From an uncultured Erysipelotrichaceae bacterium (GTDB taxonomy: Bacteria; Bacillota_I; Bacilli_A; RFN20; CAG-826): a DNA stretch of 64,000 bases. The position numbers and the translations under genes are program-made. Positions 1 through 64,000 of this stretch are shown here, in pieces. Within the stretch, counting starts at the first letter, position 1, and each line of letters begins with the position of its first letter. Under the pieces are notes generated by a model. It saw only the letters and a list, made by a program, of their open reading frames with translations. It had not been told where the DNA came from and searched no databases. The stretch covers positions 13,907 through 77,906 of the forward strand of contig CADAIJ010000003.1 in assembly GCA_902787955.1 (NCBI GenBank), read 5' to 3'.

Positions 1-275
1 GAAACAGTGCCTTCTTTGAAGAAACTGCTGGTGTTGGATATAACTCCGATTATTACATGAACAACAAATTGTCAGATTCCGATCTCCAAAATGTTGAATC
101 ATGTGACCCAGATAACTTCTTAACTCCAACTATTTTATTAGTTGACTTCACTGCTGCTGCAGAAAATCCAGGCGTTACCGAAATTTTCTTCGGACTTAGC
201 GGCGACAAAGATTCAGATAAAGCTGAAATGCTTGCCGACTGCTGGTTACACACTGGCGACTTCGCTATTAAATAG
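1..275 (+). CDS. C-terminal fragment of a CDS that starts upstream of the window. It ends ...ADCWLHTGDFAIK at a TAG stop and may be an AMP-binding (acyl-CoA synthetase-like) enzyme ending at the WLHTGD hinge motif.
   Basis: Frame 3 is open from position 3 to the TAG stop at 273-275. The WLHTGD motif resembles the A8/hinge motif of adenylate-forming enzymes. An intrinsic terminator follows. Confidence 0.3.
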   Translation, partial: NSAFFEETAGVGYNSDYYMNNKLSDSDLQNVESCDPDNFLTPTILLVDFTAAAENPGVTEIFFGLSGDKDSDKAEMLADCWLHTGDFAIK

Positions 276-294
276 AAGTTAAGACCGGCTGAAA

Positions 295-330
295 AAAGAA
301 ACTTCGCAATTCAGTGCGAAGTTTTTATTT
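295..330. terminator. Bidirectional Rho-independent terminator between convergent genes.
   Basis: Perfect 8-bp stem ACTTCGCA/TGCGAAGT with a 6-nt loop. An A-run lies 5' and a T-run 3'. Confidence 0.6.
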
Positions 331-354
331 TTCTTATTTTTCCCAATGAGGGGA

Positions 355-837
355 TTATCTGTACTTTTTTTGATAAACCTTAAGGACAGAATTAGGTACT
401 AGTTTAGAAATATCTACTTTAGATAAATATAATTCGTGGATTGCACTTGATGAGATAAAGTTCGTTTCGGTATGAGACATAAAGAAAACGATATCAATTG
501 AGTTATCAATATAATAGTTTGCAGCGGTTAATTGGAATTCGTATTCAAAATCACTGACCGCTCTTAAGCCACGAATCATACATTTAGCATCATGACTCTT
601 AGCGTATTCCACGACAAGTCCTCTAGTTGTATCCACACTTACATTTTTTAAGCCAAGTTCTTTAATAGCTTCTGTTGCCATTAAGACTCTTTCTTCCACA
701 GTGAACTTAGAAGATTTATTTGGATTATCTGCGATTAAGATAATAACTTCATCAAAAACATTTAATGATCTTTTTAAGATATCAATATGACCATTAGTAA
801 TTGGATCGAAGCTTCCTGGATAAATAGCTTTATTCAT
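355..837 (-). CDS. coaD: Phosphopantetheine adenylyltransferase.
   Basis: 160 aa. The N-terminus reads GSFDPITNGHIDIL, the nucleotidyltransferase H/TxGH motif. Length and synteny with rsmD are conserved. Confidence 0.9.
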   Translation of the reverse strand: MNKAIYPGSFDPITNGHIDILKRSLNVFDEVIILIADNPNKSSKFTVEERVLMATEAIKELGLKNVSVDTTRGLVVEYAKSHDAKCMIRGLRAVSDFEYEFQLTAANYYIDNSIDIVFFMSHTETNFISSSAIHELYLSKVDISKLVPNSVLKVYQKKYR

Positions 838-839
838 TC

Positions 840-1376
840 TTATCTCCTTAATATATATACATAGGTTTGGGAATATTTATATTCTTTAAATTTAGAGAAT
901 AAACTTAAATCTATATCTAAATTATAATCACTTTCTAAAACAAGTATGCCATTTTTAGCTAAGGATGAACTATTTATAATAGCGTCCACGATCTCTTTAT
1001 AATCATATTTCTTATAAGGTGGATCAACAAAGATGATGTCATATTCTTCATTTGTGTTAAGTAAGAATGAGAAAGAATCTTCTTTATACATCTTAGTTTG
1101 GTCTAATACATCTAATGCGCGCGCGTTTTCTTTTATTACTTTAATAGCTTCTAAACCATTATCCACAAATGTTGATGATGATGCTCCTCTAGATAAACTT
1201 TCAAAGCCATATGAACCTGAACCAGCAAATAAATCTAAAACATTTTTGCCATTAATATCGTTTTGAAGAGCGGAAAACACTCCATTTCTTACTTTATCCA
1301 TTGTCGGTTTAGTTAAAGTAGTGTCAGGAGTTTTTAAGAGTCTTGAACGAAATGTTCCACCAGATATTCTTAACAT
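840..1376 (-). CDS. rsmD: 16S rRNA (guanine966-N2)-methyltransferase RsmD.
   Basis: 178 aa. Contains the SAM-binding LDLFAGSG motif and the N6-MTase VDPPY motif. It lies immediately upstream of coaD, as in Bacilli. Confidence 0.85.
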   Translation of the reverse strand: MLRISGGTFRSRLLKTPDTTLTKPTMDKVRNGVFSALQNDINGKNVLDLFAGSGSYGFESLSRGASSSTFVDNGLEAIKVIKENARALDVLDQTKMYKEDSFSFLLNTNEEYDIIFVDPPYKKYDYKEIVDAIINSSSLAKNGILVLESDYNLDIDLSLFSKFKEYKYSQTYVYILRR

Positions 1377-1729
1377 TGATGTTTTCCTTTTAAATTAAAG
1401 TCATTAAATAATTCTTTATTTATCTTTTCATATAATAGTCTAACTTCTTTATAGGCTTCATTATATTCTTTCACTAAAGGGTGATTATCTAAATTTAGTT
1501 TAGCTTCATAGAGTGCTTTTTGAGCGTCTTTAACTTCTTTTGAATCTTCTTTAAAAAATTTTAACGCATCATTATATAAAGTATTCGCCGTATCTTTCTT
1601 ATATGAAAGAACCATAACTTCTTCGTTATGATTAAGTTGCTCATCGAGTTCATTAAGTCTAATAACTCGAGGATCTTTTTCAATTCCTTCTTTAAGAAGG
1701 ATTAAGCTCTCATATAATTTATCATCCAT
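1370..1729 (-). CDS. YlbF/YmcA-family (UPF0342) regulatory protein.
   Basis: 119-aa helical protein placed ylbF-like upstream of rsmD-coaD. This is the conserved Firmicute gene order. Confidence 0.5.
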   Translation of the reverse strand: MDDKLYESLILLKEGIEKDPRVIRLNELDEQLNHNEEVMVLSYKKDTANTLYNDALKFFKEDSKEVKDAQKALYEAKLNLDNHPLVKEYNEAYKEVRLLYEKINKELFNDFNLKGKHQC

Positions 1730-1779
1730 AGCGTTATGTTATCAAATTTTCAAAATGTATGGTAGAATAGATTTTTGTT

Positions 1780-2349
1780 ATGAGTAAGTACTTTAAAATT
1801 GTTCAAGATAACGAACCATCATTAAGAGAAAGATGTAGAGTCGTCGAAAACCCAGATGATGATTCAATTATCGAATTAGTTAATAAGATGCACGATTATT
1901 TAGTTGCATCTCAAGATCCAAAAATTAAAGAAAAATATCAACTTAAAGAAGGCGTAGGTTTAGCCGCGCCTCAAATCGGAGAAAATATCCGCGCTTTAGT
2001 TGTCTATTATCCAATCGAAGAAGATGAAGATGGTAATCCTACTAAAGTAGTTGACCACCGCTTAATCAATCCTCGCATTATTTCTGAATCCGTTAAAGAA
2101 AGCTATTTAGGCGCGGGAGAAGGCTGTTTATCCGTAAAAGAAAACCATGAAGGCTATGTTTACCGTAAATTTAAAATAATTGTGAAAGCCTTTGATGCCG
2201 TTACTAGAAAAGAAAAAATTATTACCGCGAGAGGATATGAAGCAATTGTCCTCCAACACGAACTCGATCACCTAAATGGTGTTTTATATTACGATCACAT
2301 CAATAAAGAAAACCCATTTATTCGAAAAGAAGATGCGATTCGCATTTAA
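1780..2349 (+). CDS. def: Peptide deformylase.
   Basis: Carries the GLAAPQIG, EGCLS and HELDHLNG motifs. Confidence 0.9.
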   Translation: MSKYFKIVQDNEPSLRERCRVVENPDDDSIIELVNKMHDYLVASQDPKIKEKYQLKEGVGLAAPQIGENIRALVVYYPIEEDEDGNPTKVVDHRLINPRIISESVKESYLGAGEGCLSVKENHEGYVYRKFKIIVKAFDAVTRKEKIITARGYEAIVLQHELDHLNGVLYYDHINKENPFIRKEDAIRI

Positions 2350-2460
2350 GTTTTCTAATTGCTAATTGAATTTTATTTTATAACTAGTTATAATTTAGCC
2401 ACTAAATAAATTAACGAAAATAATTCATTAATTGCTGTTTTATTTATTGTTAGGAGACTT

Positions 2461-4122
2461 ATGGCTGAAACAAAATCCCCAATATCAGTTTACGCATTAG
2501 GCGGCTTATGCGAAGTAGGCAAAAACACTTATTGCATTGAATCAGATCGTTCACTCATCATTATTGATGCTGGTGTTCGTTTTCCTGACGCTAATTTGCC
2601 TGGGGTTAGCTATGTTATTCCTAACTATTCAAAATTAAATCATTCAAGACAAAAAATTAAAGCTTTAATTATCACCCATGGTCATGAAGACCATATCGGC
2701 GCTATTCCATTTTTAGTGCAAAGAGTATATATTCCAGTAATTTACGCGCCTAAACTTGCGGCAGCTTTAATTCGTCATAAATTAGAAGATGCTCGCGTTA
2801 GAGATAAAGTTAATATCGTTGAATATGATTCAGATACTATTTTAAATATTGATGATTTTACTGTTTCATTCTTCTATGTCACCCACTCCATCCCAGATGC
2901 TTATGGGGTTTGTGTGGATACTCCTCAAGGAAGAATTATTCATACTGGAGACTTTAAGATCGATTTGACTCCAGTCGGAAAACAAATTGAATTAAATAAG
3001 ATTTCCCGCTTAGGAAGCGAAGGAGTTGACCTTTTACTTAGTGACTCCACTAACGCGGAAATTGAAGGATATACCCCAAGTGAAACAAACGTTTTGAATT
3101 CAATTAATGATATTTTTGAAGGCACTCCAGGAAGAATTATTCTTTCTACCTTTTCTTCTAACGTTTCTCGTATTCAACAAATCGTTGAAGTTGCGGTTAA
3201 ACATGGAAGATATATCGCAATACTTGGTCGATCAATGGAATATGTTGTCCAAGTTGCTAGAGACTTAGGTTACATTAAGATTCCAGATTCAAGAATTATT
3301 CCAATTAACGAAGTTAACGATTATAAAGCTAACGAAATTTGTGTACTTTGCACTGGTTCACAAGGTGAACCAATGGCGGCTTTATCAAGAATCGCTAATG
3401 GAGAACATAAAGATTTATCCATTATTCCTGGTGATACAGTTGTTTTCTCATCCAGTGCCATTCCAGGAAATGGAGTTTTAATTGAAAGAGTTGTTAACCA
3501 ATTAGTTAGAAAAGGCTGTGAAGTCACAACTAATTCAATTCTTTATTCCGTTCACTCTTCGGGTCACCCATCTAAACAAGAATTAAGATTAATGTTACGT
3601 TTAGTTAATCCTAAATACTTTATGCCGATCCATGGTGATTATAGAATGCTTAAGATTCATGGCAAGATCGCGGAATCTTTAGGTATTCCTGAAGATCATA
3701 TCTTTGTCTTAGAAAACGGTGAATCAATTGTTTTATATAATCACGAAATACATCGTGGTCCTAAATATGATGCTTTCCCAGTATATATTGATGGAAAAGA
3801 TATAAGCGGACTATCTGAAGCCGTGATTAAAGATAGAGAAATATTAAAAGAAGATGGTTTAGTTTCAATTGTGGTTGGAATTAATTCCAAAACAAAGACA
3901 ATTAAATCTGCTCCAAAAGTCATTTCCTATGCTTTTACCGCGGATAAACAAATCATTGATGAAATAACAACTATTACCACTAAAACAATTAATACAATTT
4001 TAGAGAACAGCCAGTCCTTTAATGAACTTAAAACATACATTAAAGATGTTGTTTCTACTTATGTTTATCGTAAGACTGAACGTAGGCCAATGGTCGTTCC
4101 AGTAATCTTAGACGAAAAATAA
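2461..4122 (+). CDS. rnj: Ribonuclease J.
   Basis: 553 aa. Has the metallo-beta-lactamase HGHEDHIG motif, a beta-CASP region and a C-terminal domain. The RBS AGGAGA precedes the ATG. Confidence 0.9.
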   Translation: MAETKSPISVYALGGLCEVGKNTYCIESDRSLIIIDAGVRFPDANLPGVSYVIPNYSKLNHSRQKIKALIITHGHEDHIGAIPFLVQRVYIPVIYAPKLAAALIRHKLEDARVRDKVNIVEYDSDTILNIDDFTVSFFYVTHSIPDAYGVCVDTPQGRIIHTGDFKIDLTPVGKQIELNKISRLGSEGVDLLLSDSTNAEIEGYTPSETNVLNSINDIFEGTPGRIILSTFSSNVSRIQQIVEVAVKHGRYIAILGRSMEYVVQVARDLGYIKIPDSRIIPINEVNDYKANEICVLCTGSQGEPMAALSRIANGEHKDLSIIPGDTVVFSSSAIPGNGVLIERVVNQLVRKGCEVTTNSILYSVHSSGHPSKQELRLMLRLVNPKYFMPIHGDYRMLKIHGKIAESLGIPEDHIFVLENGESIVLYNHEIHRGPKYDAFPVYIDGKDISGLSEAVIKDREILKEDGLVSIVVGINSKTKTIKSAPKVISYAFTADKQIIDEITTITTKTINTILENSQSFNELKTYIKDVVSTYVYRKTERRPMVVPVILDEK

Positions 4123-4123
4123 T

Positions 4124-4666
4124 ATGCTTATCTTAGCTAGTCAATCTCCAAGAAGAAAAGAATTATTAAAGAAAATTGTTCCTGAATTTTTAATTATGCC
4201 TGCGGATGTTGATGAACATTTAAATGTTGATCCATACACTCTTCCTATGGAAGCGGCTTACTTAAAAGCAATGACTATTTTTAAAGATCACCCAAATGAT
4301 GAAGTACTTGGAAGTGATACAGTTGTTATCGTAGATGGAGAATTATTTGGAAAACCTAAAGATGAAAATGACGCTTATAGAATGCTTAAAGCGTTAAGCG
4401 GGAGAGACCATGATGTAGTTAGTGGCTATGCCTACGTTTCAAAGAAAAAAACCATCAAAGGGTCCACTAAAACAGTTGTTCACTTCAACGAACTAAGTGA
4501 TGAAACTATCTGGAAATATATAAAAACAGGCTCGCCTTTAGATAAAGCGGGAGCCTATGGAATTCAAGATGAAGAATTTCATCTAGTTAAATCTATAGAA
4601 GGAAGTTTAGATAACGTAATTGGACTTCCAACTGAAGATATTAAGAAAAATTGTTTTAGTGATTAA
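4124..4666 (+). CDS. maf: Maf-like nucleoside triphosphate pyrophosphatase.
   Basis: 180 aa with the N-terminal LILASQSPRRKELL signature. Confidence 0.85.
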   Translation: MLILASQSPRRKELLKKIVPEFLIMPADVDEHLNVDPYTLPMEAAYLKAMTIFKDHPNDEVLGSDTVVIVDGELFGKPKDENDAYRMLKALSGRDHDVVSGYAYVSKKKTIKGSTKTVVHFNELSDETIWKYIKTGSPLDKAGAYGIQDEEFHLVKSIEGSLDNVIGLPTEDIKKNCFSD

Positions 4667-5063
4667 GTCCTTTATAAATCTTTTCTGAATTAGATTTAGA
4701 AACTAAAGTAATCTTATTAGACATCTTAATGAATGAATCCACTCCGCACTCAGTGAGGAGTTTTTCATTTATAAGGTCATAATCTTTTAAAACTAAACTA
4801 ATACGTGAACCATTTAAAGAAGAAGATTTAAGATTTTCTTTGCCTCCAATTGCTTCAAATAATTTGGTAACAAATTCATCATCAACCGCATTAATTACTG
4901 GAGCACCTAAAGGTGATTCTTTTCTTTTCTTAAGTGAAATAAGGAAAAGAACTAAAACCACAATAAAAACGACACCCGCTAAACCTAAGGCAATATAAAT
5001 ACCATAATTAACGAGCCAGTCATTAAGCCAGTTTACGCTTGGATCAGAATCTGCATATATCAT
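4656..5063 (-). CDS. Membrane-anchored PTS EIIB-like domain protein with no active-site Cys.
   Basis: An N-terminal TM helix is followed by the EIIB(Glc)-like motif GGKENL...SLVLKD. The canonical HCATRLR segment is replaced by LNGSRIS. Confidence 0.5.
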   Translation of the reverse strand: MIYADSDPSVNWLNDWLVNYGIYIALGLAGVVFIVVLVLFLISLKKRKESPLGAPVINAVDDEFVTKLFEAIGGKENLKSSSLNGSRISLVLKDYDLINEKLLTECGVDSFIKMSNKITLVSKSNSEKIYKGLNH

Positions 5064-5102
5064 ATTAATTTACCTTGTTATATAATAACACAAGGAAATC
5101 TT

Positions 5103-5690
5103 ATGAGCAAAAACATTGAAATCGAAGCTAAAGTAATGATTAGTAAGAAAGGCTATGATGCCCTCCTTTTAGCGTATAAAGACTTAGAAGATAAAATATA
5201 TTCACAAGATAACTACTATATTGATAATAAGGAATTCATTATTAGCAAAAATAAACTTGGACTAAGAATCAGAAAAAAGAGCGATGACTATATTGAATTT
5301 ACCGTTAAAGAAAAGCTTAAAGAAGGTAAATTAGAAATAAACCAGCCGATTTCCTATAGGGAATTTGAAGAATTTAAGCAAAATGGAGTTCTTCCTAATG
5401 GAGAGGTTTTAAACTTTGTTAAAAGTAAGATAGATGTACCTGTTTCAGATTTAAAATGCTATGCGCTTTTAGTCACTAAAAGATTAGATATTAATTATAA
5501 AGATGGACTAATTTCAATTGATGAATCCACCTATAATAACATCACTGATTATGAAGTCGAATGTGAGTCTTCTTCAATGGAGCACGCGAAAGAATTATTA
5601 AAAGAATTCTTAAAAAATAAAAAGATTCCATATACCTGGAATCATGTTTCTAAACTTAAAAGAGCTAGAGAATCTATTTCGAAAGCTTAG
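5103..5690 (+). CDS. CYTH-domain (triphosphate tunnel metalloenzyme-like) protein.
   Basis: The N-terminus IEIEAKVMI resembles the CYTH ExExK motif. The protein is about 195 aa. Confidence 0.5.
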   Translation: MSKNIEIEAKVMISKKGYDALLLAYKDLEDKIYSQDNYYIDNKEFIISKNKLGLRIRKKSDDYIEFTVKEKLKEGKLEINQPISYREFEEFKQNGVLPNGEVLNFVKSKIDVPVSDLKCYALLVTKRLDINYKDGLISIDESTYNNITDYEVECESSSMEHAKELLKEFLKNKKIPYTWNHVSKLKRARESISKA

Positions 5691-6099
5691 TAATTTCAGA
5701 ACAATCTTCGTAGCAGTCTCCGGTACACGCCATTTCCGCAATGCGTCTAGCGCGAGGAATAAATGTTCTAATCTCTTCAGAATTATAACCAACTTGAATA
5801 CGATGATCATCCACCATAATTGGTCTTTTTAAGACAGAAGGGTTTTTACGAATAAAATCAACGAGTTCAGTAATAGTCATGTCTTCGACATCGACATTAT
5901 TTTCTTTGATGATTTTAGAACGTTGAGAAATGATATCTTCAGTACCATTTTCCGATTTAATTAAGATATCTTTTAATTCATCTGGATTTAAAACAGCATT
6001 AAAAATATTATGTTCTTCAAACGGAATTTTCTGTTCTTCGAACCATTTTTTTACTTTGCGGCAACTAGAGCACGATGGGGATGTATATATTTTTATCAT
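5674..6099 (-). CDS. spx: Spx/ArsC-family transcriptional regulator.
   Basis: The N-terminal CSSC (CxxC) redox motif sits in an IYTSPSCSSCRK context. The 141-aa protein has an ArsC-like fold. Confidence 0.75.
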   Translation of the reverse strand: MIKIYTSPSCSSCRKVKKWFEEQKIPFEEHNIFNAVLNPDELKDILIKSENGTEDIISQRSKIIKENNVDVEDMTITELVDFIRKNPSVLKRPIMVDDHRIQVGYNSEEIRTFIPRARRIAEMACTGDCYEDCSEITKLSK

Positions 6100-6227
6100 A
6101 GTTAGAATTTATAATTTATAACTATGCTTGTCAAACTTTATGTTAAAAATTGGGTGTAGAGATATGTGTGAAAGTGCTATACTAATTAAGATTATTTTTA
6201 TCTTTTAAGGAAGGAAGGTAATTAAAT

Positions 6228-7211
6228 ATGGACAATATCTTAAGTGGAATCAAGCCAACAGGTAAGTTAACTCTTGGCAATTATATCGGTGCTATTAAAA
6301 ACTTTGCTCGCATTCAAAATGAAGGGGATACCTTTGTTTTTATTGCAGATTTACACGCTTTAACTCTTCCAATTGAACCAGAAGATTTAAGAAATAATTC
6401 ACGTGATATCGCTGCTTATTACTTAGCGGCTGGTTTAGATCCAAAGTCCACTACTATCTTCCTTCAAAGTGACGTTCCTGCTCATAGTGAACTTGCTGTC
6501 ATTATGCAAAACTTCCTATATATGGGTGAATTATCCAGAATGACACAATTTAAAGATAAAGCTCAAAAGATGGACAATGAAGCTATTGGTTTAGGCTTAT
6601 TTGCTTATCCAGTTCTTATGGCTTGCGATATCGTTTTATATAATTCAAAGCGCATCCCAGTTGGTGAAGACCAAGTTCAACATGTTGAACTTTGCCGTGA
6701 CTTAGTAAAAAGATTTAATAACCGATATGGTGATACATTAGTTATGCCAAGAGCGGAAATGGTTAAAGTTGGTAAAAGAATTATGTCACTTAGTGATCCA
6801 ACTAAGAAGATGTCTAAATCTGATCCAAAAGGCGATATTTTCCTCTCTGATGATTTAAATGTGATGAGAAAGAAAATTATGTCAGCGGTAACTGACTTAG
6901 GACACGAAATTAAATATGATGTTGAAAATAAGCCAGGTATCTCAAATTTAATGACTATATATTCCGCTCTAACTGGTAAGGAATTCGCTGAAATTGAAAA
7001 AGAATTTGAAGGCAAAGGCTATGGCGACTTTAAGCGCGCTGTTGCAGATGCTGTTATAAATGAAATGGAACCATTCAAAAAACGTTATGAAGAAATCATT
7101 TCTTCTGGTTTAGTGGATGAAGTGTTAGAAGAAGGCGCTAAAAAGGCAAGTGTTATTGCTAATGAAACTTTAGCCCGCGTTCAAAAAGCTGTTGGTTTAT
7201 ATCATAAATAA
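6228..7211 (+). CDS. trpS: Tryptophan--tRNA ligase.
   Basis: 327 aa. Shows the class I TrpRS signature GIKPTGKLTLGNYIG and the KMSKS motif. Confidence 0.9.
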   Translation: MDNILSGIKPTGKLTLGNYIGAIKNFARIQNEGDTFVFIADLHALTLPIEPEDLRNNSRDIAAYYLAAGLDPKSTTIFLQSDVPAHSELAVIMQNFLYMGELSRMTQFKDKAQKMDNEAIGLGLFAYPVLMACDIVLYNSKRIPVGEDQVQHVELCRDLVKRFNNRYGDTLVMPRAEMVKVGKRIMSLSDPTKKMSKSDPKGDIFLSDDLNVMRKKIMSAVTDLGHEIKYDVENKPGISNLMTIYSALTGKEFAEIEKEFEGKGYGDFKRAVADAVINEMEPFKKRYEEIISSGLVDEVLEEGAKKASVIANETLARVQKAVGLYHK

Positions 7212-8035
7212 TGGATAGGTATTTAATCGCGATTGATATTGATGGAACTCTTTTAAATAAAGATAGAGTTATTTCAAAAGCGACGAAAGAATATCTTCTT
7301 AAATTATCAAACGAAGGTCATTTAATTGTTCTTGCAAGTGGTAGACCAATTCGTTCACTAGTCCAATTTCACAATGAATTAAAACTAGATACTCCCCTAA
7401 TTTGCTATAACGGAGCGCTAGTTTTTTCTTTAAATGATAAGAATTTTAAGACTAGAGAATATATCTTTAAAAAAGAAATTGTTAACGAAATCTATTATTC
7501 AATAAAGCCATATATTGATAACGCTATGTGCGAAACAAATACTGATATCTATATTGATAAAGTAGATGAAACTTTAGATATCTTCTTTTGGTATAAAGGA
7601 ATGAATATTCATCAAGGTGAATTTAAAGATATTTTAAAAGAAGATGTTATTACTTTTATTGCTAAACTTAATCAAAAAGGTATCGAACATAACGAAGAAA
7701 TCACCAAAAGATGTTCAAAATATGAAGGAATCGAAGAAAGATTCTGGAGAGGTCTTCCTTATGTTGAACTTTATCATAAAAAGGCTACAAAGGGTAATGC
7801 CTTATTAGATATCGCTGAATATTATAAGATTCCTCAGAAGAATATCATTTCTATCGGAGATAGCGATAACGACTTATATATGCTTCAAGTTGCAGGTTAT
7901 GGTGTGGCACTTGCTAACGCAAAAGAGTTCTTAAAAAGTAACGCTGATATAATTACTCAAAAATCAAATCATGAAGATGGAGTTATTGAAGCGATAGAAG
8001 ATATTTTTAACGGAAAATATAAATCAAAATTTTAA
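7211..8035 (+). CDS. Cof-type HAD-IIB sugar-phosphatase-like hydrolase.
   Basis: Has the IAIDIDGTLL motif I and a GDSDNDLYM motif IV. Confidence 0.8.
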   Translation: MDRYLIAIDIDGTLLNKDRVISKATKEYLLKLSNEGHLIVLASGRPIRSLVQFHNELKLDTPLICYNGALVFSLNDKNFKTREYIFKKEIVNEIYYSIKPYIDNAMCETNTDIYIDKVDETLDIFFWYKGMNIHQGEFKDILKEDVITFIAKLNQKGIEHNEEITKRCSKYEGIEERFWRGLPYVELYHKKATKGNALLDIAEYYKIPQKNIISIGDSDNDLYMLQVAGYGVALANAKEFLKSNADIITQKSNHEDGVIEAIEDIFNGKYKSKF

Positions 8036-8997
8036 TCTAATTCAGAAAGAATTTTTTTCTCATTCGCCGGAAGATTTGCGGTGAATTTTTTATTTTTGAG
8101 GTAATTTAAAGGTTCAGGAATATCTTTAAATTCTAATGAATAGGCATGTAAGAATTGATTCTCAAAACCATACAAGGATTTAAAGTCTTTATTAATCTTA
8201 AAATTCCCGTATTTAGCGTCCCCTACTACTGGGTAATTCTTACTAGCGAGGTGAACTCTAATTTGATGTGTTCTTCCGGTAACTAATTCAACATTAACTA
8301 ATGAATATCCTTTAAAGTGTTTATTAATTGAAACTTTAGATAACGCTCTTTGTCCGCCATCTTTTTCTTTTGTAACTTTAACTAAACCACTATTTGGATC
8401 TTTTAATAAAGGCAAATCAATTTCCATATAATTAGGGAAATAACCGATTACTAAAGCTAAATATGTCTTGGTTAATTCAGTTTTATCTTTAAATAATTTT
8501 TCTAAGCAATTTAAAGCGTTTAATGTTTTTGCATACGCAATTATTCCCGATGTATTTCTATCAAGTCTATGCGCTGGAGCAGGAGTAAAACCTTTATCAT
8601 TATTTGGGTCATACTCACCCTTAAAATATAAATAATTTAAGACATCATTAGTTAAAGTTACTCGCTTTTCATTAATATCTCCATGCACTAATAAGCCACG
8701 TGGTTTATTAATAAGGATGATGTTTTCATCTTCATAAATAATTTCATGAGGGAAGTCTTTTTTGATTGTTTCTTTTGGTTTAGAAAATTCTTTAAGTTGA
8801 TCTTCACTAACATATAATGTTATCTCTTCACCTTCATTAATGAAATAATCCTGTTTAACCCAGTGGCCATTCACTTTGACATCTTTCTTCCTGAATAATT
8901 TATAAACAAAAGAAAGAGGTGCCTCATTGAGGTATTTTTTAACAAATTTATCAATACGTTGGTTAGCTTCTTTTGAAGAGACAATTACTTTTATCAT
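8032..8997 (-). CDS. RluA-family 23S rRNA pseudouridine synthase (RluD-like).
   Basis: N-terminal S4 domain plus the catalytic HRLDRNTSG motif. Confidence 0.85.
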   Translation of the reverse strand: MIKVIVSSKEANQRIDKFVKKYLNEAPLSFVYKLFRKKDVKVNGHWVKQDYFINEGEEITLYVSEDQLKEFSKPKETIKKDFPHEIIYEDENIILINKPRGLLVHGDINEKRVTLTNDVLNYLYFKGEYDPNNDKGFTPAPAHRLDRNTSGIIAYAKTLNALNCLEKLFKDKTELTKTYLALVIGYFPNYMEIDLPLLKDPNSGLVKVTKEKDGGQRALSKVSINKHFKGYSLVNVELVTGRTHQIRVHLASKNYPVVGDAKYGNFKINKDFKSLYGFENQFLHAYSLEFKDIPEPLNYLKNKKFTANLPANEKKILSELD

Positions 8998-9026
8998 GGT
9001 AAATGATATTTTATATCAAAACATTG

Positions 9027-9055
9027 TTGTAATTAAGAAAAAGAAAATATATACT
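9027..9055 (+). promoter_or_regulatory. Putative sigma70-type promoter for tRNA-Ser.
   Basis: TTGTAA-17nt-TATACT, ending about 13 nt before the tRNA 5' end. Confidence 0.4.
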
Positions 9056-9068
9056 TTAACACAGCGCT

Positions 9069-9159
9069 GGAGGATTACCCAAGAGGCTGAAGGGGTGGGC
9101 TTGGAAAGCTCATAGGTTCCGAAAGGGGCGCTAGGGTTCAAATCCCTAATCCTCCGCCA
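9069..9159 (+). tRNA. tRNA-Ser (anticodon GGA).
   Basis: The acceptor stem GGAGGAT/ATCCTCC is followed by G and CCA. The anticodon loop is TTGGAAA. It has a long variable arm and a GGTTCAAATCC T-arm. Confidence 0.85.
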
Positions 9160-9164
9160 TCCTT

Positions 9165-9310
9165 AATTGTCGAGACACGTAAGTAAAAATACGTGTTTTT
9201 TATTACATTTTTAATATATTTACTATTTCTATGCCACCTGGTTGAGAGTCATATAGGGTTACTCTTTAAACCCCTTATAAAAATTGGATAGACACGAGGG
9301 TTTAACCCTC
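9165..9310. repeat. Composite repeat module, copy A. It consists of the motif TTGTCGAGACAC, hairpin 1, an AT-rich spacer and a degenerate hairpin 2.
   Basis: GACACGTAAGTAAAAATACGTGTTTTTT is a plus-strand terminator for the tRNA. AAACCCCTTATAAAAATTGGATAGACACGAGGGTTT is homologous to the modules at 11727-11900 and 23959-24163. Confidence 0.5.
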
Positions 9311-9454
9311 TTAACCATTTTGAAAAAGAAAAGATGATGAATGTTGTATCGCCCATATGTCCATTTTATTGTATGAAAGGTAAGGAGGGATTGTATTCTT
9401 TTTGATTGGGTTTTATATATTGTTTATTATGAAAACGAATTGAATGTTAAATTA

Positions 9455-10705
9455 TTAATTAAGCAAAAACTTTTTTAGTGGAATAACTTTGATTAAAAAT
9501 CCATCGTTTTCAATTATTTTTTCCTCTTCGTAAGTCACAATCATCAAATTGGATTTGGAATGATTAGCTTTTGCAAAAGCGATTAAATTATTAACTTCAC
9601 GATCATAGGCATCTTTTTCATCGATTGAATACGCTACTTGAATCGCGGTATTAAATTTGGAGAGATAAAAATCAATATCAGTTTTATTGCCTTTGAAGTA
9701 GTAAAGACAATCTTTGTGAGTTCTATATAAATGTAGAGCAACTATATTTTCTAATAGCGAACTTCTTTTATTATCTAAGAAAAGGTTTAATATCCCGTTG
9801 TCCATAAAATAATATTTAGGATTACTATTTTTATCTAAAAAAGAAGCACAATAATTTTCTAGTGTAAACAAGAGAAAAGCATCCTTACAATATCCACAAT
9901 AATCGATAACTATATCTTTAGATATCTTATATCCTATGCCAGTAATAATATTTTGAATCTTAGTAAAAGAAAGGTCATGCTTTACTGATTCAGCAATTTT
10001 TTTAACCATCAGTTTGATGCCGTTTTCATTTCTTATATTGTTATGAACAATAATATCATTATAAAGAACCTTTTGATAAATACTCGAAACATATTCTCTT
10101 TTGTTTTTAAAACTAATAGATTCAGGGAAACCACCATTAACAAAATAATCATTTAATAAACTATTTATTTGTCCAATCTCTTTAACAGAGTATCCATCTT
10201 TGTTTGCTTTGTTAGCTCTTAAAAACTCATCGAAAGAATACGTCATAATTTCCTTAGAAATGTATCTTCCACCTAGTTTTGCTTCCACTTCTTTTGAAAG
10301 CATTTTTGCGTTGCTCCCAGTGATATCAACTTTATATCCTTGATTTGCAACACGAATAGCAAACTTTTCCCAACCATCGATATTTTGAATTTCATCAAAA
10401 TAAAAATAATGTTTTTTATTAGTTAATTCTTCCGCGACTAAAAGAATGTCATCAAAATCATTAGCTGTGAATTCAATCAACCTTTCATCATCAAAATTAA
10501 TATAAATGATTTGTTTCCAATCAACACCTTCATTAATTAATTCTTGCACTCTTTTATAAAGTAATGTTGTTTTGCCTGCTCTTCTTAATCCAACTAGTAC
10601 ATAATTAATGTCTTTTTCTAAAACAATATTCCTGTCAATTATCACAGCATCTTTAATAACTTGATGTTGATCAAAGATAATTCTTTTTAAAGTCTCATGA
10701 TTCAT
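9455..10705 (-). CDS. AAA+ ATPase of the COG1373 family (AAA_14 + DUF4143), paralog 1.
   Basis: Walker A GLRRAGKTTLL and a Walker B-like FDEIQ. 416 aa with a DUF4143-like C-terminus. Confidence 0.8.
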   Translation of the reverse strand: MNHETLKRIIFDQHQVIKDAVIIDRNIVLEKDINYVLVGLRRAGKTTLLYKRVQELINEGVDWKQIIYINFDDERLIEFTANDFDDILLVAEELTNKKHYFYFDEIQNIDGWEKFAIRVANQGYKVDITGSNAKMLSKEVEAKLGGRYISKEIMTYSFDEFLRANKANKDGYSVKEIGQINSLLNDYFVNGGFPESISFKNKREYVSSIYQKVLYNDIIVHNNIRNENGIKLMVKKIAESVKHDLSFTKIQNIITGIGYKISKDIVIDYCGYCKDAFLLFTLENYCASFLDKNSNPKYYFMDNGILNLFLDNKRSSLLENIVALHLYRTHKDCLYYFKGNKTDIDFYLSKFNTAIQVAYSIDEKDAYDREVNNLIAFAKANHSKSNLMIVTYEEEKIIENDGFLIKVIPLKKFLLN

Positions 10706-10795
10706 AAATATTCCCTCTGTCGAGTATATTCTACAATATATATAGATATTTGTCGAGTATGTTATTCACTTATTAAAATTTGTGATTAAATATTA

Positions 10796-10993
10796 CTAGC
10801 ATGCGAACAAGCCTAAAGTAGTAGAAAGCAAGAACTCGCCTTTAAAAACAAAATTTTCAGCATATTGAGATTTTGCTAATCTTTTTAAAAATGCATCAAA
10901 GAAATAATCTTGAAGAATAACGTTTGAAGGAACTCCTTTTTGACTAGACAAATTTTTGATTCTAGCCTGTAATGAATTCTTATTAATTTTCAT
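10796..10993 (-). pseudogene. Truncated AbiEii/AbiGii-family nucleotidyltransferase toxin. Only the N-terminal 65 codons remain.
   Basis: SLQARIKNLSSQKGVPSNVILQDYFFDAFLKRLAKSQYAENFVFKGEFLLSTTLGL matches the conserved N-terminus of DUF1814 toxins. A TAG stop then follows, and unrelated sequence carrying the ATPase1 upstream repeats begins. Confidence 0.6.
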
Positions 10994-11606
10994 TCAAAAG
11001 CACCTCCATTAGACTATTTACTTTATCTTCGATTTTCATTTTACGTGCGTATTGGATAAGCCTATTCACATTTTTATCTTTTCTTTTGCTATACCAGGTT
11101 ACACACTTAACAAAAGATTCCGAATCCAGTTTTTTTCTATTTCTAATGAAATCGCATACTGTCTTTTCAATGTCGTAAACTTTGACCTTGTTGCCAAATG
11201 ATGTTTCAACTTCACTAATACCGAGATTATATGTCGTATCTCTTGTATCCGTATGAAGAATCACGCCATCTCTCGGAAGAGGAAATGGGCGATAATTTTT
11301 TGGAGCAGTTGCTTCTAAAGATGTTGGTATAAAATCACCAAGTCTATGAAGATAAGCAGCTCCATAGAAAGAATAAATTAGTTTCGGGTATTGATATTGG
11401 AAAATAAAATAATCATCCGTCATCCAATCTTCAGTTGAATAAAACCCTGGACACTGTTTTATAAGATTATATTTTTTAATATATTGTGAAAGGATGGATG
11501 TCGGAATATTTGCTTCGCTAACATCTCTTCCAGTAACATAACCGCCATTAGATTTAATAATTTTAGAAATCTTTTCAAAATTAGTCATACTTGCATTTCC
11601 AACCAT
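10983..11606 (-). CDS. AbiEi-family (type IV toxin-antitoxin antitoxin-like) protein.
   Basis: 207-aa protein directly upstream of the AbiEii remnant and overlapping it by 11 nt, the typical abiEi-abiEii operon arrangement. Confidence 0.45.
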   Translation of the reverse strand: MVGNASMTNFEKISKIIKSNGGYVTGRDVSEANIPTSILSQYIKKYNLIKQCPGFYSTEDWMTDDYFIFQYQYPKLIYSFYGAAYLHRLGDFIPTSLEATAPKNYRPFPLPRDGVILHTDTRDTTYNLGISEVETSFGNKVKVYDIEKTVCDFIRNRKKLDSESFVKCVTWYSKRKDKNVNRLIQYARKMKIEDKVNSLMEVLLNEN

Positions 11607-11726
11607 ATAATATTGTTTTGTGGTTTAATTTGCAATATGTTTACACATCCTGTTTATAACAACTTATGAGTTCACTAACATTTGATGCTAATGGAACATC
11701 CTCCATTCTTTCTTGAGTTTTATGTC

Positions 11727-11900
11727 CGTGTATCGACATTTGAGGGCACGATTGATTGTGAAGGCACGTACGAAAAGTGCGTGTTATTTCTTATTTTTGG
11801 GTCCTTTATTTGCTATATTTGGTCTTATGAATATAACTTTAATCAATTTGTATCTGGGCACATAAAAACCCCGTGAAAAATCTGGGCGGACACGAGGTTT
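11727..11900. repeat. Composite repeat module, copy B. It consists of the motif GTGTATCGACA, hairpin 1, an AT-rich spacer and hairpin 2.
   Basis: GGCACGTACGAAAAGTGCGTGTTATTTCTTATTTTT ... AAAAACCCCGTGAAAAATCTGGGCGGACACGAGGTTT. It is about 80% identical to copy C at 24010-24163. Hairpin 2 acts as a minus-strand terminator for ATPase2. Confidence 0.6.
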
Positions 11901-12022
11901 GAACATTGTTTAGTTTTTGTTTGATGGTGATTAGCCATCAAGCACAAAGCATTCATATTCAATAAGTTAAATATAAGTTTCATTATTCACATGAACCGTT
12001 GTAGTTTCTACATTTGGGTCGT

Positions 12023-13387
12023 TCATTCTAATAAAAAAGCTAAGTAATGTGGCAACACTAATAATATATTCCCATCTTCATCTATAGATTCCTTGATATT
12101 GAATTCACCAAACTTAATTAATCGTTTAACTTCTGGATAATCTATCTTATTTGAAATCACAGTTTTCGCGGATTTCGTTTTTCCTGATTTAGCCTTAACT
12201 TCCACCAAAGAGATATCTTTTTTATAGCGAGTAATAAAATCAATTTCTAAACCTGATTCTTTACCATAATAAAACAAATCTTTGCCATTCTTAGTAAAAG
12301 CATCAGCGATAATGTTTTCATATAGAGCGCCTTTATAAGAACCTAATTTACCAAATAAAACATCTTCATATACATCTTTTTCTAACATCGCCATAAAAAG
12401 CCCTGTGTCAGCGACATATAATTTAAAACATTCTTCAATCTTATTTCCTGATAATGGTAGTTCAAGTTGTCTAAGATTATAACAATATGTTACTAAACCA
12501 TAATCCACTAACCATTGAATTGCAGGATCATAAATTGTTGAGGTTGCCTTCTTGGCAACTTTTGAATACATAAACTTTTTATTCTCCTTAGCAAGTTGAG
12601 CAGGAATCGATGCGTAAACTTTATTTATTTTAGCGAGCAAAGCTTTATCAAGTTCTTCTTCTTCGTTTTCATTTAGATGCTTGCCATAATCATCTTTATA
12701 TCCTTCTAAAATATCATTTAAAACTGCTCTTACTTGATTTAGATCATTCGTTTTAAGAAAAGTATCTACTGCTTCTGGCATACCTCCTACACATAGATAT
12801 TCTTTAAAATAACGAGTCATCGCTTCATGGATTGGCTGACGAATATTCTCTTTAGCTTCAAAAGAGGATTTTAAATAATTAATGATATCTTGGCTAATAC
12901 CCTTAGCTAATAAGAACTCTTCAAAATCCATTGGTTTCATATAAACAACATGCTCGTAACCAATAGAAGCTCCACCATGATATTTTTTGTTATATCCTTT
13001 TAATCCTAATAAGGAGCCAGAAGCAATCACATCATAACGATCATCATTTTCTACGAATGATTTAAGAGACGCTCTAGCGCCAGAAGATTCTTGAATTTCA
13101 TCTAAAATGATTACTGTTTTATAAGGAATAAATTTAACATCAGGCCTTAATGCGGAAATATTGGTGGTAATAGTATTAACATCTAAATCTCCATTAAATG
13201 CGGTCTTAAGACTTGGCTCTAATTTAAAATTGATATAAATAACATTTTCATAGTTTTTATTTGCAAAATCTTTGATTGATGTTGTTTTGCCAGTTTGTCG
13301 TAATCCTTTTAATAGAAAAACCTTCCTTTTAGTTTTTAAGTTTTCTTTCCAACTAATAAGCTCTGCTTCAATTTTTCTTTTATACAT
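12023..13387 (-). CDS. AAA+ ATPase of the COG1373 family (AAA_14 + DUF4143), paralog 2.
   Basis: Walker A GLRQTGKTT and a Walker B-like ILDEIQ. 454 aa. Confidence 0.8.
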   Translation of the reverse strand: MYKRKIEAELISWKENLKTKRKVFLLKGLRQTGKTTSIKDFANKNYENVIYINFKLEPSLKTAFNGDLDVNTITTNISALRPDVKFIPYKTVIILDEIQESSGARASLKSFVENDDRYDVIASGSLLGLKGYNKKYHGGASIGYEHVVYMKPMDFEEFLLAKGISQDIINYLKSSFEAKENIRQPIHEAMTRYFKEYLCVGGMPEAVDTFLKTNDLNQVRAVLNDILEGYKDDYGKHLNENEEEELDKALLAKINKVYASIPAQLAKENKKFMYSKVAKKATSTIYDPAIQWLVDYGLVTYCYNLRQLELPLSGNKIEECFKLYVADTGLFMAMLEKDVYEDVLFGKLGSYKGALYENIIADAFTKNGKDLFYYGKESGLEIDFITRYKKDISLVEVKAKSGKTKSAKTVISNKIDYPEVKRLIKFGEFNIKESIDEDGNILLVLPHYLAFLLE

Positions 13388-13406
13388 ATAAATACCTCAA
13401 TTTTTA

Positions 13407-13490
13407 GACTTTTCCAAGCGAATTAACGACAATAGTATAGACTTTTCCAAGCGAATAATCAATAACTCTAAGGATTTTTCCAAGCGAATC
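13407..13490. repeat. Three direct repeats of GACTTTTCCAAGCGAAT in the 5' leader of ATPase2.
   Basis: Copies start at 13407, 13440 and about 13474, spaced 33-35 bp. They create the artefactual SLGKV repeats in the 80-aa ORF 13404..13646. Confidence 0.7.
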
Positions 13491-13527
13491 ATAACGGAAG
13501 ATATAGTCATACACTCTTTTTTGTGTA

Positions 13528-13627
13528 TGTGTACCGACAATTGGTATTTCAAACCCTTGTGTGTACGGACAATTGGAGACAGTATTTATTATATAGACAC
13601 GCGCCATCTTAGGAGCGTGTTTTTTTC
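13528..13627. repeat. Partial repeat module D. It consists of two TGTGTACCGACAATTGG-type direct repeats 32 bp apart plus hairpin 1. Hairpin 2 is absent.
   Basis: TGTGTACCGACAATTGG at 13528 and TGTGTACGGACAATTGG at 13560. Then GACACGCGCCATCTTAGGAGCGTGTTTTTTT follows. The architecture matches 23959-24057. Confidence 0.6.
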
Positions 13628-13659
13628 TACCCGCTTTATGATGCAAATAAAAACTTTAT

Positions 13660-13700
13660 ATAACAAAAAGGTGGGAGATGGATAACTCCTCTCCCTACCT
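13660..13700 (-). terminator. Intrinsic terminator for the secreted-protein gene.
   Basis: On the minus strand the hairpin AGGTAGGGAGAGGAGTTATCCATCTCCCACCT is followed by TTTTTGTT. Confidence 0.5.
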
Positions 13701-13783
13701 TATTCGTTGTTTATTTACTAATCTTAATTAGTTTTCTCTTCTTCTACGGATGAAGACAAATCCACTAAAAGAGACTAAGATAA

Positions 13784-14347
13784 TTATTCTGTTGGGCTGC
13801 AATTATATTTAAGGGTAATGGATGTAATTATGTTAGAACCCATAAGAGTGGCTGCTGATATTGAAAAGTATTTATTCCCGTCAAGTTGACTAAATAACTT
13901 TTCTTGCCCTGCGGTTATAGGAGTAAATGCTGCAAAATCATCTAGAGAATTTCTGCCAAGAACTTGAATATTATTATACTCATATCCATTATCCTTAGTA
14001 TCGATTCTTATAGAATAGAGCGATTGGAATTCACTCTTATTTGAAATTATGCCTCCCTTATTTCCCATGAACTGAAGACCTTCGTCGACCTTAGTGAAAC
14101 AATTATTTGCATTATTTACATTAAATGTTAAAGGATTCCCGCTTGTTGTATTAACCACAAAATCAGAATTGACACTTTCAATATCATTTTTGCAGTCAAT
14201 AACAAGCGTATAAAGTGGTATATCAGCTTTAACAATATTAACAGCTTGTAATCCATTAGAGTTAGACATTGCTGCTACACCAACAGTGCCAACGACTGCT
14301 GTACATATAGCGAGTGATGCTAAGATAAGTTTCTTATGACTATTCAT
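13784..14347 (-). CDS. Secreted hypothetical protein with a signal peptide.
   Basis: The N-terminus MNSHKKLILASLAICTAVVGTVGVAA is signal-peptide-like. A perfect RBS AAAGGAGGAATTATT precedes the ATG. Confidence 0.6.
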   Translation of the reverse strand: MNSHKKLILASLAICTAVVGTVGVAAMSNSNGLQAVNIVKADIPLYTLVIDCKNDIESVNSDFVVNTTSGNPLTFNVNNANNCFTKVDEGLQFMGNKGGIISNKSEFQSLYSIRIDTKDNGYEYNNIQVLGRNSLDDFAAFTPITAGQEKLFSQLDGNKYFSISAATLMGSNIITSITLKYNCSPTE

Positions 14348-14413
14348 AATAATTCCTCCTTTTAAGTGAATAGAATAATCCTCTAACGCACTTATGTTAA
14401 TAAAATTAAGAAA

Positions 14414-14432
14414 AGTGTTTCACATTGAAACT
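14414..14432. promoter_or_regulatory. Palindromic operator-like site AGTGTTTCACATTGAAACT.
   Basis: Perfect inverted repeat GTTTCA-CAT-TGAAAC, about 70 nt upstream of the 13784..14347 start codon. The same 19-mer recurs at 20462..20480. Confidence 0.5.
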
Positions 14433-14491
14433 ATTTTCATATTTAAACCACATCTAAAAGCGTTTAATTAAGATTAGAGATTTTAAGAGCA

Positions 14492-14523
14492 ATATAAAAA
14501 CCTCGTGAATAACACGAGGTTAA
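14492..14523 (-). terminator. Intrinsic terminator ending the surface-protein/mscS transcription unit.
   Basis: Perfect 9-bp stem AACCTCGTG/CACGAGGTT with a 5-nt loop, followed on the minus strand by TTTTTAT. Confidence 0.6.
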
Positions 14524-14548
14524 TCTTACAAATTAATCTATCTAGATA

Positions 14549-15571
14549 TTACTTTTTATCATCTATATCCTTAGATAAGTCTTTTTGTTCTTCGACGAAA
14601 GCTTCGACTACTTTTCTATCTTTAACGGATAATTTAGTTTCTTCACTTCCTTGATCATAAGAAACAGTGACTTGTGGGAATGGGATATTGACATTATTAT
14701 CATCAAAGATAATCTTAATTTCTCTATTCAAATCACGTTGAACTTGATAGATATCTGTTTCCTTACATTTAGCGACGAATAAAAGAACAACTGCACTATC
14801 AGCTAATTCGGAAACACCTTTATAGAATGGTCCTTCAACAATAGCAGGGATTTTTTCTTTAATCTTGTCTAAGTTCTCAGCAATAACTTTTTCAATAGCT
14901 TCGATTCTATCGCCATAAGAAACACCAACATAACATTTAGCGACTGATAATTCTTGGGTTTGGTTAACAATGGAACGAATATCACTATTATTCATAATCT
15001 TGATATTGCCACCAGCATCAACTAATTTAGTGGTTCTAATACCGATTGCTTTAACTTCGCCTCTCCAGCCATCGATGATAACGATATCGCCAACTTGGAA
15101 ATCGCCTTCAAAGACGATGAAGATACCGGCGAGGATATCAGACACTAAAGCTTGTGAACCAAGGCCTATAATAAGAGTTAAGACACCAGCAGAAGCAAGC
15201 ATCATTGTGGTATCTGCTCCCCAAGCACCCATAATGATGAATACGGAAGCGATAGCGACCACCCATTTAAGTAAATTTAAGAGAAGTAAGGCTATTGTAA
15301 TTGTCTTCTTCGATTCAAAGGTAATCTTCGCTAAAAGGGAGAGAATGAAGAACGCTGCCGCAGCAATTACAACAATCTGAACTGTTCTAATCATTGCTGG
15401 GAACCCTCTTGTCATCATATAGTTAACAAAGTCCCCTTGTCCTTCAACTGGCACGAAGATCGTTTCACTTCCAAATATCTGTTTATTGAAGACAAATGAA
15501 ACAATAACTCCAGCGGCGAATAGTCCGAATACTATCCAGCCAATTAGTTTAATTACTTTTTTCTTTTCCAT
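14549..15571 (-). CDS. mscS: Small-conductance mechanosensitive channel, MscS family.
   Basis: Three N-terminal TM helices and a conserved MscS beta-domain region (GDxVxIDGxxGEVxxIGIRTTKL). The start was chosen at MEKKK, which is preceded by the RBS AAGGAGG. Confidence 0.8.
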   Translation of the reverse strand: MEKKKVIKLIGWIVFGLFAAGVIVSFVFNKQIFGSETIFVPVEGQGDFVNYMMTRGFPAMIRTVQIVVIAAAAFFILSLLAKITFESKKTITIALLLLNLLKWVVAIASVFIIMGAWGADTTMMLASAGVLTLIIGLGSQALVSDILAGIFIVFEGDFQVGDIVIIDGWRGEVKAIGIRTTKLVDAGGNIKIMNNSDIRSIVNQTQELSVAKCYVGVSYGDRIEAIEKVIAENLDKIKEKIPAIVEGPFYKGVSELADSAVVLLFVAKCKETDIYQVQRDLNREIKIIFDDNNVNIPFPQVTVSYDQGSEETKLSVKDRKVVEAFVEEQKDLSKDIDDKK

Positions 15572-15598
15572 AAAAAATACCTCCTTGAATACATGCAT

Positions 15599-18391
15599 TT
15601 ATCTAACGGAAAAATAATAATTTTGAATTATTGATCGAGTGTATGTGTCGGTTGCTCCCAAATCATAACTATCAAAGGTCATCGACACTGAGACTTTTTT
15701 AGTTTTTAGTAACGCTAATAATTCATCACGATATTCGTAGTCAGTAGGAACAGTAACAACGCCTTCATTAATTCCATTATTAGCGAAGTTAGAAATATCA
15801 AACGGAATGTAGTATGTAGCGGCTTCATTATTAGGATCAAATATTTTTAATTTAGTATTAGATAATTTACCGCTCATACCAGGATAACGGAATAAACCTA
15901 TGTTGAACTCAATGTTATTTGAGTAAACTGTGTCGGATTTTATATAACCACCAACATATTCATTAGTAGTTGAGCCGTTTTCTTGCATATAACCTATTTC
16001 GGTATCATTAATAATCTTTTGACCTGTTCTACTACTAGTGACGTAGAAAAAGGCGTTATTATTATCTAATGCGGTAACATCAAATCCGGTAATTTCGAAG
16101 TATTGGAAACCACTTCTCTTTTCAAGAGGGAAAGTTAATGGGTTATTTGAATCGTTATTATCGGCTAAATAGAATGTTAAATCTAAATATTCATTCGCTT
16201 TATCACTGATACTACCGGAAACACCAATATATGTCTTACTATCGAATGTGTAATATTCATAGTGGATTTGAAGGTTATTAATATGTGAAGTTTCTTCAGC
16301 CATATCAATGATGCCTTCAAATACCACGGTTCCATGATCACTATGATCATAGACAACAAGGGAATAGGTATAGACGCCATTTTCAAAATCAATAGTTGAA
16401 AAATCAAGACTACTCGCACTCTTTATTTCTCCTGATTCTGGTAAGGTCAAATAAGGGTTAAGATTAGTAGCATCACCGCCATCAATTGGAGTTAGCCAAA
16501 GTCCTACTTTTTTATAGAATCCATCCGCAAATGTATCAGTGTAGTCCATGTGCCAACTAAGGACACGCTCATCGGTACTTTCGTAAACTTTAATGCCATC
16601 AAAACTAAGTGAATTGACATGGGCTTCACGACCTTCGCTATCAACGAATGTAATGGTACCGGTAGTATATTGGGTGTATTCTCCAACTGATTCTAAAAGA
16701 TATTCAATCATAAAATTGATTGGTTCATTAGTGTTTAAAGTCATATCGGCTGTATCAGAGACATAGATATAAGTATCATATGGGCTAAATTCAGCGCTTA
16801 GATTCTTATCTTCTAGAGCTTTTTCAGGATCTGGATTATAGAAAGTGATTCTTAATCTAACTAAATCATATTCTGGATCGACATAGTCGACAGTAACTGG
16901 GATTTGATGTTCGGAAGCAGTGAAATCAATTTCATCGTCAATTACAATTGAATTAATCTTGGTTTCTTCAACGAATGTAGCGACGAATTCATAATCTTTA
17001 TCAAGATAAGAAATAATCTTCATACCAGGCTCATATTCACCGCGTCCACTCTTCCAGAATTTAAAGCGATAACCTTCTGGAGGTGTGAATGGGTTTTCAG
17101 GAAGGGTATAAGTTTTGCCTTCTCTTAATGAGATGACAATTGGATCATCGGTCGAATCACCTGGATTAAGAGTGATGTTATATTTAACTGGCGCAGTTGA
17201 AGTATCGAAAACAATATGTTGTTCATCGGTTTCTTTCTCTTCTTCAGCGTAGCGGTAGGTAATGTAATATGAGAATCCATCAGAGTCATCGAAATTAAAC
17301 TGATTTTCATCAGCTGGATCATTAAGCGTGATTGTTTGATATTCACTAGTGACAGCAAGTTCAAATCGTTTAAGATTGTTTTGGCTATCAGATAATATCA
17401 AATTGAAGTTATCGAATAGTTCATCATCATATTCACAAGCGATAAGAACTTCAAAAGTTCCATCTGATAAATCAGGCACTAAATCTAAAGTCACGGAAGC
17501 TTCATCTTCCTTGATTGTGGTTATAAATTCATCATAAATATAGGTGCCAGTAGAAAGGTTTCTAACAATAACTTCATAAGAAGTTTCAGCATTTAAACTA
17601 GTGAAATAGAATTCATTCTTTCCTTCGGTCAAGTCGTATACTTGAAGCTCTGTGCCATCACTTCTGATGCTGATATCATATGTATCTTCTCCATTACCAG
17701 TTAGATATAATCTAACACCAACTTTATTTGCCCATGGAACAAGGTTAGTAACTTTAACAGAACCTTCATCTTTTGGTTCTGGAGTTTCTTCTTTTGTAGT
17801 AACTGTATCTTCGTATAAAACGTAATTATTATAGGTAGTATCAATGACGTAAACGGAATATTCAGTGTTTGATGTCAAATCAACGAATTCACCACTATTA
17901 GAGCCTTCAATGAGTGCATTGGATACAGTATAAGATTCATTCTCAAGTTTAATAATGCACTCATCATTATTGATATCCGCTAAATCGAGTTCATAAACAA
18001 TTGAGTTTGTAGTTGTCTCAATTTGATTCATTTTACATTTAGCGTTAAAGAAAAGATTGATGCCCATTAGTGTTGATAATGTTGTTACTACCACCATTGA
18101 GGCACCTGCTACAGTTGCGATTGTTGTGCCAATAGAGGCAGAGGAGCTGCCATTAGAAGAGCCTTTATTTGAGCCATCTTCTTTCTTGGAAGACTTATCT
18201 TTTCTTTCTTTTTTCTCTTCTTTAATCTTTTTGGACTCATTTAAAACAGGATTATCATTTATTTCATCACGAAGACGATCGTCATTATCAAAGTAGGAAG
18301 TTGATTCGTTATCTTGAGTGCTTCCAAACTCAAAATTAGGATTCTTGCCCTCGTTGGTAATTCTTTCAATGTTAAATTCGTCTCGTTTCAT
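15599..18391 (-). CDS. Large type-II membrane-anchored surface protein. It has a Lys/Glu-rich cytoplasmic N-tail, one TM helix and an extracellular domain of about 800 aa.
   Basis: 930 aa. A Ser/Gly-rich linker precedes a hydrophobic TM at about residues 88-115. The remainder is rich in T, D, Y and N with no enzymatic motif. Confidence 0.6.
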   Translation of the reverse strand: MKRDEFNIERITNEGKNPNFEFGSTQDNESTSYFDNDDRLRDEINDNPVLNESKKIKEEKKERKDKSSKKEDGSNKGSSNGSSSASIGTTIATVAGASMVVVTTLSTLMGINLFFNAKCKMNQIETTTNSIVYELDLADINNDECIIKLENESYTVSNALIEGSNSGEFVDLTSNTEYSVYVIDTTYNNYVLYEDTVTTKEETPEPKDEGSVKVTNLVPWANKVGVRLYLTGNGEDTYDISIRSDGTELQVYDLTEGKNEFYFTSLNAETSYEVIVRNLSTGTYIYDEFITTIKEDEASVTLDLVPDLSDGTFEVLIACEYDDELFDNFNLILSDSQNNLKRFELAVTSEYQTITLNDPADENQFNFDDSDGFSYYITYRYAEEEKETDEQHIVFDTSTAPVKYNITLNPGDSTDDPIVISLREGKTYTLPENPFTPPEGYRFKFWKSGRGEYEPGMKIISYLDKDYEFVATFVEETKINSIVIDDEIDFTASEHQIPVTVDYVDPEYDLVRLRITFYNPDPEKALEDKNLSAEFSPYDTYIYVSDTADMTLNTNEPINFMIEYLLESVGEYTQYTTGTITFVDSEGREAHVNSLSFDGIKVYESTDERVLSWHMDYTDTFADGFYKKVGLWLTPIDGGDATNLNPYLTLPESGEIKSASSLDFSTIDFENGVYTYSLVVYDHSDHGTVVFEGIIDMAEETSHINNLQIHYEYYTFDSKTYIGVSGSISDKANEYLDLTFYLADNNDSNNPLTFPLEKRSGFQYFEITGFDVTALDNNNAFFYVTSSRTGQKIINDTEIGYMQENGSTTNEYVGGYIKSDTVYSNNIEFNIGLFRYPGMSGKLSNTKLKIFDPNNEAATYYIPFDISNFANNGINEGVVTVPTDYEYRDELLALLKTKKVSVSMTFDSYDLGATDTYTRSIIQNYYFSVR

Positions 18392-18439
18392 ATTGTTAAG
18401 AAAGCCTCTTCGTTATTGAACGAAAAGGCTATTTTTGTA

Positions 18440-20392
18440 TTATTTATCTTTTTTCTTAAAGACTTTACCGACACTCTTTTCTTCAACTGGTGTCATTTCG
18501 CCTTTTCTTCTTGTTCTAATGTACCAGAACATAATTCCACCAAGGAGTAAGATTCCTAAGATGAAGGCGATAATAGTGAATGGACATGCATGAACAATTA
18601 AGACGATTAAATCTAAGATGAAGTTAGCAATTAAAGCACATGTTGCAATAAATGTTAATAAGACTTCTTTAGCGGTCATCTTTTCCTTAAACTCATCAAC
18701 CTTAGCGTTATTCTTAATTATTTTTTTATAAACATTTAATCTAAGTAAGACATAAAGTGCTGCCACTAGTGTGATTAAGATATTAATGATTAATAAGATA
18801 ACACCAATACAGAATCCGTGTGATGCACCACCTCCAGCGGCACCTTTAGTGATAAAGGCAAATTCTGATAATTTACTAACTTTGAAGACTAAATCATTTC
18901 CATCAACACTATAGTCACTTACAAATTCCATTTCATCCGCTGAATGGATGTGAAGAATTCTTGCTTTTGACATATCGATGCCATTTGGAATAGCCATGCG
19001 GACTGTAATTATTAATCCTGGTTTAATGTCAGATGGCTGAATAACTGTTTCAACGCCACCAACGATTTGGACTAATTTAACATCGTAAACACTAGCAATT
19101 TTCTCATTCTTTTCGAGCATTTGTTGGATTTTAGCGTAGTCTTCAGCTATATCTTTTTCAGCAACATCAGTTCTAACTTCTACTCTTAACTCAATGTTAT
19201 CTGGAATGACTTCGTCATCAACTTCGACAGTAACATCTGGGTTATTTGGATCGGTGACTTCGGCACCAACGATTTCAAAATCAACTGATGCTGTAGCTTC
19301 ACCAAATGTAACTTTCGCAGTGTATTTACCGACATTAATACATTCAGTTACTTCAGAACCATCTTTATAGTATTTGATTTGAGGGTTTGGGAATGCTTCT
19401 TTGTTATATCCTGATTCAAAAGTGGCTACTTTCTTAGTATTACTGAACTCTAAATCAGTAGGTGCATTAAGTGTTAATGTAAGACCTTCAGTGATTTCAC
19501 ATGGATCGGTTCCACCATTACAAGTTGCGGTAATTTTATTGCCGTCAGCAATGTAATCCCAATCATGATCGTGATTATAAGAATATGGATATCTTAATCT
19601 ACGATAAAGACCGTCATTATAATCTTGAGGTAATGGTTCATTGCCCTTGAAAAGTGTTCTTCCTTCTGTACCTGCTTCATCTGTCCATAAACCAAAATCA
19701 GCGCCTAATTCATAATGATACCTGCTAAAAACAGGGCGAATTGGAAGAACATTTTTAGACACAGCAGTCATATCAAGAGTAACATCTTTACCAAAATAGA
19801 AATAGCATTGTATAGAAGCTTCTTGGGTTTGATTCGCATAGTGACCATAAGCCACAATTGATCTAGTGGTTATTTTAACAGTTTCAGTAAATTCAAAGTA
19901 AGCATGGCAAAATGAGTAAAATGCCCAAGTATAATAATCGTGATTAGCGATAATATTTAATTCTCCATCACCTTTAATTGTCAAATTAGAACAGACAGCA
20001 ATACCATAAATTGCCCATGCTTCAGGTAATTTAATATTATTTACACCCTTCGCATTAATAGTGAACATATCGGAATCACCATAATAAAGAATTACGTGTT
20101 CAACATTGTCAAAACTTTCACCATTATAAGTAAAACTATGTTTAGGCGCTGTCGTAGAATCAAATGTATAGTTATCAAGAGTCAAAGTTGTAGTGCTTGG
20201 GTCATATGACCAGCCATCACCAGAAGTATGGTCAGATGTAACTTCTTCATCTCCGACATAAAGTTTATAGCTTACTGGATCCGCTTTAACTTCTTTAAAT
20301 TCAGCTTGATAATTAATGGCTAATGCAGCGGCAGATAATGATAAAAACGCTGTCGCAAGCGATATAACTAATCTTGATGTTTTCTTTTTCAT
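18440..20392 (-). CDS. Secreted/membrane protein with a signal peptide, a large extracellular domain and a C-terminal multi-TM anchor.
   Basis: The start was reassigned to MKKKTSRLVISLATAFLSLSAAALA, which has the RBS GGAG 9 nt upstream. The C-terminus has 3-4 hydrophobic helices. Confidence 0.6.
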   Translation of the reverse strand: MKKKTSRLVISLATAFLSLSAAALAINYQAEFKEVKADPVSYKLYVGDEEVTSDHTSGDGWSYDPSTTTLTLDNYTFDSTTAPKHSFTYNGESFDNVEHVILYYGDSDMFTINAKGVNNIKLPEAWAIYGIAVCSNLTIKGDGELNIIANHDYYTWAFYSFCHAYFEFTETVKITTRSIVAYGHYANQTQEASIQCYFYFGKDVTLDMTAVSKNVLPIRPVFSRYHYELGADFGLWTDEAGTEGRTLFKGNEPLPQDYNDGLYRRLRYPYSYNHDHDWDYIADGNKITATCNGGTDPCEITEGLTLTLNAPTDLEFSNTKKVATFESGYNKEAFPNPQIKYYKDGSEVTECINVGKYTAKVTFGEATASVDFEIVGAEVTDPNNPDVTVEVDDEVIPDNIELRVEVRTDVAEKDIAEDYAKIQQMLEKNEKIASVYDVKLVQIVGGVETVIQPSDIKPGLIITVRMAIPNGIDMSKARILHIHSADEMEFVSDYSVDGNDLVFKVSKLSEFAFITKGAAGGGASHGFCIGVILLIINILITLVAALYVLLRLNVYKKIIKNNAKVDEFKEKMTAKEVLLTFIATCALIANFILDLIVLIVHACPFTIIAFILGILLLGGIMFWYIRTRRKGEMTPVEEKSVGKVFKKKDK

Positions 20393-20461
20393 AAGAATAA
20401 TCTCCATAAATATATATTTAAGATAATATAGATTTACACATGTATAAATCTTATTAAGCAT

Positions 20462-20480
20462 AGTGTTTCACATTGAAACA
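20462..20480. promoter_or_regulatory. Palindromic operator-like site AGTGTTTCACATTGAAACA.
   Basis: Identical core to 14414..14432. It lies about 70 nt upstream of the 18440..20392 start and in the divergent region shared with the response-regulator gene. Confidence 0.5.
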
Positions 20481-20560
20481 TTTTGCTTTTTTAGCGAAGA
20501 TAACTGTGTAATAATTCTTGTCGATATATTAAATTATCAATATATAGAGGGTGAAACACG

Positions 20561-21157
20561 GTGAAACATACATTTGGTGAAGCGCTTCTAAAAGCAAGAA
20601 AACAAAAAGGATTATCCCAGCAAGAGCTTGCGGAAAGTATACCTGTCACTCGTGCTAGTGTCGCTAACTGGGAAGCAGATAGAAGACTTCCAAACGCTAC
20701 TATTATTGCTAAGATTGCTGAAGTGTTAGAAATAGATGTTAGCGAACTTCTTGATACCGCTAATAAAGATGATATTCACCCAAATGTTATTATCGTTGAT
20801 GACAATAAAATCGTTCTCACAGGTGGAGCACCAATTATTGAAAAAGCCCTTCCTAATGCGAAAGTCGCTTGTTTTACTAAGCCAAAAGAAGCGATTAAAT
20901 ATGCAAAAGAAAACCGCATCTCTTTAGCGTTTTTAGATATCGAACTCGGTTTAACAAACGGGATAGATTTGTGTAATGAGTTACTTGAAATTAACCCACG
21001 TATGAACATTATTTTCTTAACCGCCTATCCAGAATATTCGGTTGATGCATGGAACACTAAAGCGAGTGGGTTTATGGTTAAACCAATCACTTTTGAAGGT
21101 GTTAAAGAACAACTTAAGAAACTAAGACACCCATTCCCAACTGGAGGCATTATTTAA
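20561..21157 (+). CDS. Response regulator with an N-terminal XRE-type HTH and a C-terminal receiver domain.
   Basis: GTG start with the RBS AGAGGG. The HTH is LSQQELAESIPVTRASVANWE. The receiver has IIVDD...FLDIEL...K, with the phospho-acceptor Asp in FLDIEL. Confidence 0.7.
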   Translation: MKHTFGEALLKARKQKGLSQQELAESIPVTRASVANWEADRRLPNATIIAKIAEVLEIDVSELLDTANKDDIHPNVIIVDDNKIVLTGGAPIIEKALPNAKVACFTKPKEAIKYAKENRISLAFLDIELGLTNGIDLCNELLEINPRMNIIFLTAYPEYSVDAWNTKASGFMVKPITFEGVKEQLKKLRHPFPTGGII

Positions 21158-22431
21158 TGCCGGGTGACACTTTAATATATGCCTACTTTTTTATAGGCGG
21201 TGCTTTATTACTTCTTGTTTTATTAGGTTTAGTAGCCTCACTTAGTTTTCCTACTTTAGATAAAAAGAGCAAAATCTTTTTTATTTCATCTTTTTCAATA
21301 CTTGTTTTGAGTATTATCGCTTATATTATCGACTTATTTGTTTATACAAATCCTAGCCTTGCTTGGGTTGGAAAAATAATTGCGTTCTTTGAAACATTTT
21401 TACCATCTGTATTAATGCCACTTCTAACGATCTATGTTTTACTTTGCACGAAAAAAAGTATCCGTAAAAATGCCATTTTCTATATAAATATTGCCTTATG
21501 TGTGGTTTTAATAGCCTTACTTATAGTCACTCAATTTACGGATGGAATTTATTATTTTACCGACGAAAATGAGTTCGTTCGTGGTGACTTCTACTTTGTT
21601 TTAATTGTCCCGATGCTCGCGTTAATTGCCTTAAACCTTCTTCTAATTATTTATAATCGTAAGCTTCTAGATAAGATGTACTTTATCGCATTTCTTATAT
21701 ATTTAATTCCTTTATTAATAGTTATGACTTTGCAGACTTTTATTTCGGTCTTTATCCTTATTGTCTTAGCTATATCTATTAGCGCATTATCGATGTTTGG
21801 AATTATTATGTATGACCAAATAGATCAATACTTACGTCAACAAAGAGAAATAGCGGATCAACGCGCTAGTATCAAGGTGTTACAAATGAGACCTCACTTT
21901 ATCTATAACACAATGACAAGCATCTATTATTTATGTGTACAAGATCCAGAAAAAGCTCAACAAGTAACCCTAGACTTTACAACTTATCTTCGTAAGAACT
22001 TTAATGCAATAACTAGTAAAGAACCTATTCCTTTTAGTGAAGAACTTGAACATACTCGCGCTTATTTAGCGGTCGTTAAAGCTCAATATGAAGATAACCT
22101 TAAAGTGGAATTTGATACACCTCATACTAAGTTCCGTGTACCACCTTTAACTTTACAACCACTTGTTGAAAATTCCGTTAAATACGGACTAAATATTGAT
22201 TCTACTGAACCATTACGTGTTTCTATTAAAACAGAAAAAGTTGATAATGGCAGCGTTATTATCGTTAGCGATACCGGCCCAGGCATTTCAGGTGATGATA
22301 ATGGAGAACCACATATTGCTTTAAATAATATTCGTGAACGTCTATCGTTAATTAAAGGTACATTAACCATTTCACCAAATGAAAATGGGGGCACTATTGT
22401 TAGCATCTATATTCCTGATAATAACAAATAG
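21157..22431 (+). CDS. Sensor histidine kinase, LytS/YehU-like (multi-TM sensor + His_kinase + HATPase_c).
   Basis: About 6 TM helices. The H-box RPHFIYNTMTSIYYL and the SDTGPGISGDD G-box are present. Its start overlaps the stop of the RR gene. Confidence 0.75.
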   Translation: MPGDTLIYAYFFIGGALLLLVLLGLVASLSFPTLDKKSKIFFISSFSILVLSIIAYIIDLFVYTNPSLAWVGKIIAFFETFLPSVLMPLLTIYVLLCTKKSIRKNAIFYINIALCVVLIALLIVTQFTDGIYYFTDENEFVRGDFYFVLIVPMLALIALNLLLIIYNRKLLDKMYFIAFLIYLIPLLIVMTLQTFISVFILIVLAISISALSMFGIIMYDQIDQYLRQQREIADQRASIKVLQMRPHFIYNTMTSIYYLCVQDPEKAQQVTLDFTTYLRKNFNAITSKEPIPFSEELEHTRAYLAVVKAQYEDNLKVEFDTPHTKFRVPPLTLQPLVENSVKYGLNIDSTEPLRVSIKTEKVDNGSVIIVSDTGPGISGDDNGEPHIALNNIRERLSLIKGTLTISPNENGGTIVSIYIPDNNK

Positions 22432-22470
22432 AAACCCCATGAAAAACTGGATGGACACGAGGTTTAAACC
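22432..22470. repeat. Hairpin-2 element of the repeat family, acting as a minus-strand terminator for ATPase3.
   Basis: GAAACCCCATGAAAAACTGGATGGACACGAGGTTTAAACC is homologous to 11865-11900 and 24128-24163. Confidence 0.5.
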
Positions 22471-22476
22471 ATTTCA

Positions 22477-23730
22477 CTATATAGAGGAAACAGGAAGAAC
22501 ATAACAATCTTCACCGATTGAATAAATCGCGTGAGTAGTACACACTATTGCATTTTTGGTGCGTCTAAGCTTTGTTGATTTGAATAAGTCAAAGGCTTTT
22601 ATATCGTCCTTTTTATATGTTTCTCCACTTTTTAATTCCACTAGAGAAATATTACCGTCGAATACTATCACTAAATCAACTTCATTCTTATCAAAGGTTC
22701 TAAAATAATAGAAAGATGTATTGACATCCTTGTGGTTGTTTTTATAACTTTTAAGTATTTCATTGATAATATAAGTTTCAACGATATGTCCCTTTAAATA
22801 AGAGTTTTTTAATGTCTCTGGAGAATTAACTCTTGCTAAATAACACGCCAATCCTGTATCGGAGAAATATACTTTTGGTCTTTTAACAACCCGTTTAGAA
22901 ACACTTTCTTCATAATATGGTTGCAATAAATGGATTATATTTCCAGCTACCAAAACACTAATCCAAGATTGTACGGTTTTCATATCTATCCCAACTTCTT
23001 TTGCTAAATTGTCATAGATTAATTCTTGGCCAGTAAGAGAAGCTAATATTGTCATAAAATTAATGAATTTTTGCTTGTCTTTTAATGTTATTAAATCCGA
23101 GACGTCTCTTTCTAAGTAAGTTGTTACGTAATCTGAATAAAATGAACCAGTATCCAAATCCTTATTATCATAAAGTTCTGGATAAAAGCCTCTTACAATG
23201 TATTCATAAAGGTTATTCGTTTCAATCATATATGTATTACATCTTTCGTTAATATGATTGATATCAATTACAAATGGTTGTTCAGAAACATTATTAATCT
23301 CACTCAGAGATAATGGTTCCATTGAAATAAGACCAACCCGACCAGACATAGACTCAGTAATGCCTTTCATAAGTTTATAGGCTTGAGAGCCTGTCAAAAC
23401 ATACAAGCCTCTCTTTTTTCCAGACTTAATATGAGCATCCACTGCACCTTCTAAATAATCAAATAGCTCTGGAGCTTTCTGTATTTCATCAATAATATAT
23501 GGAGCTGGATGAAGAGATAAAAATTCAGCAGGATCATTTTTGGCTGCGTTTCTAACAAGTGGATCCGCTAAAGAAACATACCCGAACCCTAAATCTTTTT
23601 CAATCAAACCACATAAAGTCGTTTTTCCGACTTGCCTAGCGCCTGTAATAACGGTAACGGCTTTGTTTTTAATTGTTTTAATAATTTCTCGATAAATTGT
23701 TCTTTCAATCATTATTTTTACCTCAAACAT
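22477..23730 (-). CDS. AAA+ ATPase of the COG1373 family (AAA_14 + DUF4143), paralog 3.
   Basis: Walker A GARQVGKTTL and a Walker B-like IIDEIQ. 417 aa. Confidence 0.8.
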   Translation of the reverse strand: MFEVKIMIERTIYREIIKTIKNKAVTVITGARQVGKTTLCGLIEKDLGFGYVSLADPLVRNAAKNDPAEFLSLHPAPYIIDEIQKAPELFDYLEGAVDAHIKSGKKRGLYVLTGSQAYKLMKGITESMSGRVGLISMEPLSLSEINNVSEQPFVIDINHINERCNTYMIETNNLYEYIVRGFYPELYDNKDLDTGSFYSDYVTTYLERDVSDLITLKDKQKFINFMTILASLTGQELIYDNLAKEVGIDMKTVQSWISVLVAGNIIHLLQPYYEESVSKRVVKRPKVYFSDTGLACYLARVNSPETLKNSYLKGHIVETYIINEILKSYKNNHKDVNTSFYYFRTFDKNEVDLVIVFDGNISLVELKSGETYKKDDIKAFDLFKSTKLRRTKNAIVCTTHAIYSIGEDCYVLPVSSI

Positions 23731-23958
23731 ATTATATCTCGTAATTTTTGGAGTTCAACTCCTATTTTTTCATAACTAAATAGTAAGCGAAATCACTAAA
23801 CATTTTATGTTTTCAATACAAAAACCGAAAGATTACGGATTAAATAACCGAAACAAAACTAAAAGAATCCATCAATAAAACATGTTATTTCTTTTAAAAA
23901 ATAGGTTTTTATAAAAATCGACCAAAACAACAGTGCAATGCGATTTTAGTCGAAGAAG

Positions 23959-24163
23959 TATGTGTATCGACAATTAGTCTTAGAACCCTGTATGTGTATC
24001 GACAATTGAAGACATCAATGATTGTCAAGACACGTATAAAAAAGTTCGTGTTTTTTCTTATTTTTTGGCATTTTTTGCTATATTAGGTCTTGGAACACGG
24101 TTTTATTCAATTTATAACTGGACACATAAAAAACCCCGTGAAAATCTCGACGGACACGAGGTT
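23959..24163. repeat. Composite repeat module, copy C. It consists of two TATGTGTATCGACAATT direct repeats 32 bp apart, hairpin 1, an AT-rich spacer and hairpin 2.
   Basis: Direct repeats at 23959 and 23991. GACACGTATAAAAAAGTTCGTGTTTTTT at about 24037. AAAAAACCCCGTGAAAATCTCGACGGACACGAGGTTT at about 24127. Confidence 0.6.
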
Positions 24164-24182
24164 TATACTTTTTTTGCAATAA

Positions 24183-25415
24183 TTATCTTTTTAGCAAAAC
24201 TTCTTTTTCGTATTCTCTGACTTCTTTTAACATCTCAGCGTCACTTACCATATTTTGACGTTTAAGATATTCGTCCCAAACTTCTCCCCATGGTAATGTT
24301 TTTAATTCTTCTTGAAGCGCTAAAACTGAGGTATGATCGCCATTATCTTGAAGTTCTTTTAACTTATCCCATGGTGTTAATAAAGCCTTTAATAAAGCCT
24401 TTTCCATATTTCTTGCACCAATCACCATCGCTGCAATTCTATTAATAGAAGCATCAAAATAATCTAAACCGATATAACTTCTTTTTAATCCATCACATTT
24501 TACTAATTCATCAGCGACATCTTGAAGATCATCATTAAGTTTTAAAACGTGATCACTATCCCATCTTACTGGCCTAGAGACATGGAAGGCTAATTTGTTA
24601 TAGAAACAGTACATTGATGAAATCTTATCAGCGACATTTTCTGTTGGATGGAAATGACCGGTATCTAATAAGCAACAAATATTTCTACTGGCTGCGTAAT
24701 TCAAATAAAATTCATTACTACCTGTAGTGTATGATTCAACACCGATTCCAAAGACCTTACTTTCCACGGAAACATCCATAACTTTCTTATCATATTTATA
24801 ACCTGCAAGAATTTTATCTAAAGAATCTTTTAATCTCATTCTTGGACCTAATCTATCTGCTGGAACATCTTTGAGTCCATCAGGAATCCAAATGTTCATC
24901 AATGACTTTTGTCCTAGTTCTTTGCCAAACATTTCGGTGATTTTTAAGCCATTTATGCAGTGTTTTATCCAATAATTACGAACTTTTTCATCTGGGGAAG
25001 ATAAAGAAAGACCATCCACTAACATAGGGTGAGAAAAGATTGTTGGATTATAATCTAAACCCAAGCCTCTCTCTTTAGCGTATTTTACCCATTCTTCAAA
25101 TTGTTCAGGTCCAACATCACATCTTTGAACGATTTTACCTGTTTGATAAATAGCGTGGAGATTAATTTTTTTGCTACCTGGAATATAACTTAAAGCTTTG
25201 TCTAAATCCTTTGTTAATTCTTCAAAGTTTCTCGCTCTTCCTGGATAGTTACCCGTAGCTTGAATCCCACCAGTTAAATCTCCATCTCCTTCAAAACCTT
25301 TGACATCATCAAGTTGCCAACAATGAAGGGAAATCTTTGTTTCTTTAAGTTTCCTTAAAGCTTCAAATACATCCAATCCATAAGATGCATAAATTTCTTT
25401 GATTTGTTTTCTCAT
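24183..25415 (-). CDS. rhaA: L-rhamnose isomerase.
   Basis: 410 aa. The N-terminal region ...LHCWQLDDVKGFE... and overall similarity match the RhaA family. Confidence 0.85.
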   Translation of the reverse strand: MRKQIKEIYASYGLDVFEALRKLKETKISLHCWQLDDVKGFEGDGDLTGGIQATGNYPGRARNFEELTKDLDKALSYIPGSKKINLHAIYQTGKIVQRCDVGPEQFEEWVKYAKERGLGLDYNPTIFSHPMLVDGLSLSSPDEKVRNYWIKHCINGLKITEMFGKELGQKSLMNIWIPDGLKDVPADRLGPRMRLKDSLDKILAGYKYDKKVMDVSVESKVFGIGVESYTTGSNEFYLNYAASRNICCLLDTGHFHPTENVADKISSMYCFYNKLAFHVSRPVRWDSDHVLKLNDDLQDVADELVKCDGLKRSYIGLDYFDASINRIAAMVIGARNMEKALLKALLTPWDKLKELQDNGDHTSVLALQEELKTLPWGEVWDEYLKRQNMVSDAEMLKEVREYEKEVLLKR

Positions 25416-26719
25416 AATTCCTTACTCGCTTTCATTTGAATTTTGATATTTCCTAACGCGGTTGCTTCGATTGGATGAACAACCACTTTTAAATTTGTAT
25501 ATTCTTTAATTAAGCTATTGAGGTAGTCGTTTTTAGCTCCACCGCCTAATACATGTATTGCTTTATATTTTTTAGAGGTAATCTTTTCTAATTCATTTAC
25601 GGCGTTTTTATACGCTAATGCCATCGAGCGATATATGGATGAAAATACTTCTAAATCGTTTTTAGGTTGATTATCTTTTGGCAGTAACTTGAGTATTGCT
25701 TCTTTCATATTAGTAGGAGATAAAAGTGACTCATCATTTACATTAAATGTCATCCTATAGTTACTTTTAAAAATATTTTCATTAATATATTCTTGAGTTA
25801 AATGGGTTTCTTTTTTTACTCTATTAGCAATCCACATCCCCATGATGTTTTTTAAAAATCTAATGTAGCCCACTCCGCCTTCGTTAGTGTAATTAGCTTT
25901 TAAAGATTCATTAGTGATGATGGCTTTTTTTGATTTAATGCCTAATAAGGACCAGGTTCCACTACTAAGAATGATAGAATCATCATCAGTATCAATTGAT
26001 TCAAAAGCAGATGCGGTATCATGAGAAGCACATAAATATACTTTAGTGTTCCCACCTACTTTCTTTTGTATTAAAGGTAATAATTCCCCAACAAAATCTC
26101 CAGGTTGATTTATTTTTCCAAAGAGTTTTTTTGGGAAATTCAATTTATCTAACGTTTCATAATCGTATTCTTTATTTAAAGCGTTTAATAATGCACCAGT
26201 AGATTCGTTCGTGTATTCATGGGTTTTAATGCCAGTTAATTTATAAACAAAATAACTTGGAAGCATTAAATAATCAGTAGCTTCATTTAATCGACCATTT
26301 TTTAAATCATCATATAGTTGATAAATAGTGTCAAATGACGCGAATTGAATCCCAGTTTTTTCATATAGGTTTTCAAATGAAACTATTTTGTGAACATCAT
26401 CACTAGCTTTTAAGCATCTCTTATTTCGATAAGCATAAAAAGGAGGTATTTCTTTTTCCTTATTCATTAAAACATAATCAACTCCCCATGTATCGATAGA
26501 AAGTGATTCAATATTTTTATACTTTTTAAACGCTAATTTAATACCTTTTAATATTTCTTGATATAACCTTGGAATATCCCAAACTAAGCCATTTAGCGAA
26601 TCATCCATTCCCGTTTTAAAACGATGGACCTCATCTAAAATAATTTCTTCATTTTTAGTGTAACCCACAATATGACGGCCACTACTGGCTCCTAGATCAA
26701 TAGCAAGGTAATATTTCAT
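25412..26719 (-). CDS. rhaB: Rhamnulokinase (FGGY carbohydrate kinase).
   Basis: The FGGY N-terminus YLAIDLGASSGR. It sits between rhaA and rhaD. Confidence 0.8.
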   Translation of the reverse strand: MKYYLAIDLGASSGRHIVGYTKNEEIILDEVHRFKTGMDDSLNGLVWDIPRLYQEILKGIKLAFKKYKNIESLSIDTWGVDYVLMNKEKEIPPFYAYRNKRCLKASDDVHKIVSFENLYEKTGIQFASFDTIYQLYDDLKNGRLNEATDYLMLPSYFVYKLTGIKTHEYTNESTGALLNALNKEYDYETLDKLNFPKKLFGKINQPGDFVGELLPLIQKKVGGNTKVYLCASHDTASAFESIDTDDDSIILSSGTWSLLGIKSKKAIITNESLKANYTNEGGVGYIRFLKNIMGMWIANRVKKETHLTQEYINENIFKSNYRMTFNVNDESLLSPTNMKEAILKLLPKDNQPKNDLEVFSSIYRSMALAYKNAVNELEKITSKKYKAIHVLGGGAKNDYLNSLIKEYTNLKVVVHPIEATALGNIKIQMKASKEL

Positions 26720-26720
26720 T

Positions 26721-27539
26721 TTATTTTTCTTCGATAACTCCAGGCATCATTTTTAAATTCCAGAGTTTAGCTAAACCAATAATAACTTCATCCGGAATCT
26801 CATTAACAACATGGCCTAAAGTTAACATATAAATCTGAGCGGTCTTCTCGACGGTTTCGATTAAACCAAAAGCTTCATCAATATCATTTCCGGCGCCATA
26901 GATACCATGATTAGTCCAAGAAACAATTCGATGTTCTTTCATTTTATTAGCAGTGGCTTCACCAATTTCAGTTGTGCCACAAATCATACATGGTAAAACA
27001 CCAATTCCTTCTGGGAAAACAACAACTGCTTCGGTATTTGATTTCCATAGTTTTCTTGTAAAGACTACTTCATCAGTTGGTAAGCAAGCCCCCATACAAA
27101 TTGTATAGGTTGGGTGAGTGTGCATTATTACTCTATTATTTGGATTAACTTTTAATCGAGTAGCGTGGCTCATTAAGTGGGCTGGAAATTCGCTTGTGAA
27201 CTTGCCTCCACTTCGATAGCCCCATAACAAGTGGGCTATTTTGCCATTATTATCAATTTTTACTAACCCTAAATTCTCTTCTGGATCTTTAATTATATTT
27301 TTAAAATATTTACCAGTTCCTGTGACTAAAAAATATTTATTTCTAGTGATTTCATCCGCTTTAAAACCAAGTGGAATATCTCTTATAAATTCATCTTTTG
27401 GGAAATATTCTTTTACATACATTTCGTCGATAAGATATGAAATGTTACCGCCATTTCTTTCATCCCAACCTTGATGATACATATTGTTAGTAATTTCACT
27501 AACTTCTTTAACAAATTTTGATTCTAAAAAGTTTTTCAT
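26721..27539 (-). CDS. rhaD: Rhamnulose-1-phosphate aldolase (class II aldolase/adducin family).
   Basis: 272 aa with the Zn-binding His cluster MHTHPTYT. Adjacent to rhaB. Confidence 0.8.
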   Translation of the reverse strand: MKNFLESKFVKEVSEITNNMYHQGWDERNGGNISYLIDEMYVKEYFPKDEFIRDIPLGFKADEITRNKYFLVTGTGKYFKNIIKDPEENLGLVKIDNNGKIAHLLWGYRSGGKFTSEFPAHLMSHATRLKVNPNNRVIMHTHPTYTICMGACLPTDEVVFTRKLWKSNTEAVVVFPEGIGVLPCMICGTTEIGEATANKMKEHRIVSWTNHGIYGAGNDIDEAFGLIETVEKTAQIYMLTLGHVVNEIPDEVIIGLAKLWNLKMMPGVIEEK

Positions 27540-27541
27540 TT

Positions 27542-28189
27542 TTATTCACCTACTATTTTTAATAAATCTGATAAGACTTCTAACTTATATTTAACTTGCT
27601 TATGGGCGCACGCATCTCCGATTGCCACTGGAACAAATCCACCCACAACCGCCGCGTCAATACCAGCAAAAGCATCTTCAACAACGATACAATCTTTTGG
27701 TTCTAATCCAATTCTTTTTGCGGCAATTAAAAATACTTCTGGATCTGGTTTACTTTTCTTAATATCTGTACCATCCGCTATCGCATCAAAGGCATTAATT
27801 AAACCAACTCGAGATAAAATTAATTTGGTATTTTTACTTGATGATCCAATCGCGATTTTTAGGCCTTTATTTTTAAGTTCGTCTAATGTATCTCTTACAT
27901 CAACACTTACAAAATCAGGAGTTAAACCATTAAGTAGTTCGCGATAGGTGTTATTTTTTTCTTCAGCAAAAGCAAGTTTCTCTTCTTCGCTAAAATGATA
28001 TCCTTCTAAAATAATCTCTAAAGAAGCCATTCTACTAACCCCTCTTAAGCGATTATTCTTTTCTCGGTTAAAAGGAATATTTAATCGATTAGCTAACTTT
28101 TTCCAAGCTTTATAATGAAAGTCATCTGTTGATAAAATGACACCATCTAAATCAAATATTACACCCTTAATCATTTTTATTATCTCCAA
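27542..28189 (-). CDS. HAD-superfamily hydrolase, beta-phosphoglucomutase-like subfamily.
   Basis: The VIFDLDGVIL motif I and a C-terminal VEDAFAGIDAA. Confidence 0.7.
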   Translation of the reverse strand: MEIIKMIKGVIFDLDGVILSTDDFHYKAWKKLANRLNIPFNREKNNRLRGVSRMASLEIILEGYHFSEEEKLAFAEEKNNTYRELLNGLTPDFVSVDVRDTLDELKNKGLKIAIGSSSKNTKLILSRVGLINAFDAIADGTDIKKSKPDPEVFLIAAKRIGLEPKDCIVVEDAFAGIDAAVVGGFVPVAIGDACAHKQVKYKLEVLSDLLKIVGE

Positions 28190-29624
28190 TAAAATATTTT
28201 CTTAATAAATATGAAGGAGTACAGCTCCAAGCGTGGCAATAGCTTAAAACGGCTTTACCTCCATATGGACTTTCATCTTTATTATTTGGATTAAATAATT
28301 CGTAGAAAGTGTCTGCCCCATCATTAGCCATCGCGCCCCAATATTCATCCATAGTTGAGCGAGCTTCTTCTTTTAAACCGCATTTAATTAAAGCTTCAAT
28401 GTAATAGTGATACATATATGGAGTCACTATTTCTTCAAAAGATAATGATTTTAAATTATGAATAATTTGTTGATTTTTCTCCAAAGAGAAATCATTACCT
28501 AAAATCATCCAAACATTACTCGCTAAAGAGATTTGTCTATCTTTTCCACTAACATATACGCCAAGTTTTTCATCAAAGAAATGTTTAGATGCTTCTAATT
28601 TCTTTTTATAGTCGTCAATTAATAATTTGGTGTCTTTATTAGTAGCTTTATATAGTTCAATTAAATCTTTTAAAGCCACTAAATAAACGCCTTGCGCGCC
28701 ACACTGTTTATTTAATCTTAAGTTCCAATCTAAAAAGCACCATCCTAAAACGCTACTATCATTAACTATGTCATCAGTAAAATTGTTTTGAGCAAGTTCA
28801 ATTTGTTTAGTGGCAATTGGTAATAAATCAATCACAGTTTTTAAATCGTTCGTGTGCTTAAAATAATCATTAAGCGTGGAGATATAAAGCAAGGAATAAT
28901 CAAACATAAAGGTATCATCACCAGTAACCTTTGGACTAGTGAAAACACATGCTGGTACTCTTCCATCTTTATCCGTTACTCCTGCAAATAAATAAAGACA
29001 CCTTTTGACTAGATCATAGTTTTTATAAGTGTAATAATTGGTTAAAGCTTGAAGTCTTAAGTCACCAAGCCATAAACGACGATCTCTTTTTGGTCCATCT
29101 TCAAATTCATACTGCATGCATTCATGAAGAGTTAATAAAGCTACTTTATCGATATTCTTTTCTAAAGAATTATTACCAACATAATTAACTCTAACATTAT
29201 TAGAAGAAAGAGCATCGATATGAGCGCCTTTTAAGATAACTCTATATTTATTTGAAGAGGCAACTAATTCAACTTTAACATAACGGAAAGCATATCTTCT
29301 TTTTAGTTTTAAGGTAGTTGGTAAGATATCTAAATGAATTAATTCTTCTTGAATCCAACTTTTTGAAATCCAACCATGATATTCTTCCGTCTTTTCATTA
29401 ATTTCATCTTTATGTTCACAAAATTTTATTCTTAATAAAATAGGGGCGTCTACTGGAGAGCCTTCAAAATCTAAATCAAGGGATAAGAAGCCAGTGTAAT
29501 GAGTAACAAAATCAATTACAAAAGCCTCACCTACTTTTAATTCACTTGAAAAATCTTTATTGATATAAGTATGAAATAATTCAGGTTTTAATTGCTTGGC
29601 AACATTTAGTAATCTTTTGTTCAT
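28167..29624 (-). CDS. Six-hairpin glycoside hydrolase, GH78 alpha-L-rhamnosidase-like catalytic domain only.
   Basis: 485 aa with no signal peptide. Has DRRLWLGD and C-terminal ...SYCHAWS... segments like the GH78 (alpha/alpha)6 domain. Confidence 0.5.
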   Translation of the reverse strand: MNKRLLNVAKQLKPELFHTYINKDFSSELKVGEAFVIDFVTHYTGFLSLDLDFEGSPVDAPILLRIKFCEHKDEINEKTEEYHGWISKSWIQEELIHLDILPTTLKLKRRYAFRYVKVELVASSNKYRVILKGAHIDALSSNNVRVNYVGNNSLEKNIDKVALLTLHECMQYEFEDGPKRDRRLWLGDLRLQALTNYYTYKNYDLVKRCLYLFAGVTDKDGRVPACVFTSPKVTGDDTFMFDYSLLYISTLNDYFKHTNDLKTVIDLLPIATKQIELAQNNFTDDIVNDSSVLGWCFLDWNLRLNKQCGAQGVYLVALKDLIELYKATNKDTKLLIDDYKKKLEASKHFFDEKLGVYVSGKDRQISLASNVWMILGNDFSLEKNQQIIHNLKSLSFEEIVTPYMYHYYIEALIKCGLKEEARSTMDEYWGAMANDGADTFYELFNPNNKDESPYGGKAVLSYCHAWSCTPSYLLRKYFIGDNKND

Positions 29625-31330
29625 TATATTCTAGTATCCCATTTGCCACAGAAAGCATCAACTGGGCTAACTCCTTTAAATTCAGAATCACCCATTAATT
29701 TCTCAATTAATTTATCGAGAATAATATCAGTACTTCCATAAGTATTAATATATGTCTTTACTCTTGGAACATCTAATAGATGGTATGGATTTTCTAAAGA
29801 AATGAAGATTGTTGGCACACTATTAATGTAGGTCGGAACGTTTGCTCCCATTGGTTGAGCCCATTCAATTCTCACTACTGTTTGGTTGCTCTTAGTGGCC
29901 ATATTTGCCGAATAAATAATTAAATCGTAATTATTCTTAACTTCTTCTGAAGAGGCCATCATTCCTTCAAAGCCTGGCTTAGGTACAAATTTAGTTACTT
30001 CAAAGCCTTTTTCTTTTAATTTATTCATGAAGTTGTTATTAGCACTCATATCAACGCTAAAACCCATTTGCCCTTCACCAGATTCAATCGCATAAAATAA
30101 CACTCTTTTATATTTATTTGGATTAATTGGTAAAACGTTTTGAATGTTTTTTACTAAAGTAATTGAATAATCTGCGACTTCATAAGCGAATTTTTTATTA
30201 TTCTTATTGCCCACTACTTTATTAATATTTTCTAAAGTAGGAATCATTCGATCTTTATGAAGTTTTAATGATGCTTTTAAGGCTAGGATTTTTCTAACTG
30301 CATCATTTAATCTTTCTTCGCTAATAATACCTTCTTCGTATCCTTTTCTCATAAATGAAAAGTCTTCTTCAAGGTTTTTAGTGAATAAAAACATATCGCA
30401 TCCAGCGGCAATAGTTAATGGAACTAGTTTTCTTCTCTCCATAGCGATATTTAATCCCGCCATAGTCGTGGAATCTGTTATTACTAAGCCATTAAAGCCT
30501 AGTTTTTCTTTTAATAAACCAGTAACAATCTCTTTCGAAATGGTTGCAGGTAAAATATCTTCATCTTTCAAAGAAGGAGTGAGCAATTTGCTATAAGAAG
30601 GAAGCATAATGTGTCCCACCATAATGGTTTTAACACCTGCTTCAATGCAGCTTTTATATATTTCCCCATAACTATTATCCCATTCTTCTATTGTTAAAGA
30701 ATTGATTGAAGTTACTAGATGTTGATCTCTTTCATCCACTCCATCACCTGGGAAATGTTTAGCACAACCTGCTAATCCATATTTTTGTAATGAATTAATA
30801 TAATTAACGCCGCACTTTTTGACCATGTTTTTGTTAGAGCCAAAAGTTCTAGTGTTAGTAATTGGATTTCTGAAATTTAAATCAATATCAACAATTGGGG
30901 CAAAAGACCAGTTAACCCCACAAGAACTGCCTTCTTTTCCACAAATATCACCTAAAATAGAAGCATATTTAGAGTCATTAGTAGCGGCAATTGCTAATTC
31001 TGCTCCTAATTTGGTTCCGCTAGTGGAAACGCCGTTTCCTCCCGCTTCTAAGTTTGCTGAAATAAGCATTGGAATCTTAGAGTTATTTTGTAAATAGCTA
31101 ACTGTTTTAACAATTTCTTCATTATTCATGACGCGGCACATAATGCCACCAATTTTTAGAACGTTAGCTAAATAACTTAGATATTGTTCATCGCTTGAAT
31201 AAGCAATTAAACAAAATAGTTGTCCTATTTTTTCTTCGAGAGATAAATTAGATAGAGTATTTTCAACCCAATCAATATCTTCGTCATTTAGATAAAATGG
31301 TTTACTCTTGAGGTTTGTCATTAGTTTCAC
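29624..31330 (-). CDS. Glycoside hydrolase family 3 protein (beta-glucosidase/beta-hexosaminidase-like).
   Basis: The GH3 N-terminal domain motif KHFPGDG and an upstream catalytic region. 568 aa. Confidence 0.75.
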   Translation of the reverse strand: MKLMTNLKSKPFYLNDEDIDWVENTLSNLSLEEKIGQLFCLIAYSSDEQYLSYLANVLKIGGIMCRVMNNEEIVKTVSYLQNNSKIPMLISANLEAGGNGVSTSGTKLGAELAIAATNDSKYASILGDICGKEGSSCGVNWSFAPIVDIDLNFRNPITNTRTFGSNKNMVKKCGVNYINSLQKYGLAGCAKHFPGDGVDERDQHLVTSINSLTIEEWDNSYGEIYKSCIEAGVKTIMVGHIMLPSYSKLLTPSLKDEDILPATISKEIVTGLLKEKLGFNGLVITDSTTMAGLNIAMERRKLVPLTIAAGCDMFLFTKNLEEDFSFMRKGYEEGIISEERLNDAVRKILALKASLKLHKDRMIPTLENINKVVGNKNNKKFAYEVADYSITLVKNIQNVLPINPNKYKRVLFYAIESGEGQMGFSVDMSANNNFMNKLKEKGFEVTKFVPKPGFEGMMASSEEVKNNYDLIIYSANMATKSNQTVVRIEWAQPMGANVPTYINSVPTIFISLENPYHLLDVPRVKTYINTYGSTDIILDKLIEKLMGDSEFKGVSPVDAFCGKWDTRI

Positions 31331-32390
31331 CTCTATTTTTCTTTTCTTTATATTGCTTTATTATTTTTTTAATAAGGGTTCCGTTAGCTAAATCTTTACA
31401 GGTTTGTTCGTTATTTAAAAAGATTAAGAATCCCACTAATAAGACTGCAGTGACGATCGATTGAATACTCGCGGTAATTGTTTTCGTGTTAAATAAGGCG
31501 AACATAGAGCTTAATAAACTGATACAGATTGAGGCAATTAAATAGCCAATCTTGTCATTTGTGTATTTACCAATATATCCCCCAATAAACATTGGTAAAA
31601 AGGCGATGAACATAATTCCAATTGAACCAAAGTTTAATACAGAAGTAGCAATTTGGTTACCTGGGAGAACTTGTAAGAAACCAACTGTTCCCATTAACGC
31701 ACCACAGATTGTATAGCATATAATCGCGTTTGGAACTTCTTTAATCCCTGTATTAACAGCGATATTTTGTCCTGCTCTTAAAGCTTTGTAGTTAAAACCA
31801 AACTTAGAACGATCAAATACTAAATAAATAACACCTAAGGCTAAAACGATAATAATAAGATGAATCCACCAACTCTCTCTAAAGAAAATCATCGAGGCAT
31901 TGGATGTTTCAGTGGTAATGTATCTACCGCCACTAATCATATAAATAATGCCTTCAAATATTAAAGTGACACCTAAAGAAGTGATAATTGGAGGGAGTTT
32001 TAAAGCAACGTATAAAGCTCCTGATAAAGCACCTAAGACTGCTCCAACAATAATAGAAATTAAAAGCATTACTGGAGCACTTGCTCCACTTCCAGCTAAC
32101 ATTGCGTAAGTAATTTTAGCAGCAATAACGGAGGATAAAGTTGATAATGATCCAATCGAAAAGTCGAATCTTCCACTACTTAGGTTAATTGATAAAGCAA
32201 TTGTGGTAAGAAGGACAACCGCGGTATATCTAGTAAAGCCATAGAAAGAAACATCCGTAGTTAAAATCATTTGTCCGCTTGATAAACAGACAATTAAAAT
32301 AGCCATAATAACGAGAACAGGGATTGTAAAAATACCAAACGCTTTTTTACGAATGTCTTTAGCTTTTGATTGTTTATTAATTGCTTCCAT
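31302..32390 (-). CDS. ABC transporter permease (BMP/CUT2-type inner-membrane component).
   Basis: 362 aa, polytopic, with typical branched-chain/sugar ABC permease topology. It belongs to a 4-gene transporter cluster. Confidence 0.7.
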   Translation of the reverse strand: MEAINKQSKAKDIRKKAFGIFTIPVLVIMAILIVCLSSGQMILTTDVSFYGFTRYTAVVLLTTIALSINLSSGRFDFSIGSLSTLSSVIAAKITYAMLAGSGASAPVMLLISIIVGAVLGALSGALYVALKLPPIITSLGVTLIFEGIIYMISGGRYITTETSNASMIFFRESWWIHLIIIVLALGVIYLVFDRSKFGFNYKALRAGQNIAVNTGIKEVPNAIICYTICGALMGTVGFLQVLPGNQIATSVLNFGSIGIMFIAFLPMFIGGYIGKYTNDKIGYLIASICISLLSSMFALFNTKTITASIQSIVTAVLLVGFLIFLNNEQTCKDLANGTLIKKIIKQYKEKKNRGETNDKPQE

Positions 32391-32469
32391 AAATTACCTC
32401 CGCAATGTTAACTAAGTGCTTGCTATGCAGGAATTAACCCGCATAGCAAGACACGCTTTTATAATTTGA

Positions 32470-33639
32470 TTATTGTGGTGTTCTATCTAATTCAACAGCA
32501 GCTTTGAAGCTATCATATGATGCACCGATAAGTGTATCTAAAACTGTCTTATTGAAAATAGGATTAGTAACTGAATCTGCTGATTGGAATTTTTCGAATT
32601 CAGCAGAGCTCTTGGCTGTCCAATAACCTTGGCTAAGAGAGAAGGCATCGCCATTTGCAAGTCTAATGGCCTTACCATCGATAGCAGATTTAATAGCAGC
32701 AAAGATTGGCCCTAATGAAGAAGAATATTTACCAGCTAAGTATTTTAATGAACCGGTTTTCATGTGGGCTCCGTTAGCGGTTGTAAATGAATCGATATCA
32801 GAATATTCAAGGTTTGCTTTATCTAACATATCAGCAAAGAAAGTTGTGGTCATACCAACTGATAAGAATGCGTCTGGATTACCAGCAATAATTTCACCGA
32901 CTCTACCAAAGATTGCACCTTCACCATCAAAACCACTGCAATAATCAATTGTGACATCACCAGCGATATTTGAAGCGTCGAATTGAGCGCCATCACCAAA
33001 GACAGTGTAAACGATATTTTGACCGCTTTGTCCTTTGTAAGTATCACCTAAACCAGTTAATAAACCAGCCATACGGTATAAGTGCATTGGGTTTGGAATA
33101 AACGCACCATAAACGCCAACTTTAGAAACTTTTTTGGTTTCTTTATAATATTGACCCATTGCTAAGCCAGTATTATATTCGGTAACCATATCTGGGCCAA
33201 TTTGACCAACAAAGTATTCGAGATTCTTGCTAGCGTTATAGTCTTCATCACTCATCATTCCACTACCAATTGCAAAGTAAACTTTGTTTGTATTGCATAA
33301 TTGAGCAAGATCGCCACGGTTCTTATCAGCCATATCGATAATTGCTTTGCAGTTTTGACCAATAAATGTTTCTGCTTGAGCTCTTGCTTGTTCAGCAGAA
33401 TCGAGTTGTGGAGAATAAACAAATTCGTAGTTGTATTCTTTAGCAACATATTGTTGTAAATAGTTTTTGAAGCCGATTGCTTCATCACCACTTGCATCTG
33501 CAACTAAAACACCAACTTTGACAGTGCTATTACCACCGCCACAAGCAACAAGAGCCATACTTGCTCCGGCCAACGCGATAGCAGTGACCCCTTTAATAAA
33601 TTTTGAAATTGCCATAATTTCACTTTTTTGCATATACAT
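32470..33639 (-). CDS. BMP-family (basic membrane protein / PnrA-like) substrate-binding lipoprotein.
   Basis: Signal peptide with the lipobox LVACGGG. The periplasmic-binding fold sequence lies between the two permease genes. Confidence 0.7.
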   Translation of the reverse strand: MYMQKSEIMAISKFIKGVTAIALAGASMALVACGGGNSTVKVGVLVADASGDEAIGFKNYLQQYVAKEYNYEFVYSPQLDSAEQARAQAETFIGQNCKAIIDMADKNRGDLAQLCNTNKVYFAIGSGMMSDEDYNASKNLEYFVGQIGPDMVTEYNTGLAMGQYYKETKKVSKVGVYGAFIPNPMHLYRMAGLLTGLGDTYKGQSGQNIVYTVFGDGAQFDASNIAGDVTIDYCSGFDGEGAIFGRVGEIIAGNPDAFLSVGMTTTFFADMLDKANLEYSDIDSFTTANGAHMKTGSLKYLAGKYSSSLGPIFAAIKSAIDGKAIRLANGDAFSLSQGYWTAKSSAEFEKFQSADSVTNPIFNKTVLDTLIGASYDSFKAAVELDRTPQ

Positions 33640-33726
33640 ATTGTACTTATGCTATGCGTTACCTTTCATAAGATTAGAGTTGCTAGTACAAAGCAACGTT
33701 TATTTGTCCACCGAAGTGGTTAAAAC

Positions 33727-34755
33727 CTATCTTGGCAAGTTTTTAGAACGGTAATTGATACTTGCTACAAAGACGATAGCAAGGAAGAAAACACCGCTGA
33801 TAACTTGCACTAAACCATCTCTTGCTCCTTCCATTGATTGGAAAAGAATAAAGAGAATATTGGTCATGATGTTGTATGAAAATCCACCGATAAGAGCGGA
33901 ATATATCCTACTTCGAGCACCACCATTAATTGGCATGCCACCAAAGACAATAGCGATAAATACCGACATACCAATGCTACTAGCAGTTGTGGTTGATACT
34001 GTATGAGCGTAAACAACAGTCATTGAGCTTCCTAAACCAACTCCTAAACCTGCTAAAGCAAAAGCGATAATACCGAATAAAGAAATGGAAATACCGGTTA
34101 ACTTAGCGCATTTTTCATTGCCACCAAGGAACTTTTGTTTTCTACCAACTTTTGTAAAGTTAAATATAAAGACCATTGCTAAGATAAAGATGCCAAGCAA
34201 GATGATTTTAAATATAGGAGTGTCTAATGGTGCTAATTTATCCACGAGTTCAGAAGGTAAATTAATGCTATAAGAAGTTCCACTTGCACTGCCTTGAGAT
34301 TGAATTAAGAATGTGGCTAAAGCTGTTAAAACAGAAAGCATTGCAATTGTGGTAACAAACATCGGGAGATGAAATACACTAGCAATTAAAGCGTTTAATA
34401 ATGAACAACCAACCGCAACGAGGATACAGATGATAAATAATAGAGCGATACTACCTGTAGCTTTATAAACTAAAGTACCAATAACTGCAGAGAATAATGC
34501 ATTAGCGCCTAAAGATATATCAAACTGGCCAAGAGTGAATATGAATATAGCGCCAGTTGCTACTAAAACAAGAATCAAAGATTGATTTAATAAAGATCTT
34601 AAATTCATCATGATGTTATAGTCGTTAACATTTAAAATGATGATATAAAAGACGAAAAGTAAAATAAGCGCTAATAAAGGAAGCAAAGTAATGACTAACT
34701 TTTTAGCTTTATATTTATCAAATTTTGGTTTTTTATTTTCCATAACTTGTTCCAT
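33727..34755 (-). CDS. ABC transporter permease (second membrane component).
   Basis: 342 aa, polytopic, adjacent to the ATPase gene. Confidence 0.7.
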   Translation of the reverse strand: MEQVMENKKPKFDKYKAKKLVITLLPLLALILLFVFYIIILNVNDYNIMMNLRSLLNQSLILVLVATGAIFIFTLGQFDISLGANALFSAVIGTLVYKATGSIALLFIICILVAVGCSLLNALIASVFHLPMFVTTIAMLSVLTALATFLIQSQGSASGTSYSINLPSELVDKLAPLDTPIFKIILLGIFILAMVFIFNFTKVGRKQKFLGGNEKCAKLTGISISLFGIIAFALAGLGVGLGSSMTVVYAHTVSTTTASSIGMSVFIAIVFGGMPINGGARSRIYSALIGGFSYNIMTNILFILFQSMEGARDGLVQVISGVFFLAIVFVASINYRSKNLPR

Positions 34756-34766
34756 AAAAACACTCC

Positions 34767-36314
34767 TTAGATCATATAACCGATGATTTCGGCATCGCTT
34801 AAATCTTTACTTCTTAAGAATTCTTTATTAATTTTTCCATCTTTCATAATGATCAAACGATCACTCATGCCCATTAATTCCGGTAATTCTTCGGAAATGA
34901 TAATAATGGTCTTCCCTTCTTTTTTAAGACGATAAAGTAGTTGGTACATAGCTTGTTTAACACCGATATCAACACCACGTGTTGGGCAGTCTAAAACTAA
35001 GATTTCACTACCGCAGCCAATCCATTTACCAAAAACTACTTTTTGTTTATTACCACCTGATAGGGTTTGTACTACTTGAGAACTATCAGAACATTTAATT
35101 AATAAGGAGTCGATTTGTTTTTTAACATATTCATTTTCTTTAGAATAGAGAACTAAGAAATTCCCGATAGAGAAAATATCTAAACCAGCGATTGCGATAT
35201 TATCTTTAACGGATGCTGATAAAACTAATGACTCATTATCTCTATCTTTTGAGACATAGCCAATTTTCTTTTTAGTAGCGAAGATTTCGTTTTTAATCTT
35301 TTCGCCATTAACTAAAGCTTCTCCATCATCGAGTTTAACCGCGCCAAATAATGCTTTTCCTAAGGTGTGCATTCCGCAATGAGATAAACCACCAATACCG
35401 AGGATTTCTCCTTCATGAGCTTCTAAATTAATGCCATACATATGACCTTTTACAGTCGCATTTTTTAATTCAATTGTGACTTTTTCACCATGAGTTGGAT
35501 CATAATCACTACGATAATAATCACCTTCTAATTCACGGCCAATCATACTTAATCTAATTTGATCAGGATCGAATTCTTCTTTTTTGAATGTGCGGATGAT
35601 GTTGCCATCTCTTAAAACCGTTAAGGTATCGCAAACTTCCATAATCTCATCTAAATCATGAGAAATGAAAATAACTGCTCTATTTTCTTCTCTATAACGT
35701 TTAACTACTTTATAAAGAATTTCTCTTCCTTTTTGTGATAAGGCGGTTGTTGTTTCGTCAACGATTAAAATTTCAGGTTCTTTCATGATGACTTTAGCAA
35801 TTTCGACTAGTTTACGAGATTGGAAATCTAAAGCACCCATAATCATGGAACTATCAATATTATCAATTCCAATATTTCTTAATACTTCGTTTGCGCGTGC
35901 ATGCAGTTCTTTTTTATTAATAAAGCCATATTTACTAAATTGATTTAAATTACCTAAGAAAATGTTTTCAGCGACAGAAATACCTGCAATTGTTCCACTT
36001 TCTTGAACAATCATGCCGATTCCTTTATCTAAGGCATCGATCATACTTTTAGGAGCCCAGTTTTCACCTAAATATTTCATTTCACCGCTATCGGCTTTTT
36101 GCATTCCAGCAGCGATAGAGGAGATTGTTGATTTGCCAGAACCATTCTCGCCAATTAGACCTAAAACATCTCCACGATAGAGTTTTAAATCAACATTATT
36201 TAAAGCAGTAACAGGACCAAAAGTTTTAGTCATATTGGTGATTTCCAAAATCAAATCACCTTTATTTCGAGTAATGGAATTTGGCATTTTTAAACGCTCC
36301 TTTTGTATCGACAA
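34767..36314 (-). CDS. ABC transporter ATP-binding protein with two fused ATPase domains.
   Basis: The first domain has Walker A GENGSGKST, the signature LSGGNKQK-type motif and Walker B. The second domain is degenerate, as in CUT2/BMP-type importers. Confidence 0.85.
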   Translation of the reverse strand: MSIQKERLKMPNSITRNKGDLILEITNMTKTFGPVTALNNVDLKLYRGDVLGLIGENGSGKSTISSIAAGMQKADSGEMKYLGENWAPKSMIDALDKGIGMIVQESGTIAGISVAENIFLGNLNQFSKYGFINKKELHARANEVLRNIGIDNIDSSMIMGALDFQSRKLVEIAKVIMKEPEILIVDETTTALSQKGREILYKVVKRYREENRAVIFISHDLDEIMEVCDTLTVLRDGNIIRTFKKEEFDPDQIRLSMIGRELEGDYYRSDYDPTHGEKVTIELKNATVKGHMYGINLEAHEGEILGIGGLSHCGMHTLGKALFGAVKLDDGEALVNGEKIKNEIFATKKKIGYVSKDRDNESLVLSASVKDNIAIAGLDIFSIGNFLVLYSKENEYVKKQIDSLLIKCSDSSQVVQTLSGGNKQKVVFGKWIGCGSEILVLDCPTRGVDIGVKQAMYQLLYRLKKEGKTIIIISEELPELMGMSDRLIIMKDGKINKEFLRSKDLSDAEIIGYMI

Positions 36315-36514
36315 TAAAATTTTAAAATATGGGGCTTTAAGATATAACTCGCTTGGATATGGAATTTAAGATAGATTTTTATTCTTTTTTGAAAGGATGA
36401 TGAAACATAACAAAAGGGATTTTCTTAATTTTTTGAGTAGTATACATATTTTTACATTAATTTTTTGTTTATGTATTTATCATATGTTCTTTTTTTGATA
36501 AAATATCATGTGTT

Positions 36515-38995
36515 ATGGAAAATATTTACGAAATTATCCCCTTTAGTAATGAATTACCCACTGAGTTAAAGTGCCAATATATTGACAGTTATGTTAATAC
36601 TTTGTCCAAAGATACCACCATAATTTTTGTTTTGGATGGAGAAGCAAACATCATTTATGACGGTAATTCTTCGTTATTAAAACAAGATGATATTGTTCTA
36701 ATTAATAAAAATACTGTTTTTAATATTTCTTCAAACGGAGCTACCCTTTTAATCTTTGAATTCAATATAGATAACATATTAAAAACCAACGTTAAACGAA
36801 CATACTTTTTATGCAATTCTTCTTTAGATGAAGATAAAAGCAAATACCATCATTTGATTAGATTAATTGCGAGACTAATTAAAGATTATTCAGAACATCC
36901 ACAAAACATTTTTGCTCACCTTGCCGCGATATGTCAGATCTATGATGAATTATGTCTTAATTTCCTTTCCGATAATAATAGCATTAATAATACCCATAAG
37001 TATCAAGATAGGGTGCAACAAATCACCCATTATATTGATGAGCACTTTGAAGAAAATATAGCATTGTCCACTTTATCTAATGCAATTGGTTTATCCACTC
37101 CTTATTTATCTAGTTTCTTTGATAAATATATCGGGATGAATTTCCATCAATATTACACCGAATATCGCTTAAGCAAGGCCATTGATGAACTAATATTTAC
37201 TGATAAAACTATTGAGGATATTTCGTACTCATGTGGATTTAATGATGTTCGCTCCTTTGTTTATTCTTTTAAAAAGAAATATAAGATTTTACCTAGCATT
37301 TATCGTAAACAAAATAGAGTTATTCCGATTGATAAAAAATCATTATCTTATGATATTGAAAGAAAACACAATAAATACGAAAACAATTTAAGTACAATCG
37401 CTAAATATTTAGATGTGAAATATGAACGCTCCGATACATTAAAAGATGAATATTTAAAAGAAATAAAAATAGATGATATTGATGTAACTTCTCCAAAAGC
37501 TCAATTAAAGCACAATTTTAAAGTTTTCACTTCTGTTTCTCGCGCTAAAGAATTGCTATACGCTGATGTTCAAGAAATGTTAAAAGAACTTCAGAAAAAA
37601 GTCGGATTTAAGTACATTAAATTCCACGGCATTTTATCAGATGATATGCTCGTTTATAAAGAAGATGAATATGGTAATCCTACTTATAGTTTTGTTTTTA
37701 TAGATAAAGCATTAGATTTTATTTTGTCAATTGGTTTAAAGCCACTTATTGAATTTACGTTCATGCCAAAAGATTTAACTAATGCAAATGCACATAGTGT
37801 TTTTGCGTCTAAATTTTATATTGGTGAACCAAAAGATTACGATAAATGGGCTGATTTAATTAAAAATCTCATGTTACACCTTATCGATAGATATGGAATT
37901 AGAGAAGTGAGAAGTTGGCTTTATTGCGCTTGGAATGAACCTGACACCACCACATCATTATTTGGCTTTAAAAATGATAATGATTATTACAAACTATATA
38001 AAATTACATATGAGATAGTGAAGGGTTTTTCCTCACAGTGTCAATTCGGTTCTCCTTCCATTATTTTTTCTTACAAAGTTTATCAAGATTGGATTAAGAA
38101 ATTTATCGAATATTGTAATAACAATAACTGTAGACCTGATTTCATTAATATCCATTACTACGATAATGATTTTACTTTCGATAATATTTCATCTCATTCA
38201 CCAGCGAATCCATCTCACGGCCGTTTAAATATGGATTCTGAATCATTCAATAAGGCTATTGTGGATATTAAAAAATATATGAATGATTTAGAAGTCGGAG
38301 AATTACCAATTTATCTAACTGAATGGAATTTAACTGTTTCACACCGCAACTTATTAAACGATACAGTTTTTAAATCATGTTATTTAGCCAAGAACTTATT
38401 AGAAAACTATGATGAATTAGATAGTTTTGGTTATTGGGTTTTAACTGATTTAATTGAAGAAACTCAACCATCAATGTCTGAATTCCATGGAGGTTTAGGT
38501 TTATATACGTATCACCAAATCAAGAAACCGCACTTCTACATTTTTGAGTTTTTAAATACTCTTGGTAATTCTTTTATTGATAAAGGACCAGGTTATTTTG
38601 TTGCGAAAAAGCATGGTTGTATTCAAATAATTCTTTATAATTACGAGCATTTTAATCATTTATTTGCCTCAGGTGAAACATATGATATGACATATTTAAA
38701 TAGATACACCCCATTTTCTAATTTAGGAAAAATGAAAGTATCGTTAGACTTAAAAGGTTTTACCGCTAAAAAATGTCATATTGTTGAAAAAATAGTAAAC
38801 CAAAAACATGGATCCGCTTTTGATGAATGGGTTTCGATGTCCGCTCCTAAAATTGATGAACAAATCATCGATTATTTAAAGAGTATTTGTATTCCTAAAA
38901 TGAATACTAAAGATGAAGAAATAATAAATGGAAAAATAAGTATTTCAGCAACACTTTCACCATTAGAAGTACGTTTAATTGAAATCCACTATTAG
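36515..38995 (+). CDS. AraC-family transcriptional regulator fused to a C-terminal clan GH-A (GH39-like) glycoside-hydrolase domain.
   Basis: An N-terminal cupin-like region precedes the AraC HTH (IALSTLSNAIGLSTPYLSSFFDKYIGMNFHQYY...VRSFVYSFKKKY). The C-terminal ~500 aa carry the acid/base motif CAWNEPD and the nucleophile motif LTEWN, which are the spaced catalytic signatures of GH39/GH-A. Confidence 0.65.
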   Translation: MENIYEIIPFSNELPTELKCQYIDSYVNTLSKDTTIIFVLDGEANIIYDGNSSLLKQDDIVLINKNTVFNISSNGATLLIFEFNIDNILKTNVKRTYFLCNSSLDEDKSKYHHLIRLIARLIKDYSEHPQNIFAHLAAICQIYDELCLNFLSDNNSINNTHKYQDRVQQITHYIDEHFEENIALSTLSNAIGLSTPYLSSFFDKYIGMNFHQYYTEYRLSKAIDELIFTDKTIEDISYSCGFNDVRSFVYSFKKKYKILPSIYRKQNRVIPIDKKSLSYDIERKHNKYENNLSTIAKYLDVKYERSDTLKDEYLKEIKIDDIDVTSPKAQLKHNFKVFTSVSRAKELLYADVQEMLKELQKKVGFKYIKFHGILSDDMLVYKEDEYGNPTYSFVFIDKALDFILSIGLKPLIEFTFMPKDLTNANAHSVFASKFYIGEPKDYDKWADLIKNLMLHLIDRYGIREVRSWLYCAWNEPDTTTSLFGFKNDNDYYKLYKITYEIVKGFSSQCQFGSPSIIFSYKVYQDWIKKFIEYCNNNNCRPDFINIHYYDNDFTFDNISSHSPANPSHGRLNMDSESFNKAIVDIKKYMNDLEVGELPIYLTEWNLTVSHRNLLNDTVFKSCYLAKNLLENYDELDSFGYWVLTDLIEETQPSMSEFHGGLGLYTYHQIKKPHFYIFEFLNTLGNSFIDKGPGYFVAKKHGCIQIILYNYEHFNHLFASGETYDMTYLNRYTPFSNLGKMKVSLDLKGFTAKKCHIVEKIVNQKHGSAFDEWVSMSAPKIDEQIIDYLKSICIPKMNTKDEEIINGKISISATLSPLEVRLIEIHY

Positions 38996-39138
38996 TGGTT
39001 TTCGACAAAAGGGTAATCTCCTATTTTGTGTTTAAATCTTAATAATCAAAAAATGCTGTGTTAATTATAAGTGCTTTAAAATAGGAAATATATCGATAAA
39101 TTCTAATTTATTTAAGAAAAATCAATATTTGGTAGTTT

Positions 39139-41304
39139 TTATTTGAAAATTAAAGATATAACACTCTTTTTATTTTTATATTCGTAACTATAGCTCTTGG
39201 ATAAAGTCTTAACTAATGTGACTCCAAAGCCTCCAGGAGTGGTGTCATCATCATCTTTAGAAAGATGTTTATGAACATGTTTAACAAATGGGTTATAGTC
39301 TGCACCATTTGAAGTAATAACAACTTTAAGATCATCCTTTTCAAATGAGAAATCAATATCAATAACTAAATCTTCTCGTTTTTCATAAGAAATTTGGTTA
39401 TTAAGTAATTCATCTAAAGCAATTCCAACGTGGGCTTTAACTTCTTCATCTACTGAACCATAAACCTTATAAAATTCTTCCATTGTTTCATCAATAATGG
39501 AGTAGTCTTTCTTCTCAAAATGAAGTGATAATGAATTGTCTTTTCTTTCTAAAACAACCATGGTGATATCATCAAATTGTTCTTCTTCTTTAACGAAATC
39601 TTTTAATTTATTGTTAAAGTAGGTTATTTTTTCGTTTAAAGATGAATCTTTACATTCTTTTAATGTTTCAACGATACGATCATAACCAAATTCTTCATTA
39701 TCTTTGTTTATTGATTCATTTAAGCCATCCGTAAAGGTAAATAAGGTATCGCCTTGAACAAATGGAGATTTCTCTTCGATAAAGGTTAAATCTTCTTCTC
39801 CACCTAAGACAAAGTTAGATGTTCCATCAAGCTTAATAATCTCATTTTGATGGATTATATATGGTTTTTCATGGCCAGCGTTAACAAATCTTATCTCATT
39901 ATTCTTTGAATCGATAATCGCGACAAAAGCAGTAACGAATAAGGAAGAATCATTATTAATTGTTAATTCATTATTAACAGTTGCAATGGAGTCCACTAAA
40001 GAAAGACCGCTTAAAATCTTTGCTTTAAGCAAGGTCTTAGCTTTCATCATAAACATCGCTGCAGGTACGCCTTTGCCACTAACATCAGCAATTAATAAAA
40101 CTAAATTATCACCAAAATAGAAATAATCATAGAAGTCTCCACCAACAACTTTAGCAGGCTTAATATAAGCACTAAGTTTAACGTTATTATCCATGAAATT
40201 TCTACTAGGAAGTGCGCTCAATTGAATATCTGAAGCAATTGAAAGTTCAGCTTCTCTTCTCTCATTTTCTTTAGCTTCTTGTTTAATGATATTAACGTAA
40301 TTAACAATTTCTTGTTCCATGATTTCAAATGATGATGCTAAAGAGGCAATCTCATCACGGCTCTTAATATTTAATGGAACAGGAGTAATACCTTTATGTT
40401 CTTTTAAATCAGAAGAAATATTATCAGTTTGAGTAGTTAATTTATTTAAATTACGTGTAATTGTGAAATGGGATAAAAGCATATAAAGGACGATGGACGC
40501 CACCATAACAGAAGAAATAATAATAATTTCATTGCCTAAAATTTCACGGTCTTTTTTTGTCACTTCGTTTAAATCGTATTCAATAAAGAAGTCGGCAACT
40601 TCAACTTGATTGCCTTCGCCATCAGTTTGATAAATAGGGACAAAACGAGTTAAATATCCAGCAAGTTCAAATCCATAATAGTTTTCATCAACGACATCGA
40701 TAACTTTATCAAACTCCTTAATGGAATAATGGCTACCTGGAAGATGATAGAATTTATCATTCTCATTTGGATTTGTTATTCGAGAATCCGCGACGAAAAC
40801 AAGTCTAGTTTCGTTTTCAAGTTCATCTTTAAAACAAACATAGGCTGCACGACCACCACTAGAAAGAAATGCTTCAGTAATAATATGGGTTAGCTCGCGA
40901 TATTTACGTGCAAAATCAAAATAGGCTTGACTACCAATCATTGAATTTGGATCCGGAAAGATCCATGGTGCTCTTTTTTGAAAGTATTGTTCATACTCGT
41001 CAAAATTGTTATTGAAATCACCATCAAGAGTTTTGTCGTGAATGTCTTCGCGATTATAAACATCGTTTCTAACGTAACTAATAACATCTGCTAATTCTTC
41101 AGTAGAAGTAGCTCCGGTAAGTTCTTTTGTGTAATTAAATTCAACACTATATAAAGATTGATCAATATTTGTAATTAAAGTTTCCTTACTTCTATTTTGT
41201 TGGTTGATTGAAGAGATAGTTAAAGCTACTCCTGAACCAATCCCAGAAGCTAAAATGCCTAAAATTGCAATTTTTAAAATAATAGGAAACTTAACTTTTT
41301 TCAT
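39139..41304 (-). CDS. Membrane sensor fused to a PP2C-type (SpoIIE/RsbU-like) phosphatase and a C-terminal RsbW-like GHKL kinase domain.
   Basis: Two TM helices flank an extracytoplasmic domain of about 230 aa. The PPM motif is LIADVSGKGVPAAMFM. The C-terminal N-box ALDELLNN and G-box GGFGVTL are present. Confidence 0.65.
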   Translation of the reverse strand: MKKVKFPIILKIAILGILASGIGSGVALTISSINQQNRSKETLITNIDQSLYSVEFNYTKELTGATSTEELADVISYVRNDVYNREDIHDKTLDGDFNNNFDEYEQYFQKRAPWIFPDPNSMIGSQAYFDFARKYRELTHIITEAFLSSGGRAAYVCFKDELENETRLVFVADSRITNPNENDKFYHLPGSHYSIKEFDKVIDVVDENYYGFELAGYLTRFVPIYQTDGEGNQVEVADFFIEYDLNEVTKKDREILGNEIIIISSVMVASIVLYMLLSHFTITRNLNKLTTQTDNISSDLKEHKGITPVPLNIKSRDEIASLASSFEIMEQEIVNYVNIIKQEAKENERREAELSIASDIQLSALPSRNFMDNNVKLSAYIKPAKVVGGDFYDYFYFGDNLVLLIADVSGKGVPAAMFMMKAKTLLKAKILSGLSLVDSIATVNNELTINNDSSLFVTAFVAIIDSKNNEIRFVNAGHEKPYIIHQNEIIKLDGTSNFVLGGEEDLTFIEEKSPFVQGDTLFTFTDGLNESINKDNEEFGYDRIVETLKECKDSSLNEKITYFNNKLKDFVKEEEQFDDITMVVLERKDNSLSLHFEKKDYSIIDETMEEFYKVYGSVDEEVKAHVGIALDELLNNQISYEKREDLVIDIDFSFEKDDLKVVITSNGADYNPFVKHVHKHLSKDDDDTTPGGFGVTLVKTLSKSYSYEYKNKKSVISLIFK

Positions 41305-41307
41305 AAA

Positions 41308-41604
41308 TTATTTAACAGTTAAGATGTTAGCGAATCCAGTAACCTTAAAAACTTCTCTACAAACATTATTAAGGTTATGAATTTCTAATTTCTTATCTTC
41401 TTTTGCAAGGCTTTTCTTTAAAGCGAGAAGTAAACGAAGGCCTGCTGAAGAGATATATTCAGTTTCTTTCATATCGAAAATAACTAATTCTTCCTTAATA
41501 TCTTCTTCTTCAATTCTTTTATTTAATTCAAGGGATGAAACGGTATCAAGGCGACCATTAAATTCAATAATCATTTCGTTTCCATGTTTGATTCTAATTT
41601 CCAT
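41308..41604 (-). CDS. STAS-domain anti-sigma-factor antagonist (SpoIIAA/RsbV-like).
   Basis: 98 aa with the conserved phosphorylatable Ser context DMKETEYISSAGLRLLL. It lies 4 nt upstream of the phosphatase/kinase gene. Confidence 0.7.
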   Translation of the reverse strand: MEIRIKHGNEMIIEFNGRLDTVSSLELNKRIEEEDIKEELVIFDMKETEYISSAGLRLLLALKKSLAKEDKKLEIHNLNNVCREVFKVTGFANILTVK

Positions 41605-41739
41605 AGCAACCTCCAGTAATAATTATTAATGAAATTCTATACGATTAATCAACCACTTTGAATATGTATATGTTCAAAATTTCATTAATAGAATAAGACA
41701 AATAGAGAAAAACTGTTACTTTTTTATAAATTTATTCGA

Positions 41740-41766
41740 AATAAAAAGTCCCAAAAACAGGACTTC
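41740..41766 (-). terminator. Intrinsic terminator downstream of the channel gene.
   Basis: On the minus strand AAGTCCTGTTTTTGGGACTT is followed by TTTATTT. Confidence 0.5.
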
Positions 41767-41792
41767 CTATATGAAATTTGGATAAAAATGCA

Positions 41793-42731
41793 CTATTTAT
41801 TATCAGAATCTTGATTATCTTTAGAATCAGGTTGTTCTTCAACTTTAGGTTTTTCTAATTTTCCATCTTCGTTCTTGGTTTCGTTATAGTAGTTAACAAT
41901 AACACTGGTAATAGACGCGACAACGATGATTCCATAAATTCCTAATATAACAGAAAGTATTCTACTAATCGGATCAGTTACGGTAATATCGCCTAAACCA
42001 ATAGTAGTAACAATCGCAAATGAATACCATAGGCCATCGCTGATTGTTTTAACACTCTCTTCAGTAATCATGAAGAAGAATGAGAAAGAAACTATTAATA
42101 AAAATAAGCCATAAATAATTTCAAAGACATAAGTCTTTCTAATTATTCTAAGTAATCCACGTAATTGAATTTTAGAAAAAGCAAGACTTAAAACATCGGC
42201 AAAAGACACTAATAAAATTATTAATACTAAAAGAGTTAAAAAGGCGTAATTTGCTTCAGTTGGTACTGTAAGAATAATAGTAATCGCAAGAAATGAGGCT
42301 AGACCGGCAAGTAGCACATTATAAACAATTCTAAATGCGCCTTTTCTTTCGAGAATCAAACAAACACGATTAGCAACAATTGTTGCAAAATATAATACAG
42401 CGGCAATTGAATAAAAGACATAGTCGGTTTGATATATAGTCAAAACTAAGATGGCAATTGCTAAATAAACAACTGCAAAAGAAATGTTCTTAATCGTAGC
42501 AATCTTATTTTTATTATCTACGAAATATGCTTTTAAAGCTAAAAGGCCTTTCGAAATTAATAAAAATACAAAGACGAGAAATAAATAAATCTTAGAGGTA
42601 AGAGGCGAAGTTGAAATAATAGCCTCATGCATTGATAATAACGAAAAGATTACAACACCTAAAATCGATAAACCATAAACGATATAATAGATGGTATCTG
42701 AATTCTCTTTAGTAATTTTAAACTTTGCCAT
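41793..42731 (-). CDS. Ion-channel family protein with a K+-channel-like pore loop.
   Basis: Polytopic membrane protein. The pore-loop-like TTIGLGDI resembles the TxGYGD selectivity filter. Acidic C-terminal tail. Confidence 0.55.
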   Translation of the reverse strand: MAKFKITKENSDTIYYIVYGLSILGVVIFSLLSMHEAIISTSPLTSKIYLFLVFVFLLISKGLLALKAYFVDNKNKIATIKNISFAVVYLAIAILVLTIYQTDYVFYSIAAVLYFATIVANRVCLILERKGAFRIVYNVLLAGLASFLAITIILTVPTEANYAFLTLLVLIILLVSFADVLSLAFSKIQLRGLLRIIRKTYVFEIIYGLFLLIVSFSFFFMITEESVKTISDGLWYSFAIVTTIGLGDITVTDPISRILSVILGIYGIIVVASITSVIVNYYNETKNEDGKLEKPKVEEQPDSKDNQDSDNK

Positions 42732-42926
42732 AATTCTTTTATTTATTATAAATTTATAAAATTAATGTTTGTATAGTTTTGTTTTAAATTCATCTAGCAA
42801 AGAAGGCTTAAATGGGAAAAATATTCCCAAATATCGGACTTCCTACGTATTTATTATTATTTATTCCTTATTAATAAAATAAAAAAGGATCCGATATATC
42901 TCGGACCCGTCTTTATAAGGTTAATA

Positions 42927-43373
42927 CTATTCCTCTGGTTTTGCTTCAGGAACTTTTTCTTCTGCTGGAGCTTCTTCTTTACTAGGAGCAGGTTGAACAG
43001 GCGCAGACTCAACTTCAACAGTTTGAACGGCTGGTTTAATTTCCATTTCGTTCAATGCAGATGAATTAGCAAGTCTTTGTTGACGACGAAGTGTCTTTTC
43101 AACTTCACGATCACTGCTTTTGGCAAAGACGAGAAGATCAATAGTAGCAATAATTGCAGCAGCTGCTAAAACAATAACACCCCAAGTTCTAAAATCTAAG
43201 ACAATATTCTTTTCAGCTTGTTTAATGAAGTTATCTTCTAAACTACCTGGGAGATAGTGTCCAACAATTCCAAAGACTAAAGATGTTAAAGCTAAAACCG
43301 CTAATACACCAGCAACGATGTACCAAACTAGTTCTTTACCTTTAATTTCTCTTTTTGTAGCTTCTTTTTTCAT
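42927..43373 (-). CDS. Hypothetical membrane protein with a Pro/Ala/Glu-rich C-terminal tail.
   Basis: Two predicted TM helices. The C-terminus reads APVQPAPSKEEAPAEEKVPEAKPEE. Confidence 0.4.
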   Translation of the reverse strand: MKKEATKREIKGKELVWYIVAGVLAVLALTSLVFGIVGHYLPGSLEDNFIKQAEKNIVLDFRTWGVIVLAAAAIIATIDLLVFAKSSDREVEKTLRRQQRLANSSALNEMEIKPAVQTVEVESAPVQPAPSKEEAPAEEKVPEAKPEE

Positions 43374-43421
43374 AACTTTAAAATCTTACTACTATTTATA
43401 TTGCCTTGCAATTTACTTTTT

Positions 43422-44279
43422 TTAAGCTTGAGGAGCTTGGTTAGCTTGCATTTCTCTAATTGCTTCGTTGAAATCCGCTAAGAATTTGTCATAAACAGGT
43501 TTCCAAGCGAGTTCCCATTTTTGGGTTTTTTCACGAGCAATCTTCTTCACATCAGTAAAGATAACACCAAAGTTCTTTCCTTGTGGAACATCTCTACGAC
43601 CACTAGTCATTTCAATTAAAGCAAAAAGTGGATCAATTAATTCATAGTAATCAGTTGATGTGACTGGAGAATTTTGTCTTTCAAAATTGAATTGGTTAAC
43701 GCAGCGGCCAATATCGTTTTGAATGAAGTTAGATTGAGGAGTAGTTGCGCCTTTAGCTTCTTGACGAGCTTTGTTATATTCTGCAAATAAATGATCAAAT
43801 TCATCTAAAAGGAGCATATTAACTAAACCACGATAGAAGTTTTCGGTTTTAGCAATAACGTCATCAAGCTTATCAGCTTCATAAGCGTTTTCTTTCTTAG
43901 CAGCGTTAACGTGAGCAACGATAATGTGACGAATTTCTTCATAAACTGGAAGAACAAGTTCGAAAACTGCTAAATGTTGAGCATGGTCAACACGAAGTTC
44001 AGCATTATCACCTGCAACACGAACAATGGTAGATTCTGGAGAATAAATGCCATCGATTAATTCATTAATCTTAGCTAAGAGTTTTTCACCAGCTTCACCA
44101 GAATTGTCTAAGCAATTTTTAAGTGGAGTGTTTTGTGTGATTTCATTTTTGATGATTTCTTTACGAGCTTCATAAGCGCGAACTTCGTATTTATCTTTTC
44201 TCATGGTGTATTCAAGAGTGTTTAAGATAACGACGTTGTAGCGGATAAAGCTAGAAATCGCTGTTGTGTAATTATTCAT
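43422..44279 (-). CDS. Hypothetical cytoplasmic protein.
   Basis: 285-aa ORF. No recognisable motif. Confidence 0.35.
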   Translation of the reverse strand: MNNYTTAISSFIRYNVVILNTLEYTMRKDKYEVRAYEARKEIIKNEITQNTPLKNCLDNSGEAGEKLLAKINELIDGIYSPESTIVRVAGDNAELRVDHAQHLAVFELVLPVYEEIRHIIVAHVNAAKKENAYEADKLDDVIAKTENFYRGLVNMLLLDEFDHLFAEYNKARQEAKGATTPQSNFIQNDIGRCVNQFNFERQNSPVTSTDYYELIDPLFALIEMTSGRRDVPQGKNFGVIFTDVKKIAREKTQKWELAWKPVYDKFLADFNEAIREMQANQAPQA

Positions 44280-44284
44280 TCTAA

Positions 44285-45124
44285 TTACTTCCTTTCAATA
44301 AATTTCTCGAGATCCCAGAAATTTTCGATGATGTTTTTGGCATACTTCGAGACCGATAGTGGTGCCTGAGCCATACAGAAACTGTTCTCGTAGAATTCGT
44401 TAAACATTGATATATCATTGCCAGAATCACCCACGACAATGATATCTTCGGGGTTTATCTTATGATAATTTAAGTAATATTTCAAGCCTTCAGCTTTAGA
44501 ACATCCAACTGGAGAGAGTTCAATCATCTCTTTAGACCAGCTAGCTTCGACTTTATCACTATACTTTTCACGGATAACTTTATTGGCCTCTGATGCTTTG
44601 TTACAACCATCTTCACCAATTCCAAACATAAGCATTGCTTTATAAACGTGTCCATTATTTAAAGCGTTATAGAATTTCTTATTTTTTAAATGGAATCTTT
44701 CACGATAAGCACCTTGAGATAAATACCAGAATTGATATCCAATAGTATAGAAGAGCGAATCGAAGGATTTTGTGCAAATGTAATTATCATCATCCGCCAT
44801 TACAAGAAATCCTCTGATAGTGAATTCTTTTCTTAATTGTTCAATGATTTCAGTTAAAATGCCTGGTTCAAAACAAGTACTTTTAATTAATTCATTATTC
44901 GAAACAATATAAGAAGAATTACAACCGATAATATCAACATCGCGTTTAATTTTCTTAACGACTCTATTGCAATAACGACGGTTACGGCCTGAAACAAGAA
45001 CTAATCTATTACCATCATCAATAAATTTTCTTAAGAAAGCTAATGATTGAGGATTAATCATTCTAAATTTGTGTTTTGGATAAAATAAAGTTCCGTCTAG
45101 ATCAGTTGCTAATACTTTTTTCAT
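44285..45124 (-). CDS. Cof-type HAD-IIB hydrolase.
   Basis: LATDLDGTLF motif I and GDSGNDISMF motif IV. Confidence 0.75.
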   Translation of the reverse strand: MKKVLATDLDGTLFYPKHKFRMINPQSLAFLRKFIDDGNRLVLVSGRNRRYCNRVVKKIKRDVDIIGCNSSYIVSNNELIKSTCFEPGILTEIIEQLRKEFTIRGFLVMADDDNYICTKSFDSLFYTIGYQFWYLSQGAYRERFHLKNKKFYNALNNGHVYKAMLMFGIGEDGCNKASEANKVIREKYSDKVEASWSKEMIELSPVGCSKAEGLKYYLNYHKINPEDIIVVGDSGNDISMFNEFYENSFCMAQAPLSVSKYAKNIIENFWDLEKFIERK

Positions 45125-45169
45125 TGCCTCTATTATATAGATTTTTCAAAATAACAAAACAAAAATGTA

Positions 45170-45210
45170 ATTAAAAAATCCCAAGATTTCGGGAATCCTG
45201 GGATTTTAAT
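45170..45210 (-). terminator. Intrinsic terminator downstream of hpf.
   Basis: 9-bp stem AAAATCCCA/TGGGATTTT followed on the minus strand by TTTTTTAATT. Confidence 0.55.
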
Positions 45211-45226
45211 AAGTTTTGCTAGCAAA

Positions 45227-45784
45227 TTATGCTAATTCATTCTCCGCTTGGATAATACCATAACCGCCATCTTCACGAGTGTAAACAACGGTAACTTTAT
45301 TATCTTCTTCGTCTAAATAAAGGAAGAATGGGTGACCAAGAGCTTCCATACGGAAGATAGCTTCATCGATACTCATTGGTTCAAGGTCAACATTTTTAAC
45401 TCTGACGACTTCTTCGTCTTCTTCTTTTTCATCTGGATAAACTTCAATATTTTCAAAAGCGATGGCTTTGCCTAAGCTAAGCTTATCGCCACGGGAGCGA
45501 TCCATTCTAGTTTTAAGTTTACGCATTTGACCTTCAAGCTTATCAAGAGCAAGATCAACACCAGCGTATAAATCAGGATTTTTGACTTCAGCACGTAAGT
45601 CCATAAATGGAGTGAAGATGGTAATCTCTACCTTGGATCCGTTTTTATAGGATCTTACAACAACTCTGCATGAAACATCTTCATTAATAACTAAGTATTT
45701 ATCCATCTTTTTGAGCTTCTTCTCAATATTGGCACGGATAGCATCAGTTACTTCGATGTTTTTTCCAATAATTTGGGTTTTCAT
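45227..45784 (-). CDS. hpf: Ribosome hibernation promoting factor (long HPF).
   Basis: Start chosen at MKTQIIGKNIEVTD, which has the RBS AAGGAG. The YfiA/HPF N-domain is followed by a C-terminal dimerisation domain. Confidence 0.8.
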   Translation of the reverse strand: MKTQIIGKNIEVTDAIRANIEKKLKKMDKYLVINEDVSCRVVVRSYKNGSKVEITIFTPFMDLRAEVKNPDLYAGVDLALDKLEGQMRKLKTRMDRSRGDKLSLGKAIAFENIEVYPDEKEEDEEVVRVKNVDLEPMSIDEAIFRMEALGHPFFLYLDEEDNKVTVVYTREDGGYGIIQAENELA

Positions 45785-45897
45785 ATTTATGCTCCTTTCC
45801 AAATTACCCGATGGGGTTTTCTTAATTTTATTATCGCACAATGTAAAGAAAAAACCTATTAGGTTGATAATAATTTTCCCAAATAGGTCAGTTCTTA

Positions 45898-47067
45898 CTA
45901 TTTATTTAATAGATTTTTGATAATTTCAACTTTATCAAGCTTTTCCCAAGGGAGGTCTAAATCAGGTCTTCCCATGTGTCCATATGCCGCCAAATCTTTG
46001 TAATTAAAGGTTGGTTTACGGAGTGAGAAATTCTTAATAATCATACCTGGTCTACAATCGAAGACTTTATTAACTACATCAAGAATTTTTTCATCACTAT
46101 ATTTTGATGTTCCAAATGTAGATAAACCAATTGAGACAGGTTCTGGTCTACCTATTGCATACGCTAATTGAACTTCGAGTCTATCAGCAGCGCCCGCAGC
46201 AACTAAATTCTTAGCCATATATCGAGCCATATATGCTGCACTTCTATCTACCTTAGTTGGATCTTTTCCACTAAAAGCACCACCACCATGACGAGATGCA
46301 CCACCATAGGTGTCAACGATAATCTTTCTACCAGTTAAACCAGCATCAGAGGCAGGACCACCGATAACAAATAAACCGGTTGGATTAATTAAAATCTCAA
46401 AATCTGTGTTGAGTCCAAATGATTTAACAACTGGAATCATGATTTCATTTTTAATGTATTCTTTGAATTCTTTTTCATTAAAATCTGGATCATGAGAAAT
46501 TGACATTAAGACTGTTTTAATTCGAACATTTTTAGGGTCAGTATAATCGACTGTAACCTGGGATTTCATATCAGGTCTAGCCCATCTAAATTTGCCTTCT
46601 TTTCTTAATTTGGTGGCAGTTCTTACTAGTTTATGGGCAATTACGATCGCTAATGGCATATACCCTTCAGACTCATTAGAAGCATAACCAAACATGATAC
46701 CTTGGTCCCCTGCTCCTGTATCTTCTTCTTTACTTGCGTCAACCCCTAAAGCGATATCTCTAGATTGAGGTTTAATCTTCACATCAATCTTTACAGTTTT
46801 ATCAGAAAAACCAATATCAGGATTTGTGTAACCAATATCTCTAATAACATCTTTAACAATCTTTTCAAAATCAATCTTTGCGTTACTTGTGATTTCACCC
46901 CCAATTAAAACATAATCGGTTGTACAGAAAACTTCACAAGCCACTCTTGAATTCGGATCTTGCTTTAAACAATTATCTAAAACTGCATCAGAGATTTGAT
47001 CACAAACCTTATCTGGATGTCCTTCTGAGACAGATTCACTAGTGAATAAGTTTTGATATTTTGCCAT
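45898..47067 (-). CDS. metK: S-adenosylmethionine synthetase.
   Basis: 389 aa with the MetK signatures GGGAFSGKDPTKVDRSAAY and GHPDK. Confidence 0.9.
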   Translation of the reverse strand: MAKYQNLFTSESVSEGHPDKVCDQISDAVLDNCLKQDPNSRVACEVFCTTDYVLIGGEITSNAKIDFEKIVKDVIRDIGYTNPDIGFSDKTVKIDVKIKPQSRDIALGVDASKEEDTGAGDQGIMFGYASNESEGYMPLAIVIAHKLVRTATKLRKEGKFRWARPDMKSQVTVDYTDPKNVRIKTVLMSISHDPDFNEKEFKEYIKNEIMIPVVKSFGLNTDFEILINPTGLFVIGGPASDAGLTGRKIIVDTYGGASRHGGGAFSGKDPTKVDRSAAYMARYMAKNLVAAGAADRLEVQLAYAIGRPEPVSIGLSTFGTSKYSDEKILDVVNKVFDCRPGMIIKNFSLRKPTFNYKDLAAYGHMGRPDLDLPWEKLDKVEIIKNLLNK

Positions 47068-47245
47068 TTTGATAACCTCCTAAATAAACAAAAGGGCTCC
47101 CACTAGGTGGAAAGCCCTTTATAGGTCAGTTTCCTTCGCTTTATCGTTCGGATAGTGGGTATCCGCTTGGGAAGAGCACTTACTTATTAAAGAGTTGCTA
47201 CCGCGATTTTTCATCCCTCTTATCACGGTTCTTGATAAAACTGCA
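47068..47245 (-). promoter_or_regulatory. metK 5' leader with an intrinsic terminator just upstream of the RBS. It is a putative SAM-responsive riboswitch of uncertain class, resembling a divergent SAM-I.
   Basis: On the minus strand the promoter TTGCGA-17-TATAAT sits at 47249-47277. A leader of about 175 nt follows. It contains a possible P1 UUUUAUC/GAUAAAG, a GCAAC and AGUGCUCUUCCCAAGCGG resembling the conserved GGUGC..UUCC..GCAGCGG. The terminator AAAGGGCU-loop-AGCCCUUUUGUUUAUUU comes next, and then AGGAGG-ATG. Confidence 0.45.
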
Positions 47246-47282
47246 GTTATTATAAATAAAATATTAGGTATTCGCAACAGAT

Positions 47283-47534
47283 TTAGTTAGCTTTCAAACC
47301 TTTAGCTAATTGATCTGGACAAGATGTAGTTTTCGTTCTACTTCCACGACATTCGATACCATCAAGTCTTTTAATAGCTTCTTCAACGGACATACCAACA
47401 AGTAAACGGCATAATCCAGTTGTGTTACCTTGACAGCCACCGACGATTTCAACGTTTGTAATAATACCGTTTTCGGTAGTTACATACATCTTGCGGGAGC
47501 AGACATTTTGAGGAGTAATTTCAATAACAGGCAT
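47283..47534 (-). CDS. TSCPD-domain small protein (TIGR03905-like).
   Basis: 83 aa with the GGCQGN...GIECRG...TSCPDQLA pattern typical of the TSCPD domain. Confidence 0.5.
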   Translation of the reverse strand: MPVIEITPQNVCSRKMYVTTENGIITNVEIVGGCQGNTTGLCRLLVGMSVEEAIKRLDGIECRGSRTKTTSCPDQLAKGLKAN

Positions 47535-48166
47535 TATTTAACAATTTCTCCATAAACTTCACCGAATGCACTAGCAGCATTACATTCGTCAGTATCAATA
47601 TGCATTGCTAGAGCAAATTTTGGTGAAACACGGATAACTGTGTCATCAAAGATGGTTTTTCTACCTTTGCCAGTATCCACTAAAACGGAAACGATTTGTC
47701 CATTTTCAACACCGAATTCTTTAGCATCTTCTGGTGTCATGTGAATGTGACGTTTAGCAACGATAACGCCTTCTTCAATATCAACTTCACCAGCTGGACC
47801 TTTTAAAGTACATTTTGGTGAACCAGCAATATCACCGGATTCTCTAACTGGAGCAGAGATTCCTAATTGTCTAGCATCAGTAAATGAAACTTCAACTTGG
47901 TTAGCGTTTCTAACTGGACCAAGAATTGAGAATTTTAAACTTGGACGTGGGCCATTTGGATCTTTAGCGTTATAGCCAATGACGTCAATTCTATCTGTGG
48001 AAGCAAATTGGCCAGGTTGAGAAAGCATCTTACGAACTTCAAGTTCATGACCTTTTCCAAATAAGACTTCTAATGTTTCTTGTGTAACGTGTACGTGTCT
48101 CGCGCTTGTTTCTACAATAATCTTTTTCATACGATTCTCCTTTATTGCACGAGAGTATTTTAACAC
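47534..48166 (-). CDS. PduL-family phosphate acyltransferase (phosphate propanoyl/acetyl-transferase).
   Basis: Two repeated ARHxH motifs (SARHVHV and AKRHIHM) in a protein of about 210 aa. Confidence 0.7.
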   Translation of the reverse strand: MLKYSRAIKENRMKKIIVETSARHVHVTQETLEVLFGKGHELEVRKMLSQPGQFASTDRIDVIGYNAKDPNGPRPSLKFSILGPVRNANQVEVSFTDARQLGISAPVRESGDIAGSPKCTLKGPAGEVDIEEGVIVAKRHIHMTPEDAKEFGVENGQIVSVLVDTGKGRKTIFDDTVIRVSPKFALAMHIDTDECNAASAFGEVYGEIVK

Positions 48167-48238
48167 TAAATTAATATAATTAATATTTATTTTATTTTTC
48201 TTTGCTTTATATAAATAACATTGTAAAATTAAGCCGAT

Positions 48239-49726
48239 ATGGAAAACGAAATCGTCGATATTGAAAATCTAACCGAGAAGTTACTTGAACTCATTAGTAA
48301 TAAAGACGTAAAAGGAATACGCCAAATCTTTGAAGTTATTCCAACCATCGATATTGCCGATGCCTGTAACCAATTTGAAGACATTTCCAAATTAGTCTTC
48401 ATTTTTAAAACAGTTAAATCTGAATACACTGCCGACTTATTTACCGAACTTGATCCAGATGTTAAGCAAGAACTCATTAATATGATGTCTGATGCTGAAC
48501 TTGCTGAAATTCTTGATTCCCAATTTAACGATGACTTAGCAGACGATATCGAAGAAATGCCTGCAAACTTAGTTTCTCGTGTTTTAAGAAACGTTCCAAA
48601 AGAAAGACGCGCGGTCATTAATAAATTACTTAACTATCAAGAAAACACAGCGGGTTCAATTATGACCACTGAGTTTTTAACTCTTTTAGATAGTTTAACC
48701 GCAGATGAAGCCATCGCTAGAATTAGATCAATCGGTAAAGAAAAAGAAACAATTTATACCTTATTTATTATTGATAAGAACCGTAACTTAGTCGGTACTG
48801 TTGACTTAGATGATTTAATCTTTGCTAAAGGTGAAGAAAAATTATCCAAGATTATGAACCGTGACTTTGTCACAGTTAATGTTAATACCGACCAAGAAGA
48901 AGTTGCTAACATGGTTAAACGTTATGACTTAAACGCTATCGCAGTAGTCAATAACGATGAACGTTTAGTCGGTTTAGTAACAATCGACGATATCGTTGAC
49001 GTTATCGAACAAGAAGCTAACGAAGACGTCGCCGCTTTAAGCCACGTTGCTCCATTAGAAGATTCTTACTTAGATACTTCTGTAGCTAAGATGGCTAAGA
49101 AATGTATTCCTTGGATTATTGTTTTATTAGTCTTAGGAACATTCACTACGATGGTTTTAGATAAGATCGAAAAGAGTAATGTATTTACATTAGTCCCTGT
49201 CTTAATCTGTTTCGTTCCAACTCTTATGGATACAGGTGGTAACTCTGGTGGACAAACTATTGCCTTAATGATTAGAGGCTTAGGAACCAAGGAATTTACT
49301 CCTAAAGATTTCTGGAAAATCATTAAGAAAGAAGCAATGTCTGCATTAATTATTGCTGCTATTATATCAGCCTTTGCATTCCTTTGGTTCATGATTGAAC
49401 AATATACTGGCATTGTTACAAATACTCGTCCTGGATTCTCAGATCCTGCAACTGGTGAATTCTACACTATTTGGAACGGCAAATGTTGGAATATTGATTT
49501 CTTCAATGGCGCAATAGGGATTGCTTTAACAGTTGCAGTAACTTTATTCATTGCAGCCTTCATGGCAAAGATTATCGCAGTCTTACTCCCATTGGGCGTT
49601 GCAGCTTTAAAGAAAGATCCTGCTGTAATTGCTCAACCACTACTCACCACTATTATTGATGTAGTTTCATTATTATCTTATTTAGGCATTGCTAGTGTAT
49701 TTGCCGCAGCATTTAATTTAATGTAA
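48239..49726 (+). CDS. mgtE: Magnesium transporter MgtE.
   Basis: MgtE N-domain, a CBS pair, and 5 TM helices carrying the conserved PxxxDxxGN-like region (PTLMDTGGNSGGQ). Confidence 0.85.
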   Translation: MENEIVDIENLTEKLLELISNKDVKGIRQIFEVIPTIDIADACNQFEDISKLVFIFKTVKSEYTADLFTELDPDVKQELINMMSDAELAEILDSQFNDDLADDIEEMPANLVSRVLRNVPKERRAVINKLLNYQENTAGSIMTTEFLTLLDSLTADEAIARIRSIGKEKETIYTLFIIDKNRNLVGTVDLDDLIFAKGEEKLSKIMNRDFVTVNVNTDQEEVANMVKRYDLNAIAVVNNDERLVGLVTIDDIVDVIEQEANEDVAALSHVAPLEDSYLDTSVAKMAKKCIPWIIVLLVLGTFTTMVLDKIEKSNVFTLVPVLICFVPTLMDTGGNSGGQTIALMIRGLGTKEFTPKDFWKIIKKEAMSALIIAAIISAFAFLWFMIEQYTGIVTNTRPGFSDPATGEFYTIWNGKCWNIDFFNGAIGIALTVAVTLFIAAFMAKIIAVLLPLGVAALKKDPAVIAQPLLTTIIDVVSLLSYLGIASVFAAAFNLM

Positions 49727-49781
49727 GAAATAATTTCTTCTTGTTATAAGAAAATTAAAATTGTATATTATTTATCGCTGT

Positions 49782-49866
49782 GCAGTGATGGCGGAACTGG
49801 TAGACGCGTACGTTTGAGGGGCGTATAGGGCAACCTGTGTGAGTTCGATTCTCATTCACTGCACCA
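49782..49866 (+). tRNA. tRNA-Leu (anticodon GAG).
   Basis: Acceptor GCAGTGA/TCACTGC followed by A and CCA. Anticodon loop TTGAGGG. Long variable arm. Confidence 0.8.
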
Positions 49867-49876
49867 TTAATTAAAC

Positions 49877-49908
49877 TAAATTGTTCCTTAATATGAGGAA
49901 CTTTTTTT
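49877..49908 (+). terminator. Intrinsic terminator after tRNA-Leu.
   Basis: GTTCCT-TAATATG-AGGAAC followed by TTTTTTTATTTT. Confidence 0.5.
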
Positions 49909-49979
49909 ATTTTATAAAAATAAACATTAAGTAATATTTCACGAGGTTATAAGCGACAAAAACAAGTTCAGAAAAAAGG

Positions 49980-50297
49980 TTATTTTTTGTTAATAAAAAT
50001 TGAACTTAACTTATTATTTATTGAAACGAGTTTTGATACCTGAGTTTCTAAATCTTCTAATTTTAATTGTAGTTGCCTATATTCTTTCTCTAATGCCTTG
50101 TACTTTGCTGTTAATTCAGTGCAAGTTAATGTATCCGGGTGAGGATAATTTGTATAACGTTTATCGTTTTCAAAATATTTGTTCCAAAAGAAAACTGTTG
50201 AAGGAGCTATTTTGTATTTATCAGAAATTTCTGTAATAGTTTTTCCTTGTTTAAACTCATCAACTACTTTTTTCTTAAATTCTTGTGTATATGCCAT
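49980..50297 (-). mobile_element. Orphan IS3-family transposase OrfA-like HTH protein. No OrfB and no inverted repeats were found.
   Basis: 105 aa. The N-terminal HTH (KTITEISDKYKIAPSTVFFWNKYF) is followed by a leucine-zipper coiled coil. It is adjacent to tRNA-Leu. The downstream gene is unrelated. Confidence 0.5.
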
Positions 50298-50467
50298 TTT
50301 TATTTTTTTCCTATTTTTTATTATAATCTAACGTTAATATTTTTAAAATAAAAAAATCATAACACTCTTTAATTAAGCGCTTAATAGAATAATTACAACG
50401 GATAATAGAATTAAAAAGCAGGGACATTTTTTTGAAAATCCCTGCACAAGTCCACTATTTGGGAAAA

Positions 50468-51022
50468 TTAGACCACTAAATCTTTTTCGGTCCACTTAAT
50501 TATTTTAAAGATAAAACCAGTAGTTGGAATCTTAATCCAATAATTGAATCCAAGTATTTTAGAATTATAGGCACTAACCTTTTGACGATAAGAAGCTTCA
50601 ACATCATTAAAGAGGTTTAACGCTAATTGATATTCTTCATCGTTTTTAACTTCTTCATGTAGTTCAGCAAGGTTTAAGATGTTATGACTTCCGTGAATAA
50701 AAGTTAAAATCTTTTCGTCTCTTTCATCTTTTGATAAGGCTTGGAAGTTATCTACTCTTTCGAGTTTATTAATTGATTTAACATCTTCTTGTGGCACTAC
50801 GACATTATGCTTAACAAGAATCTTGATAATAGCGATCATTGAATCTCTTCTTTGCGTTAAAAGTAGATTAAGCGCATCACTAAGTTTCTTTAAAGAACTA
50901 CGGAAAATTGAAGAAAACACAAACGCAGTTAAAATAGCGATAAGCCATAAAGCAATAACGCCAAGAACAATTGCGAGGAGAACATATCCCCAGTTAGTTT
51001 GTAGCCATGTTGGATCACTCAT
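50468..51022 (-). CDS. LemA-family membrane protein.
   Basis: An N-terminal TM helix followed by a soluble domain of about 150 aa. The size and architecture fit LemA. Confidence 0.45.
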   Translation of the reverse strand: MSDPTWLQTNWGYVLLAIVLGVIALWLIAILTAFVFSSIFRSSLKKLSDALNLLLTQRRDSMIAIIKILVKHNVVVPQEDVKSINKLERVDNFQALSKDERDEKILTFIHGSHNILNLAELHEEVKNDEEYQLALNLFNDVEASYRQKVSAYNSKILGFNYWIKIPTTGFIFKIIKWTEKDLVV

Positions 51023-51124
51023 AATATTTAACGCTATAGAATATAGTCACCTTAATTGTGAATTTCAATATTTTTCAACTAAACACCTAAATGAAAGGGC
51101 ATTAATTGACAAAGTGATTAACTA

Positions 51125-52012
51125 ATGTTAATGTTTTCACGAGGACAAGTTATGGCAAAAAAGAATACAATAATGGCTATCATGTACGACTTTGATAAAA
51201 CACTTTGTACGACTGATATGCAAAATTATAGCTTTATTCCAGCATTAGGAATGACTCCAGCGGAATTCTGGGGTGCAACTGGTAAATTCTCTGAAGAAAC
51301 TGGTTGTGAAAGAATCCTTTCCTATATGTACATGATGATAAAACTATCTAAGGATAAAGGGATTAAGATTACGAAAAAATGGCTTAACTCTTTAGGAAAA
51401 GATGTTATCTATTTCCCAGGTGTTGAAAAATGGTTTGACCGCATCAACAAATATGGAAAAGAAAGAGGTGTTAAAGTTGAACACTATCTTTGTTCATCTG
51501 GCACAAAAGAAATTATTGAAGGCACCACAATTGCTAAAAAGTTTAGAAGAATTTATGGCTGTGAATTCCATTATGATAAGGATACACAAGAACCTGTTTG
51601 GCCAAAGTTAGCAATTAACTACACTCAAAAAACTCAATACTTCTTTAGAATAGCGAAAGGTGTTTATGATCAAAATGATGATAAGAACATTAACACCATT
51701 ACTAAAAAGAAAAGAATCCCATATTCTAATATCGTTTATTTAGGTGATGGAATGACTGATGTTCCATGTATGACTTTAGTTAAAGAAAAAGGTGGTAAGG
51801 CAATCGCTATTCACCAAAAGAAAGATAAAGATACCATGGTTAGCCTAGTTAAAGAAGGCCGTGTTAACTTTGCTTTTATCGCTGATTACTCCCCTGGAAG
51901 TGACCTCGATAAGACAATGAAAATGATTATCGATGGTATTTCTGTCCAAAATGCTTTAGCAAATAAAGAAGAAGCATTAATCGAAAAAATCTATAAAACC
52001 TATAAAGAATAA
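51125..52012 (+). CDS. HAD-like hydrolase. The start may instead be at 51152, MAKKN.
   Basis: Motif I AIMYDFDKTL and motif IV LGDGMTDVP. Confidence 0.6.
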   Translation: MLMFSRGQVMAKKNTIMAIMYDFDKTLCTTDMQNYSFIPALGMTPAEFWGATGKFSEETGCERILSYMYMMIKLSKDKGIKITKKWLNSLGKDVIYFPGVEKWFDRINKYGKERGVKVEHYLCSSGTKEIIEGTTIAKKFRRIYGCEFHYDKDTQEPVWPKLAINYTQKTQYFFRIAKGVYDQNDDKNINTITKKKRIPYSNIVYLGDGMTDVPCMTLVKEKGGKAIAIHQKKDKDTMVSLVKEGRVNFAFIADYSPGSDLDKTMKMIIDGISVQNALANKEEALIEKIYKTYKE

Positions 52013-52015
52013 TTT

Positions 52016-52708
52016 ATGAAAGTTACCGCAATCATACTAGTGGGTGGAAGTTCCACTCGCTTTGGAAGTGATATTCCTAAACAATTTTATAAAGTTAATG
52101 GAAAGCCTCTATTAGCCTATACTTTAGATTGCTTTGAAAATAATCCTGAAATTAATGATATCGTTATCGTCGCTAATCCAGCGTATAAGGATAATCTTGA
52201 AGAATTATTAAACACCTATTCCTATAAGAAAATTTCTCATTTAGTGGAAGGTGGAAAAAACCGTCAAGAAAGCGCCTTTTTTGGACTTTTAGCCATTGAA
52301 AACGAAACAGAAAAGATGGACCGCGTTTTAATTCATGATGGAGTTAGACCAATCATTCCCCCTGAAATTATTCACGAATTATTGCTAGCCCTTAACGATC
52401 ACTTTGGAGCAACTGTCGCAATTCCTTCAACTGACACGATGTGCTTAATTGATAAAAATAACGAAGAGGTTGTGGGAACACTTAATCGTGAAGAAGTTTA
52501 CGCTATTCAAACTCCACAAGCCTTTGTTTATCAAGCAATCTTAGAAGCTCATAAGCTTTACCAAGGCAAAAATGTTACCGATGATAGTCAACTTTTAAGT
52601 GGGGTTACGCCAATAAAAATTGTCAAAGGAAATAAAAAACTATTAAAAATAACAACAAAAGAGGATATTCTATTTCTCGAAGTTTATTTGAAAGAAGCGC
52701 AAAAATGA
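52016..52708 (+). CDS. IspD/TarI-family cytidylyltransferase (2-C-methyl-D-erythritol 4-phosphate or ribitol-5-phosphate cytidylyltransferase).
   Basis: The N-terminus AIILVGGSSTRFGSDIPKQF. Confidence 0.75.
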   Translation: MKVTAIILVGGSSTRFGSDIPKQFYKVNGKPLLAYTLDCFENNPEINDIVIVANPAYKDNLEELLNTYSYKKISHLVEGGKNRQESAFFGLLAIENETEKMDRVLIHDGVRPIIPPEIIHELLLALNDHFGATVAIPSTDTMCLIDKNNEEVVGTLNREEVYAIQTPQAFVYQAILEAHKLYQGKNVTDDSQLLSGVTPIKIVKGNKKLLKITTKEDILFLEVYLKEAQK

Positions 52709-53049
52709 TTGAATACAAAGAGGGAGATATCATTGAAGGAACTGTAATTTCGATTAGAAACTACGGTGCTATTTTGATATTTGAAAATAATAAAACTGGT
52801 TTACTTCATATTTCCGAAGTTACTAACGCTTTCATCCGTCATTTAGACCGCTACTTAACGATTGGTAAAACCTATCATGTCAAAGTCTTAAGCGTTGAAA
52901 ATGATGGTTTTATGAAAGTATCTATGTCAAAGATTACTCCAGAAGAAAAAGAAATCTATCGACAAGCAAATAATAAGAAAAAACCAGTTGATGAAGATAA
53001 TATAGACTTCACCGCTTTAAAAGAGCATTTAGAAATTTGGACAAAATAA
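52705..53049 (+). CDS. S1 RNA-binding domain protein (YabR/GSP13-like).
   Basis: S1 fold signature EGDIIEGTVISIRNYGAILIF...GLLHISEV. Confidence 0.7.
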   Translation: MIEYKEGDIIEGTVISIRNYGAILIFENNKTGLLHISEVTNAFIRHLDRYLTIGKTYHVKVLSVENDGFMKVSMSKITPEEKEIYRQANNKKKPVDEDNIDFTALKEHLEIWTK

Positions 53050-53063
53050 AGGAGACTAAATAT

Positions 53064-54344
53064 ATGCTTACTTTAAATTTTGAACACTTAATCGATAAGA
53101 TTGATTTTGCTAAATATCAAAGCAAAGTTAATGCAATCGATGAGATGATTGAAAAAAGAACTGGACCAGGTAATGACTTCCTTGGTTGGTTACGTTATCC
53201 AGAAACTTACGATAAAGAAGAATTAGAAGAAATTATTAAATCCGCGGCATTTGTGCGTGAAAATTTTGAAGTTTTAGTTGTCTGTGGTATCGGTGGAAGT
53301 TACCTTGGTGCAAGAGCAGGAATTGAAGCTTTAAAAGGTTTACATCCAAGAGATAAAATTGAAATTATCTTCTTAGGTCAAACATTCTCTAGTGATTATA
53401 TTTATGAAACACTTGAATATGTTAAAGATAAAAAATTCGCGATTAACGTTATTTCAAAAAGTGGCACCACAACTGAAACCGCAATCTCATTTAGATTATT
53501 AAAAGAATTACTCGAATCTAAAGTTGGCAAAGAAGAAGCTAGAAAAGCTATCTTTGCTACTACCGATAAAGAAAAAGGTGCTTTAAAAACATTATCCACT
53601 CAAGAAGGATATAAGACATTTGTTCTTCCAGGTGATGTTGGTGGACGTTTCAGTGTCTTTACCGCAGTTGGTTTATTCCCAATGGCAGTTGCTGGTATTG
53701 ATGTAAGAAAAGTTCTTGAAGGTGCTCACGCTTCGATGGAAGAAAATAGAGGCTCTGATTTAGCGAAAAATAAAGCTTATCAATACGCGATTGTGAGAGA
53801 TACTTTATTAAGAAAAGGCTATCCAGTTGAAATGTTTGTTACTTATGAACCAAGACTTGTTCAATTAGGTGAATGGTTTAAACAATTATTCGGTGAAAGT
53901 GAAGGTAAAGAGCATAAAGGTTTACTCCCAGATAGTGCTACTTTCTCTACTGATCTTCACTCTTTAGGACAATTCATCCAAGATGGTTCACCAGTCTTAT
54001 TTGAAACAATTCTCTTTGTTAATAAACCAAGACACGAAGTAGTTATTCCAGAAGATAAAGAAAACCTTGATGGCTTAAATTATTTAGCTGGTAAGAACTT
54101 AGCTTTCGTTAACGAAAAAGCTTATATTGGTACACTTGCCGCTCACGAAGAAACTGGCCGTGTTCCAAATATGCTTCTTAACTTAGATAAATTAGATGAA
54201 TTCGAACTCGGTTATATTCTTTACTTCTTTATGAAGACATGCGCTATGAGTGGTTATTTACTCGAAGTAAATCCATTCAATCAACCTGGTGTTGAAGTTT
54301 ATAAAAAGAATATGTTCCACCTTTTAGGCAAAAAAGGTTATTAA
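53064..54344 (+). CDS. pgi: Glucose-6-phosphate isomerase.
   Basis: Start chosen at MLTLNFEH, with the RBS AAGGAG 8 nt upstream. Bacillota-type PGI signatures include GIGGSYLGARAG. Confidence 0.85.
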   Translation: MLTLNFEHLIDKIDFAKYQSKVNAIDEMIEKRTGPGNDFLGWLRYPETYDKEELEEIIKSAAFVRENFEVLVVCGIGGSYLGARAGIEALKGLHPRDKIEIIFLGQTFSSDYIYETLEYVKDKKFAINVISKSGTTTETAISFRLLKELLESKVGKEEARKAIFATTDKEKGALKTLSTQEGYKTFVLPGDVGGRFSVFTAVGLFPMAVAGIDVRKVLEGAHASMEENRGSDLAKNKAYQYAIVRDTLLRKGYPVEMFVTYEPRLVQLGEWFKQLFGESEGKEHKGLLPDSATFSTDLHSLGQFIQDGSPVLFETILFVNKPRHEVVIPEDKENLDGLNYLAGKNLAFVNEKAYIGTLAAHEETGRVPNMLLNLDKLDEFELGYILYFFMKTCAMSGYLLEVNPFNQPGVEVYKKNMFHLLGKKGY

Positions 54345-54434
54345 TTTGCTATAAAACTTTTCAAAAACTAAGTTGACTATATCAAATATTTAATGATATA
54401 TTTATTAGGCACGCTTAGAGGACGTGTATTGAGC

Positions 54435-54510
54435 GGATGTTTAGCTCAGTTGGGAGAGCATCGCCTTTACACGGCGGGGGTCAGGGGTTCGAGCCCCTTA
54501 ACATCCACCA
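54435..54510 (+). tRNA. tRNA-Val (anticodon TAC).
   Basis: Acceptor GGATGTT/AACATCC followed by A and CCA. Anticodon loop TTTACAC. Confidence 0.85.
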
Positions 54511-54527
54511 TTCTCTAGGGTCCAAGT

Positions 54528-54611
54528 GGAGGAATAGCGAAGTGGCCAAACGCGGCTGACTGTAAATCAGTTCCTTAGGGTTCGGTAGTTCAAATCTACC
54601 TTCCTCCACCA
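54528..54611 (+). tRNA. tRNA-Tyr (anticodon GTA).
   Basis: Acceptor GGAGGAA/TTCCTCC followed by A and CCA. Anticodon loop CTGTAAA. Long variable arm. Confidence 0.8.
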
Positions 54612-54616
54612 CTCCT

Positions 54617-54692
54617 TGGGGTGTAGCCAAGCGGTAAGGCATCAGACTTTGACTCTGACATTTCGCTGGTCCGATCCCAGCCACCCCAACCA
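54617..54692 (+). tRNA. tRNA-Gln (anticodon TTG).
   Basis: Acceptor TGGGGTG/CACCCCA followed by A and CCA. Anticodon loop CTTTGAC. The D-loop AGCGGTAAG is Gln/Glu-type. Confidence 0.8.
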
Positions 54693-54695
54693 GAT

Positions 54696-54726
54696 AATAA
54701 GAAATCTCACTGAGAGATTTTTTTCT
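54696..54726 (+). terminator. Intrinsic terminator after the first tRNA triplet.
   Basis: AAATCTC-ACTG-AGAGATTT followed by TTTTTCTTTT. Confidence 0.5.
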
Positions 54727-54834
54727 TTTATATAAATATAAATCAATAAAATGAATAAAATTTCAAAAAAGTATGGATAATAAAATTATAATGTGCAATA
54801 ATATCAAAGCGATTTTTAGAAATCGCAACGGAAT

Positions 54835-54911
54835 CTCCCGTTAGCTCAGTTGGCTAGAGCACTCGACTTTTAATCAAGGGGTCGGACGTTCAAATCGTCT
54901 ACGGGAGACCA
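54835..54911 (+). tRNA. tRNA-Lys (anticodon TTT).
   Basis: Acceptor CTCCCGT/ACGGGAG followed by A and CCA. Anticodon loop CTTTTAA. Confidence 0.85.
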
Positions 54912-54914
54912 CTT

Positions 54915-55002
54915 GCCCAGGTGGCGAAATTGGTAGACGCAAGGGACTTAAAATCCCTCGAGTGCATAACTCATACCGGTTCAACTCCGGTCCTGGGCAC
55001 CA
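54915..55002 (+). tRNA. tRNA-Leu (anticodon TAA).
   Basis: Acceptor GCCCAGG/CCTGGGC followed by A and CCA. Anticodon loop CTTAAAA. Long variable arm. Confidence 0.85.
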
Positions 55003-55026
55003 TCAATACGCCACTTTTTAATTTAT

Positions 55027-55101
55027 TGGGGCGTAGCCAAGCGGTAAGGCAGCGGGCTCTGAACTCGCCATTCACTGGTCCGAATCCAGTCGCCCCAGCC
55101 A
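55027..55101 (+). tRNA. tRNA-Gln (anticodon CTG).
   Basis: Acceptor TGGGGCG/CGCCCCA followed by G and CCA. Anticodon loop CTCTGAA. It is a paralog of the TTG isoacceptor. Confidence 0.8.
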
Positions 55102-55120
55102 GTATCGAAAGGAGTTAAAG

Positions 55121-55642
55121 ATGAAAGAATTCAAAGGATTATTACTTAAATATCTTCCTATCTCAGCAATGGGAATTACTGTTCTTTGCTTAGGTCTTCT
55201 TTTTATCCCACAATCCTTTCTCCAATTTAAGGTAATTAATCAATACTCTGGATTTGAAGCCCTGTTCTTCTTCTCCTGGGGTAATGATTATCTTAGAAAT
55301 AATGCAGGAAGTAATGGCGGCCCAATCGTAATTGGTATCGTCGCAATGGTCTTATTGATCTTAAGCGCTCCACTTTATGCATTAAGCAAGAAGTCATCCG
55401 CCGCGATGCTCCTTGGTTCAATTCTAACAGTTATTGGTGCAGTCATATTCCTCTCTATGGAACTCTGGATCAAATCCGTTTATAAAGGAAATGGTTCCTC
55501 GTTCTATATGACCTATGTCATCGGAGGACTCCTCCTTGTTACCGGTGGTCTTGGAATATACGCATCAATCGTTAGACTCCTTGAAGAAAAGAATGCTCCA
55601 GTTAAATCCTCGACTAAGAGCTATTCTTACCTCAAAAAATAA
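55121..55642 (+). CDS. Hypothetical integral membrane protein with about 5 TM helices.
   Basis: The RBS AAAGGAG precedes the ATG. Hydrophobic segments throughout. Confidence 0.5.
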   Translation: MKEFKGLLLKYLPISAMGITVLCLGLLFIPQSFLQFKVINQYSGFEALFFFSWGNDYLRNNAGSNGGPIVIGIVAMVLLILSAPLYALSKKSSAAMLLGSILTVIGAVIFLSMELWIKSVYKGNGSSFYMTYVIGGLLLVTGGLGIYASIVRLLEEKNAPVKSSTKSYSYLKK

Positions 55643-55693
55643 TCATACGTTAGATAGATTAGAAAACTCGATCCAAATGGGTCGAGTTTTTTG

Positions 55694-56086
55694 TTATAAA
55701 TGAATGATTTCTTTTTTAGGTTTCTTATTAACTTTGTTAAAACCTTTTTTATTATTATGAAGATATAGTTGAGCAATTGAATCTCCAACAGGAGTTATCT
55801 TTAGATATAGATCATCATTTTCCTTATTATATATTTCTTTAAGATAATCTAATTTAACTAAATATTTAATATAAGCACAGACACGTCTACTAGGTATTGA
55901 TAATAAAGTTCCATAAGTTCTTAAATAAGTGAAAAGAATTGTTTCATTATCTTCTTTACCAGTGAGAATATTAAATACCCCTTTCGCGGTTGGATAAAAC
56001 TCCTTATCGTTAAGTTCGCTTATAGTAATAAGGATTTTATAATGGGCTAGTGATAATTCATCTTTAGACTTTTTTAAGCGCGCCAT
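55694..56086 (-). CDS. Hypothetical protein, possibly a winged-helix protein. Start chosen at MARLKK.
   Basis: ORF of about 130 aa. No diagnostic motif. Confidence 0.35.
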   Translation of the reverse strand: MARLKKSKDELSLAHYKILITISELNDKEFYPTAKGVFNILTGKEDNETILFTYLRTYGTLLSIPSRRVCAYIKYLVKLDYLKEIYNKENDDLYLKITPVGDSIAQLYLHNNKKGFNKVNKKPKKEIIHL

Positions 56087-56145
56087 AATAAAAATATTAT
56101 CACATTTATTGAAATAAAAAATCAAAGTTATATAATTACACCGAT

Positions 56146-56385
56146 ATGGAAGAAAAAGACGCAAATATTGAATTAATTAAAATCACTCTTGATAAGATTA
56201 GACCATTCATTAATCGTGATGGCGGAGATGTTGAATTTATCCGTTTCGAAGATGGAATTGTTTATGTTAAGATGATTGGCGCTTGCGAAGGCTGCGCTTT
56301 AATTGATAGCACCCTTTCCGAAGGAATTAAGATTATTTTAATGGAAGAAGTTCCAGGTGTTATCGATGTCCGTTTAGCGGAATAA
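56146..56385 (+). CDS. NifU-like (Nfu) Fe-S cluster scaffold domain protein.
   Basis: 79 aa with a CEGCAL (CxxC) motif in a NifU C-terminal-domain context. Confidence 0.7.
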   Translation: MEEKDANIELIKITLDKIRPFINRDGGDVEFIRFEDGIVYVKMIGACEGCALIDSTLSEGIKIILMEEVPGVIDVRLAE

Positions 56386-56453
56386 TTTATTTATATTAGA
56401 TTTATACCTCGTTAGTTATTGCTAATGGGGTTTTTATTTTTTAAGATAATAAT

Positions 56454-56852
56454 ATGCCTAAAAAATTGCGCAAAAAACATTTCTTAATATCTCTTACAAT
56501 TGCAAACTTTTTCCTTTGGGGTGCTGTGGATGGTTTTATAGGCGCTTTTGCCTTTATGTATTTTTTCATGCCTAAAGAATTCGCCGGATTTAACGAACTA
56601 TTTGTTAAATGGTTCAATGACTGTGGGTTTGATCCATCTTTACTTCAACCACTATTCGTAGTTGGAATTGCATTATCTGCGACGATTATAATTGCCTATA
56701 TCCTTAACTTCATTCTGGATATAGTGGCCCTAATAACTGATAAAAAGCCAATTGTTATCATTAATTTGATTCTCGCTATTATATCAATAAATCCATTCAT
56801 GATAATTAGTTCCGCTGCTCACTTAAAAGCGATAAATAACAACTGGGAATAA
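56454..56852 (+). CDS. Hypothetical membrane protein.
   Basis: 132 aa with 3-4 TM helices. Confidence 0.4.
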   Translation: MPKKLRKKHFLISLTIANFFLWGAVDGFIGAFAFMYFFMPKEFAGFNELFVKWFNDCGFDPSLLQPLFVVGIALSATIIIAYILNFILDIVALITDKKPIVIINLILAIISINPFMIISSAAHLKAINNNWE

Positions 56853-56941
56853 AAAGATTAAGAAGCACTAGAATAATTCTAAGTGCTTTTTATTTTATAT
56901 AAATATTTAATTATGCTAATATTTTTAAGCAAAGGAGGTTA

Positions 56942-58348
56942 GTGTTTATGATTAGTAAAAAAGTTGCTCTTGAAGTACTTAATGAAGCTCTTTCGACCGG
57001 TGCAGACTACGCGGAAATCTTTTTAGAAGATTCTATTGCTCGTGGTGTTTCAATTGAAAATGGAAAAGTAGATACTTCTTCATCTGTCACTGCCACTGGC
57101 TGTGGACTTCGTTTACTTAAAGAAAATAGAACCGTTTATGGTTACACTACCGATTTAACAAGAAACGGATTACTTAAATTAGCGGCTACTTTAAAGAAAT
57201 CTTTTGATGGTGAAAGAATCTTAACCGTTACAAAGTTTGATTTGGTTAAAGCTAAAAATAGAAATCCAATTATTAGATCTTATAACGATGTCTCTCGTGA
57301 AGAGATTATTAGTTTATTAAGAATTGGTGATGATGCGATTCAAGAATTAAAAGATCCTCGCATTGTAAGAACTATTTCTTCCTTCTCCTATCATCACCGT
57401 GATGTCACTGTCTATAACTCTAAAGAAAGATGGTTTAGAAGACAAACAGAATTTGGCCGCGCTGCTTATATGGTAGTCGCTGCTAATGAAAAAGGATTTG
57501 AAACTGGCTTTAGTGGTCCAGGTACTCAAACAGATATTTCTTATTTCACTAAGAAACTTAATCTTAAAGATATAGCTTTAGATACTGTTAGAGTGGCTTT
57601 ACAAAACTTAGAAGCTAAAGAATGTCCAAGTGGTGTCATGCCAGTCATTATTGGTAATGGTTGGGGTGGCGTTTTATTCCATGAATCATGTGGTCACCCA
57701 CTTGAAGCAAGCTCTTCCTTCTTAGGTTTATCTTGTTTCAGCGATAAAAATGGCGAAATGATTGCTAACCCAGTTGTTTCCGCGGTTGATGATTCCACAA
57801 TCCCAGGTGAATGGGGTTCAATCGATATCGATGATGAAGGCAATCCAGGACAAAAACGTCAACTCATCAAAGATGGTGTCTTAGTTGGTAACATGATTGA
57901 TGACTTTAATGGTAGACGTAAAAATATGGAAGGTAATGGTGCTTCTAGACGTCAAAACTATAAGTTCTGTCCAACTAGCCGTATGTCAAATACTTATATT
58001 GAAAACGGTAAGAGCACTAAAGAAGAAATTATTAAAGCCACTAAACTTGGTTTATATACTGTTGGCTTTAATGGTGGTTCCGTTAACCCTGCTACTGGTG
58101 AATTTAACTTCGGTTGTAGCGAAGCTTATATCGTTCGTGATGGTAAAATCTGTGAACCAGTTAAAGGTGCAACCTTAATTGGTAAAGGATTTGAAATCTT
58201 AAAAGATATCGATATGGTCGCTAATGACTTAGCTTTTGGCCAAGGTATGTGCGGCGCTGCTAGTGGTTCAATTAGAACTAATGTTGGTCAACCAACCTTA
58301 AGAATTTCCAAAGTCTTCGTTGGTGGAAGAGGAGGAGAATTAAAATAA
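56942..58348 (+). CDS. tldD: TldD-family metalloprotease.
   Basis: The HExxxH motif HESCGH in a TldD-like protein of about 465 aa. Confidence 0.8.
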   Translation: MFMISKKVALEVLNEALSTGADYAEIFLEDSIARGVSIENGKVDTSSSVTATGCGLRLLKENRTVYGYTTDLTRNGLLKLAATLKKSFDGERILTVTKFDLVKAKNRNPIIRSYNDVSREEIISLLRIGDDAIQELKDPRIVRTISSFSYHHRDVTVYNSKERWFRRQTEFGRAAYMVVAANEKGFETGFSGPGTQTDISYFTKKLNLKDIALDTVRVALQNLEAKECPSGVMPVIIGNGWGGVLFHESCGHPLEASSSFLGLSCFSDKNGEMIANPVVSAVDDSTIPGEWGSIDIDDEGNPGQKRQLIKDGVLVGNMIDDFNGRRKNMEGNGASRRQNYKFCPTSRMSNTYIENGKSTKEEIIKATKLGLYTVGFNGGSVNPATGEFNFGCSEAYIVRDGKICEPVKGATLIGKGFEILKDIDMVANDLAFGQGMCGAASGSIRTNVGQPTLRISKVFVGGRGGELK

Positions 58349-59673
58349 TGAAATACGATAAGTTTTTTGCTATTGCTAAAGAAAAAGGTATCGAAGAAAG
58401 TGAACTTAGAGTTTCTACTTCATACGCTTTAAACATTTCTCTCTTCCATGGTGAAATTAGCCAATACACTGTTGAAGATGGTTCAAGCTATACCGCTAGA
58501 GGTATCTTTAACGGTAAATTTGGTTCTGCTTCATCTGATGTCTATAATTCCAAAAAAGCCGAGTTCTTAGTGGATGAAATCGTTAATAACGCGAAAGTTA
58601 TTCAAAACGAAGATCCTGCTATCATATTTAAAGGTAGTGAAAAATATCACAAAATTAATACCTTTAGTAAAACTCTTGGAGAGATTTCGATTGATAAAAA
58701 GATTGAGACTTTATTCGCTTTAGAAAAAAGACTTAAAGAAATCGATTCAAGAATCGTCGAAGTCGAAGGAGTTGATTATAGTGAAGATGTTACATCTATC
58801 TCTATCTTTAATTCCCATGGTTTAAAACTCACTCAAAAACTAAATTACTATTATCTTTCTGGAGCAGTTGTCGCTAAAGAAAACGAACAAGTTAAAACTG
58901 CTTATGAAATTAAGATTGGTAATGACTTCTCAGAAGTTAATGTTGATGAGCTTGCTCACACTATTGTCAATAAAGCTCTTGCTCAACTTGGTGGGGAACC
59001 ATGTAAATCAAAGAAATATAAAGCAGTCTTAGCTCCTGAAGTTATGGCCGCGTTCGCTAGTGTTTATGTTGATCACGCTAGCGCTGAAAGTGTTCAAAAA
59101 CAATCATCCTTATTTATTGGTAAAGTTGGCCAAAGCGTTGCTTCTAAAAAAGTCACTATCGAAGATAAGCCTCTTCAAAAAGGCAATGTCTTCTCAAGAT
59201 GGTTTGATGATGAAGGTGTCGCAACATATAACAAAGCCATCATTAAAAAAGGTGTTTTACAAGGCTATTTGTATTCTTTAACCACTGCTGCTAAAGATGG
59301 TGTTACTTCCACTGGTAACGGTGCTAGACATGGCTCCAAGATTGGTGTTGAACCATTCGCCTTATATTTAAAACCAGGTAAGAAGAGCCAAGAAGAATTA
59401 TTTAAGAAAGTTAAAGATGGTGTTTATATCACTGAAGTCCAAGGCTTACACGCTGGTATGAACGGACAATCTGGTAACTTCTCCCTTCAATCTACTGGTT
59501 TCTTAATTAAAGACGGTAAACTTGATAAAGGCTTAGATGTTATTACAATATCAGGTAACTTAGTCGATGTTATGAATGATATCGTTGAAGTTGGCGCTGA
59601 TTCCAAGATCTTACTTGGTGGTAATACCTTCTCAAGCGTTATCGTTAAGAAGTTAGCGGTAGGCGGTAAATAA
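58348..59673 (+). CDS. pmbA: PmbA/TldE-family protein, partner of TldD.
   Basis: 441-aa TldD/PmbA fold paralog that lacks HExxxH. Its start overlaps the tldD stop. Confidence 0.75.
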   Translation: MKYDKFFAIAKEKGIEESELRVSTSYALNISLFHGEISQYTVEDGSSYTARGIFNGKFGSASSDVYNSKKAEFLVDEIVNNAKVIQNEDPAIIFKGSEKYHKINTFSKTLGEISIDKKIETLFALEKRLKEIDSRIVEVEGVDYSEDVTSISIFNSHGLKLTQKLNYYYLSGAVVAKENEQVKTAYEIKIGNDFSEVNVDELAHTIVNKALAQLGGEPCKSKKYKAVLAPEVMAAFASVYVDHASAESVQKQSSLFIGKVGQSVASKKVTIEDKPLQKGNVFSRWFDDEGVATYNKAIIKKGVLQGYLYSLTTAAKDGVTSTGNGARHGSKIGVEPFALYLKPGKKSQEELFKKVKDGVYITEVQGLHAGMNGQSGNFSLQSTGFLIKDGKLDKGLDVITISGNLVDVMNDIVEVGADSKILLGGNTFSSVIVKKLAVGGK

Positions 59674-59734
59674 TCTTACTTAACTAAACAAAAAACTCTA
59701 GGTTCACCCTAGAGTTTTTATTATAAATAATAAA

Positions 59735-61300
59735 TTAGTATTGAATCGTGGAGATATTGAATTCAGAAACGGAGTTCTTGAAGTTCTTAGTTTCAATCTT
59801 CTTTAAGATAGAAATTTGATTAGAAACTGATTCACGAATAACAATGCCGGTTGGAATTACTTCACCACCATGGCCACCGAAATAGGCTTCGTTAGATTCC
59901 ATAAAGTCAGAAGTAATAACGTAATATTCAGTACTATTATCGATAGCTTTATTAGATAAGTTATGCCATGTTGAATAGTTACCACCCATACCATTCTTTA
60001 AGAATTTAGTTTTAAGAACATCACCAGTAATCTTAATAATGACGACTTCATTATCGAATGGGAATGACTCATAAACTTGTCCATAGGTAATATCACCTTG
60101 AGCGATATCTTTACGAACACCACCGTTTCTATTATGGAAGGAAGCAACGATGTTATAGTCTTTAAAATCGACTGAACGTTTAACTTCTTCTTTCATAGAA
60201 TAAACCGCTAAGTTAGCTAAGGTATCTTGAATCTTTAAAGTACCATCAGTAGAACCTAAAACTTTAGCTTTAACTGTACCAATGATGTTTTCACTGTATT
60301 GATCGATTAAAGACTTAATATCTTTATCTTCAGCGTAGTTAACTGCGGTTGGGTTAGTATCAATTTCATGAACGCTGGTAGATACTTCTTTAGTAGATTT
60401 ATTAATCTTTAATTGAAGATGTGGAATCGTTTGAGCGTATGGTTCAGATTGAAGGAAGGCTAAATCAAAAGCTTCGTTATATAAGTTTCCGTTAGTGTGG
60501 GAGTGACCTCCGAAAACACCATTAATACCAAGATCAGTAGTATAAAGAGTATTTAATTCGACAGCATCTCTATGAGATGACCATAAAATAACATCGCACT
60601 TTTCTTCAGTTTTTAGTCTACTTGCTTCCGCTGTTACGATTTCAATTTCATTTTTAAAATCGACATCAGAAATAGCGGATGGAATAATCGAACGACGGAT
60701 ATTATCGCCGATTGTACCGATAATACCTACTTTATAATCACCACGAGTAATAACTCTACTTGGAGAATATAAATTTGCGATTTGTCTAGTAGAACGGTCA
60801 TAAATATTCGCACCTAAGATTGGGAATGTAGCTTTATTCTTGTTGTTTTCAATCCATTTCTTAGTCCAGTCAAATTCGTGGTTACCCATTGTCATTGAAT
60901 CAAAACCGATTACATCCATGGAATAAGTAACAAGATTTCCTCTAGTTAAGTTAGAGTCAGCGGAACCTTGCCACATATCGCCACCGGAAAGAATGACTGT
61001 GCCACCTGGGTTAGCTTCTCTTTTCTTATCAAAATAAGAACCAAGACGAGCTAAGCCAATTTGTTTTTCTTGAGCGTTATATTGAACTGCGCCATGAAAA
61101 TCACTTAATTCATAAATATCTAAATAATCATAAGTTCCATCGGTTTTAATAGCGCCTACATTTTTATTTTTAAATTCAGGAAGATTAGGAGTGTATGTTT
61201 CAATGTCTCCAGTAGCAGCGGCACCACCACAGCTAACTAAAAGAGGGAGTAACAAAAAAAGAGATAGTTTGTTTATCTTCATATTCTTAAATCCTTTCAT
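59735..61300 (-). CDS. Lipoprotein 5'-nucleotidase/metallophosphoesterase (UshA/YfkN family).
   Basis: Lipobox LLVSCGG. Calcineurin-like motifs D..GNHEFD. C-terminal 5'-nucleotidase domain. Confidence 0.75.
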   Translation of the reverse strand: MKGFKNMKINKLSLFLLLPLLVSCGGAAATGDIETYTPNLPEFKNKNVGAIKTDGTYDYLDIYELSDFHGAVQYNAQEKQIGLARLGSYFDKKREANPGGTVILSGGDMWQGSADSNLTRGNLVTYSMDVIGFDSMTMGNHEFDWTKKWIENNKNKATFPILGANIYDRSTRQIANLYSPSRVITRGDYKVGIIGTIGDNIRRSIIPSAISDVDFKNEIEIVTAEASRLKTEEKCDVILWSSHRDAVELNTLYTTDLGINGVFGGHSHTNGNLYNEAFDLAFLQSEPYAQTIPHLQLKINKSTKEVSTSVHEIDTNPTAVNYAEDKDIKSLIDQYSENIIGTVKAKVLGSTDGTLKIQDTLANLAVYSMKEEVKRSVDFKDYNIVASFHNRNGGVRKDIAQGDITYGQVYESFPFDNEVVIIKITGDVLKTKFLKNGMGGNYSTWHNLSNKAIDNSTEYYVITSDFMESNEAYFGGHGGEVIPTGIVIRESVSNQISILKKIETKNFKNSVSEFNISTIQY

Positions 61301-62094
61301 TATTTAAATGATATAAAATTTTCTTTCTTATTACAAATGACATATCCGTTTCGGTTATAAACGTCTTCTCTATTATAAGAAATAGAGTTTCCATCTATAT
61401 CAGAAAAATAGCCACCTGCTTCAGTGATAATAATATGCATCGCACAAGTATCCCATTCTTTCGTGTTATGGGTGGTACGATAACAAACATCGGCGACACC
61501 TTCTGCAATTAAACAACCCTTCTTAGATGAACCAGAAGTGATAATTGAAGGGATTTGTGCAGCGTTTTTCTTATAAAATTCCCAATCTTCGTCTCTTGTA
61601 TGGAAGTGAGAAACAAGGCCAATTAAATCTTTAGTTCTATTACTAACATGGATTTGTTTAACGTTGCCATTTGGTTCAATTTTATAAGCCCCTTTTCCTT
61701 TAATCGCGTAATAAATGATGTTATCCGCGGGAGTCATAATAACACCTAAAACTGGTTCATGTTTATACGCTAAACCGACATTAATAGAAAAATCGCCATC
61801 ATGGGCGATAAAATCTTTAGTGCCATCAATTGGATCGATAATCCAGACATAATCATTACTTAGTCTAGATAAATCATCACTACTTTCTTCAGTTAAGAAA
61901 GCATAAGATGGGAAATTTTTATGTAAATGCTCTCTTATAAGAGAATCTGCTAATTTGTCAGCTTTAGTGACCGGTGAATTATCTTCTTTGATTTCAACTC
62001 CTAAATTGCCGTCGTTATAAATCTTCATCACTTCAACGGATGCTTTTTTAACAACTTCTAAGACAACTTCGAGTTCTTTATTCACCGTCATCAC
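61300..62094 (-). CDS. Inositol monophosphatase / CysQ-family 3'(2'),5'-bisphosphate nucleotidase-like protein.
   Basis: The IMPase motifs FLTEES and WIIDPIDGTKDF. Confidence 0.7.
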   Translation of the reverse strand: MMTVNKELEVVLEVVKKASVEVMKIYNDGNLGVEIKEDNSPVTKADKLADSLIREHLHKNFPSYAFLTEESSDDLSRLSNDYVWIIDPIDGTKDFIAHDGDFSINVGLAYKHEPVLGVIMTPADNIIYYAIKGKGAYKIEPNGNVKQIHVSNRTKDLIGLVSHFHTRDEDWEFYKKNAAQIPSIITSGSSKKGCLIAEGVADVCYRTTHNTKEWDTCAMHIIITEAGGYFSDIDGNSISYNREDVYNRNGYVICNKKENFISFK

Positions 62095-63046
62095 CTCTTT
62101 TAGCTAAATCATCAAGATCATTAATAATCTTCATGCATTCATCCCAAGACCAATTATCAAGTCTTGCTCCTGATGCACAGCGATGTCCACCACCGCCATA
62201 CTTAGCAGCAATCTTTTGAATATTTAAGGTTTGAGATCTAAACTCGCAGCGGATAAATCCTTCTGGAGAGCGGGTCATAAGAATCCAAATTGGACAACCC
62301 TTAATATTTCCTAAAACATTAACGTTTTTCGAAATCTTATCAAATGTTAAATCATATTGTTCATAATCTTTTGGATCTGCGAAACAATAAATAACACCAT
62401 GCTCAGTTTGTTTAAATTTAGTAATTAATAAAGCTTGGTATTTAACGACATTTGCATCACTTTGATAAAGAATATCAAACATTGTTTTAGGATTAATTCC
62501 GATTTCATAGAGTTTAGCGACAACATAGTGAGTACGCTCATTAGTTGGGGCGTATCTAAATCTTCCGGAATCAGTACAAATTCCCAAATATAGGGCTTCT
62601 GCGGCTAAATTTGAGATTTTTAGATGATAATGAAGAGCGAATTCTGCAATCATTTGGCAAGCAGCAATTGCGCCATTATCAACCCATTTAATAGTTCCTT
62701 CGAATGGAACAGATTCAATATGATGATCGATTTTAATTATTTCTTTAGCGAGTTTAATTCTTTGTTCAGAGATACGAGCGATTTCAGAGCAGTCGACAAT
62801 AATCGCTAAAGATTCTTTAATTACATCGTCTGAAACTTCATCATATCTAGATAAACGTTCAAACATGTAATCTGGACCAAATCCTAAAGCGTAAACTTTC
62901 TTGTTCTTAAAATTATCACGAATAATTTCGCGTAGACCAATAGAACTACCATAGCAGTCACAGTCAGGATTAATATGACCATAAATGGTAATGGTGTCGT
63001 ATTGTTTAATCTTTTTTAAGATGGCTTTACAAGCTTTTTTGTCCAT
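62078..63046 (-). CDS. nrnA: DHH/DHHA1 phosphoesterase NrnA (oligoribonuclease / pAp phosphatase).
   Basis: DHH motif (KIDHH) and DHHA1 GGGH motif. Confidence 0.75.
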   Translation of the reverse strand: MDKKACKAILKKIKQYDTITIYGHINPDCDCYGSSIGLREIIRDNFKNKKVYALGFGPDYMFERLSRYDEVSDDVIKESLAIIVDCSEIARISEQRIKLAKEIIKIDHHIESVPFEGTIKWVDNGAIAACQMIAEFALHYHLKISNLAAEALYLGICTDSGRFRYAPTNERTHYVVAKLYEIGINPKTMFDILYQSDANVVKYQALLITKFKQTEHGVIYCFADPKDYEQYDLTFDKISKNVNVLGNIKGCPIWILMTRSPEGFIRCEFRSQTLNIQKIAAKYGGGGHRCASGARLDNWSWDECMKIINDLDDLAKRGDDGE

Positions 63047-63051
63047 TTAAA

Positions 63052-63462
63052 TTAAAACTCATCCTCTTCGTTTTTGTTTTCTTTTTCTTCTTCGGAGTCT
63101 TCAGAATCGCCGTCTTTTTCTTCGTAGACTTCTTCTTCGTCTTCTCCTAATTCTTCTTTAAGAAGTTTCTTTTCTTCTTCGTCGACATCTTCATCATCGT
63201 TACCGTAATCAGCAATATTTACATAAGTGTCTTTGAATTCATATCTACTTCTAAGATCCCAGGTATTACCTTCGAATGATGCAAAGCGACCATCAAGAGA
63301 TAATTGGGTGTAGAGTTTAGCCATTTCTTTTTTATATTGATTAGCGTCTAAGGTTCTACCACTTCTACTGATAACTGCTTCAAATAAATCTTTGAAAACA
63401 ATTTTGCCTTTTGATTCATTAATGACTTCAAATGCGAGATCTAATAATGATTTTTCTGACAT
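63052..63462 (-). CDS. rpoE: DNA-directed RNA polymerase delta subunit.
   Basis: The N-terminal HARE-HTH-like region SLLDLAFEVI is followed by a long acidic D/E tail. Confidence 0.8.
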   Translation of the reverse strand: MSEKSLLDLAFEVINESKGKIVFKDLFEAVISRSGRTLDANQYKKEMAKLYTQLSLDGRFASFEGNTWDLRSRYEFKDTYVNIADYGNDDEDVDEEEKKLLKEELGEDEEEVYEEKDGDSEDSEEEKENKNEEDEF

Positions 63463-63479
63463 AACTTTCCCTCCTAAGG

Positions 63480-64000
63480 TTACATTTTCTTTGGAGCACT
63501 AACCCCAATTAAGGTAAGTGCATTTTTTAAAACAATTTGACAAGCTTTTACTAAAGCAAGTCGGCTTGATGTGACGTCTAAGTTATCACGATCTATGACA
63601 CGACATTCACTATAGAAGGCATGAACGAAGCCTGCTAAACGTTGAATGTAAGTGGCAATCAAGTTTGGTTCGCGGTTAGCCGCGCTTGTTTCGACAAGTC
63701 TTGGGAAATCAAGTAAACACTTAATTAACTCGACTTCTGCAGGTTCTTTTAAGTTTTTGGCGCTTAAATCGATTTCAATATCGCTCGATTTTTCTAAAAC
63801 ATTGCATAATCTAGCGTGAGCGTATTGAGCGTAATAAACTGGGTTAGAAGAACTCTTTTCAGTCGCGAGATCTAAATCGAAATCTAAATGGGATGAAGCA
63901 GCACGTGAGACGAAGAAATATCTAACAGCGTCCACTCCAACATCTTCACAAAGTTCTCTTAAAGTGATACCTGCACCAGTTCGTTTTGACATTTTCATTT
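63480..64000 (-). CDS. argS: Arginine--tRNA ligase, C-terminal part. The N-terminus lies beyond the window end.
   Basis: A KMSKRTG (KMSK-like) motif followed by a DALR anticodon-binding domain. The ORF is open to the window edge. Confidence 0.8.
   Translation of the reverse strand, partial: MKMSKRTGAGITLRELCEDVGVDAVRYFFVSRAASSHLDFDLDLATEKSSSNPVYYAQYAHARLCNVLEKSSDIEIDLSAKNLKEPAEVELIKCLLDFPRLVETSAANREPNLIATYIQRLAGFVHAFYSECRVIDRDNLDVTSSRLALVKACQIVLKNALTLIGVSAPKKM

Follow-up and report, generated by a model that had tools for sequence, protein, structure and literature searches.

The stretch analysed, referred to as the window, comprises 64 kb and was compared with relatives, i.e. other rumen genomes and contigs (locus labels L0xx). 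It contains three genes that encode AAA_14+DUF4143 ATPases:

9455..10705, minus strand: ATP1; PADLOC PDC-S01, model PDLC04787
12023..13387, minus strand: ATP2; PDC-S01, model PDLC04786
22477..23730, minus strand: ATP3; PDC-S01, model PDLC04790

Both domains were recovered in all three proteins (Pfam E 2e-30 to 2e-42) and the Walker A motifs within the set read GLRRAGKTT, GLRQTGKTT and GARQVGKTT, which bears out the initial annotation of the genes as paralogs, be it very distant ones, given a pairwise identity of only 22-26%. ATP2 is the only gene in a 1.84-kb unit (11746-13590). ATP3 indeed lies between a two-component system and the rha operon, with a His_kinase gene on one side and rhaA on the other. 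Equally, the claim that an ATPase gene adjoins a cut-off abiEii near tRNA-Ser holds, as is apparent from the abiEii fragment in the following inventory of module copies and associated features:

9069..9159, plus strand: tRNA-Ser(GGA) (ARAGORN), the array anchor; junction homology begins at its terminal CCA
9160..9311, plus strand: module copy A, a P' arm of 'type A', 84-87% identical to copy A of L004
9160-9168, plus strand: copy A core, TCCTTAATT
9166-9178, plus strand: copy A Box3/IRL, ATTGTCGAGACAC
about 9172-9199, T-run to about 9203, plus strand: copy A hairpin 1 (hp1), predicted tRNA terminator, -10.5 kcal/mol, z -3.6
9269-9311, plus strand: copy A hairpin 2 (hp2) block
10717..10792, minus strand: ATP1 upstream region, two direct TTGTCGAGTAT repeats (10717-10729 and 10750-10762)
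10796..11606, minus strand: AbiE remnant, abiEii fragment and complete abiEi
10796-10993, minus strand: N-terminal abiEii fragment, 65 aa; PADLOC AbiEii 7.6e-18, profile positions 7-66 of 294
10983-11606, minus strand: complete abiEi; PADLOC AbiEi 9.4e-58
11723..11911, plus strand: junction B, short single-box P arm, core and P' arm
11728-11742, plus strand: junction B box, GTGTATCGACATTTG
11750-11758, plus strand: junction B core, CGATTGATT
11763-11785, plus strand: junction B hp1, -12.8 kcal/mol
11867-11909: junction B hp2, 10-bp stem then UUUUU on the minus strand
13522..13625, plus strand: junction D, two-box P arm (13529-13543 and 13561-13575) with arm end GGAGACA, core GTATTTATT, then a degenerate IRL and divergent hp1 (-13.7 kcal/mol, z -5.1)
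22428..22474, plus strand: copy E, hp2 only, -13.5 kcal/mol, z -2.7
23801..24014, plus strand: junction C long P arm, closing with the core CA (24013-24014)
23917-23953: hp0, leftward terminator-like palindrome in the junction C P-arm extension
23966-23977 and 23998-24009, plus strand: junction C box1 and box2
24015..24175, plus strand: junction C core (TCAATGATT) and P' arm with IRL, hp1, AT-rich block, variable centre and hp2
24131-24173: junction C hp2, predicted rhaA terminator

The two-hairpin module described initially is the P' arm, one half of a junction element that measures about 220-400 nt in total. The two hairpins were confirmed, but the original description covered only part of the unit, to which a P arm bearing direct boxes and a core roughly 10 nt long also belong. 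The P arm carries one to three direct ATCGACAATTGG boxes spaced about 32 nt, at times with a longer extension, and the core consists of CA, six variable nucleotides and GATT. The P' arm runs from a Box3/IRL that overlaps hp1, via a conserved AT-rich block and a variable centre, to hp2. The hairpins are oppositely oriented: hp1 (plus strand, with a U-run and z -3 to -5) is a predicted rightward terminator that begins at the CCA end of tRNA-Ser and stands in for the native tRNA terminator, and hp2 (minus strand, 10-bp stem plus U5-6) is a predicted leftward terminator serving the cargo gene. Units are ordered P' - cargo - P, with cargo transcription directed toward the tRNA. The array is anchored precisely at the 3' end of tRNA-Ser, and tRNA-linked and box-linked copies part exactly at the CA in 22 out of 22 aligned copies.

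Copies A to E could all be mapped around the ATPase genes, as had been proposed, and their number exceeds chance as judged by shuffling: GGACACGAGGTTT (at most 2 mismatches) gave 4 matches against 0.55 expected, with 0 out of 100 shuffles reaching 4, and the box motif gave 9 against 1.4 expected (0/100 shuffles). A module profile of 21 copies (nhmmer) recovered B (E 1e-44), C (3e-42), A (3e-28) and E (3e-9) and no additional copies anywhere in the 64 kb, and the P-arm profile matched only D (9e-18) and C over the same length. All copies in the window lie within 15 kb; counted as module copies, C spans 23958-24175 and D 13525-13625. Junctions B and C are 79.6% identical across 186 nt, in keeping with the roughly 80% noted before. 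The flanking copies A and B are only 56% identical and there has therefore been no recent event in the window. The supposed half copies are both partial; D could be refined to a distal junction and E to a truncated copy. Junction D lacks both spacer and hp2 and would represent the distal end (P-core-B') of the tRNA-Ser array; the same layout recurs in L008, with MscS coming next. Copy E, fused to the His_kinase stop codon, forms the predicted 3' terminator and the left edge of the ATP3 cassette, and homology of this cassette to L045 and L050 begins inside it, at 22432. Copy E and the stretch 13626-22431 are not accounted for by a reading as cassette array. The P-arm extension of junction C (23801-23955) is also found with unrelated ATPase lineages, its P' arm carries TGCTATATT in the conserved AT-rich block, and the P'-rhaA linkage is present in L004, L009 and L010 as well. 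The ATP1 cassette extends from 9268 to 10792; the TTGTCGAGTAT repeats upstream of the gene overlap a promoter-like TCGACA-N17-TAGAAT, and a broken IRL (TTTGTGATTAAAT) marks the fusion to abiEii codon 65. Past this edge L021 reads GACACG-hp1 and the window abiEii sequence.

The element was also found in rumen metagenomes and in no fewer than 15 MAG species of rumen Bacilli/Erysipelotrichaceae. The units between its copies measure 0.35-3.5 kb there and form arrays, usually with a tRNA-Ser gene at the start (L045 and tile 1 of L003 have no tRNA in reach). Array ends were rarely seen, the majority of loci being 8-kb tiles or short contigs from MAGs and metagenomes. In L009, tRNA-Ser is followed by one module and rhaA with nothing intervening, in L004 two modules lie 350 nt apart, and in the window 14.9 kb separates tRNA-Ser from module C; judged from these sequences, L009 and the window may represent empty and filled sites. 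The same cassettes recur in different surroundings. The ATP1 cassette is 93.6% identical to L021 4999-6522 across exactly 9268-10792, and the ATP3 cassette matches L045 at 96.5% (22432-23800) and L050 at 92.1% (22432-24014), in the latter case up to the core CA. At the protein level ATP3 is 98% identical to its counterpart in L045b and 90% to that in L041, both in another context, the latter being a single-gene insert beside tRNA-Ser(GCT) in an unrelated backbone. L008 and L019 hold the same cassettes in permuted order, and L045 has three consecutive ATPases with the element between each. The ATPases are thus not syntenic, considering that L009 has none at this site and that ATP1 and ATP3 (92-96% nucleotide identity) reside elsewhere in relatives, and repeated acquisition with a shared boundary is corroborated by homology that ends at the core or hp2 across contexts. 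At four independent junctions (L017, two in L020 and J3 of L045), module homology stops right after GATT, with an unrelated terminator beyond the P arm; L041 has a degenerate fifth breakpoint with a shorter TATT linker. In L012, two junctions that lie apart in L020 are recombined into one, with alignments that overlap by 19 nt at box2 and core. Modules are 76-94% identical between genomes with RluD proteins that are only 43-83% identical, a disparity suggestive of horizontal spread. The hp1 copies of distal junctions are much more divergent than the modules. IS insertions occur inside arrays. Cassette joints without the element also exist (e.g. L008 3686-3705), and therefore general recombination shuffles content as well.

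The link between the module and the ATPases, as initially proposed, is not exclusive: the element is enriched beside DUF4143 genes, but it also bounds units with Fic, AbiE, RmrA-like, PDC-S27, transporter, lipase and sugar-operon genes. Seven ATPase lineages with at most 41% mutual identity adjoin junctions. The cargo consists mostly of PADLOC defence candidates, namely PDC-S01 (the seven lineages), PDC-S27, PDC-S04/SoFic, AbiE and RmrA-like, which are the commonest defence calls in rumen genomes (PMC13356809). The suspected defence association of the cassettes is supported in that ATP1, ATP2 and ATP3, like the junction-linked ATPases elsewhere, match PDC-S01 candidate models (E 1e-50 to 1e-133). 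PDC-S01 figures in the literature as an experimentally unvalidated candidate that consists of a single, stand-alone gene (PMC12988326); the protein combines an AAA+ domain with a PD-(D/E)XK nuclease fold (PMC3424549, PMC12988326). The present proteins differ in their cassette boundary and tRNA-Ser anchor, neither of which was found for PDC-S01 in the literature searched. The ATPases would then be cargo and not motor, as candidate anti-phage NTPase/PD-(D/E)XK nuclease proteins.

Taken together, we consider it probable (around 0.6) that the module is half of a junction element which delimits small cassettes in tRNA-Ser-anchored arrays built by site-specific recombination. Units would be inserted, stacked and exchanged by conservative recombination inside the core, with a recombinase that acts in trans or has since been lost, and the two terminators would insulate each cassette transcriptionally. 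The window would then read, in part by conjecture, as tRNA-Ser, A-ATP1 deletion-fused to an AbiE unit-B, the ATP2 unit and distal junction D, and the second locus as HK, hp2(E)-ATP3-P and C-rha operon. None of the around 40 junctions examined adjoins an intact recombinase. The only candidate seen, on sequence grounds, is a large serine recombinase, linked to the element on one contig: in L022 a truncated protein of 250 aa (8502-9254), with a Resolvase domain at 4.5e-29, extends into a type-A module, and copy A of the window keeps about 15-35 nt of the 3' end of this ORF (roughly 9225-9255). Module and boxes were absent within 10 kb of the closest full-length relatives (L029, L030).

The lack of an intact recombinase would also fit an insulator or regulatory repeat that is spread by homologous recombination alone, with copies that offer portable homology once DNA has been taken up, and that is kept for supplying terminators and promoters to toxic defence genes. 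The three terminator-like hairpins and promoter-like boxes, the junction-free cassette joints and the mosaic upstream of ATP3, with its breakpoint at 23800 outside the core, agree with this. Nevertheless, we hold it to be unlikely, considering the one-sided homology at the P-core-B' junctions, where unrelated terminators follow GATT, the breaks at CA in the tRNA/P' junctions, and the length of the shared core, about 10 nt, which does not suffice for RecA-type exchange. Decay of prophages, ICEs or IMEs at tRNA-Ser to CIME-like single-gene remnants, without mobility at the cassette level, appears less probable still. The truncated serine recombinase, the IS insertions and the well-documented tandem accretion and decay at tRNA genes (PMC5704250) are in line with it, but not the many independent one-gene units with intact P and P' arms and no mobility-gene debris, nor the identical cassettes at different array positions and in different genomes.

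That mobility is conferred by the DUF4143 ATPase-nuclease itself, as the enzyme of an IS-like or homing unit that has 13-bp box2/IRL inverted repeats and targets the tRNA-Ser flank, seems very doubtful. ATPase-only units are common (ATP2 in the window, L003/L020, L026, L041 and three in L045), GTGTATCGACAAT and ATTGTCGAGACAC form an inverted-repeat pair, and the AAA+ and PD-(D/E)XK folds, here in one protein, are those of TnsC and TnsA of Tn7. Yet the ends are 80-95% identical and the ATPases only 22-41% over seven lineages, the opposite of enzyme-end co-evolution; the same ends bound ATPase-free units (Fic, AbiE, RmrA-like, PDC-S27, transporter, lipase), and a target-site duplication was not seen. 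It is highly improbable, finally, that the module encodes a small RNA or is a generic REP-like element, despite its strong conservation and the invariant extended -10-like TGCTATATT that precedes hp2 on the plus strand. RNAalifold gave only the two terminator hairpins with zero compensatory pairs, single-sequence folds of the centre disagree, an Rfam search returned nothing even at E<=1, and on the plus strand hp2 contains a C-A mismatch and lacks a U-run. Moreover, there are no copies elsewhere in the 64 kb, and those in other genomes lie at array junctions, strongly enriched beside DUF4143 genes, which argues against a dispersed repeat.

Cassette arrays of this kind are best read as tRNA-anchored island accretion with integron-like traits. 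The pdif (Xer) sites of Acinetobacter plasmids, which are 28 bp, inverted and XerC/D-dependent, likewise bound small gene modules (TA, accessory) with short sites and use a host-encoded recombinase in trans, but the present arrays contain nothing dif-like and have directly oriented units. Integrons, of which the sedentary chromosomal ones hold attC arrays including defence cassettes, share the small, mostly single-gene and co-oriented cassettes between a conserved structured repeat, the defence and toxin-antitoxin cargo, the host-dependent order and a recombinase outside the cassette. In contrast, the present arrays have no IntI, no attI and no R''-L''/L'-R' palindrome, are anchored at a tRNA gene, and each cassette comes with a promoter and terminator of its own; integrons are not known from the host phylum. 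The tycheposons of Prochlorococcus (bioRxiv 10.1101/2020.12.28.424599) are also tRNA-anchored variable islands in which successive integrations push older units inward, with degenerate integrases, adaptive or defence cargo and involvement of tyrosine or large serine recombinases. Partial tRNA copies border the tycheposon units, many of which encode an integrase and replication proteins of their own, whereas here no duplicated tRNA fragment and no unit with an intact integrase was seen. Tandem accretion of integrative elements and CIMEs at tRNA and other att sites is known from Firmicutes (Pavlovic et al. 2004, reviewed in PMC5704250). It resembles the arrays in 3'-end integration at a conserved gene, direct att-type repeats between units, integrase-less units that keep att sites, and stacked unrelated cargo. 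It differs in that no functional integrase-bearing partner element was seen here, that the repeat of 220-400 nt starts at CCA without tRNA sequence and has terminators inside, and that most units consist of one gene and measure 1-3.5 kb.

The non-coding module of two hairpins (hp1 and hp2), which the initial annotation had described as a repeat around three ATPase genes, proved to be real. Its motif counts in the window were higher than those in all shuffled sequences (100/100), and profile searches of the 64 kb recovered the known copies (A to E) and no further ones, with none outside 9160-24175. The copies and the ATPase genes are arranged as follows.

9160-9311, full module copy A
9455-10705, minus strand, ATPase gene ATP1
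11723-11911, full module copy B
12023-13387, minus strand, ATPase gene ATP2
13525-13625, module copy D, boxes and first hairpin
22428-22474, module copy E, second hairpin only
22477-23730, minus strand, ATPase gene ATP3
23958-24175, full module copy C

Copy A starts one base past tRNA-Ser(GGA), the last base of which is 9159. In other genomes, a strict hp2 pattern recovered 17 tiles on 16 contigs from around 15-16 species-representative genomes (one or two per genome), all of which were MAGs of rumen Erysipelotrichaceae or 'Bacilli'. Every match was located at a junction within a gene array, in keeping with the earlier view that the module is not a dispersed REP or terminator element. A metagenome scan for the box-core-IRL junction (see below) added ten loci, one with three junctions within 4.9 kb; the loci compared are for the most part 8-kb tiles or short MAG contigs. 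In nine genomes (L002, L004, L007, L008, L009, L011, L013, L014 and L016) the module directly follows tRNA-Ser(GGA), adjoining a housekeeping backbone in conserved synteny (rluD, a tRNA synthetase and RNase J), and it was also found past tRNA-Ser(GCT) in L010 and tRNA-Ser(TGA) in L005. The site in L009 looks unoccupied, as tRNA-Ser and a single module are followed there by the rhaA stop codon, versus 14.9 kb in the window; in L004 two modules lie 350 nt apart. Between genomes with 43-83% identity in the RluD protein, module identity is 76-94%, so that the non-coding module is far better conserved than the backbone, with the proviso that retrieval by the hp2 and junction patterns biases the estimates for those segments. 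A phage or plasmid origin was rejected: both patterns gave no match in IMG/VR and blastn gave none against the INPHARED phage and PLSDB plasmid collections. Exact-protein look-ups of ATP1, ATP2, ATP3 and RluD returned only contigs arranged like the window, and that of RhaA gave no entry.

The first hairpin, hp1, starts a few bases past the tRNA. It folds on the plus strand ahead of a T-run, at -10.5 to -13.7 kcal/mol (with z of -3 to -5 for three copies out of four), and by its predicted fold has the form of a rightward intrinsic terminator. The second, hp2, folds best on the minus strand into a perfect 10-bp stem (AAACCUCGUG/CACGGGGUUU) followed by U5-6; its G-U pairs on that strand are C-A mismatches on the plus strand, and each window copy of hp2 is located immediately 3' of a gene on the minus strand (ATP1, ATP2, ATP3 or rhaA). 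Since hp1 is terminator-like on the plus strand and hp2 on the minus strand 3' of genes, the module is probably a back-to-back terminator pair with a conserved AT-rich spacer in between. A small RNA was considered and rejected: the consensus fold of 21 copies consists of two local hairpins only, single folds of both strands likewise yielded just the two terminators, none of the 16 predicted pairs of the consensus showed compensatory changes, and an Rfam search of the module was empty at the gathering threshold and at E<=1. The terminator of the nearby MscS gene (14499-14521) has the same stem as hp2 (AACCTCGTG/CACGAGGTT) but a 5-nt loop, and represents either a local style of terminator with hp2-like stems or a degenerate hp2.

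The module is one part of a larger junction element. Copies that do not follow a tRNA are preceded by one to three direct boxes ATCGACAATTGG, around 32 nt apart and ending in ...CAATTGGAGACA, which we call the P arm; the module itself (IRL/box3 overlapping hp1, the spacer and hp2) forms the P' arm. The tRNA-linked and box-linked copies part exactly at CA, which is the terminal CA of the tRNA in the former and belongs to the GACA of the P arm in the latter, and the junction homology starts at CCA in 11 tRNA-linked copies. In four independent junctions (L017, two in L020, and J3 of L045) the P arm continues as CA + 6 nt + GATT and then into an unrelated terminator instead of the module, an arrangement denoted P-core-B'. 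A more degenerate P-arm junction, with a shorter TATT linker, occurs in L041. Because of the divergence to the left at CA and to the right past GATT, all junction types share only a core of around 10 nt. Distal junctions have a divergent hp1 with nothing beyond (window copy D, L008, a half copy in L003, L021 and J4 of L045). This distal hp1 would be the native, vertically inherited terminator of the tRNA, displaced by insertions, for which divergence is to be expected.

Some P arms carry a long non-coding extension that is common to unrelated ATPase lineages, at the following positions.

Window, 23801-23955
L045, 7455-7661
L003, 345-470
L020, 1600-1730
L026, 3130-3260

The extension contains a leftward terminator-like palindrome (hp0; 23917-23953 in the window) and AACCGAAA repeats, and upstream of ATP3 the window sequence is mosaic, breaking at 23800. 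A remnant of a tRNA 3' end at the internal junction of L005 seemed plausible at first, but that stretch aligns better with the long extension of L026, and the remnant was given up as evidence.

Between junctions, the units are 0.35-3.5 kb in size, with zero to five genes each. The same units turn up at different places, and their homology stops at features of the junction. For the ATP1 unit (9268-10792), identity to L021 4999-6522 is 93.6%; its upstream end runs on into IRL-hp1 in L021, whereas the window copy is broken within the IRL and joined to codon 65 of abiEii. For the ATP3 unit, 22432-23800 matches L045 at 96.5% identity, and a longer stretch, 22432-24014, matches L050 at 92.1%; this longer stretch begins with the first base of hp2 and finishes at the core CA. 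The ATPases thus do not keep a fixed synteny, in line with what had been suspected from the window. In L045 three ATPases of the PDC-S01 type stand in a row between Fe-ADH and a metQ-like operon, with a junction element between each, and the middle one is 98% identical to ATP3 at the amino acid level. An ATP3-like gene (90% amino acid identity) is the sole gene between tRNA-Ser(GCT) and the degenerate P arm in L041, within an unrelated backbone. Reshuffling is also apparent in L012, where two junctions located apart in L020 have recombined (19 nt at box2 + core are covered by both alignments), and in two cassettes common to L008 and L019/L028, the order of which is permuted.

Junction-flanked PDC-S01 ATPases comprise seven lineages that are at most 41% identical to each other, and PDC-S01 accounts for at least 7 of around 28 distinct unit types, a strong enrichment. 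Other defence-type genes in this position are PDC-S27 (ATPase_2 + DUF234), PDC-S04/SoFic (Fic), an RmrA-like HTH plus M78, and AbiE; further genes include a WYL regulator, DUF4417, an ABC transporter, TetR/Sel1 and a lipase, and sugar operons (rha, FGGY and uxa) are found at junctions as well. PDC-S01, AbiE and SoFic are reported to be the most abundant defence calls in rumen genomes, with around 1.6 PDC-S01 loci per genome (PMC13356809). Some arrays contain insertion sequences: in L028 (1700-5359) a DUF1295 gene stands between two identical DDE_Tnp_1 transposase genes of 371 aa, in the manner of a composite transposon, and IS3-family rve genes are inserted in the arrays of L050-L054.

Pfam confirmed that the three window ORFs are AAA_14 + DUF4143 proteins, with an N-terminal AAA_14 P-loop domain (E 2e-30, 2.4e-22 and 7.9e-25) and a C-terminal DUF4143 domain (E 1.6e-13, 9.1e-26 and 2e-42). 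The GxRxxGKTT Walker A motif named in the initial annotation is present in all three (residues 39, 28 and 30), and the proteins are indeed divergent, at only 22-26% pairwise identity. All were recovered by the PADLOC models for PDC-S01 (E 1.3e-89, 1.9e-133 and 3.2e-98). DUF4143 has been assigned a PD-(D/E)XK-type fold (PMC3424549), and PDC-S01, an ATPase fused to a PD-(D/E)XK domain, is a candidate system whose experimental validation is pending (PMC12988326, PMC3424549). Judged by domain make-up and model match, the window ATPases belong to PDC-S01 / COG1373, with a candidate role in defence. The truncated abiEii gene reported beside one of them was also recovered: upstream of ATP1 lie a full-length AbiEi (207 aa, PADLOC E 9.4e-58) and an AbiEii fragment of only 65 aa, which covers profile positions 7-66 of 294 (PADLOC), so that the pair is not an intact AbiE, where AbiEii has around 290 aa.

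Considering these features, the window may be read as follows. The left array would start with tRNA-Ser, copy A (P') and ATP1, followed by abiEi and a short P arm (at B), a deletion having removed the P arm of ATP1, the next P' arm and most of abiEii. The next unit would comprise the core, copy B (P'), ATP2, the P arm of copy D and the core, after which come the divergent hp1, X187 and MscS onward; the same box-hp1-MscS order occurs in L008. A second array fragment would lie between the His-kinase gene and rhaA, in the order hp2 (copy E), ATP3, long P arm, core, copy C (P') and rhaA. The linkage of a P' arm to rhaA is common to the window, L004, L009 and L010. On contig CACYJD010000005, the tile coordinates suggest that the segment from rha to w36515 is enclosed as a whole by tRNA-Ser(GCT) + module on one side and a P arm on the other. 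RhaA is 87-96% identical at the amino acid level between the window and these three genomes (90% for L009), RluD only 45-53% between the window and related genomes (46% for L009). It may be that the rha segment (24183-32390), too, moves horizontally as a unit, with P' and P arms as its bounds.

The conserved composite junction, the clustering of breakpoints within around 11 nt at the tRNA 3' end, and single-gene units in different contexts and genomes are direct observations; from these we infer conservative site-specific recombination at the core by an enzyme encoded outside the units, each of which would be insulated by its predicted terminators. Homologous recombination alone cannot make the P-core-B' junctions, since these have homology on one side only. 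It is also unlikely that the ATPases are the recombining enzyme, as transposase of an IS-like element. A 13-nt inverted repeat between box2 and the IRL would fit such an element, but the ends are 80-95% identical versus 22-41% for the ATPases, many units without an ATPase have the same ends, and no target-site duplication was seen. Tn7-like ends, entertained for a likeness of the boxes to TnsB sites, were dropped, as no TnsB/TnsC genes, TGT/ACA termini or 5-bp duplications were found.

For the enzyme acting at the core, Pfam scans of around 70 ORFs, in the window and flanking junctions, revealed no integrase, and no element-encoded integrase adjoins an att-type site in the window. The scans yielded only IS transposases (DDE_Tnp_1; the rve genes come from the precomputed annotation of L050-L054) and a truncated resolvase-domain ORF. 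The sole recombinase trace is a 250-aa truncated large serine recombinase (L022 8502-9254), the 3' end of which runs into a type-A module beside a P arm; around 15-35 nt of this ORF end are kept in copy A of the window and of L004. Its closest full-length homologues (78% and 67% identical) reside in defence-carrying elements, with no module or boxes within 10 kb, and tblastn detected no more fragments in any locus or in the window. Given the relatives without junction sequence and the lack of other fragments, the link is weak, and this recombinase was not adopted as the enzyme but kept as a weak lead. In L029 (10001-11818) and L030 (10001-11789), large serine recombinase genes are interrupted at one and the same position, giving separate Resolvase and Recombinase ORFs with 22-31 nt between them. 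The split could reflect a pseudogene, recoding or an artefact of assembly. These genes come after AAA_25 genes, and the elements in question carry GmrSD, PLD, Abi_2 and radical-SAM cargo.

Tentatively, with a probability of roughly 0.3, uncultured rumen Bacilli/Erysipelotrichaceae may have an integron-like cassette platform not described before, with the junction element as its recombination site. A dedicated recombinase encoded away from the arrays, possibly of the serine type, would capture, stack and reshuffle self-contained single-gene defence cassettes at the tRNA-Ser 3' end and at secondary sites of this platform. Its cargo would be PDC-S01, PDC-S27, PDC-S04/SoFic, AbiE and RmrA-like genes. 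The closest known systems are tandem accretion of integrative elements and CIMEs (PMC5704250), tycheposon-type tRNA-anchored islands (bioRxiv 10.1101/2020.12.28.424599) and integron cassette arrays. With tRNA-anchored islands the arrays share insertion at a tRNA 3' end, as seen by comparison with the unoccupied-looking site (L009) and in the single-gene insert at tRNA-Ser(GCT) (L041), and direct att-type repeats with a common core at the unit boundaries. They differ from CIMEs and tycheposons in consisting of minimal single-gene cassettes, none with an integrase, and in a long, terminator-bearing repeat without tRNA sequence. Unlike in an integron, the head of the array is tRNA-Ser, preceded by rluD and housekeeping genes, with no IntI and no attI; the module has no attC-type palindrome (R''-L''/L'-R') and no end-to-end pairing in the 21-copy consensus fold, and the cassettes have their own putative promoters and terminators.

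Among single defence-candidate loci reported in rumen genomes, PDC-S01 (COG1373/DUF4143) is the most frequent, and it ranks fourth across prokaryotes (PMC13356809, PMC12988326). Integron-like mobility, if true, would help explain its frequency in the rumen. Within one clade, the genes move in self-contained cassettes that have a conserved boundary element and are anchored at the tRNA-Ser 3' end; in the literature searched, no boundary element for DUF4143 or PDC-S01 genes has been described. The P arm, core and P' arm provide a concrete DNA site for finding the responsible recombinase, and the conserved flanks a handle for harvesting new defence-gene candidates from rumen metagenomes. The arrays are a possible case of integron-like cassette dynamics in a lineage without known integrons. 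Should the element be only a leftover of ordinary island accretion, the value would be smaller, namely that of a well-resolved defence hotspot.

Several minor features of the window relate to possible regulation. Upstream of ATP1 (10717-10762), two direct TTGTCGAGTAT repeats, the core of which (TTGTCGA) is the same heptamer as in the junction boxes, overlap the sequence TCGACA-N17-TAGAAT. This sequence and TGCTATATT are candidate promoter elements, called promoter-like only, as a generic promoter/terminator scan gave counts not above those of shuffled sequence. Between the ATP2 start codon and its P arm (13405-13503) lie three tandem 33-nt repeats (TAGACTTTTCCAAGCGAAT...), which could be an operator or an iteron-like array. 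Between MscS and the two-component pair (15599-20461), two large ORFs, of 930 aa and 673 aa, gave no Pfam or NCBIfam match at E<=0.001-0.01. A 57-nt repeat, 75% identical between 14389-14445 and 20437-20493 and containing the palindrome GTGTTTCACATTGAAAC, is found upstream of the 187-aa gene and of the 673-aa gene, by the HTH+receiver / His_kinase pair (20561-22431), and may be a shared operator.

Follow-up and report, generated by a model that had tools for sequence, protein, structure and literature searches.

Promoter-associated repeats and a probable cassette-end module upstream of three ATPase genes beside a tRNA-Ser gene of an uncultured rumen bacterium

The tRNA-Ser locus and its repeats

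The window (the whole 64 kb stretch of DNA analysed here) encodes three ATPases with AAA_14 and DUF4143 domains, all on the - strand: ATPase1 (9455-10705), ATPase2 (12023-13387) and ATPase3 (22477-23730). All three strongly match PADLOC models of the candidate defence gene PDC-S01 (PDLC04787, PDLC04786 and PDLC04790, respectively). The true start of ATPase3 is probably Met7 (23712), since homologs are 411 aa long. To the left lies a tRNA-Ser(GGA) gene (9069-9159, + strand; ARAGORN and Rfam), the CCA end of which is the attB-like left anchor of the array described below. Upstream of ATPase1, PADLOC identified a - strand remnant (10796-11606) that consists of abiEi (10983-11606) and a 65-aa N-terminal piece of abiEii (10796-10993). 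The remainder of abiEii is absent, and the ATPase1 unit occupies its expected place. The related locus L018 encodes AbiEi (96% identity), and the ORF after it, placed as AbiEii would be, reaches the end of the locus; in L056 the truncation junction of abiEii is identical to that of the window.

A first-pass annotation reported short spaced repeats upstream of each ATPase gene, and direct reading together with repeat and pattern searches confirmed that they exist, with one mismatch in each of two copies. TGTCGAGTAT is present at 10718 and 10751 (spacing 33 nt), and GACTTTTCCAAGCGAAT at 13407 and 13440, with a third copy from 13473 (GATTTTTCCAAGCGAAT, one mismatch) at the same 33-nt spacing. TGTGTACCGACAATTGG occurs at 13528 and, with one mismatch, at 13560 (TGTGTACGGACAATTGG), and TATGTGTATCGACAATT occurs at 23959 and 23991. 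Pattern search of the 64 kb returned four exact matches to the 15-mer TGTGTAYSGACAATT, all of them reported sites, and three to TTTTCCAAGCGAAT, all inside the 13407-13489 array. By a rough chance estimate the 10-mer pair at 10718/10751 is unremarkable; orthologs add support. The repeats had been regarded as one motif across the three paralogs. They are of two distinct kinds, not a single motif family, and the promoter element differs from one ATPase subfamily to the next. The first kind (class A) comprises subfamily-specific repeats within the promoter of each ATPase gene, for which the sequence points to a probable regulatory role. The second (class B) comprises the TGTGTAYSGACAATT pairs, which are copies of a module of about 57 bp, here called S, that marks the ends of mobile gene cassettes.

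Module S and the cassette boundaries

Module S consists of two units with a 32-nt period, an invariant core (GACAATTGG) and a terminal GGAGACA. We found 60 distinct copies in rumen-type genomes and metagenomes, 56 of which have the period of 32. A recombinase stop codon precedes S in 20 of the 60, and a hairpin of the type found in module M (below) comes after it in 26. Conservation breaks off sharply after GGAGACA, and the sequence beyond is unrelated. On the + strand of the window, S forms the right ends of three cassettes: copy B (11723-11748; a single unit, TGTCCGTGTATCGACATTTGAGGGCA) that of cassette 1, copy C (13525-13581; ending in GGAGACA) that of cassette 2 and copy D (23958-24014; ending in GAAGACA) that of cassette 3. 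Copies C and D each have two units 32 nt apart, as does the L018 site homologous to copy B. The left flank of copy D (TCGACCAAAACAACAGTGCAATGC) also occurs at S copies beside other ATPase genes.

The 13.5- and 24.0-kb pairs belong to longer stretches of homology (up to ~220 nt) that recur, whole or in part, at 9158-9311, 11723-11911, 13525-13630, 22428-22474 and 23958-24175. These enclosing blocks were overlooked in the first reading. Besides S they contain a second module, M, which is kept with sharp ends in about 35 rumen MAG loci. Copy A of M (type 2; 9160-9311, + strand) directly follows the tRNA gene and includes an inverted S-like unit (ATTGTCGAGACACG), which makes up half of the hairpin of a + strand terminator, together with a middle part and, on the - strand, a terminator-like hairpin (AAACCCC..GACACGAGGGTT). 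The shared core TTGTCGA(T/G)A noted previously is indeed present here, after tRNA-Ser at 9166-9177 (ATTGTCGAGACA, in the orientation opposite to the 13.5- and 24.0-kb copies), but it joins two repeat classes that are unlike in orientation, position and distribution. Copy B of M (type 1; 11749-11909, + strand) starts cassette 2 and provides the - strand terminator of ATPase2. Cassette 3 starts with the hairpin GACACGCGCC..GGAGCGTGTTTTTTT (13596-13630, + strand), a diverged M 5' part. Only the 3' part is present in copy E (22428-22474, + strand), 8.8 kb from that hairpin, and it directly adjoins both a histidine kinase stop codon and the ATPase3 unit, the left boundary of which falls between GGTTTAAAC and CATTTCAC. 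At the equivalent junction L064 has a full M. Copy D (type 1; 24015-24173, + strand) abuts rhaA (24183-25415, - strand) and probably represents the flank that adjoins tRNA-Ser in island-free relatives; in the island-free loci L032 and L038, tRNA-Ser, M and rhaA follow one another with nothing between.

In related genomes tRNA-Ser (GGA or GCT) is followed directly by M or by a cassette, and M adjoins the CCA of both isoacceptors. The ATPase cassette start ..GAAATATCCCCAAGGATTTTGTCC.. abuts the tRNA-Ser CCA in L058/L094 and L107, and the identical start abuts the terminal ACA of S in L055, L099, L073 and L119. A similar start hairpin with other cargo comes after tRNA-Ser in L079 and after S in L015/L018. 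tRNA-Ser and S therefore interchange as left neighbours.

In related genomes the 15-17-mer pairs go together with a recombinase, in keeping with a link suggested by the first-pass annotation. The autonomous members are satellite-like elements of ~9 kb that encode a VapE-like primase, a pair of HTH regulators and, in tandem, two large serine recombinases; complete elements were found in L092, L117 and L119. The recombinases have Resolvase, Recombinase and Zn_ribbon_recom domains (Pfam; the L092 pair is of 561 and 550 aa), and S lies ~45-70 nt beyond the last stop codon. A recombinase of 79% identity pairs with a co-varying S (TGACATTTGG ... TTAAGGACA). The L117 array has a recombinase gene followed by S and M, then S and M with TIR and AAA_21 genes, then a third S with AbiH and deaminase genes.

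We propose that mobile units integrate successively at the CCA end of tRNA-Ser and that S is their conserved right end. The recombinase would bind S and exchange strands at or beside the terminal CA, the sole sequence common to S and the tRNA end. Large serine recombinases use imperfectly palindromic sites of ~40-50 bp, and S is atypical for such a site in its second direct repeat upstream and its highly variable right half-site. The small members are recombinase-less cassettes, which typically begin with a terminator, continue with one to four genes, mostly in reverse orientation and under a promoter of their own, and end in S; they may be mobilised in trans. Positions 9160-24175 of the window then hold three recombinase-less units and a leftover M flank. 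No recombinase gene was found in the window by tblastn or by Pfam searches of the island's larger ORFs, so the mobility of these units would be historical or reliant on a recombinase elsewhere in the genome. Neither an intact attP circle nor a left end of an autonomous element was found among these loci.

Alternatively, S and M could be a passive intergenic repeat (a REP, BOX or MITE relic) or the scar of an old duplication, spread by homologous recombination without a dedicated protein, so that the array reflects a recombination-prone hotspot beside tRNA-Ser. We consider this unlikely, although of the alternatives it fares best. The two convergent terminator-like hairpins of M would suit any intergenic gap, the M copies of the window are only 72-84% identical and therefore not recent, no excision product was seen, and the flanks of the S units are mosaic, a combination that homologous recombination among abundant repeats could produce. 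However, the boundary after GGAGACA is one-sided and sharp across the 60 copies, S is tightly linked to recombinase stop codons and its core co-varies with the diverged recombinase. Furthermore, one cassette start is joined precisely to either the tRNA-Ser CCA or S, and S and M are limited to 9-24 kb of the 64-kb window.

Repeats within the ATPase promoters

The promoter-like sites described here were assigned by match to the consensus, and in these regions matches of this kind show no enrichment relative to shuffled sequence. Upstream of ATPase2, array R3 (13407-13489, - strand) comprises three copies of ATTCGCTTGGAAAA(G/A)TC with a 33-nt period. The middle copy is the exact 17-nt spacer between a -35-like TTGATT (13462-13457) and a -10-like TATACT (13439-13434). 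The copy nearest ATPase2 ends 20 nt before the ATG and adjoins the GAGG ribosome-binding site, which it had been thought to overlap. Arrays of this type are kept upstream of ATPase2 orthologs of 89-58% identity, always with two to four copies at a 33-nt period and always directly 5' of the ribosome-binding site: four copies of ATTCRYTWGGAAAARTC in L112/L113 (89%), two of AAACTCGCTTGGAAAAGTC in L114 (75%), three of AAACTCCCTTGAAAAAGTC in L115/L116 (71%), three in L122 (64%) and four of ..TTGAAAAAGTG in L123-L126 (58%). The 17-mer core is flanked by TTGAAA/TTGATT and TATAAT/TATACT/TATCAT, exactly 17 nt apart. Within a locus, most lineage-specific substitutions are common to the copies, as L115/L116 show best. 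The neighbours of these orthologs are unrelated (FTHFS/DUF951, a PqqD/ABC-transporter cluster, HD/HTH, a hydrolase/peptidase M3, a large ORF without assigned function and another with a faint peptidase M26 match).

At ATPase1, R1 (10717-10760, - strand) comprises two copies of ATACTCGACA(A/G), 33 nt apart. The upstream copy includes a -35-like TCGACA (10756-10751), which with the -10-like TAGAAT (10733-10728) gives the promoter-like site TCGACA-17-TAGAAT, and the downstream copy falls at the expected transcription start. The TGTCGAGTAT pair overlaps this site and is unchanged in three orthologs (L064, L101 and L066; 89-96% identity). Across the four orthologous loci, all of them close, none of 20 columns in the cores is variable versus 7 of 23 between the cores (Fisher p = 0.01). 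At ATPase3, the promoter-like site (23731-23762, - strand) has a palindrome (GGAGTTGAACTCC) over the -35-like TTGAAC (23758-23753) and a TATAAT at 23736-23731. The inverted repeat is kept in the orthologs L002 and L005 (69-78% identity); in L003 its outer bases are changed, yet by eye it is still palindromic. Thus, the placement of the 17-mer array and the 10-mer pair on promoter-like sites conserved in orthologous loci, anticipated by the first-pass annotation, was borne out.

Each 33-nt unit of R3 is built of a -35-like hexamer, the conserved 17-nt core, a -10-like hexamer and four bases, and the array is thus a tandem series of promoter-like units in which the spacer is conserved. A sequence-specific protein would occupy adjacent cores along a single face of the helix and set expression, the spacer core being the place where it would govern access of RNA polymerase. 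The TGTCGAGTAT pair, over the -35 and at the transcription start of ATPase1, and the ATPase3 -35 palindrome would be counterparts of R3. The most likely binder of R3 is ATPase2 itself, which would make the gene autoregulated, because it is the sole gene co-inherited with the array and its predicted fold is Orc1/Cdc6- and STAND-like. The model suggests an AAA+/STAND-like fold in which a helix-strand segment may be a winged helix, and predicts a C-terminal alpha/beta domain, nuclease-like by family assignment. Counting against an ATPase as binder, in STAND-type ATPases the winged helix frequently serves a structural purpose rather than DNA binding. AbiEi or an XRE-type response regulator, the candidates named earlier, are unlikely, because orthologous loci that keep the array lack both.

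R3 could instead represent duplicated promoters that raise or buffer expression, with an unbound 17-mer, an origin by slippage and maintenance by copy-number variation. The -35-like and -10-like hexamers in every 33-nt unit and the copy number of two to four are as expected of such duplication. The spacer, however, is best conserved and the hexamers are variable, while spacers normally drift freely; the exact 33-nt period across 58-89% protein identity and the changes largely shared by copies within a locus imply constraint on the core. We therefore hold an unbound array to be improbable, slightly more so than a passive origin of S and M.

R3 also resembles iterons and archaeal ORB sites (bound by Rep and Orc1/Cdc6) in that two to four direct repeats of 17 nt keep a fixed helical phase next to a gene for a predicted Orc1/Cdc6-like AAA+ protein. 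It differs in that a replication gene, an AT-rich unwinding element and a plasmid context are all missing, and its repeats are promoter spacers, directly 5' of a ribosome-binding site, chromosomal and in many contexts. Strictly, the term iteron is out of place, since there is neither a rep gene nor an origin setting.

Joint interpretation and comparison with known systems

The best explanation, which we consider probable, combines operator repeats in the promoters (class A) with S as the right end of mobile cassettes (class B). The repeats are non-random and conserved, and the original guess of a dedicated regulator or recombinase covers these findings. There is little to recommend a single set of operators, including S, for one regulator or for the ATPases themselves, with S controlling the divergent ATPase gene. 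In the window, as in about ten other loci, an AAA_14/DUF4143 gene in reverse orientation does have S upstream of it, and TCGACAA is common to S and R1 units. These units, however, are oppositely oriented relative to the gene, and the S pairs of the window, at a distance of 135-270 nt from the start codons, fall outside the conserved promoter-like sites and so are not -35 elements of the ATPase genes, as had been considered. The TGTGTATCGACAATT pair, taken earlier for an ATPase element, is not one: it is absent from the more distant ATPase3 orthologs (69-78% identity; L002-L006), which retain the promoter without S. One third of S copies lie 3' of a co-oriented recombinase gene, and others come after DUF234-type ATPase genes or beside Fic, XRE and other unrelated cargo. 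Least credible is a DDE-type transposon end (of the Tn7, Mu or Tn552 kind) with two phased transposase-binding sites: from outside S begins 5'-TGTCTCC, as in the TG...CA rule, has two direct-repeat sites at a single end, and shares its terminal CA, tRNA-adjacent insertion and tandem accretion with Tn7-like elements (cf. PMC8649781), but no TnsB/MuA-type or other DDE transposase turned up in the window or in those neighbouring ORFs covered by a Pfam scan or by precomputed Pfam hits, no target-site duplication was seen, and the opposite cassette end lacks a corresponding inverted array, with a single inverted unit at most and that in M-type starts only.

Operators in the promoters and S as a cassette end leave several known systems for comparison. 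In integrons (intI, attI, attC), too, a recombinase gene and site are followed by a series of small cassettes, every one of which closes with a copy of a conserved site; new cassettes enter beside the anchor, and the integrase binds two accessory direct repeats in attI, a likeness to S. In contrast, the recombinase here is a serine rather than a tyrosine enzyme, S has no obvious attC-like imperfect palindrome by inspection, and the cassettes have their own promoters, are mostly reverse-oriented and may be anchored at a tRNA gene. Tycheposons, PICI and SaPI share integration next to tRNA genes, tandem arrays with degraded integrase-less members and defence-rich cargo, and PICI are generally known for an HTH pair with a primase. 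They differ in that most rely on tyrosine integrases and leave a partial duplication of the tRNA; the junctions of the window have no duplicated tRNA segment, and the conserved junction module is S. Tycheposons are treated in bioRxiv 10.1101/2020.12.28.424599.

PDC-S01 has been reported to outnumber every other single defence locus in rumen genomes (PMC13356809), and we found no evident description of its regulation or cassette mobility in the literature searched. A close parallel is with the staphylococcal SCC and psi-SCC elements, which the large serine recombinases CcrA and CcrB mobilise; bioRxiv 10.1101/336396 describes a composite island that contains a psi-SCC. Shared features include two tandem large serine recombinase genes in autonomous elements, one conserved chromosomal integration site at the 3' end of a housekeeping gene, serial head-to-tail accretion, recombinase-less cassettes within arrays and accessory or defence cargo; the SCC features are general knowledge. 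The target here is the tRNA-Ser CCA end instead of rlmH, the hosts are uncultured rumen Bacilli instead of staphylococci, and the junctions carry a one-sided 57-bp module with two 32-bp-phased repeats instead of a repeated core of ~18 bp. Also, the autonomous elements here are phage-satellite-like (HTH pair and VapE-like primase), and their recombination is inferred. Read from its sequence, the 9.2-24.2 kb segment of the window is a recombinase-less defence-cassette array at tRNA-Ser(GGA) that resembles an SCC composite island.

ATPase genes and repeats of the window

The three minus-strand genes ATPase1 (9455-10705), ATPase2 (12023-13387) and ATPase3 (22477-23730) encode proteins with AAA_14 and DUF4143 domains (Pfam). 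Each matches a separate model of the PADLOC candidate defence gene PDC-S01 (E = 1e-89, 2e-133 and 3e-98, respectively). HMM match and architecture together assign the three to PDC-S01, for which defence is a candidate role. A sequence search identified no solved structure for ATPase2. ATPase3 has thousands of homologs, mostly of 411 aa, and the few that are named derive from Bacilli or Acholeplasmatales MAGs. As annotated it has 417 aa, with an ATG at 23730; the true start is probably Met7 (23712), given the length of the homologs, the GAGG RBS that precedes 23712 and the conserved -10 element that ends at 23731.

Directly upstream of ATPase1 are abiEi and a 65-aa stump of abiEii (PADLOC). The stump is an N-terminal fragment (10796-10993); the ATPase1 unit and its promoter repeats occupy the place of the remainder, and abiEi, the antitoxin gene, no longer has an intact toxin gene beside it. 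The sequence at the truncation junction (GATTAAATATTACTAGCATRCGAACAA) also occurs in L056, a locus from another genome or metagenome (as are all loci numbered L below), and the truncation is thus an inherited rearrangement. Between 13.8 and 22.4 kb are genes for an MscS-like channel, an XRE-type response regulator with a histidine kinase, and large proteins without a Pfam match, one of them with a weak sub-threshold match. Recombinases were not identified in this interval by ORF and Pfam scan, and tblastn found none in the window. A 57-nt block occurs here twice (14389-14445 and 20437-20493; 75% identity, common palindrome-containing core AGTGTTTCACATTGAAAC), upstream of two minus-strand membrane-protein genes that start at 14347 and 20461. 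Its second copy lies between the gene for a 673-aa protein and the divergent response regulator and histidine kinase genes (20561-22431), and may be an operator of this regulator.

The first-pass annotation proposed iteron-like spaced repeats upstream of all three ATPase genes, binding a regulator or recombinase or serving as -35-like elements. The repeats it listed are all present, as seen by direct reading, repeat search and pattern searches. Upstream of ATPase1, TGTCGAGTAT occurs at 10718 and 10751 (the R1 pair). Upstream of ATPase2, GACTTTTCCAAGCGAAT occurs at 13407 and 13440, with a third copy at 13473 that has one change (the R3 array, period 33). Further upstream, a 17-mer at 13528 recurs at 13560 with one C-to-G change, and TATGTGTATCGACAATT occurs upstream of ATPase3 at 23959 and 23991. 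ATTGTCGAGACA lies in inverted orientation 3' of tRNA-Ser (9166-9177). Pattern searches of the 64 kb returned four exact matches to the 15-mer TGTGTAYSGACAATT, every one at a reported repeat site, and three to TTTTCCAAGCGAAT, all inside the R3 array. The idea of one motif shared by the three ATPase genes does not hold, as three repeat types are present that differ in orientation, position and distribution. Two of these, R1 and R3, are promoter arrays that are conserved in orthologous loci, as the proposal of a regulatory role would have it. The third, the double repeats at 13.5 and 24.0 kb, belongs to a ~57-bp module, here called S, that marks cassette ends and is not a regulator of the ATPases.

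Repeats in the putative promoters of the ATPase genes

The R3 array directly precedes the RBS in all ATPase2 orthologs examined, which were taken from unrelated neighbourhoods, and was absent elsewhere among ~110 loci scanned. The period is always 33, and the copy number varies: four in L112/L113 (89% identity), two of AAACTCGCTTGGAAAAGTC in L114 (75%), three of AAACTCCCTTGAAAAAGTC in L115/L116 (71%), three in L122 (64%) and four, containing TTGAAAAAGTG, in L123-L126 (58%). Within one locus the copies mostly have their lineage-specific changes in common, L115/L116 being the clearest case. The repeat core fills, in each lineage, the 17 nt that separate a -35-like hexamer (TTGAAA or TTGATT) from a -10-like one (TATAAT, TATACT or TATCAT). 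A consensus scan of the window places TTGATT-17-TATACT at 13462-13434, with R3 copy 2 as the spacer. A conserved spacer between variable hexamers points to a bound protein, and the ATPase itself could be that protein, acting in autoregulation via the array.

The R1 pair overlaps TCGACA-17-TAGAAT (consensus scan), with one copy over the -35-like element and the other at the expected transcription start. Among three ATPase1 orthologs, all of them close (89-96% identity), the R1 cores are invariant, compared to 7 of 23 variable columns in the intervening sequence (p = 0.01).

Orthologs of ATPase3 with 69-78% identity occur in unrelated neighbourhoods that lack the S pair. Common to these orthologs is a promoter-like site ~40 nt from the ATG, where an inverted repeat covers the -35 element and is followed by TATAAT (23731-23762 in the window, consensus scan). 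The inverted repeat is GGAGTTGAACTCC in the window, CGGAGTTGAATTCCG in L002 and TGGAGTTGAACTCCA in L005. In L003 it is AGTAAGTTGTAGTTACT, with changed outer bases that are palindromic nonetheless (by reading). This palindrome is conserved and co-varies with its linked gene across lineages, as do R3 and, among close orthologs, R1. The S pair is ~200 nt further upstream, and we rejected it as part of the ATPase promoter because the distant orthologs keep the promoter-like site without the pair. Nor do S units appear to be -35 elements, as -10-like partners are not kept between S copies (by reading). L003 also encodes three diverged AAA_14/DUF4143 paralogs in a row (4001-8596, GCA_963613795.1) without S or M motifs (M is the second module, described below). 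Thus, clustering of PDC-S01 paralogs is not confined to the system that carries these modules.

The promoter arrays are conserved and are probably functional cis-elements. R3 has the spacing expected of iterons, which are repeated 17-22-bp sites at regular helical intervals (3 x 17 nt with period 33; two to four copies in orthologs). Iteron identity in the strict sense does not hold, as both a rep gene and an origin are lacking: the neighbours are AAA_14/DUF4143 genes and unrelated chromosomal genes, and no Rep family was identified.

S and M modules as probable cassette boundaries

A metagenome scan for the double repeat recovered 55 loci, ~45 of them of the S family. S pairs occur several times per locus, and we collected 60 distinct copies from all loci. 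The two units are 32 nt apart in 56 of these, and every copy terminates in GACAATTGGAGACA or a close variant. The sequence to the right of the S end is unrelated between copies; it is usually a terminator hairpin, of M type in 26 cases. One third of the copies (20 of 60) are 3' of the stop codon, and of the terminator, of an ORF ending in KYGIYIN. Pfam assigns Resolvase, Recombinase and Zn_ribbon_recom domains to the product of this ORF and so identifies it as a large serine recombinase. Its complete context is available in L092, L117 and L119, where two genes for HTH regulators, small ORFs, a gene for a VapE-like primase and two tandem recombinase genes (~560 and 550 aa) precede S. We considered the apparent left junction in L119 as the left end of an autonomous element and rejected it; the junction is probably internal, as the VapE and glycosyltransferase genes are co-oriented and overlapping.

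The L119 recombinase (79% identity) has a co-varying S, with TGACATTTGG and a terminal TGACATTTAAGGACA, and the cassette that follows retains its own S type. The L092 and L117 recombinases are 98% identical, yet their S units differ from each other in the variable 5' stretch of 7-10 nt. Thus, the invariant core GACAATTGG and the S terminus are the likely recognition elements. A lone S-like unit in the window (TTTGTATCGACAATA, two mismatches; 36302-36316), at the 5' end of the ORF at 34767-36314, is probably a chance match because a second unit and a nearby M are absent.

Further S copies are upstream of reverse-oriented PDC-S01 ATPase genes, including 96-97% identical ATPase3 orthologs (L063, L064, L083 and L101), and some are 3' of genes for DUF234-type ATPases. 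Successive S copies are 0.35-3.9 kb apart and enclose up to a handful of mostly reverse-oriented ORFs. The cargo includes PDC-S01 ATPases, Fic proteins and HTH-like regulators. In L117, the recombinase gene, its S and M come first; a second S and M are next, with TIR and AAA_21 genes after them, and a third S precedes AbiH and deaminase genes.

Repeat search and alignment also identified larger homologous blocks in the window, which the first-pass annotation had overlooked. The full blocks (~190-220 nt; 11723-11911 and 23958-24175) consist of an S pair followed by M, a module of ~165 nt. A shorter copy follows tRNA-Ser (9158-9311), and the 5' part and 3' part of the block occur alone at 13525-13630 and 22428-22474, respectively. 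The M 3' motif GACACGAGGKTT has four exact matches, which are within these blocks (five matches if one mismatch is allowed), compared to 0.17 expected. M comprises a plus-strand terminator hairpin, half of which is an inverted S-like unit, a middle part and a minus-strand terminator-like hairpin; by reading, the G-U pairs of the 5' hairpin suit the plus strand and those of the 3' hairpin the minus strand.

Scanning species-representative genomes with the M 3' motif returned 50 loci, of which ~35 are from rumen MAGs classified as 'Bacilli' or 'Erysipelotrichaceae'. In these, M falls into three subtypes, is conserved over its entire length and has sharp ends. On its left is either an S pair or the CCA end of a tRNA-Ser. 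ARAGORN gives the adjoining tRNA a GGA anticodon in most loci, but GCT in L064 and L038. In L021 (~5100-5130 of the locus, minus strand), M is preceded by GAGTTTAAATCCGCTGTCTCCCGGCA, which resembles the 3' part of a tRNA (T arm and acceptor) and is not called by ARAGORN; an intact tRNA-Ser(TGA) is 1.6 kb away. This piece may be a displaced att remnant.

One ATPase cassette has a constant left end, GAAATATCCCCAAGGATTTTGTCCAAGGGG, across many contexts. It adjoins the CCGCCA end of tRNA-Ser in L058/L094 and L107, and the GGAGACA end of S in L055, L099, L073 and L119. With other cargo, a similar start hairpin comes after tRNA-Ser in L079 and after S in L015/L018. The first 8-9 nt of the cassette have two variants, each found with both kinds of partner. 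Thus, either the S end or the 3' end of tRNA-Ser can serve as left partner, and the two have only CA in common at the junction. L064 carries, in order, tRNA-Ser(GCT), M, an ATPase3 ortholog with S, M' and an ATPase1 ortholog, and in L083 non-M sequence flanks ATPase3 and its S on both sides.

The window can be read as an array in the same terms. The anchor, tRNA-Ser(GGA) (9069-9159, ARAGORN), is followed by unit 1 (9160-11748; M type 2, ATPase1, abiE remnants and a single-unit S), unit 2 (11749-13581; M type 1, ATPase2 and S) and unit 3 (13582-24014; a diverged hairpin, 8.8 kb, the M 3' part, ATPase3 and S). A leftover flank (24015-24173, M type 1) then precedes rhaA (24183-25415). In L032 and L038, tRNA-Ser, M and rhaA are contiguous with nothing intervening, and in L013 the order is tRNA, M type 2, a stretch of ~350 nt, M type 1 and rhaA. 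Relative to these relatives, therefore, 9.2-24.2 kb of the window is an island. We suggest that it could have arisen by serial site-specific integration at tRNA-Ser, as in a composite SCC island, and that the smaller units would be recombinase-less cassettes. By sequence comparison, S pairs terminate what are probably mobile cassettes and have no regulatory role for the ATPases; we infer recombination from their junctions.

M appears to be split in unit 3, with the 5' hairpin at 13596-13630 and the 3' part at 22428-22474. The intervening 8.8 kb contains ordinary-looking genes (a 187-aa ORF, the MscS-like channel, 930-aa and 673-aa proteins and the two-component system), none of which occurs between tRNA-Ser and rhaA in L013 and similar relatives. 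This stretch may be cargo or may stem from a rearrangement. The sequence after M type 2 includes a small ORF (~9344-9415), possibly a remnant, and aligns with the M type 2 flank of other loci, close to the end of a phage-like ORF. Most close ATPase3 homologs are on contigs of only 1.3-3 kb (L001 breaks off 122 nt upstream of the gene). Assemblies would break at repeated S and M flanks, which may explain such lone PDC-S01 genes.

Relation to known systems and significance

The closest known system for S and M is the SCC/psi-SCC composite island moved by CcrAB. As in SCC, a large serine recombinase gene is at the element end by the attachment site in related loci, although not in the window. Cassettes or M adjoin one specific chromosomal site in many genomes, the CCA end of tRNA-Ser(GGA) or (GCT). 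Tandem arrays include recombinase-less members with the same ends (three units in the window; also L055, L099, L117 and L119). Where S meets M, a ~40-bp quasi-palindrome arises from the second unit together with the inverted one; at other S junctions the right half is not conserved. The second direct repeat in S is atypical compared to the ~40-50-bp imperfectly palindromic att sites of large serine recombinases. Integron arrays, tRNA-linked satellite islands and tycheposon islands are formal parallels.

Other assignments were rejected. On inspection, the direct repeats of the S module form no obvious overall palindrome, unlike the attC hairpin of integrons with its R and L boxes, and no tyrosine recombinase was identified among proteins scanned with Pfam or with precomputed Pfam matches. 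S is not a Tn7-like or Mu-like end, as the scanned proteins include neither a DDE transposase of TnsB/MuA type nor a TnsC-type ATPase and the repeat pair is at one end only. Carriage on phage genomes is not supported: viral contigs scanned for the double repeat yielded no match, no circular junction and no attP-bearing contig. Nor is there support for M or S as structured RNAs or riboswitches: Rfam matched tRNA-Ser only, and M, S, R1 and R3 had no match at the gathering threshold or at E <= 1.

A broader reading, which we put forward tentatively and consider rather unlikely as a whole, combines an integron-like gene-capture platform run by a pair of large serine recombinases with, separately, sequence-specific binding of PDC-S01 ATPases to the phased repeats in their own promoters. 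The platform would assemble small cassettes that carry defence genes (PDC-S01 ATPases, AbiE, Fic, TIR, AbiH and others) with promoters of their own, each cassette bearing a one-sided 57-bp site of two 32-bp-phased repeats. Capture would be serial, at the tRNA-Ser CCA end or a preceding S, and the cassettes would be mobilisable in trans.

A literature search revealed no evident description of S, M or the promoter arrays, and nothing evident on the regulation or spread of PDC-S01. S and M delimit small defence cassettes exactly, and likewise the serine-recombinase elements by which these are probably moved. These boundaries allow systematic extraction of cassette cargo from rumen metagenomes and discovery of new defence genes through guilt by association. 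Earlier work used small serine recombinases to mark defence genes (PMC13552941). For genome engineering, the system possibly also supplies a new pairing of recombinase and att site. PDC-S01 is reported to be the commonest single defence locus of rumen genomes (PMC13356809), and the broader reading, if true, would give a first handle on control of this very abundant candidate defence gene. The phased, co-varying array in its promoter offers a direct and cheap way to test DNA binding and self-repression by the ATPase, and the outcome would bear on infection sensing by PDC-S01.

Follow-up and report, generated by a model that had tools for sequence, protein, structure and literature searches.

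The abiE operon described here has very probably been inactivated in recent times: its antitoxin gene, abiEi, is intact, its toxin gene, abiEii, is to all appearances dead, and the loss of the toxin body is associated with a module that carries a neighboring ATPase gene. The operon lies within the window, by which we mean the whole stretch of 64,000 nucleotides that was analyzed, in an island that adjoins a tRNA-Ser gene. A first-pass annotation of the DNA had proposed a decayed AbiE pair at this position, and both reading frames are indeed found on the minus strand, the antitoxin frame whole and the toxin frame truncated. Below we outline the state of each gene, the exact position and reality of the breakpoint, the module that now abuts the remnant, and the routes by which the toxin body may have been lost.

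An intact antitoxin gene and its promoter

The gene for the antitoxin and autorepressor, abiEi, occupies 10983..11606 on the minus strand as an intact frame encoding 207 aa, without any lesion. Because Pfam and NCBIfam are uninformative—neither returned anything significant for the 207-aa protein, although PF13338 is present in some AbiEi homologues—both reading frames of the operon were assigned to their families from PADLOC profiles, solved structures, and orthologues. For the 207-aa frame, the PADLOC AbiEi profile PDLC02225 is matched by residues 6-206 over profile positions 3-197 of 198 (E 9.4e-58). A profile built from the protein and 35 homologues aligns through residues 8-200 with the solved AbiEi of S. 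agalactiae (6y8q; E 3.6e-54) and, as the same query, with AbiGI (9hlo_A; E 2.1e-54), both E values being of the order of 1e-54; the identity suggested at first pass is thereby confirmed. Homologues of AbiEi were recovered in 76 cases, mostly 201-209 aa in length, and the window protein has the two-domain build of these antitoxins, about 200 aa with an N-terminal winged helix-turn-helix and a C-terminal antitoxin domain. Its true start is probably the ATG at 11588, which would give a protein of 201 aa, rather than that at 11606, because the latter abuts the -10 hexamer and the PADLOC match opens at residue 6. The alignments of AbiEi with PDB profiles, which open at profile positions 5 and 8, are compatible with the shorter form.

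Upstream, a promoter scan (9/12 matches) places an intact abiE promoter, together with an operator-like inverted repeat, at 11591..11635 on the minus strand, with the -35 hexamer TTGCAA at 11635..11630 and, at a 17-nt spacing, the -10 hexamer TATTAT at 11612..11607. The inverted repeat, read by eye, consists of TTGCAAATTAAACCACA, an 11-nt spacer, and TATGGTTGGAAATGCAA; it overlaps both hexamers and pairs at 12 of 17 positions in the window and at 13 of 17 in the relative L013. A repeat search of the window with 6-nt seeds did not report it. The promoter/operator-like block is kept in all seven of the aligned relatives, and the window half-sites TTGC..ACCACA resemble the experimentally bound IR1/IR2 of S. 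agalactiae AbiE (PMC3985639), where the operator TGTTGCTTTTATACCACA... is bound by AbiEi (PMC3985639). Since gene, promoter, and operator-like repeat are all intact, AbiEi is probably still produced and probably continues to repress its own promoter.

A toxin reduced to its N terminus

The frame that follows abiEi comprises 65 codons closed by a TAG (10796..10993, minus strand) and is of composite origin. Its codons 1-61 (10811..10993, minus strand) correspond, by PADLOC, tblastn, and DNA alignment, to the first 61 codons of a DUF1814 nucleotidyltransferase toxin gene of 280 codons, while codons 62-65 (LFAC) and the TAG (10796..10810, minus strand) form a junction-derived tail that is at the same time the outer edge of the upstream module of ATPase1. 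The two genes are bicistronic: on the minus strand the abiEi stop overlaps the abiEii start by 11 nt (ATGAAAATTAA), an arrangement identical to that in relatives with intact genes. The reading of the 65-aa frame as the N terminus of an AbiEii/DUF1814 protein holds on profile search, where its similarity to the PADLOC AbiEii profile PDLC02288 is significant (E 7.6e-18; profile positions 7-66 of 294). The Pfam AbiEii match is marginal only (E 0.21, profile positions 2-28), and NCBIfam returned no significant match for this frame. The intact 280-aa AbiEii of the relative L012 is a firm member of Pfam AbiEii (PF08843, E 7e-41), and it matches the solved structure of AbiGII (9hlo_B, E 5e-62).

A search for residual 3' fragments of the toxin, recommended at first pass, was run by six-frame tblastn with L012 AbiEii against the 64 kb. 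Only residues 1-62 were found, at 10993..10808 (95% identity, E 3e-33); the window contains no abiEii 3' fragment, the next match having an E of 9.5. Nor was a full-length DUF1814 frame recovered through an alternative frame or start, so the truncation stands. A genetic code with TGA as Trp was also considered as the cause of the short frame and rejected: the stop is a TAG, and the long reading frames of the window are intact under table 11.

What has been lost can be read against the toxin of S. agalactiae, in which mutations in motif I (G49), motif II (R63/D67/D69), motif III (K173/R180), and motif IV (D192) each abolish toxicity (Dy et al. 2014, PMC3985639); motifs I-IV are needed for GTP binding too (PMC3985639). 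L012 AbiEii has G52-G53 as motif I and R64 with D68xD70 as motif II. Measured against the motifs of a DUF1814 nucleotidyltransferase (I, hG[G/S]; II, DhD; III; IV), the window peptide has G52-E53 in motif I, GE in place of GG, and ends before motif II. With motifs II-IV missing and motif I altered, the window toxin is predicted to be dead, able neither to poison the cell nor to abort phage infection. A second, trans-acting AbiEii may be encoded elsewhere in the genome, beyond the 64 kb.

Position and reality of the breakpoint

Relatives were gathered by an AbiEi-alignment scan with one genome per species, a search conditioned on abiEi that yielded 80 loci. The two closest loci having sequence downstream of abiEi are L012 ('Bacillales bacterium UBA2450'; AbiEi 98% identical) and L013 (a rumen 'Erysipelotrichaceae' MAG; AbiEi 96% identical). 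Both have an uninterrupted abiEii of 280 codons, in the order abiEi, intact abiEii, short UTR, R hairpin, tRNA-Ser. The window is 97% identical in DNA to both of them from upstream of abiEi to nt 10811 and no further, and its abiEii codons 1-61 are about 95% identical to the N terminus of their AbiEii. Alignment with intact abiE loci, another suggestion of the first-pass annotation, has thus set the breakpoint at nt 10811, with the cut at codon 61/62. The toxin had been described as cut at codon 65; the truncation is real, but the position needs correction, since abiEii homology ends at codon 61 and codons 62-65 are junction. On the other side of the break, homology to the ATPase1 modules of another genome (L096/L097/L099) starts at 10810, immediately adjoining the end of abiEii at 10811; the L014 module likewise becomes alignable at 10810/10811.

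Could the join of codon 61 to the ATPase module be a chimera formed at a repeat, through faulty assembly or binning? The region is full of dispersed repeats, and a public scaffold (L093) stops inside the remnant, at window 10923. Such an artefact is nonetheless exceedingly improbable, because a Logan assembly of run ERR3275108 (L092) arrived at the same junction independently, with 100% identity over window 12100..9064, a span of 3,037 nt that crosses it. Furthermore, the junction itself lies outside any long repeat, and on its abiEii side the sequence occurs only once in the window. The junction 26-mer had 0 exact matches in JGI metagenomes, and the abiEi-remnant-ATPase1 junction is seen only in assemblies identical to the window.

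The ATPase1 module

Directly downstream of the abiE remnant, and starting 90 bases past the 65-codon frame, lies ATPase1 (9455..10705, minus strand), which encodes a protein of 416 aa with AAA_14 and DUF4143 domains (Pfam E 2e-30 and 1.6e-13, respectively) and matches the PADLOC defence candidate PDC-S01 with an E of 1.3e-89. Its upstream region (10706..10795, minus strand) is conserved in L014, L094, L096, and L100. A repeat search located in it two copies, 33 nt apart, of the direct repeat TGTCGAGTAT(A/G)TT (10718-10735 and 10751-10768), and a promoter scan found a promoter-like site, TCGACA-17-TAGAAT (10756..10728, minus strand). The observation that unrelated sequence bearing the ATPase1 upstream repeats takes over after the toxin stops was therefore correct; that sequence is the upstream region of a DUF4143 ATPase gene. 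At its outer end (10796..10810), this upstream module carries half of an R hairpin in diverged form. Our literature search on DUF4143 found nothing on function or mobility.

Orthologues of ATPase1 at 91-95% identity are found in unrelated gene contexts. For instance, the ATPase1 modules of L096/L097/L099 are 92% identical to the window from 10810 to 9235, and the DNA to their left is unrelated. Three different left flanks thereby meet the module end at the same place to within about 3 nt: in the window the neighbor is codon 61 of abiEii, L014 has the left hairpin arm of R at this point, and in L096 the adjoining DNA is unrelated. The coincidence is drawn from three lineages only and is precise only to those 3 nt or so. 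A possible homology of the L096 left flank to abiEii at the junction (13/19 similarity) was judged to be chance. Divergence tells of separate histories as well: between the window and L014, dS is 0.39 for ATPase1 as against 0.10 for abiEi, about four times higher, while the L094 copy of ATPase1, at an unrelated locus, is nearer to the window copy (dS 0.19) than is the L014 copy. Given the dS of 0.39 vs 0.10, and since ATPase1 is missing from L012, L013, L015, and L016, the sequence comparison indicates that ATPase1 is not co-inherited with abiE.

The tRNA-Ser island

As the first-pass annotation had recognized, the locus sits in an island beside a tRNA-Ser gene (anticodon GGA; 9069..9159, plus strand; ARAGORN), which anchors the variable region; a gene for an RluD-type pseudouridine synthase is found at 8032..8997. 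Three units, ATPase2, abiE, and ATPase1, make up the 4.6-kb mosaic that extends from tRNA-Ser to an MscS channel gene. Between the units stand copies of a composite repeat with two parts: the R hairpin, which directly adjoins the 3' end of the tRNA, and, some 65 nt from it, a second hairpin, H2. In the conserved 3' flank of tRNA-Ser (9160..9310, plus strand), these are the R hairpin with its T-run (~9160-9228) and H2 (9268-9306). A second repeat module, upstream of abiEi (11718..11905, plus strand; box 11725-11740, R hairpin 11754-11801, H2 11866-11904), forms the border between the abiE and ATPase2 units, and a third copy (24013-24165) lies beside a third DUF4143 ATPase gene. In L015, which is without ATPase2, one R stands where the window has an R on either side.

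ATPase2 (12023..13387, minus strand), upstream of abiEi, combines AAA_14 and DUF4143 and matches PDC-S01 with an E of 2e-133; the third ATPase frame (22477..23730) also has AAA_14 and DUF4143. All three ATPases, ATPase1 included, show the PDC-S01 architecture of AAA_14 followed by DUF4143 in one protein, a defence function that is a candidate annotation only. A 13-nt box, ATTGTCGATACAC, is enriched about 50-fold upstream of DUF4143 ATPase genes among the loci fetched, which are partly redundant. At gathering thresholds, Rfam found no RNA family in the island, its matches in the window being solely six tRNAs at 54-55 kb.

All seven metagenome loci keep the H2-R-tRNA-Ser flank regardless of the upstream neighbor, which may be a distant DUF4143 ATPase, a Fic gene, or a serine-recombinase remnant, among others. 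A reading of H2-CAACCAGGTG as the right-hand boundary of a mobile cassette carrying the ATPase was discarded on the strength of this metagenome scan, in which the sequence proved to be conserved tRNA-Ser flank beside other neighbors; consequently, only the left end, at 10810, can be called a discrete module boundary. The arrangement as a whole suggests that DUF4143 ATPase genes may travel as small repeat-bounded units beside tRNA-Ser, and such mobility, if confirmed, bears on how defence islands are assembled. The R/H2 repeats may serve in recombination, or they may be no more than terminators or operators that the units share.

A bolder proposal, and one we regard as doubtful, is an undescribed cassette system in which single-gene DUF4143 ATPase (PD-(D/E)xK-type) units, abiE, and Fic are modules bounded by copies of the R hairpin and the 13-nt box. 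The hairpin would be the site at which modules enter, leave, or replace one another, and the enzyme responsible would be either a recombinase whose gene lies elsewhere or the ATPase-nuclease. The truncation of abiEii would then be a footprint of that activity. Were this true, defence and toxin genes would be lined up beside tRNA-Ser much as in an integron, and one module could inactivate the next.

How the toxin body was lost

The chances seem to us somewhat better than even that a rearrangement at the outer end of the ATPase1 module caused the loss of the toxin. Such an event would have removed the rest of abiEii and about 22 nt of its 3' UTR, and it might have followed either of two routes: the ATPase module may have arrived together with a loss of target DNA, or it may have come first, with a later deletion beginning at the module end. 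That end would be the half copy of the R hairpin, the same hairpin that also follows tRNA-Ser. On balance, we favor the view that the ATPase module, or a recombination-prone hairpin at its end, helped to remove the toxin body, because the same end joins unrelated flanks in L096 and L014, the dS of ATPase1 exceeds that of abiEi, and ATPase1 is missing from relatives. The first-pass annotation had suggested displacement of the toxin body by the ATPase1 cassette or by the repeat module of that cassette. The idea is plausible in light of the abutting ends at 10811 and 10810 and the unequal dS values, but it is unproven; the module can evidently arrive without truncating the toxin, since L014 carries the module behind a full-length, already pseudogenised abiEii. 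Pfam and PADLOC profile searches found no recombinase or transposase gene within 9.1-14.5 kb, so there is no enzyme to which a module-mediated event could be assigned.

L014 is also the point of departure for a serious rival, equally simple as a route, in which an L014-like ancestor (abiEi, full-length abiEii, R hairpin, ATPase1) lost 730 bp through a plain secondary deletion, whether ordinary illegitimate or hairpin-stimulated, and the module was passive throughout. Precisely such an arrangement exists in L014, and the window differs from it in lacking L014 positions 967..1696; not only does one end of that deletion fall in the hairpin loop, a plausible slippage hot spot, but microhomology deletions of abiEii are known in the clade from L015 and L016. 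We nonetheless hold a plain deletion to be unlikely. The disparity in dS between ATPase1 and abiEi means that L014 is no simple ancestor-like state, L096 uses the same end point with an unrelated flank, and the microhomology at the window junction amounts to just about 1 nt.

Repeated toxin loss among relatives

Loss of the toxin is not peculiar to the window. Where abiEi is at least 95% identical in DNA, two of six loci (L012 and L013) have kept the toxin, and the other four lost it independently. The lesions at close range differ in kind: L014, with AbiEi 95% identical, has a full-length abiEii pseudogene with five in-frame stops, a 16-bp deletion, and a frameshift, followed by the left arm of the R hairpin and then ATPase1; L015 has an internal deletion between two ATTTTAGA microhomologies that leaves 68 codons; in L016 the gene has been precisely removed between AATAAG repeats, ATGAAAATTAATAAG and TAAATAAG; and the window has the module-associated truncation. 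Farther afield, abiEii is frameshifted in L001-L005, wholly absent from L006-L011, and broken by stops, frameshifts, or truncations in L017, L019, L023, L024, L037, and L039. The 180-aa AbiEii of L001 had been taken as a candidate for a gene cut by an insertion sequence, and this was rejected when tblastn revealed a frameshifted full-length gene.

Among loci with at least 45% AbiEi identity, about half retain an intact toxin of 270-294 aa. The length of the abiEii remnant differs between lineages, each having its own. Some of the lesions could be MAG assembly errors, whereas the deletions are robust. At every toxin-less locus abiEi is found, as must be read in light of a search conditioned on that gene.

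Fate of the orphan antitoxin

With abiEi intact and no 3' part of the toxin anywhere in the 64 kb, the window does hold an orphan antitoxin, as had been anticipated. Because no toxin is left, abiEi has most likely lost any addiction function and become a passenger heading for decay. The state of L015, whose abiEi is itself short of 31 codons of the DNA-binding domain, fits what would be expected of an orphan antitoxin carried as a passenger.

It is conceivable, if distinctly improbable, that the gene has instead been neo-functionalised: AbiEi, perhaps with the 65-aa peptide, might regulate or partner ATPase1 through a read-through operon, abiEi-abiEii'-ATPase1, or serve as anti-addiction immunity against incoming elements that carry abiE. 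In keeping with this, abiEi is intact and its promoter and operator-like repeat are conserved, no strong minus-strand terminator lies between abiEi and ATPase1, and many toxin-less relatives keep abiEi intact. The dN/dS of abiEi against its relatives, 0.07-0.26 overall, falls to 0.07-0.09 over long range, a range that includes a pair of toxin-less lineages. However, this low ratio may be older than the loss of the toxin. Among close relatives dN/dS is 0.17-0.26, and the private changes of the window lineage, three synonymous and four non-synonymous, are very few events for judging selection. Also weighing against a new function are the restriction of the abiEi-remnant-ATPase1 junction to sequences identical to the window, the decay of abiEi in L015, the variation in length of the truncated abiEii remnants from lineage to lineage, and the fact that ATPase1 has a promoter-like site of its own and stands alone in other genomes. 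A passenger on its way to decay remains the more natural description of the window abiEi.

Comparison with known systems

The island resembles tRNA-linked islands and integron-like arrays in having a variable region beside a tRNA, units of one or two genes between copies of a hairpin repeat, and presence/absence polymorphism of those units between close relatives. It departs from integron-like arrays in that no integrase or recombinase gene is present in the island and the units carry their own promoters; moreover, the repeats resemble ordinary terminators, and mobility here is deduced from comparison only.

The closest functional counterpart is AbiE, in which AbiEi represses the operon and neutralises AbiEii, a GTP-binding nucleotidyltransferase, and which has been described as a type IV toxin-antitoxin and abortive infection system (Dy et al. 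2014, PMC3985639). AbiEi has also been found to bind AbiEii and trigger an inactivating auto-phosphorylation, on which basis reclassification as type VII is proposed (bioRxiv 10.64898/2026.01.19.700257). With AbiE of S. agalactiae and Lactococcus lactis, the window locus shares the abiEi-abiEii order, a stop/start overlap, a two-domain AbiEi of the 6y8q family, and the DUF1814 N terminus of the toxin. It differs in the length of the overlap, 11 nt as opposed to 4 nt, and in having a toxin of 61 native codons, devoid of motifs II-IV, and owing to this truncation the locus cannot act in toxin-antitoxin or Abi fashion. Its antitoxin, its gene order, and the operator-like layout of its promoter mark it as an AbiE remnant, not a working member of the family. 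AbiG (AbiGI/AbiGII, 9hlo) provides the best solved-structure match for both the window AbiEi and the L012 toxin, with the difference that, of the two partners, the window has intact just the one resembling AbiGI. Since public assemblies call the 65-aa frame as a gene, annotation pipelines need to avoid counting the locus as a working AbiE defence.

Toxin-antitoxin loci are known to decay in a set direction: mutations that inactivate the toxin are tolerated, while loss of the antitoxin is lethal as long as the toxin is active, and toxin-first decay that leaves orphan antitoxins is established. From other degraded loci of this kind the present one differs in no essential way, the toxin having been lost first and the antitoxin kept, repeatedly and independently in close relatives. 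As one further degraded toxin-antitoxin locus, it matters little by itself. Together with its relatives, it forms a natural decay series in which abiEi differs by no more than 5%, comprising an intact operon, a point-mutated pseudogene, two microhomology deletions, a module-associated truncation, and a decaying orphan antitoxin. The series lays out the order of decay, toxin first and antitoxin later, and the speed with which gut and rumen Bacilli shed AbiE toxins.

Apparent mobility of DUF4143 ATPase genes

Three paralogous ATPase genes of the AAA_14 plus DUF4143 architecture, which corresponds to the PADLOC candidate PDC-S01, lie within 64 kb, all on the minus strand: ATPase1 (9455..10705), ATPase2 (12023..13387) and a third gene at 22477..23730. 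In other genomes, orthologues of ATPase1 (91-95% identity) occupy unrelated gene contexts, while among the abiEi loci of relatives ATPase1 is missing from four (L012, L013, L015 and L016) and ATPase2 from L015. These unrelated contexts, together with the presence or absence of ATPase1 and ATPase2 among relatives, suggest that DUF4143 ATPase genes behave as movable single-gene units.

Each of these genes keeps company with a recurrent sequence element. The window holds three plus-strand copies of a composite repeat (9160-9310, 11754-11905 and 24013-24165), in which two hairpins, R (AAAAAACACGTA-loop-TACGTGTCTCGACAATCG) and H2 (AAACCCC...GACACGAGGKTT), stand about 65 nt apart, and a DUF4143 ATPase gene adjoins every copy (3/3); H2 also occurs without R at 22432-22470. 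Upstream of the ATPase genes, a box motif, ATTGTCGA(T/G)ACAC, forms direct repeats spaced by about 32 nt, and the same motif recurs inside R in inverted orientation. Minus-strand boxes are found at 13526-13541, 13560-13576, 23959-23974, 23991-24006 and 11725-11740, and plus-strand boxes at 9166, 11755 and 24021. Across all fetched loci, which are partly redundant, the box occurs at 2.66 copies per kb within the 450 nt preceding DUF4143 ATPase genes, compared with 0.05 per kb in the remaining sequence. Just 5' of the start codons are direct repeats that differ from gene to gene and recur every 33 nt: three copies of GACTTTTCCAAGCGAAT before ATPase2 (13407-13489) and two of TGTCGAGTAT.. before ATPase1 (10718-10768). 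These 33-nt-period repeats may be operator sites.

The tRNA-Ser site and the variable region

Hairpin R abuts the 3' end of tRNA-Ser, and this H2-R-tRNA-Ser flank is kept in 7 of 7 metagenome loci (L102-L108). One of these, L108, comes from a close relative (its RluD, the pseudouridine synthase encoded beside tRNA-Ser, is 98% identical) and has a 5'-truncated remnant of a large serine recombinase (4052-4472 on the plus strand of the locus; Pfam Zn_ribbon_recom, E 1.8e-7). The remnant sits directly beyond the flank, a hint that elements carrying a recombinase have made use of the site. Elsewhere in the window, a lone 105-aa ORF for an IS-type transposase helper (49980..50297, minus strand; Pfam HTH_Tnp_1, E 1.4e-6) lies beside tRNA-Leu (49782-49866), with no catalytic transposase ORF adjacent; it is probably an insertion-sequence remnant beside another tRNA gene.

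A 187-aa ORF (13784..14347, minus strand), which L015 and the two public assemblies matching the window (L092 and L093) keep beside the MscS channel gene, marks the variable region's far boundary. The predicted product has a hydrophobic N-terminal segment, and a Pfam search with it gave no match. In several relatives, a conserved gene of about 298 aa with a Fic/DOC domain adjoins abiEi or sits in the same tRNA-Ser-linked arrays (L001 4868-5761, L006 6849-7745, L105 497-1393 and L096 1390-2313); the abiE/ATPase island of the window has none.

Decay of an orphan antitoxin

L015, a close relative with its own deletion of the abiEii toxin gene, provides an example of an orphan antitoxin itself decaying. 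Its abiEi (2688-3218) has lost 31 codons in frame, and the missing residues, 27-57, make up the portion of the winged helix-turn-helix that serves in recognition.
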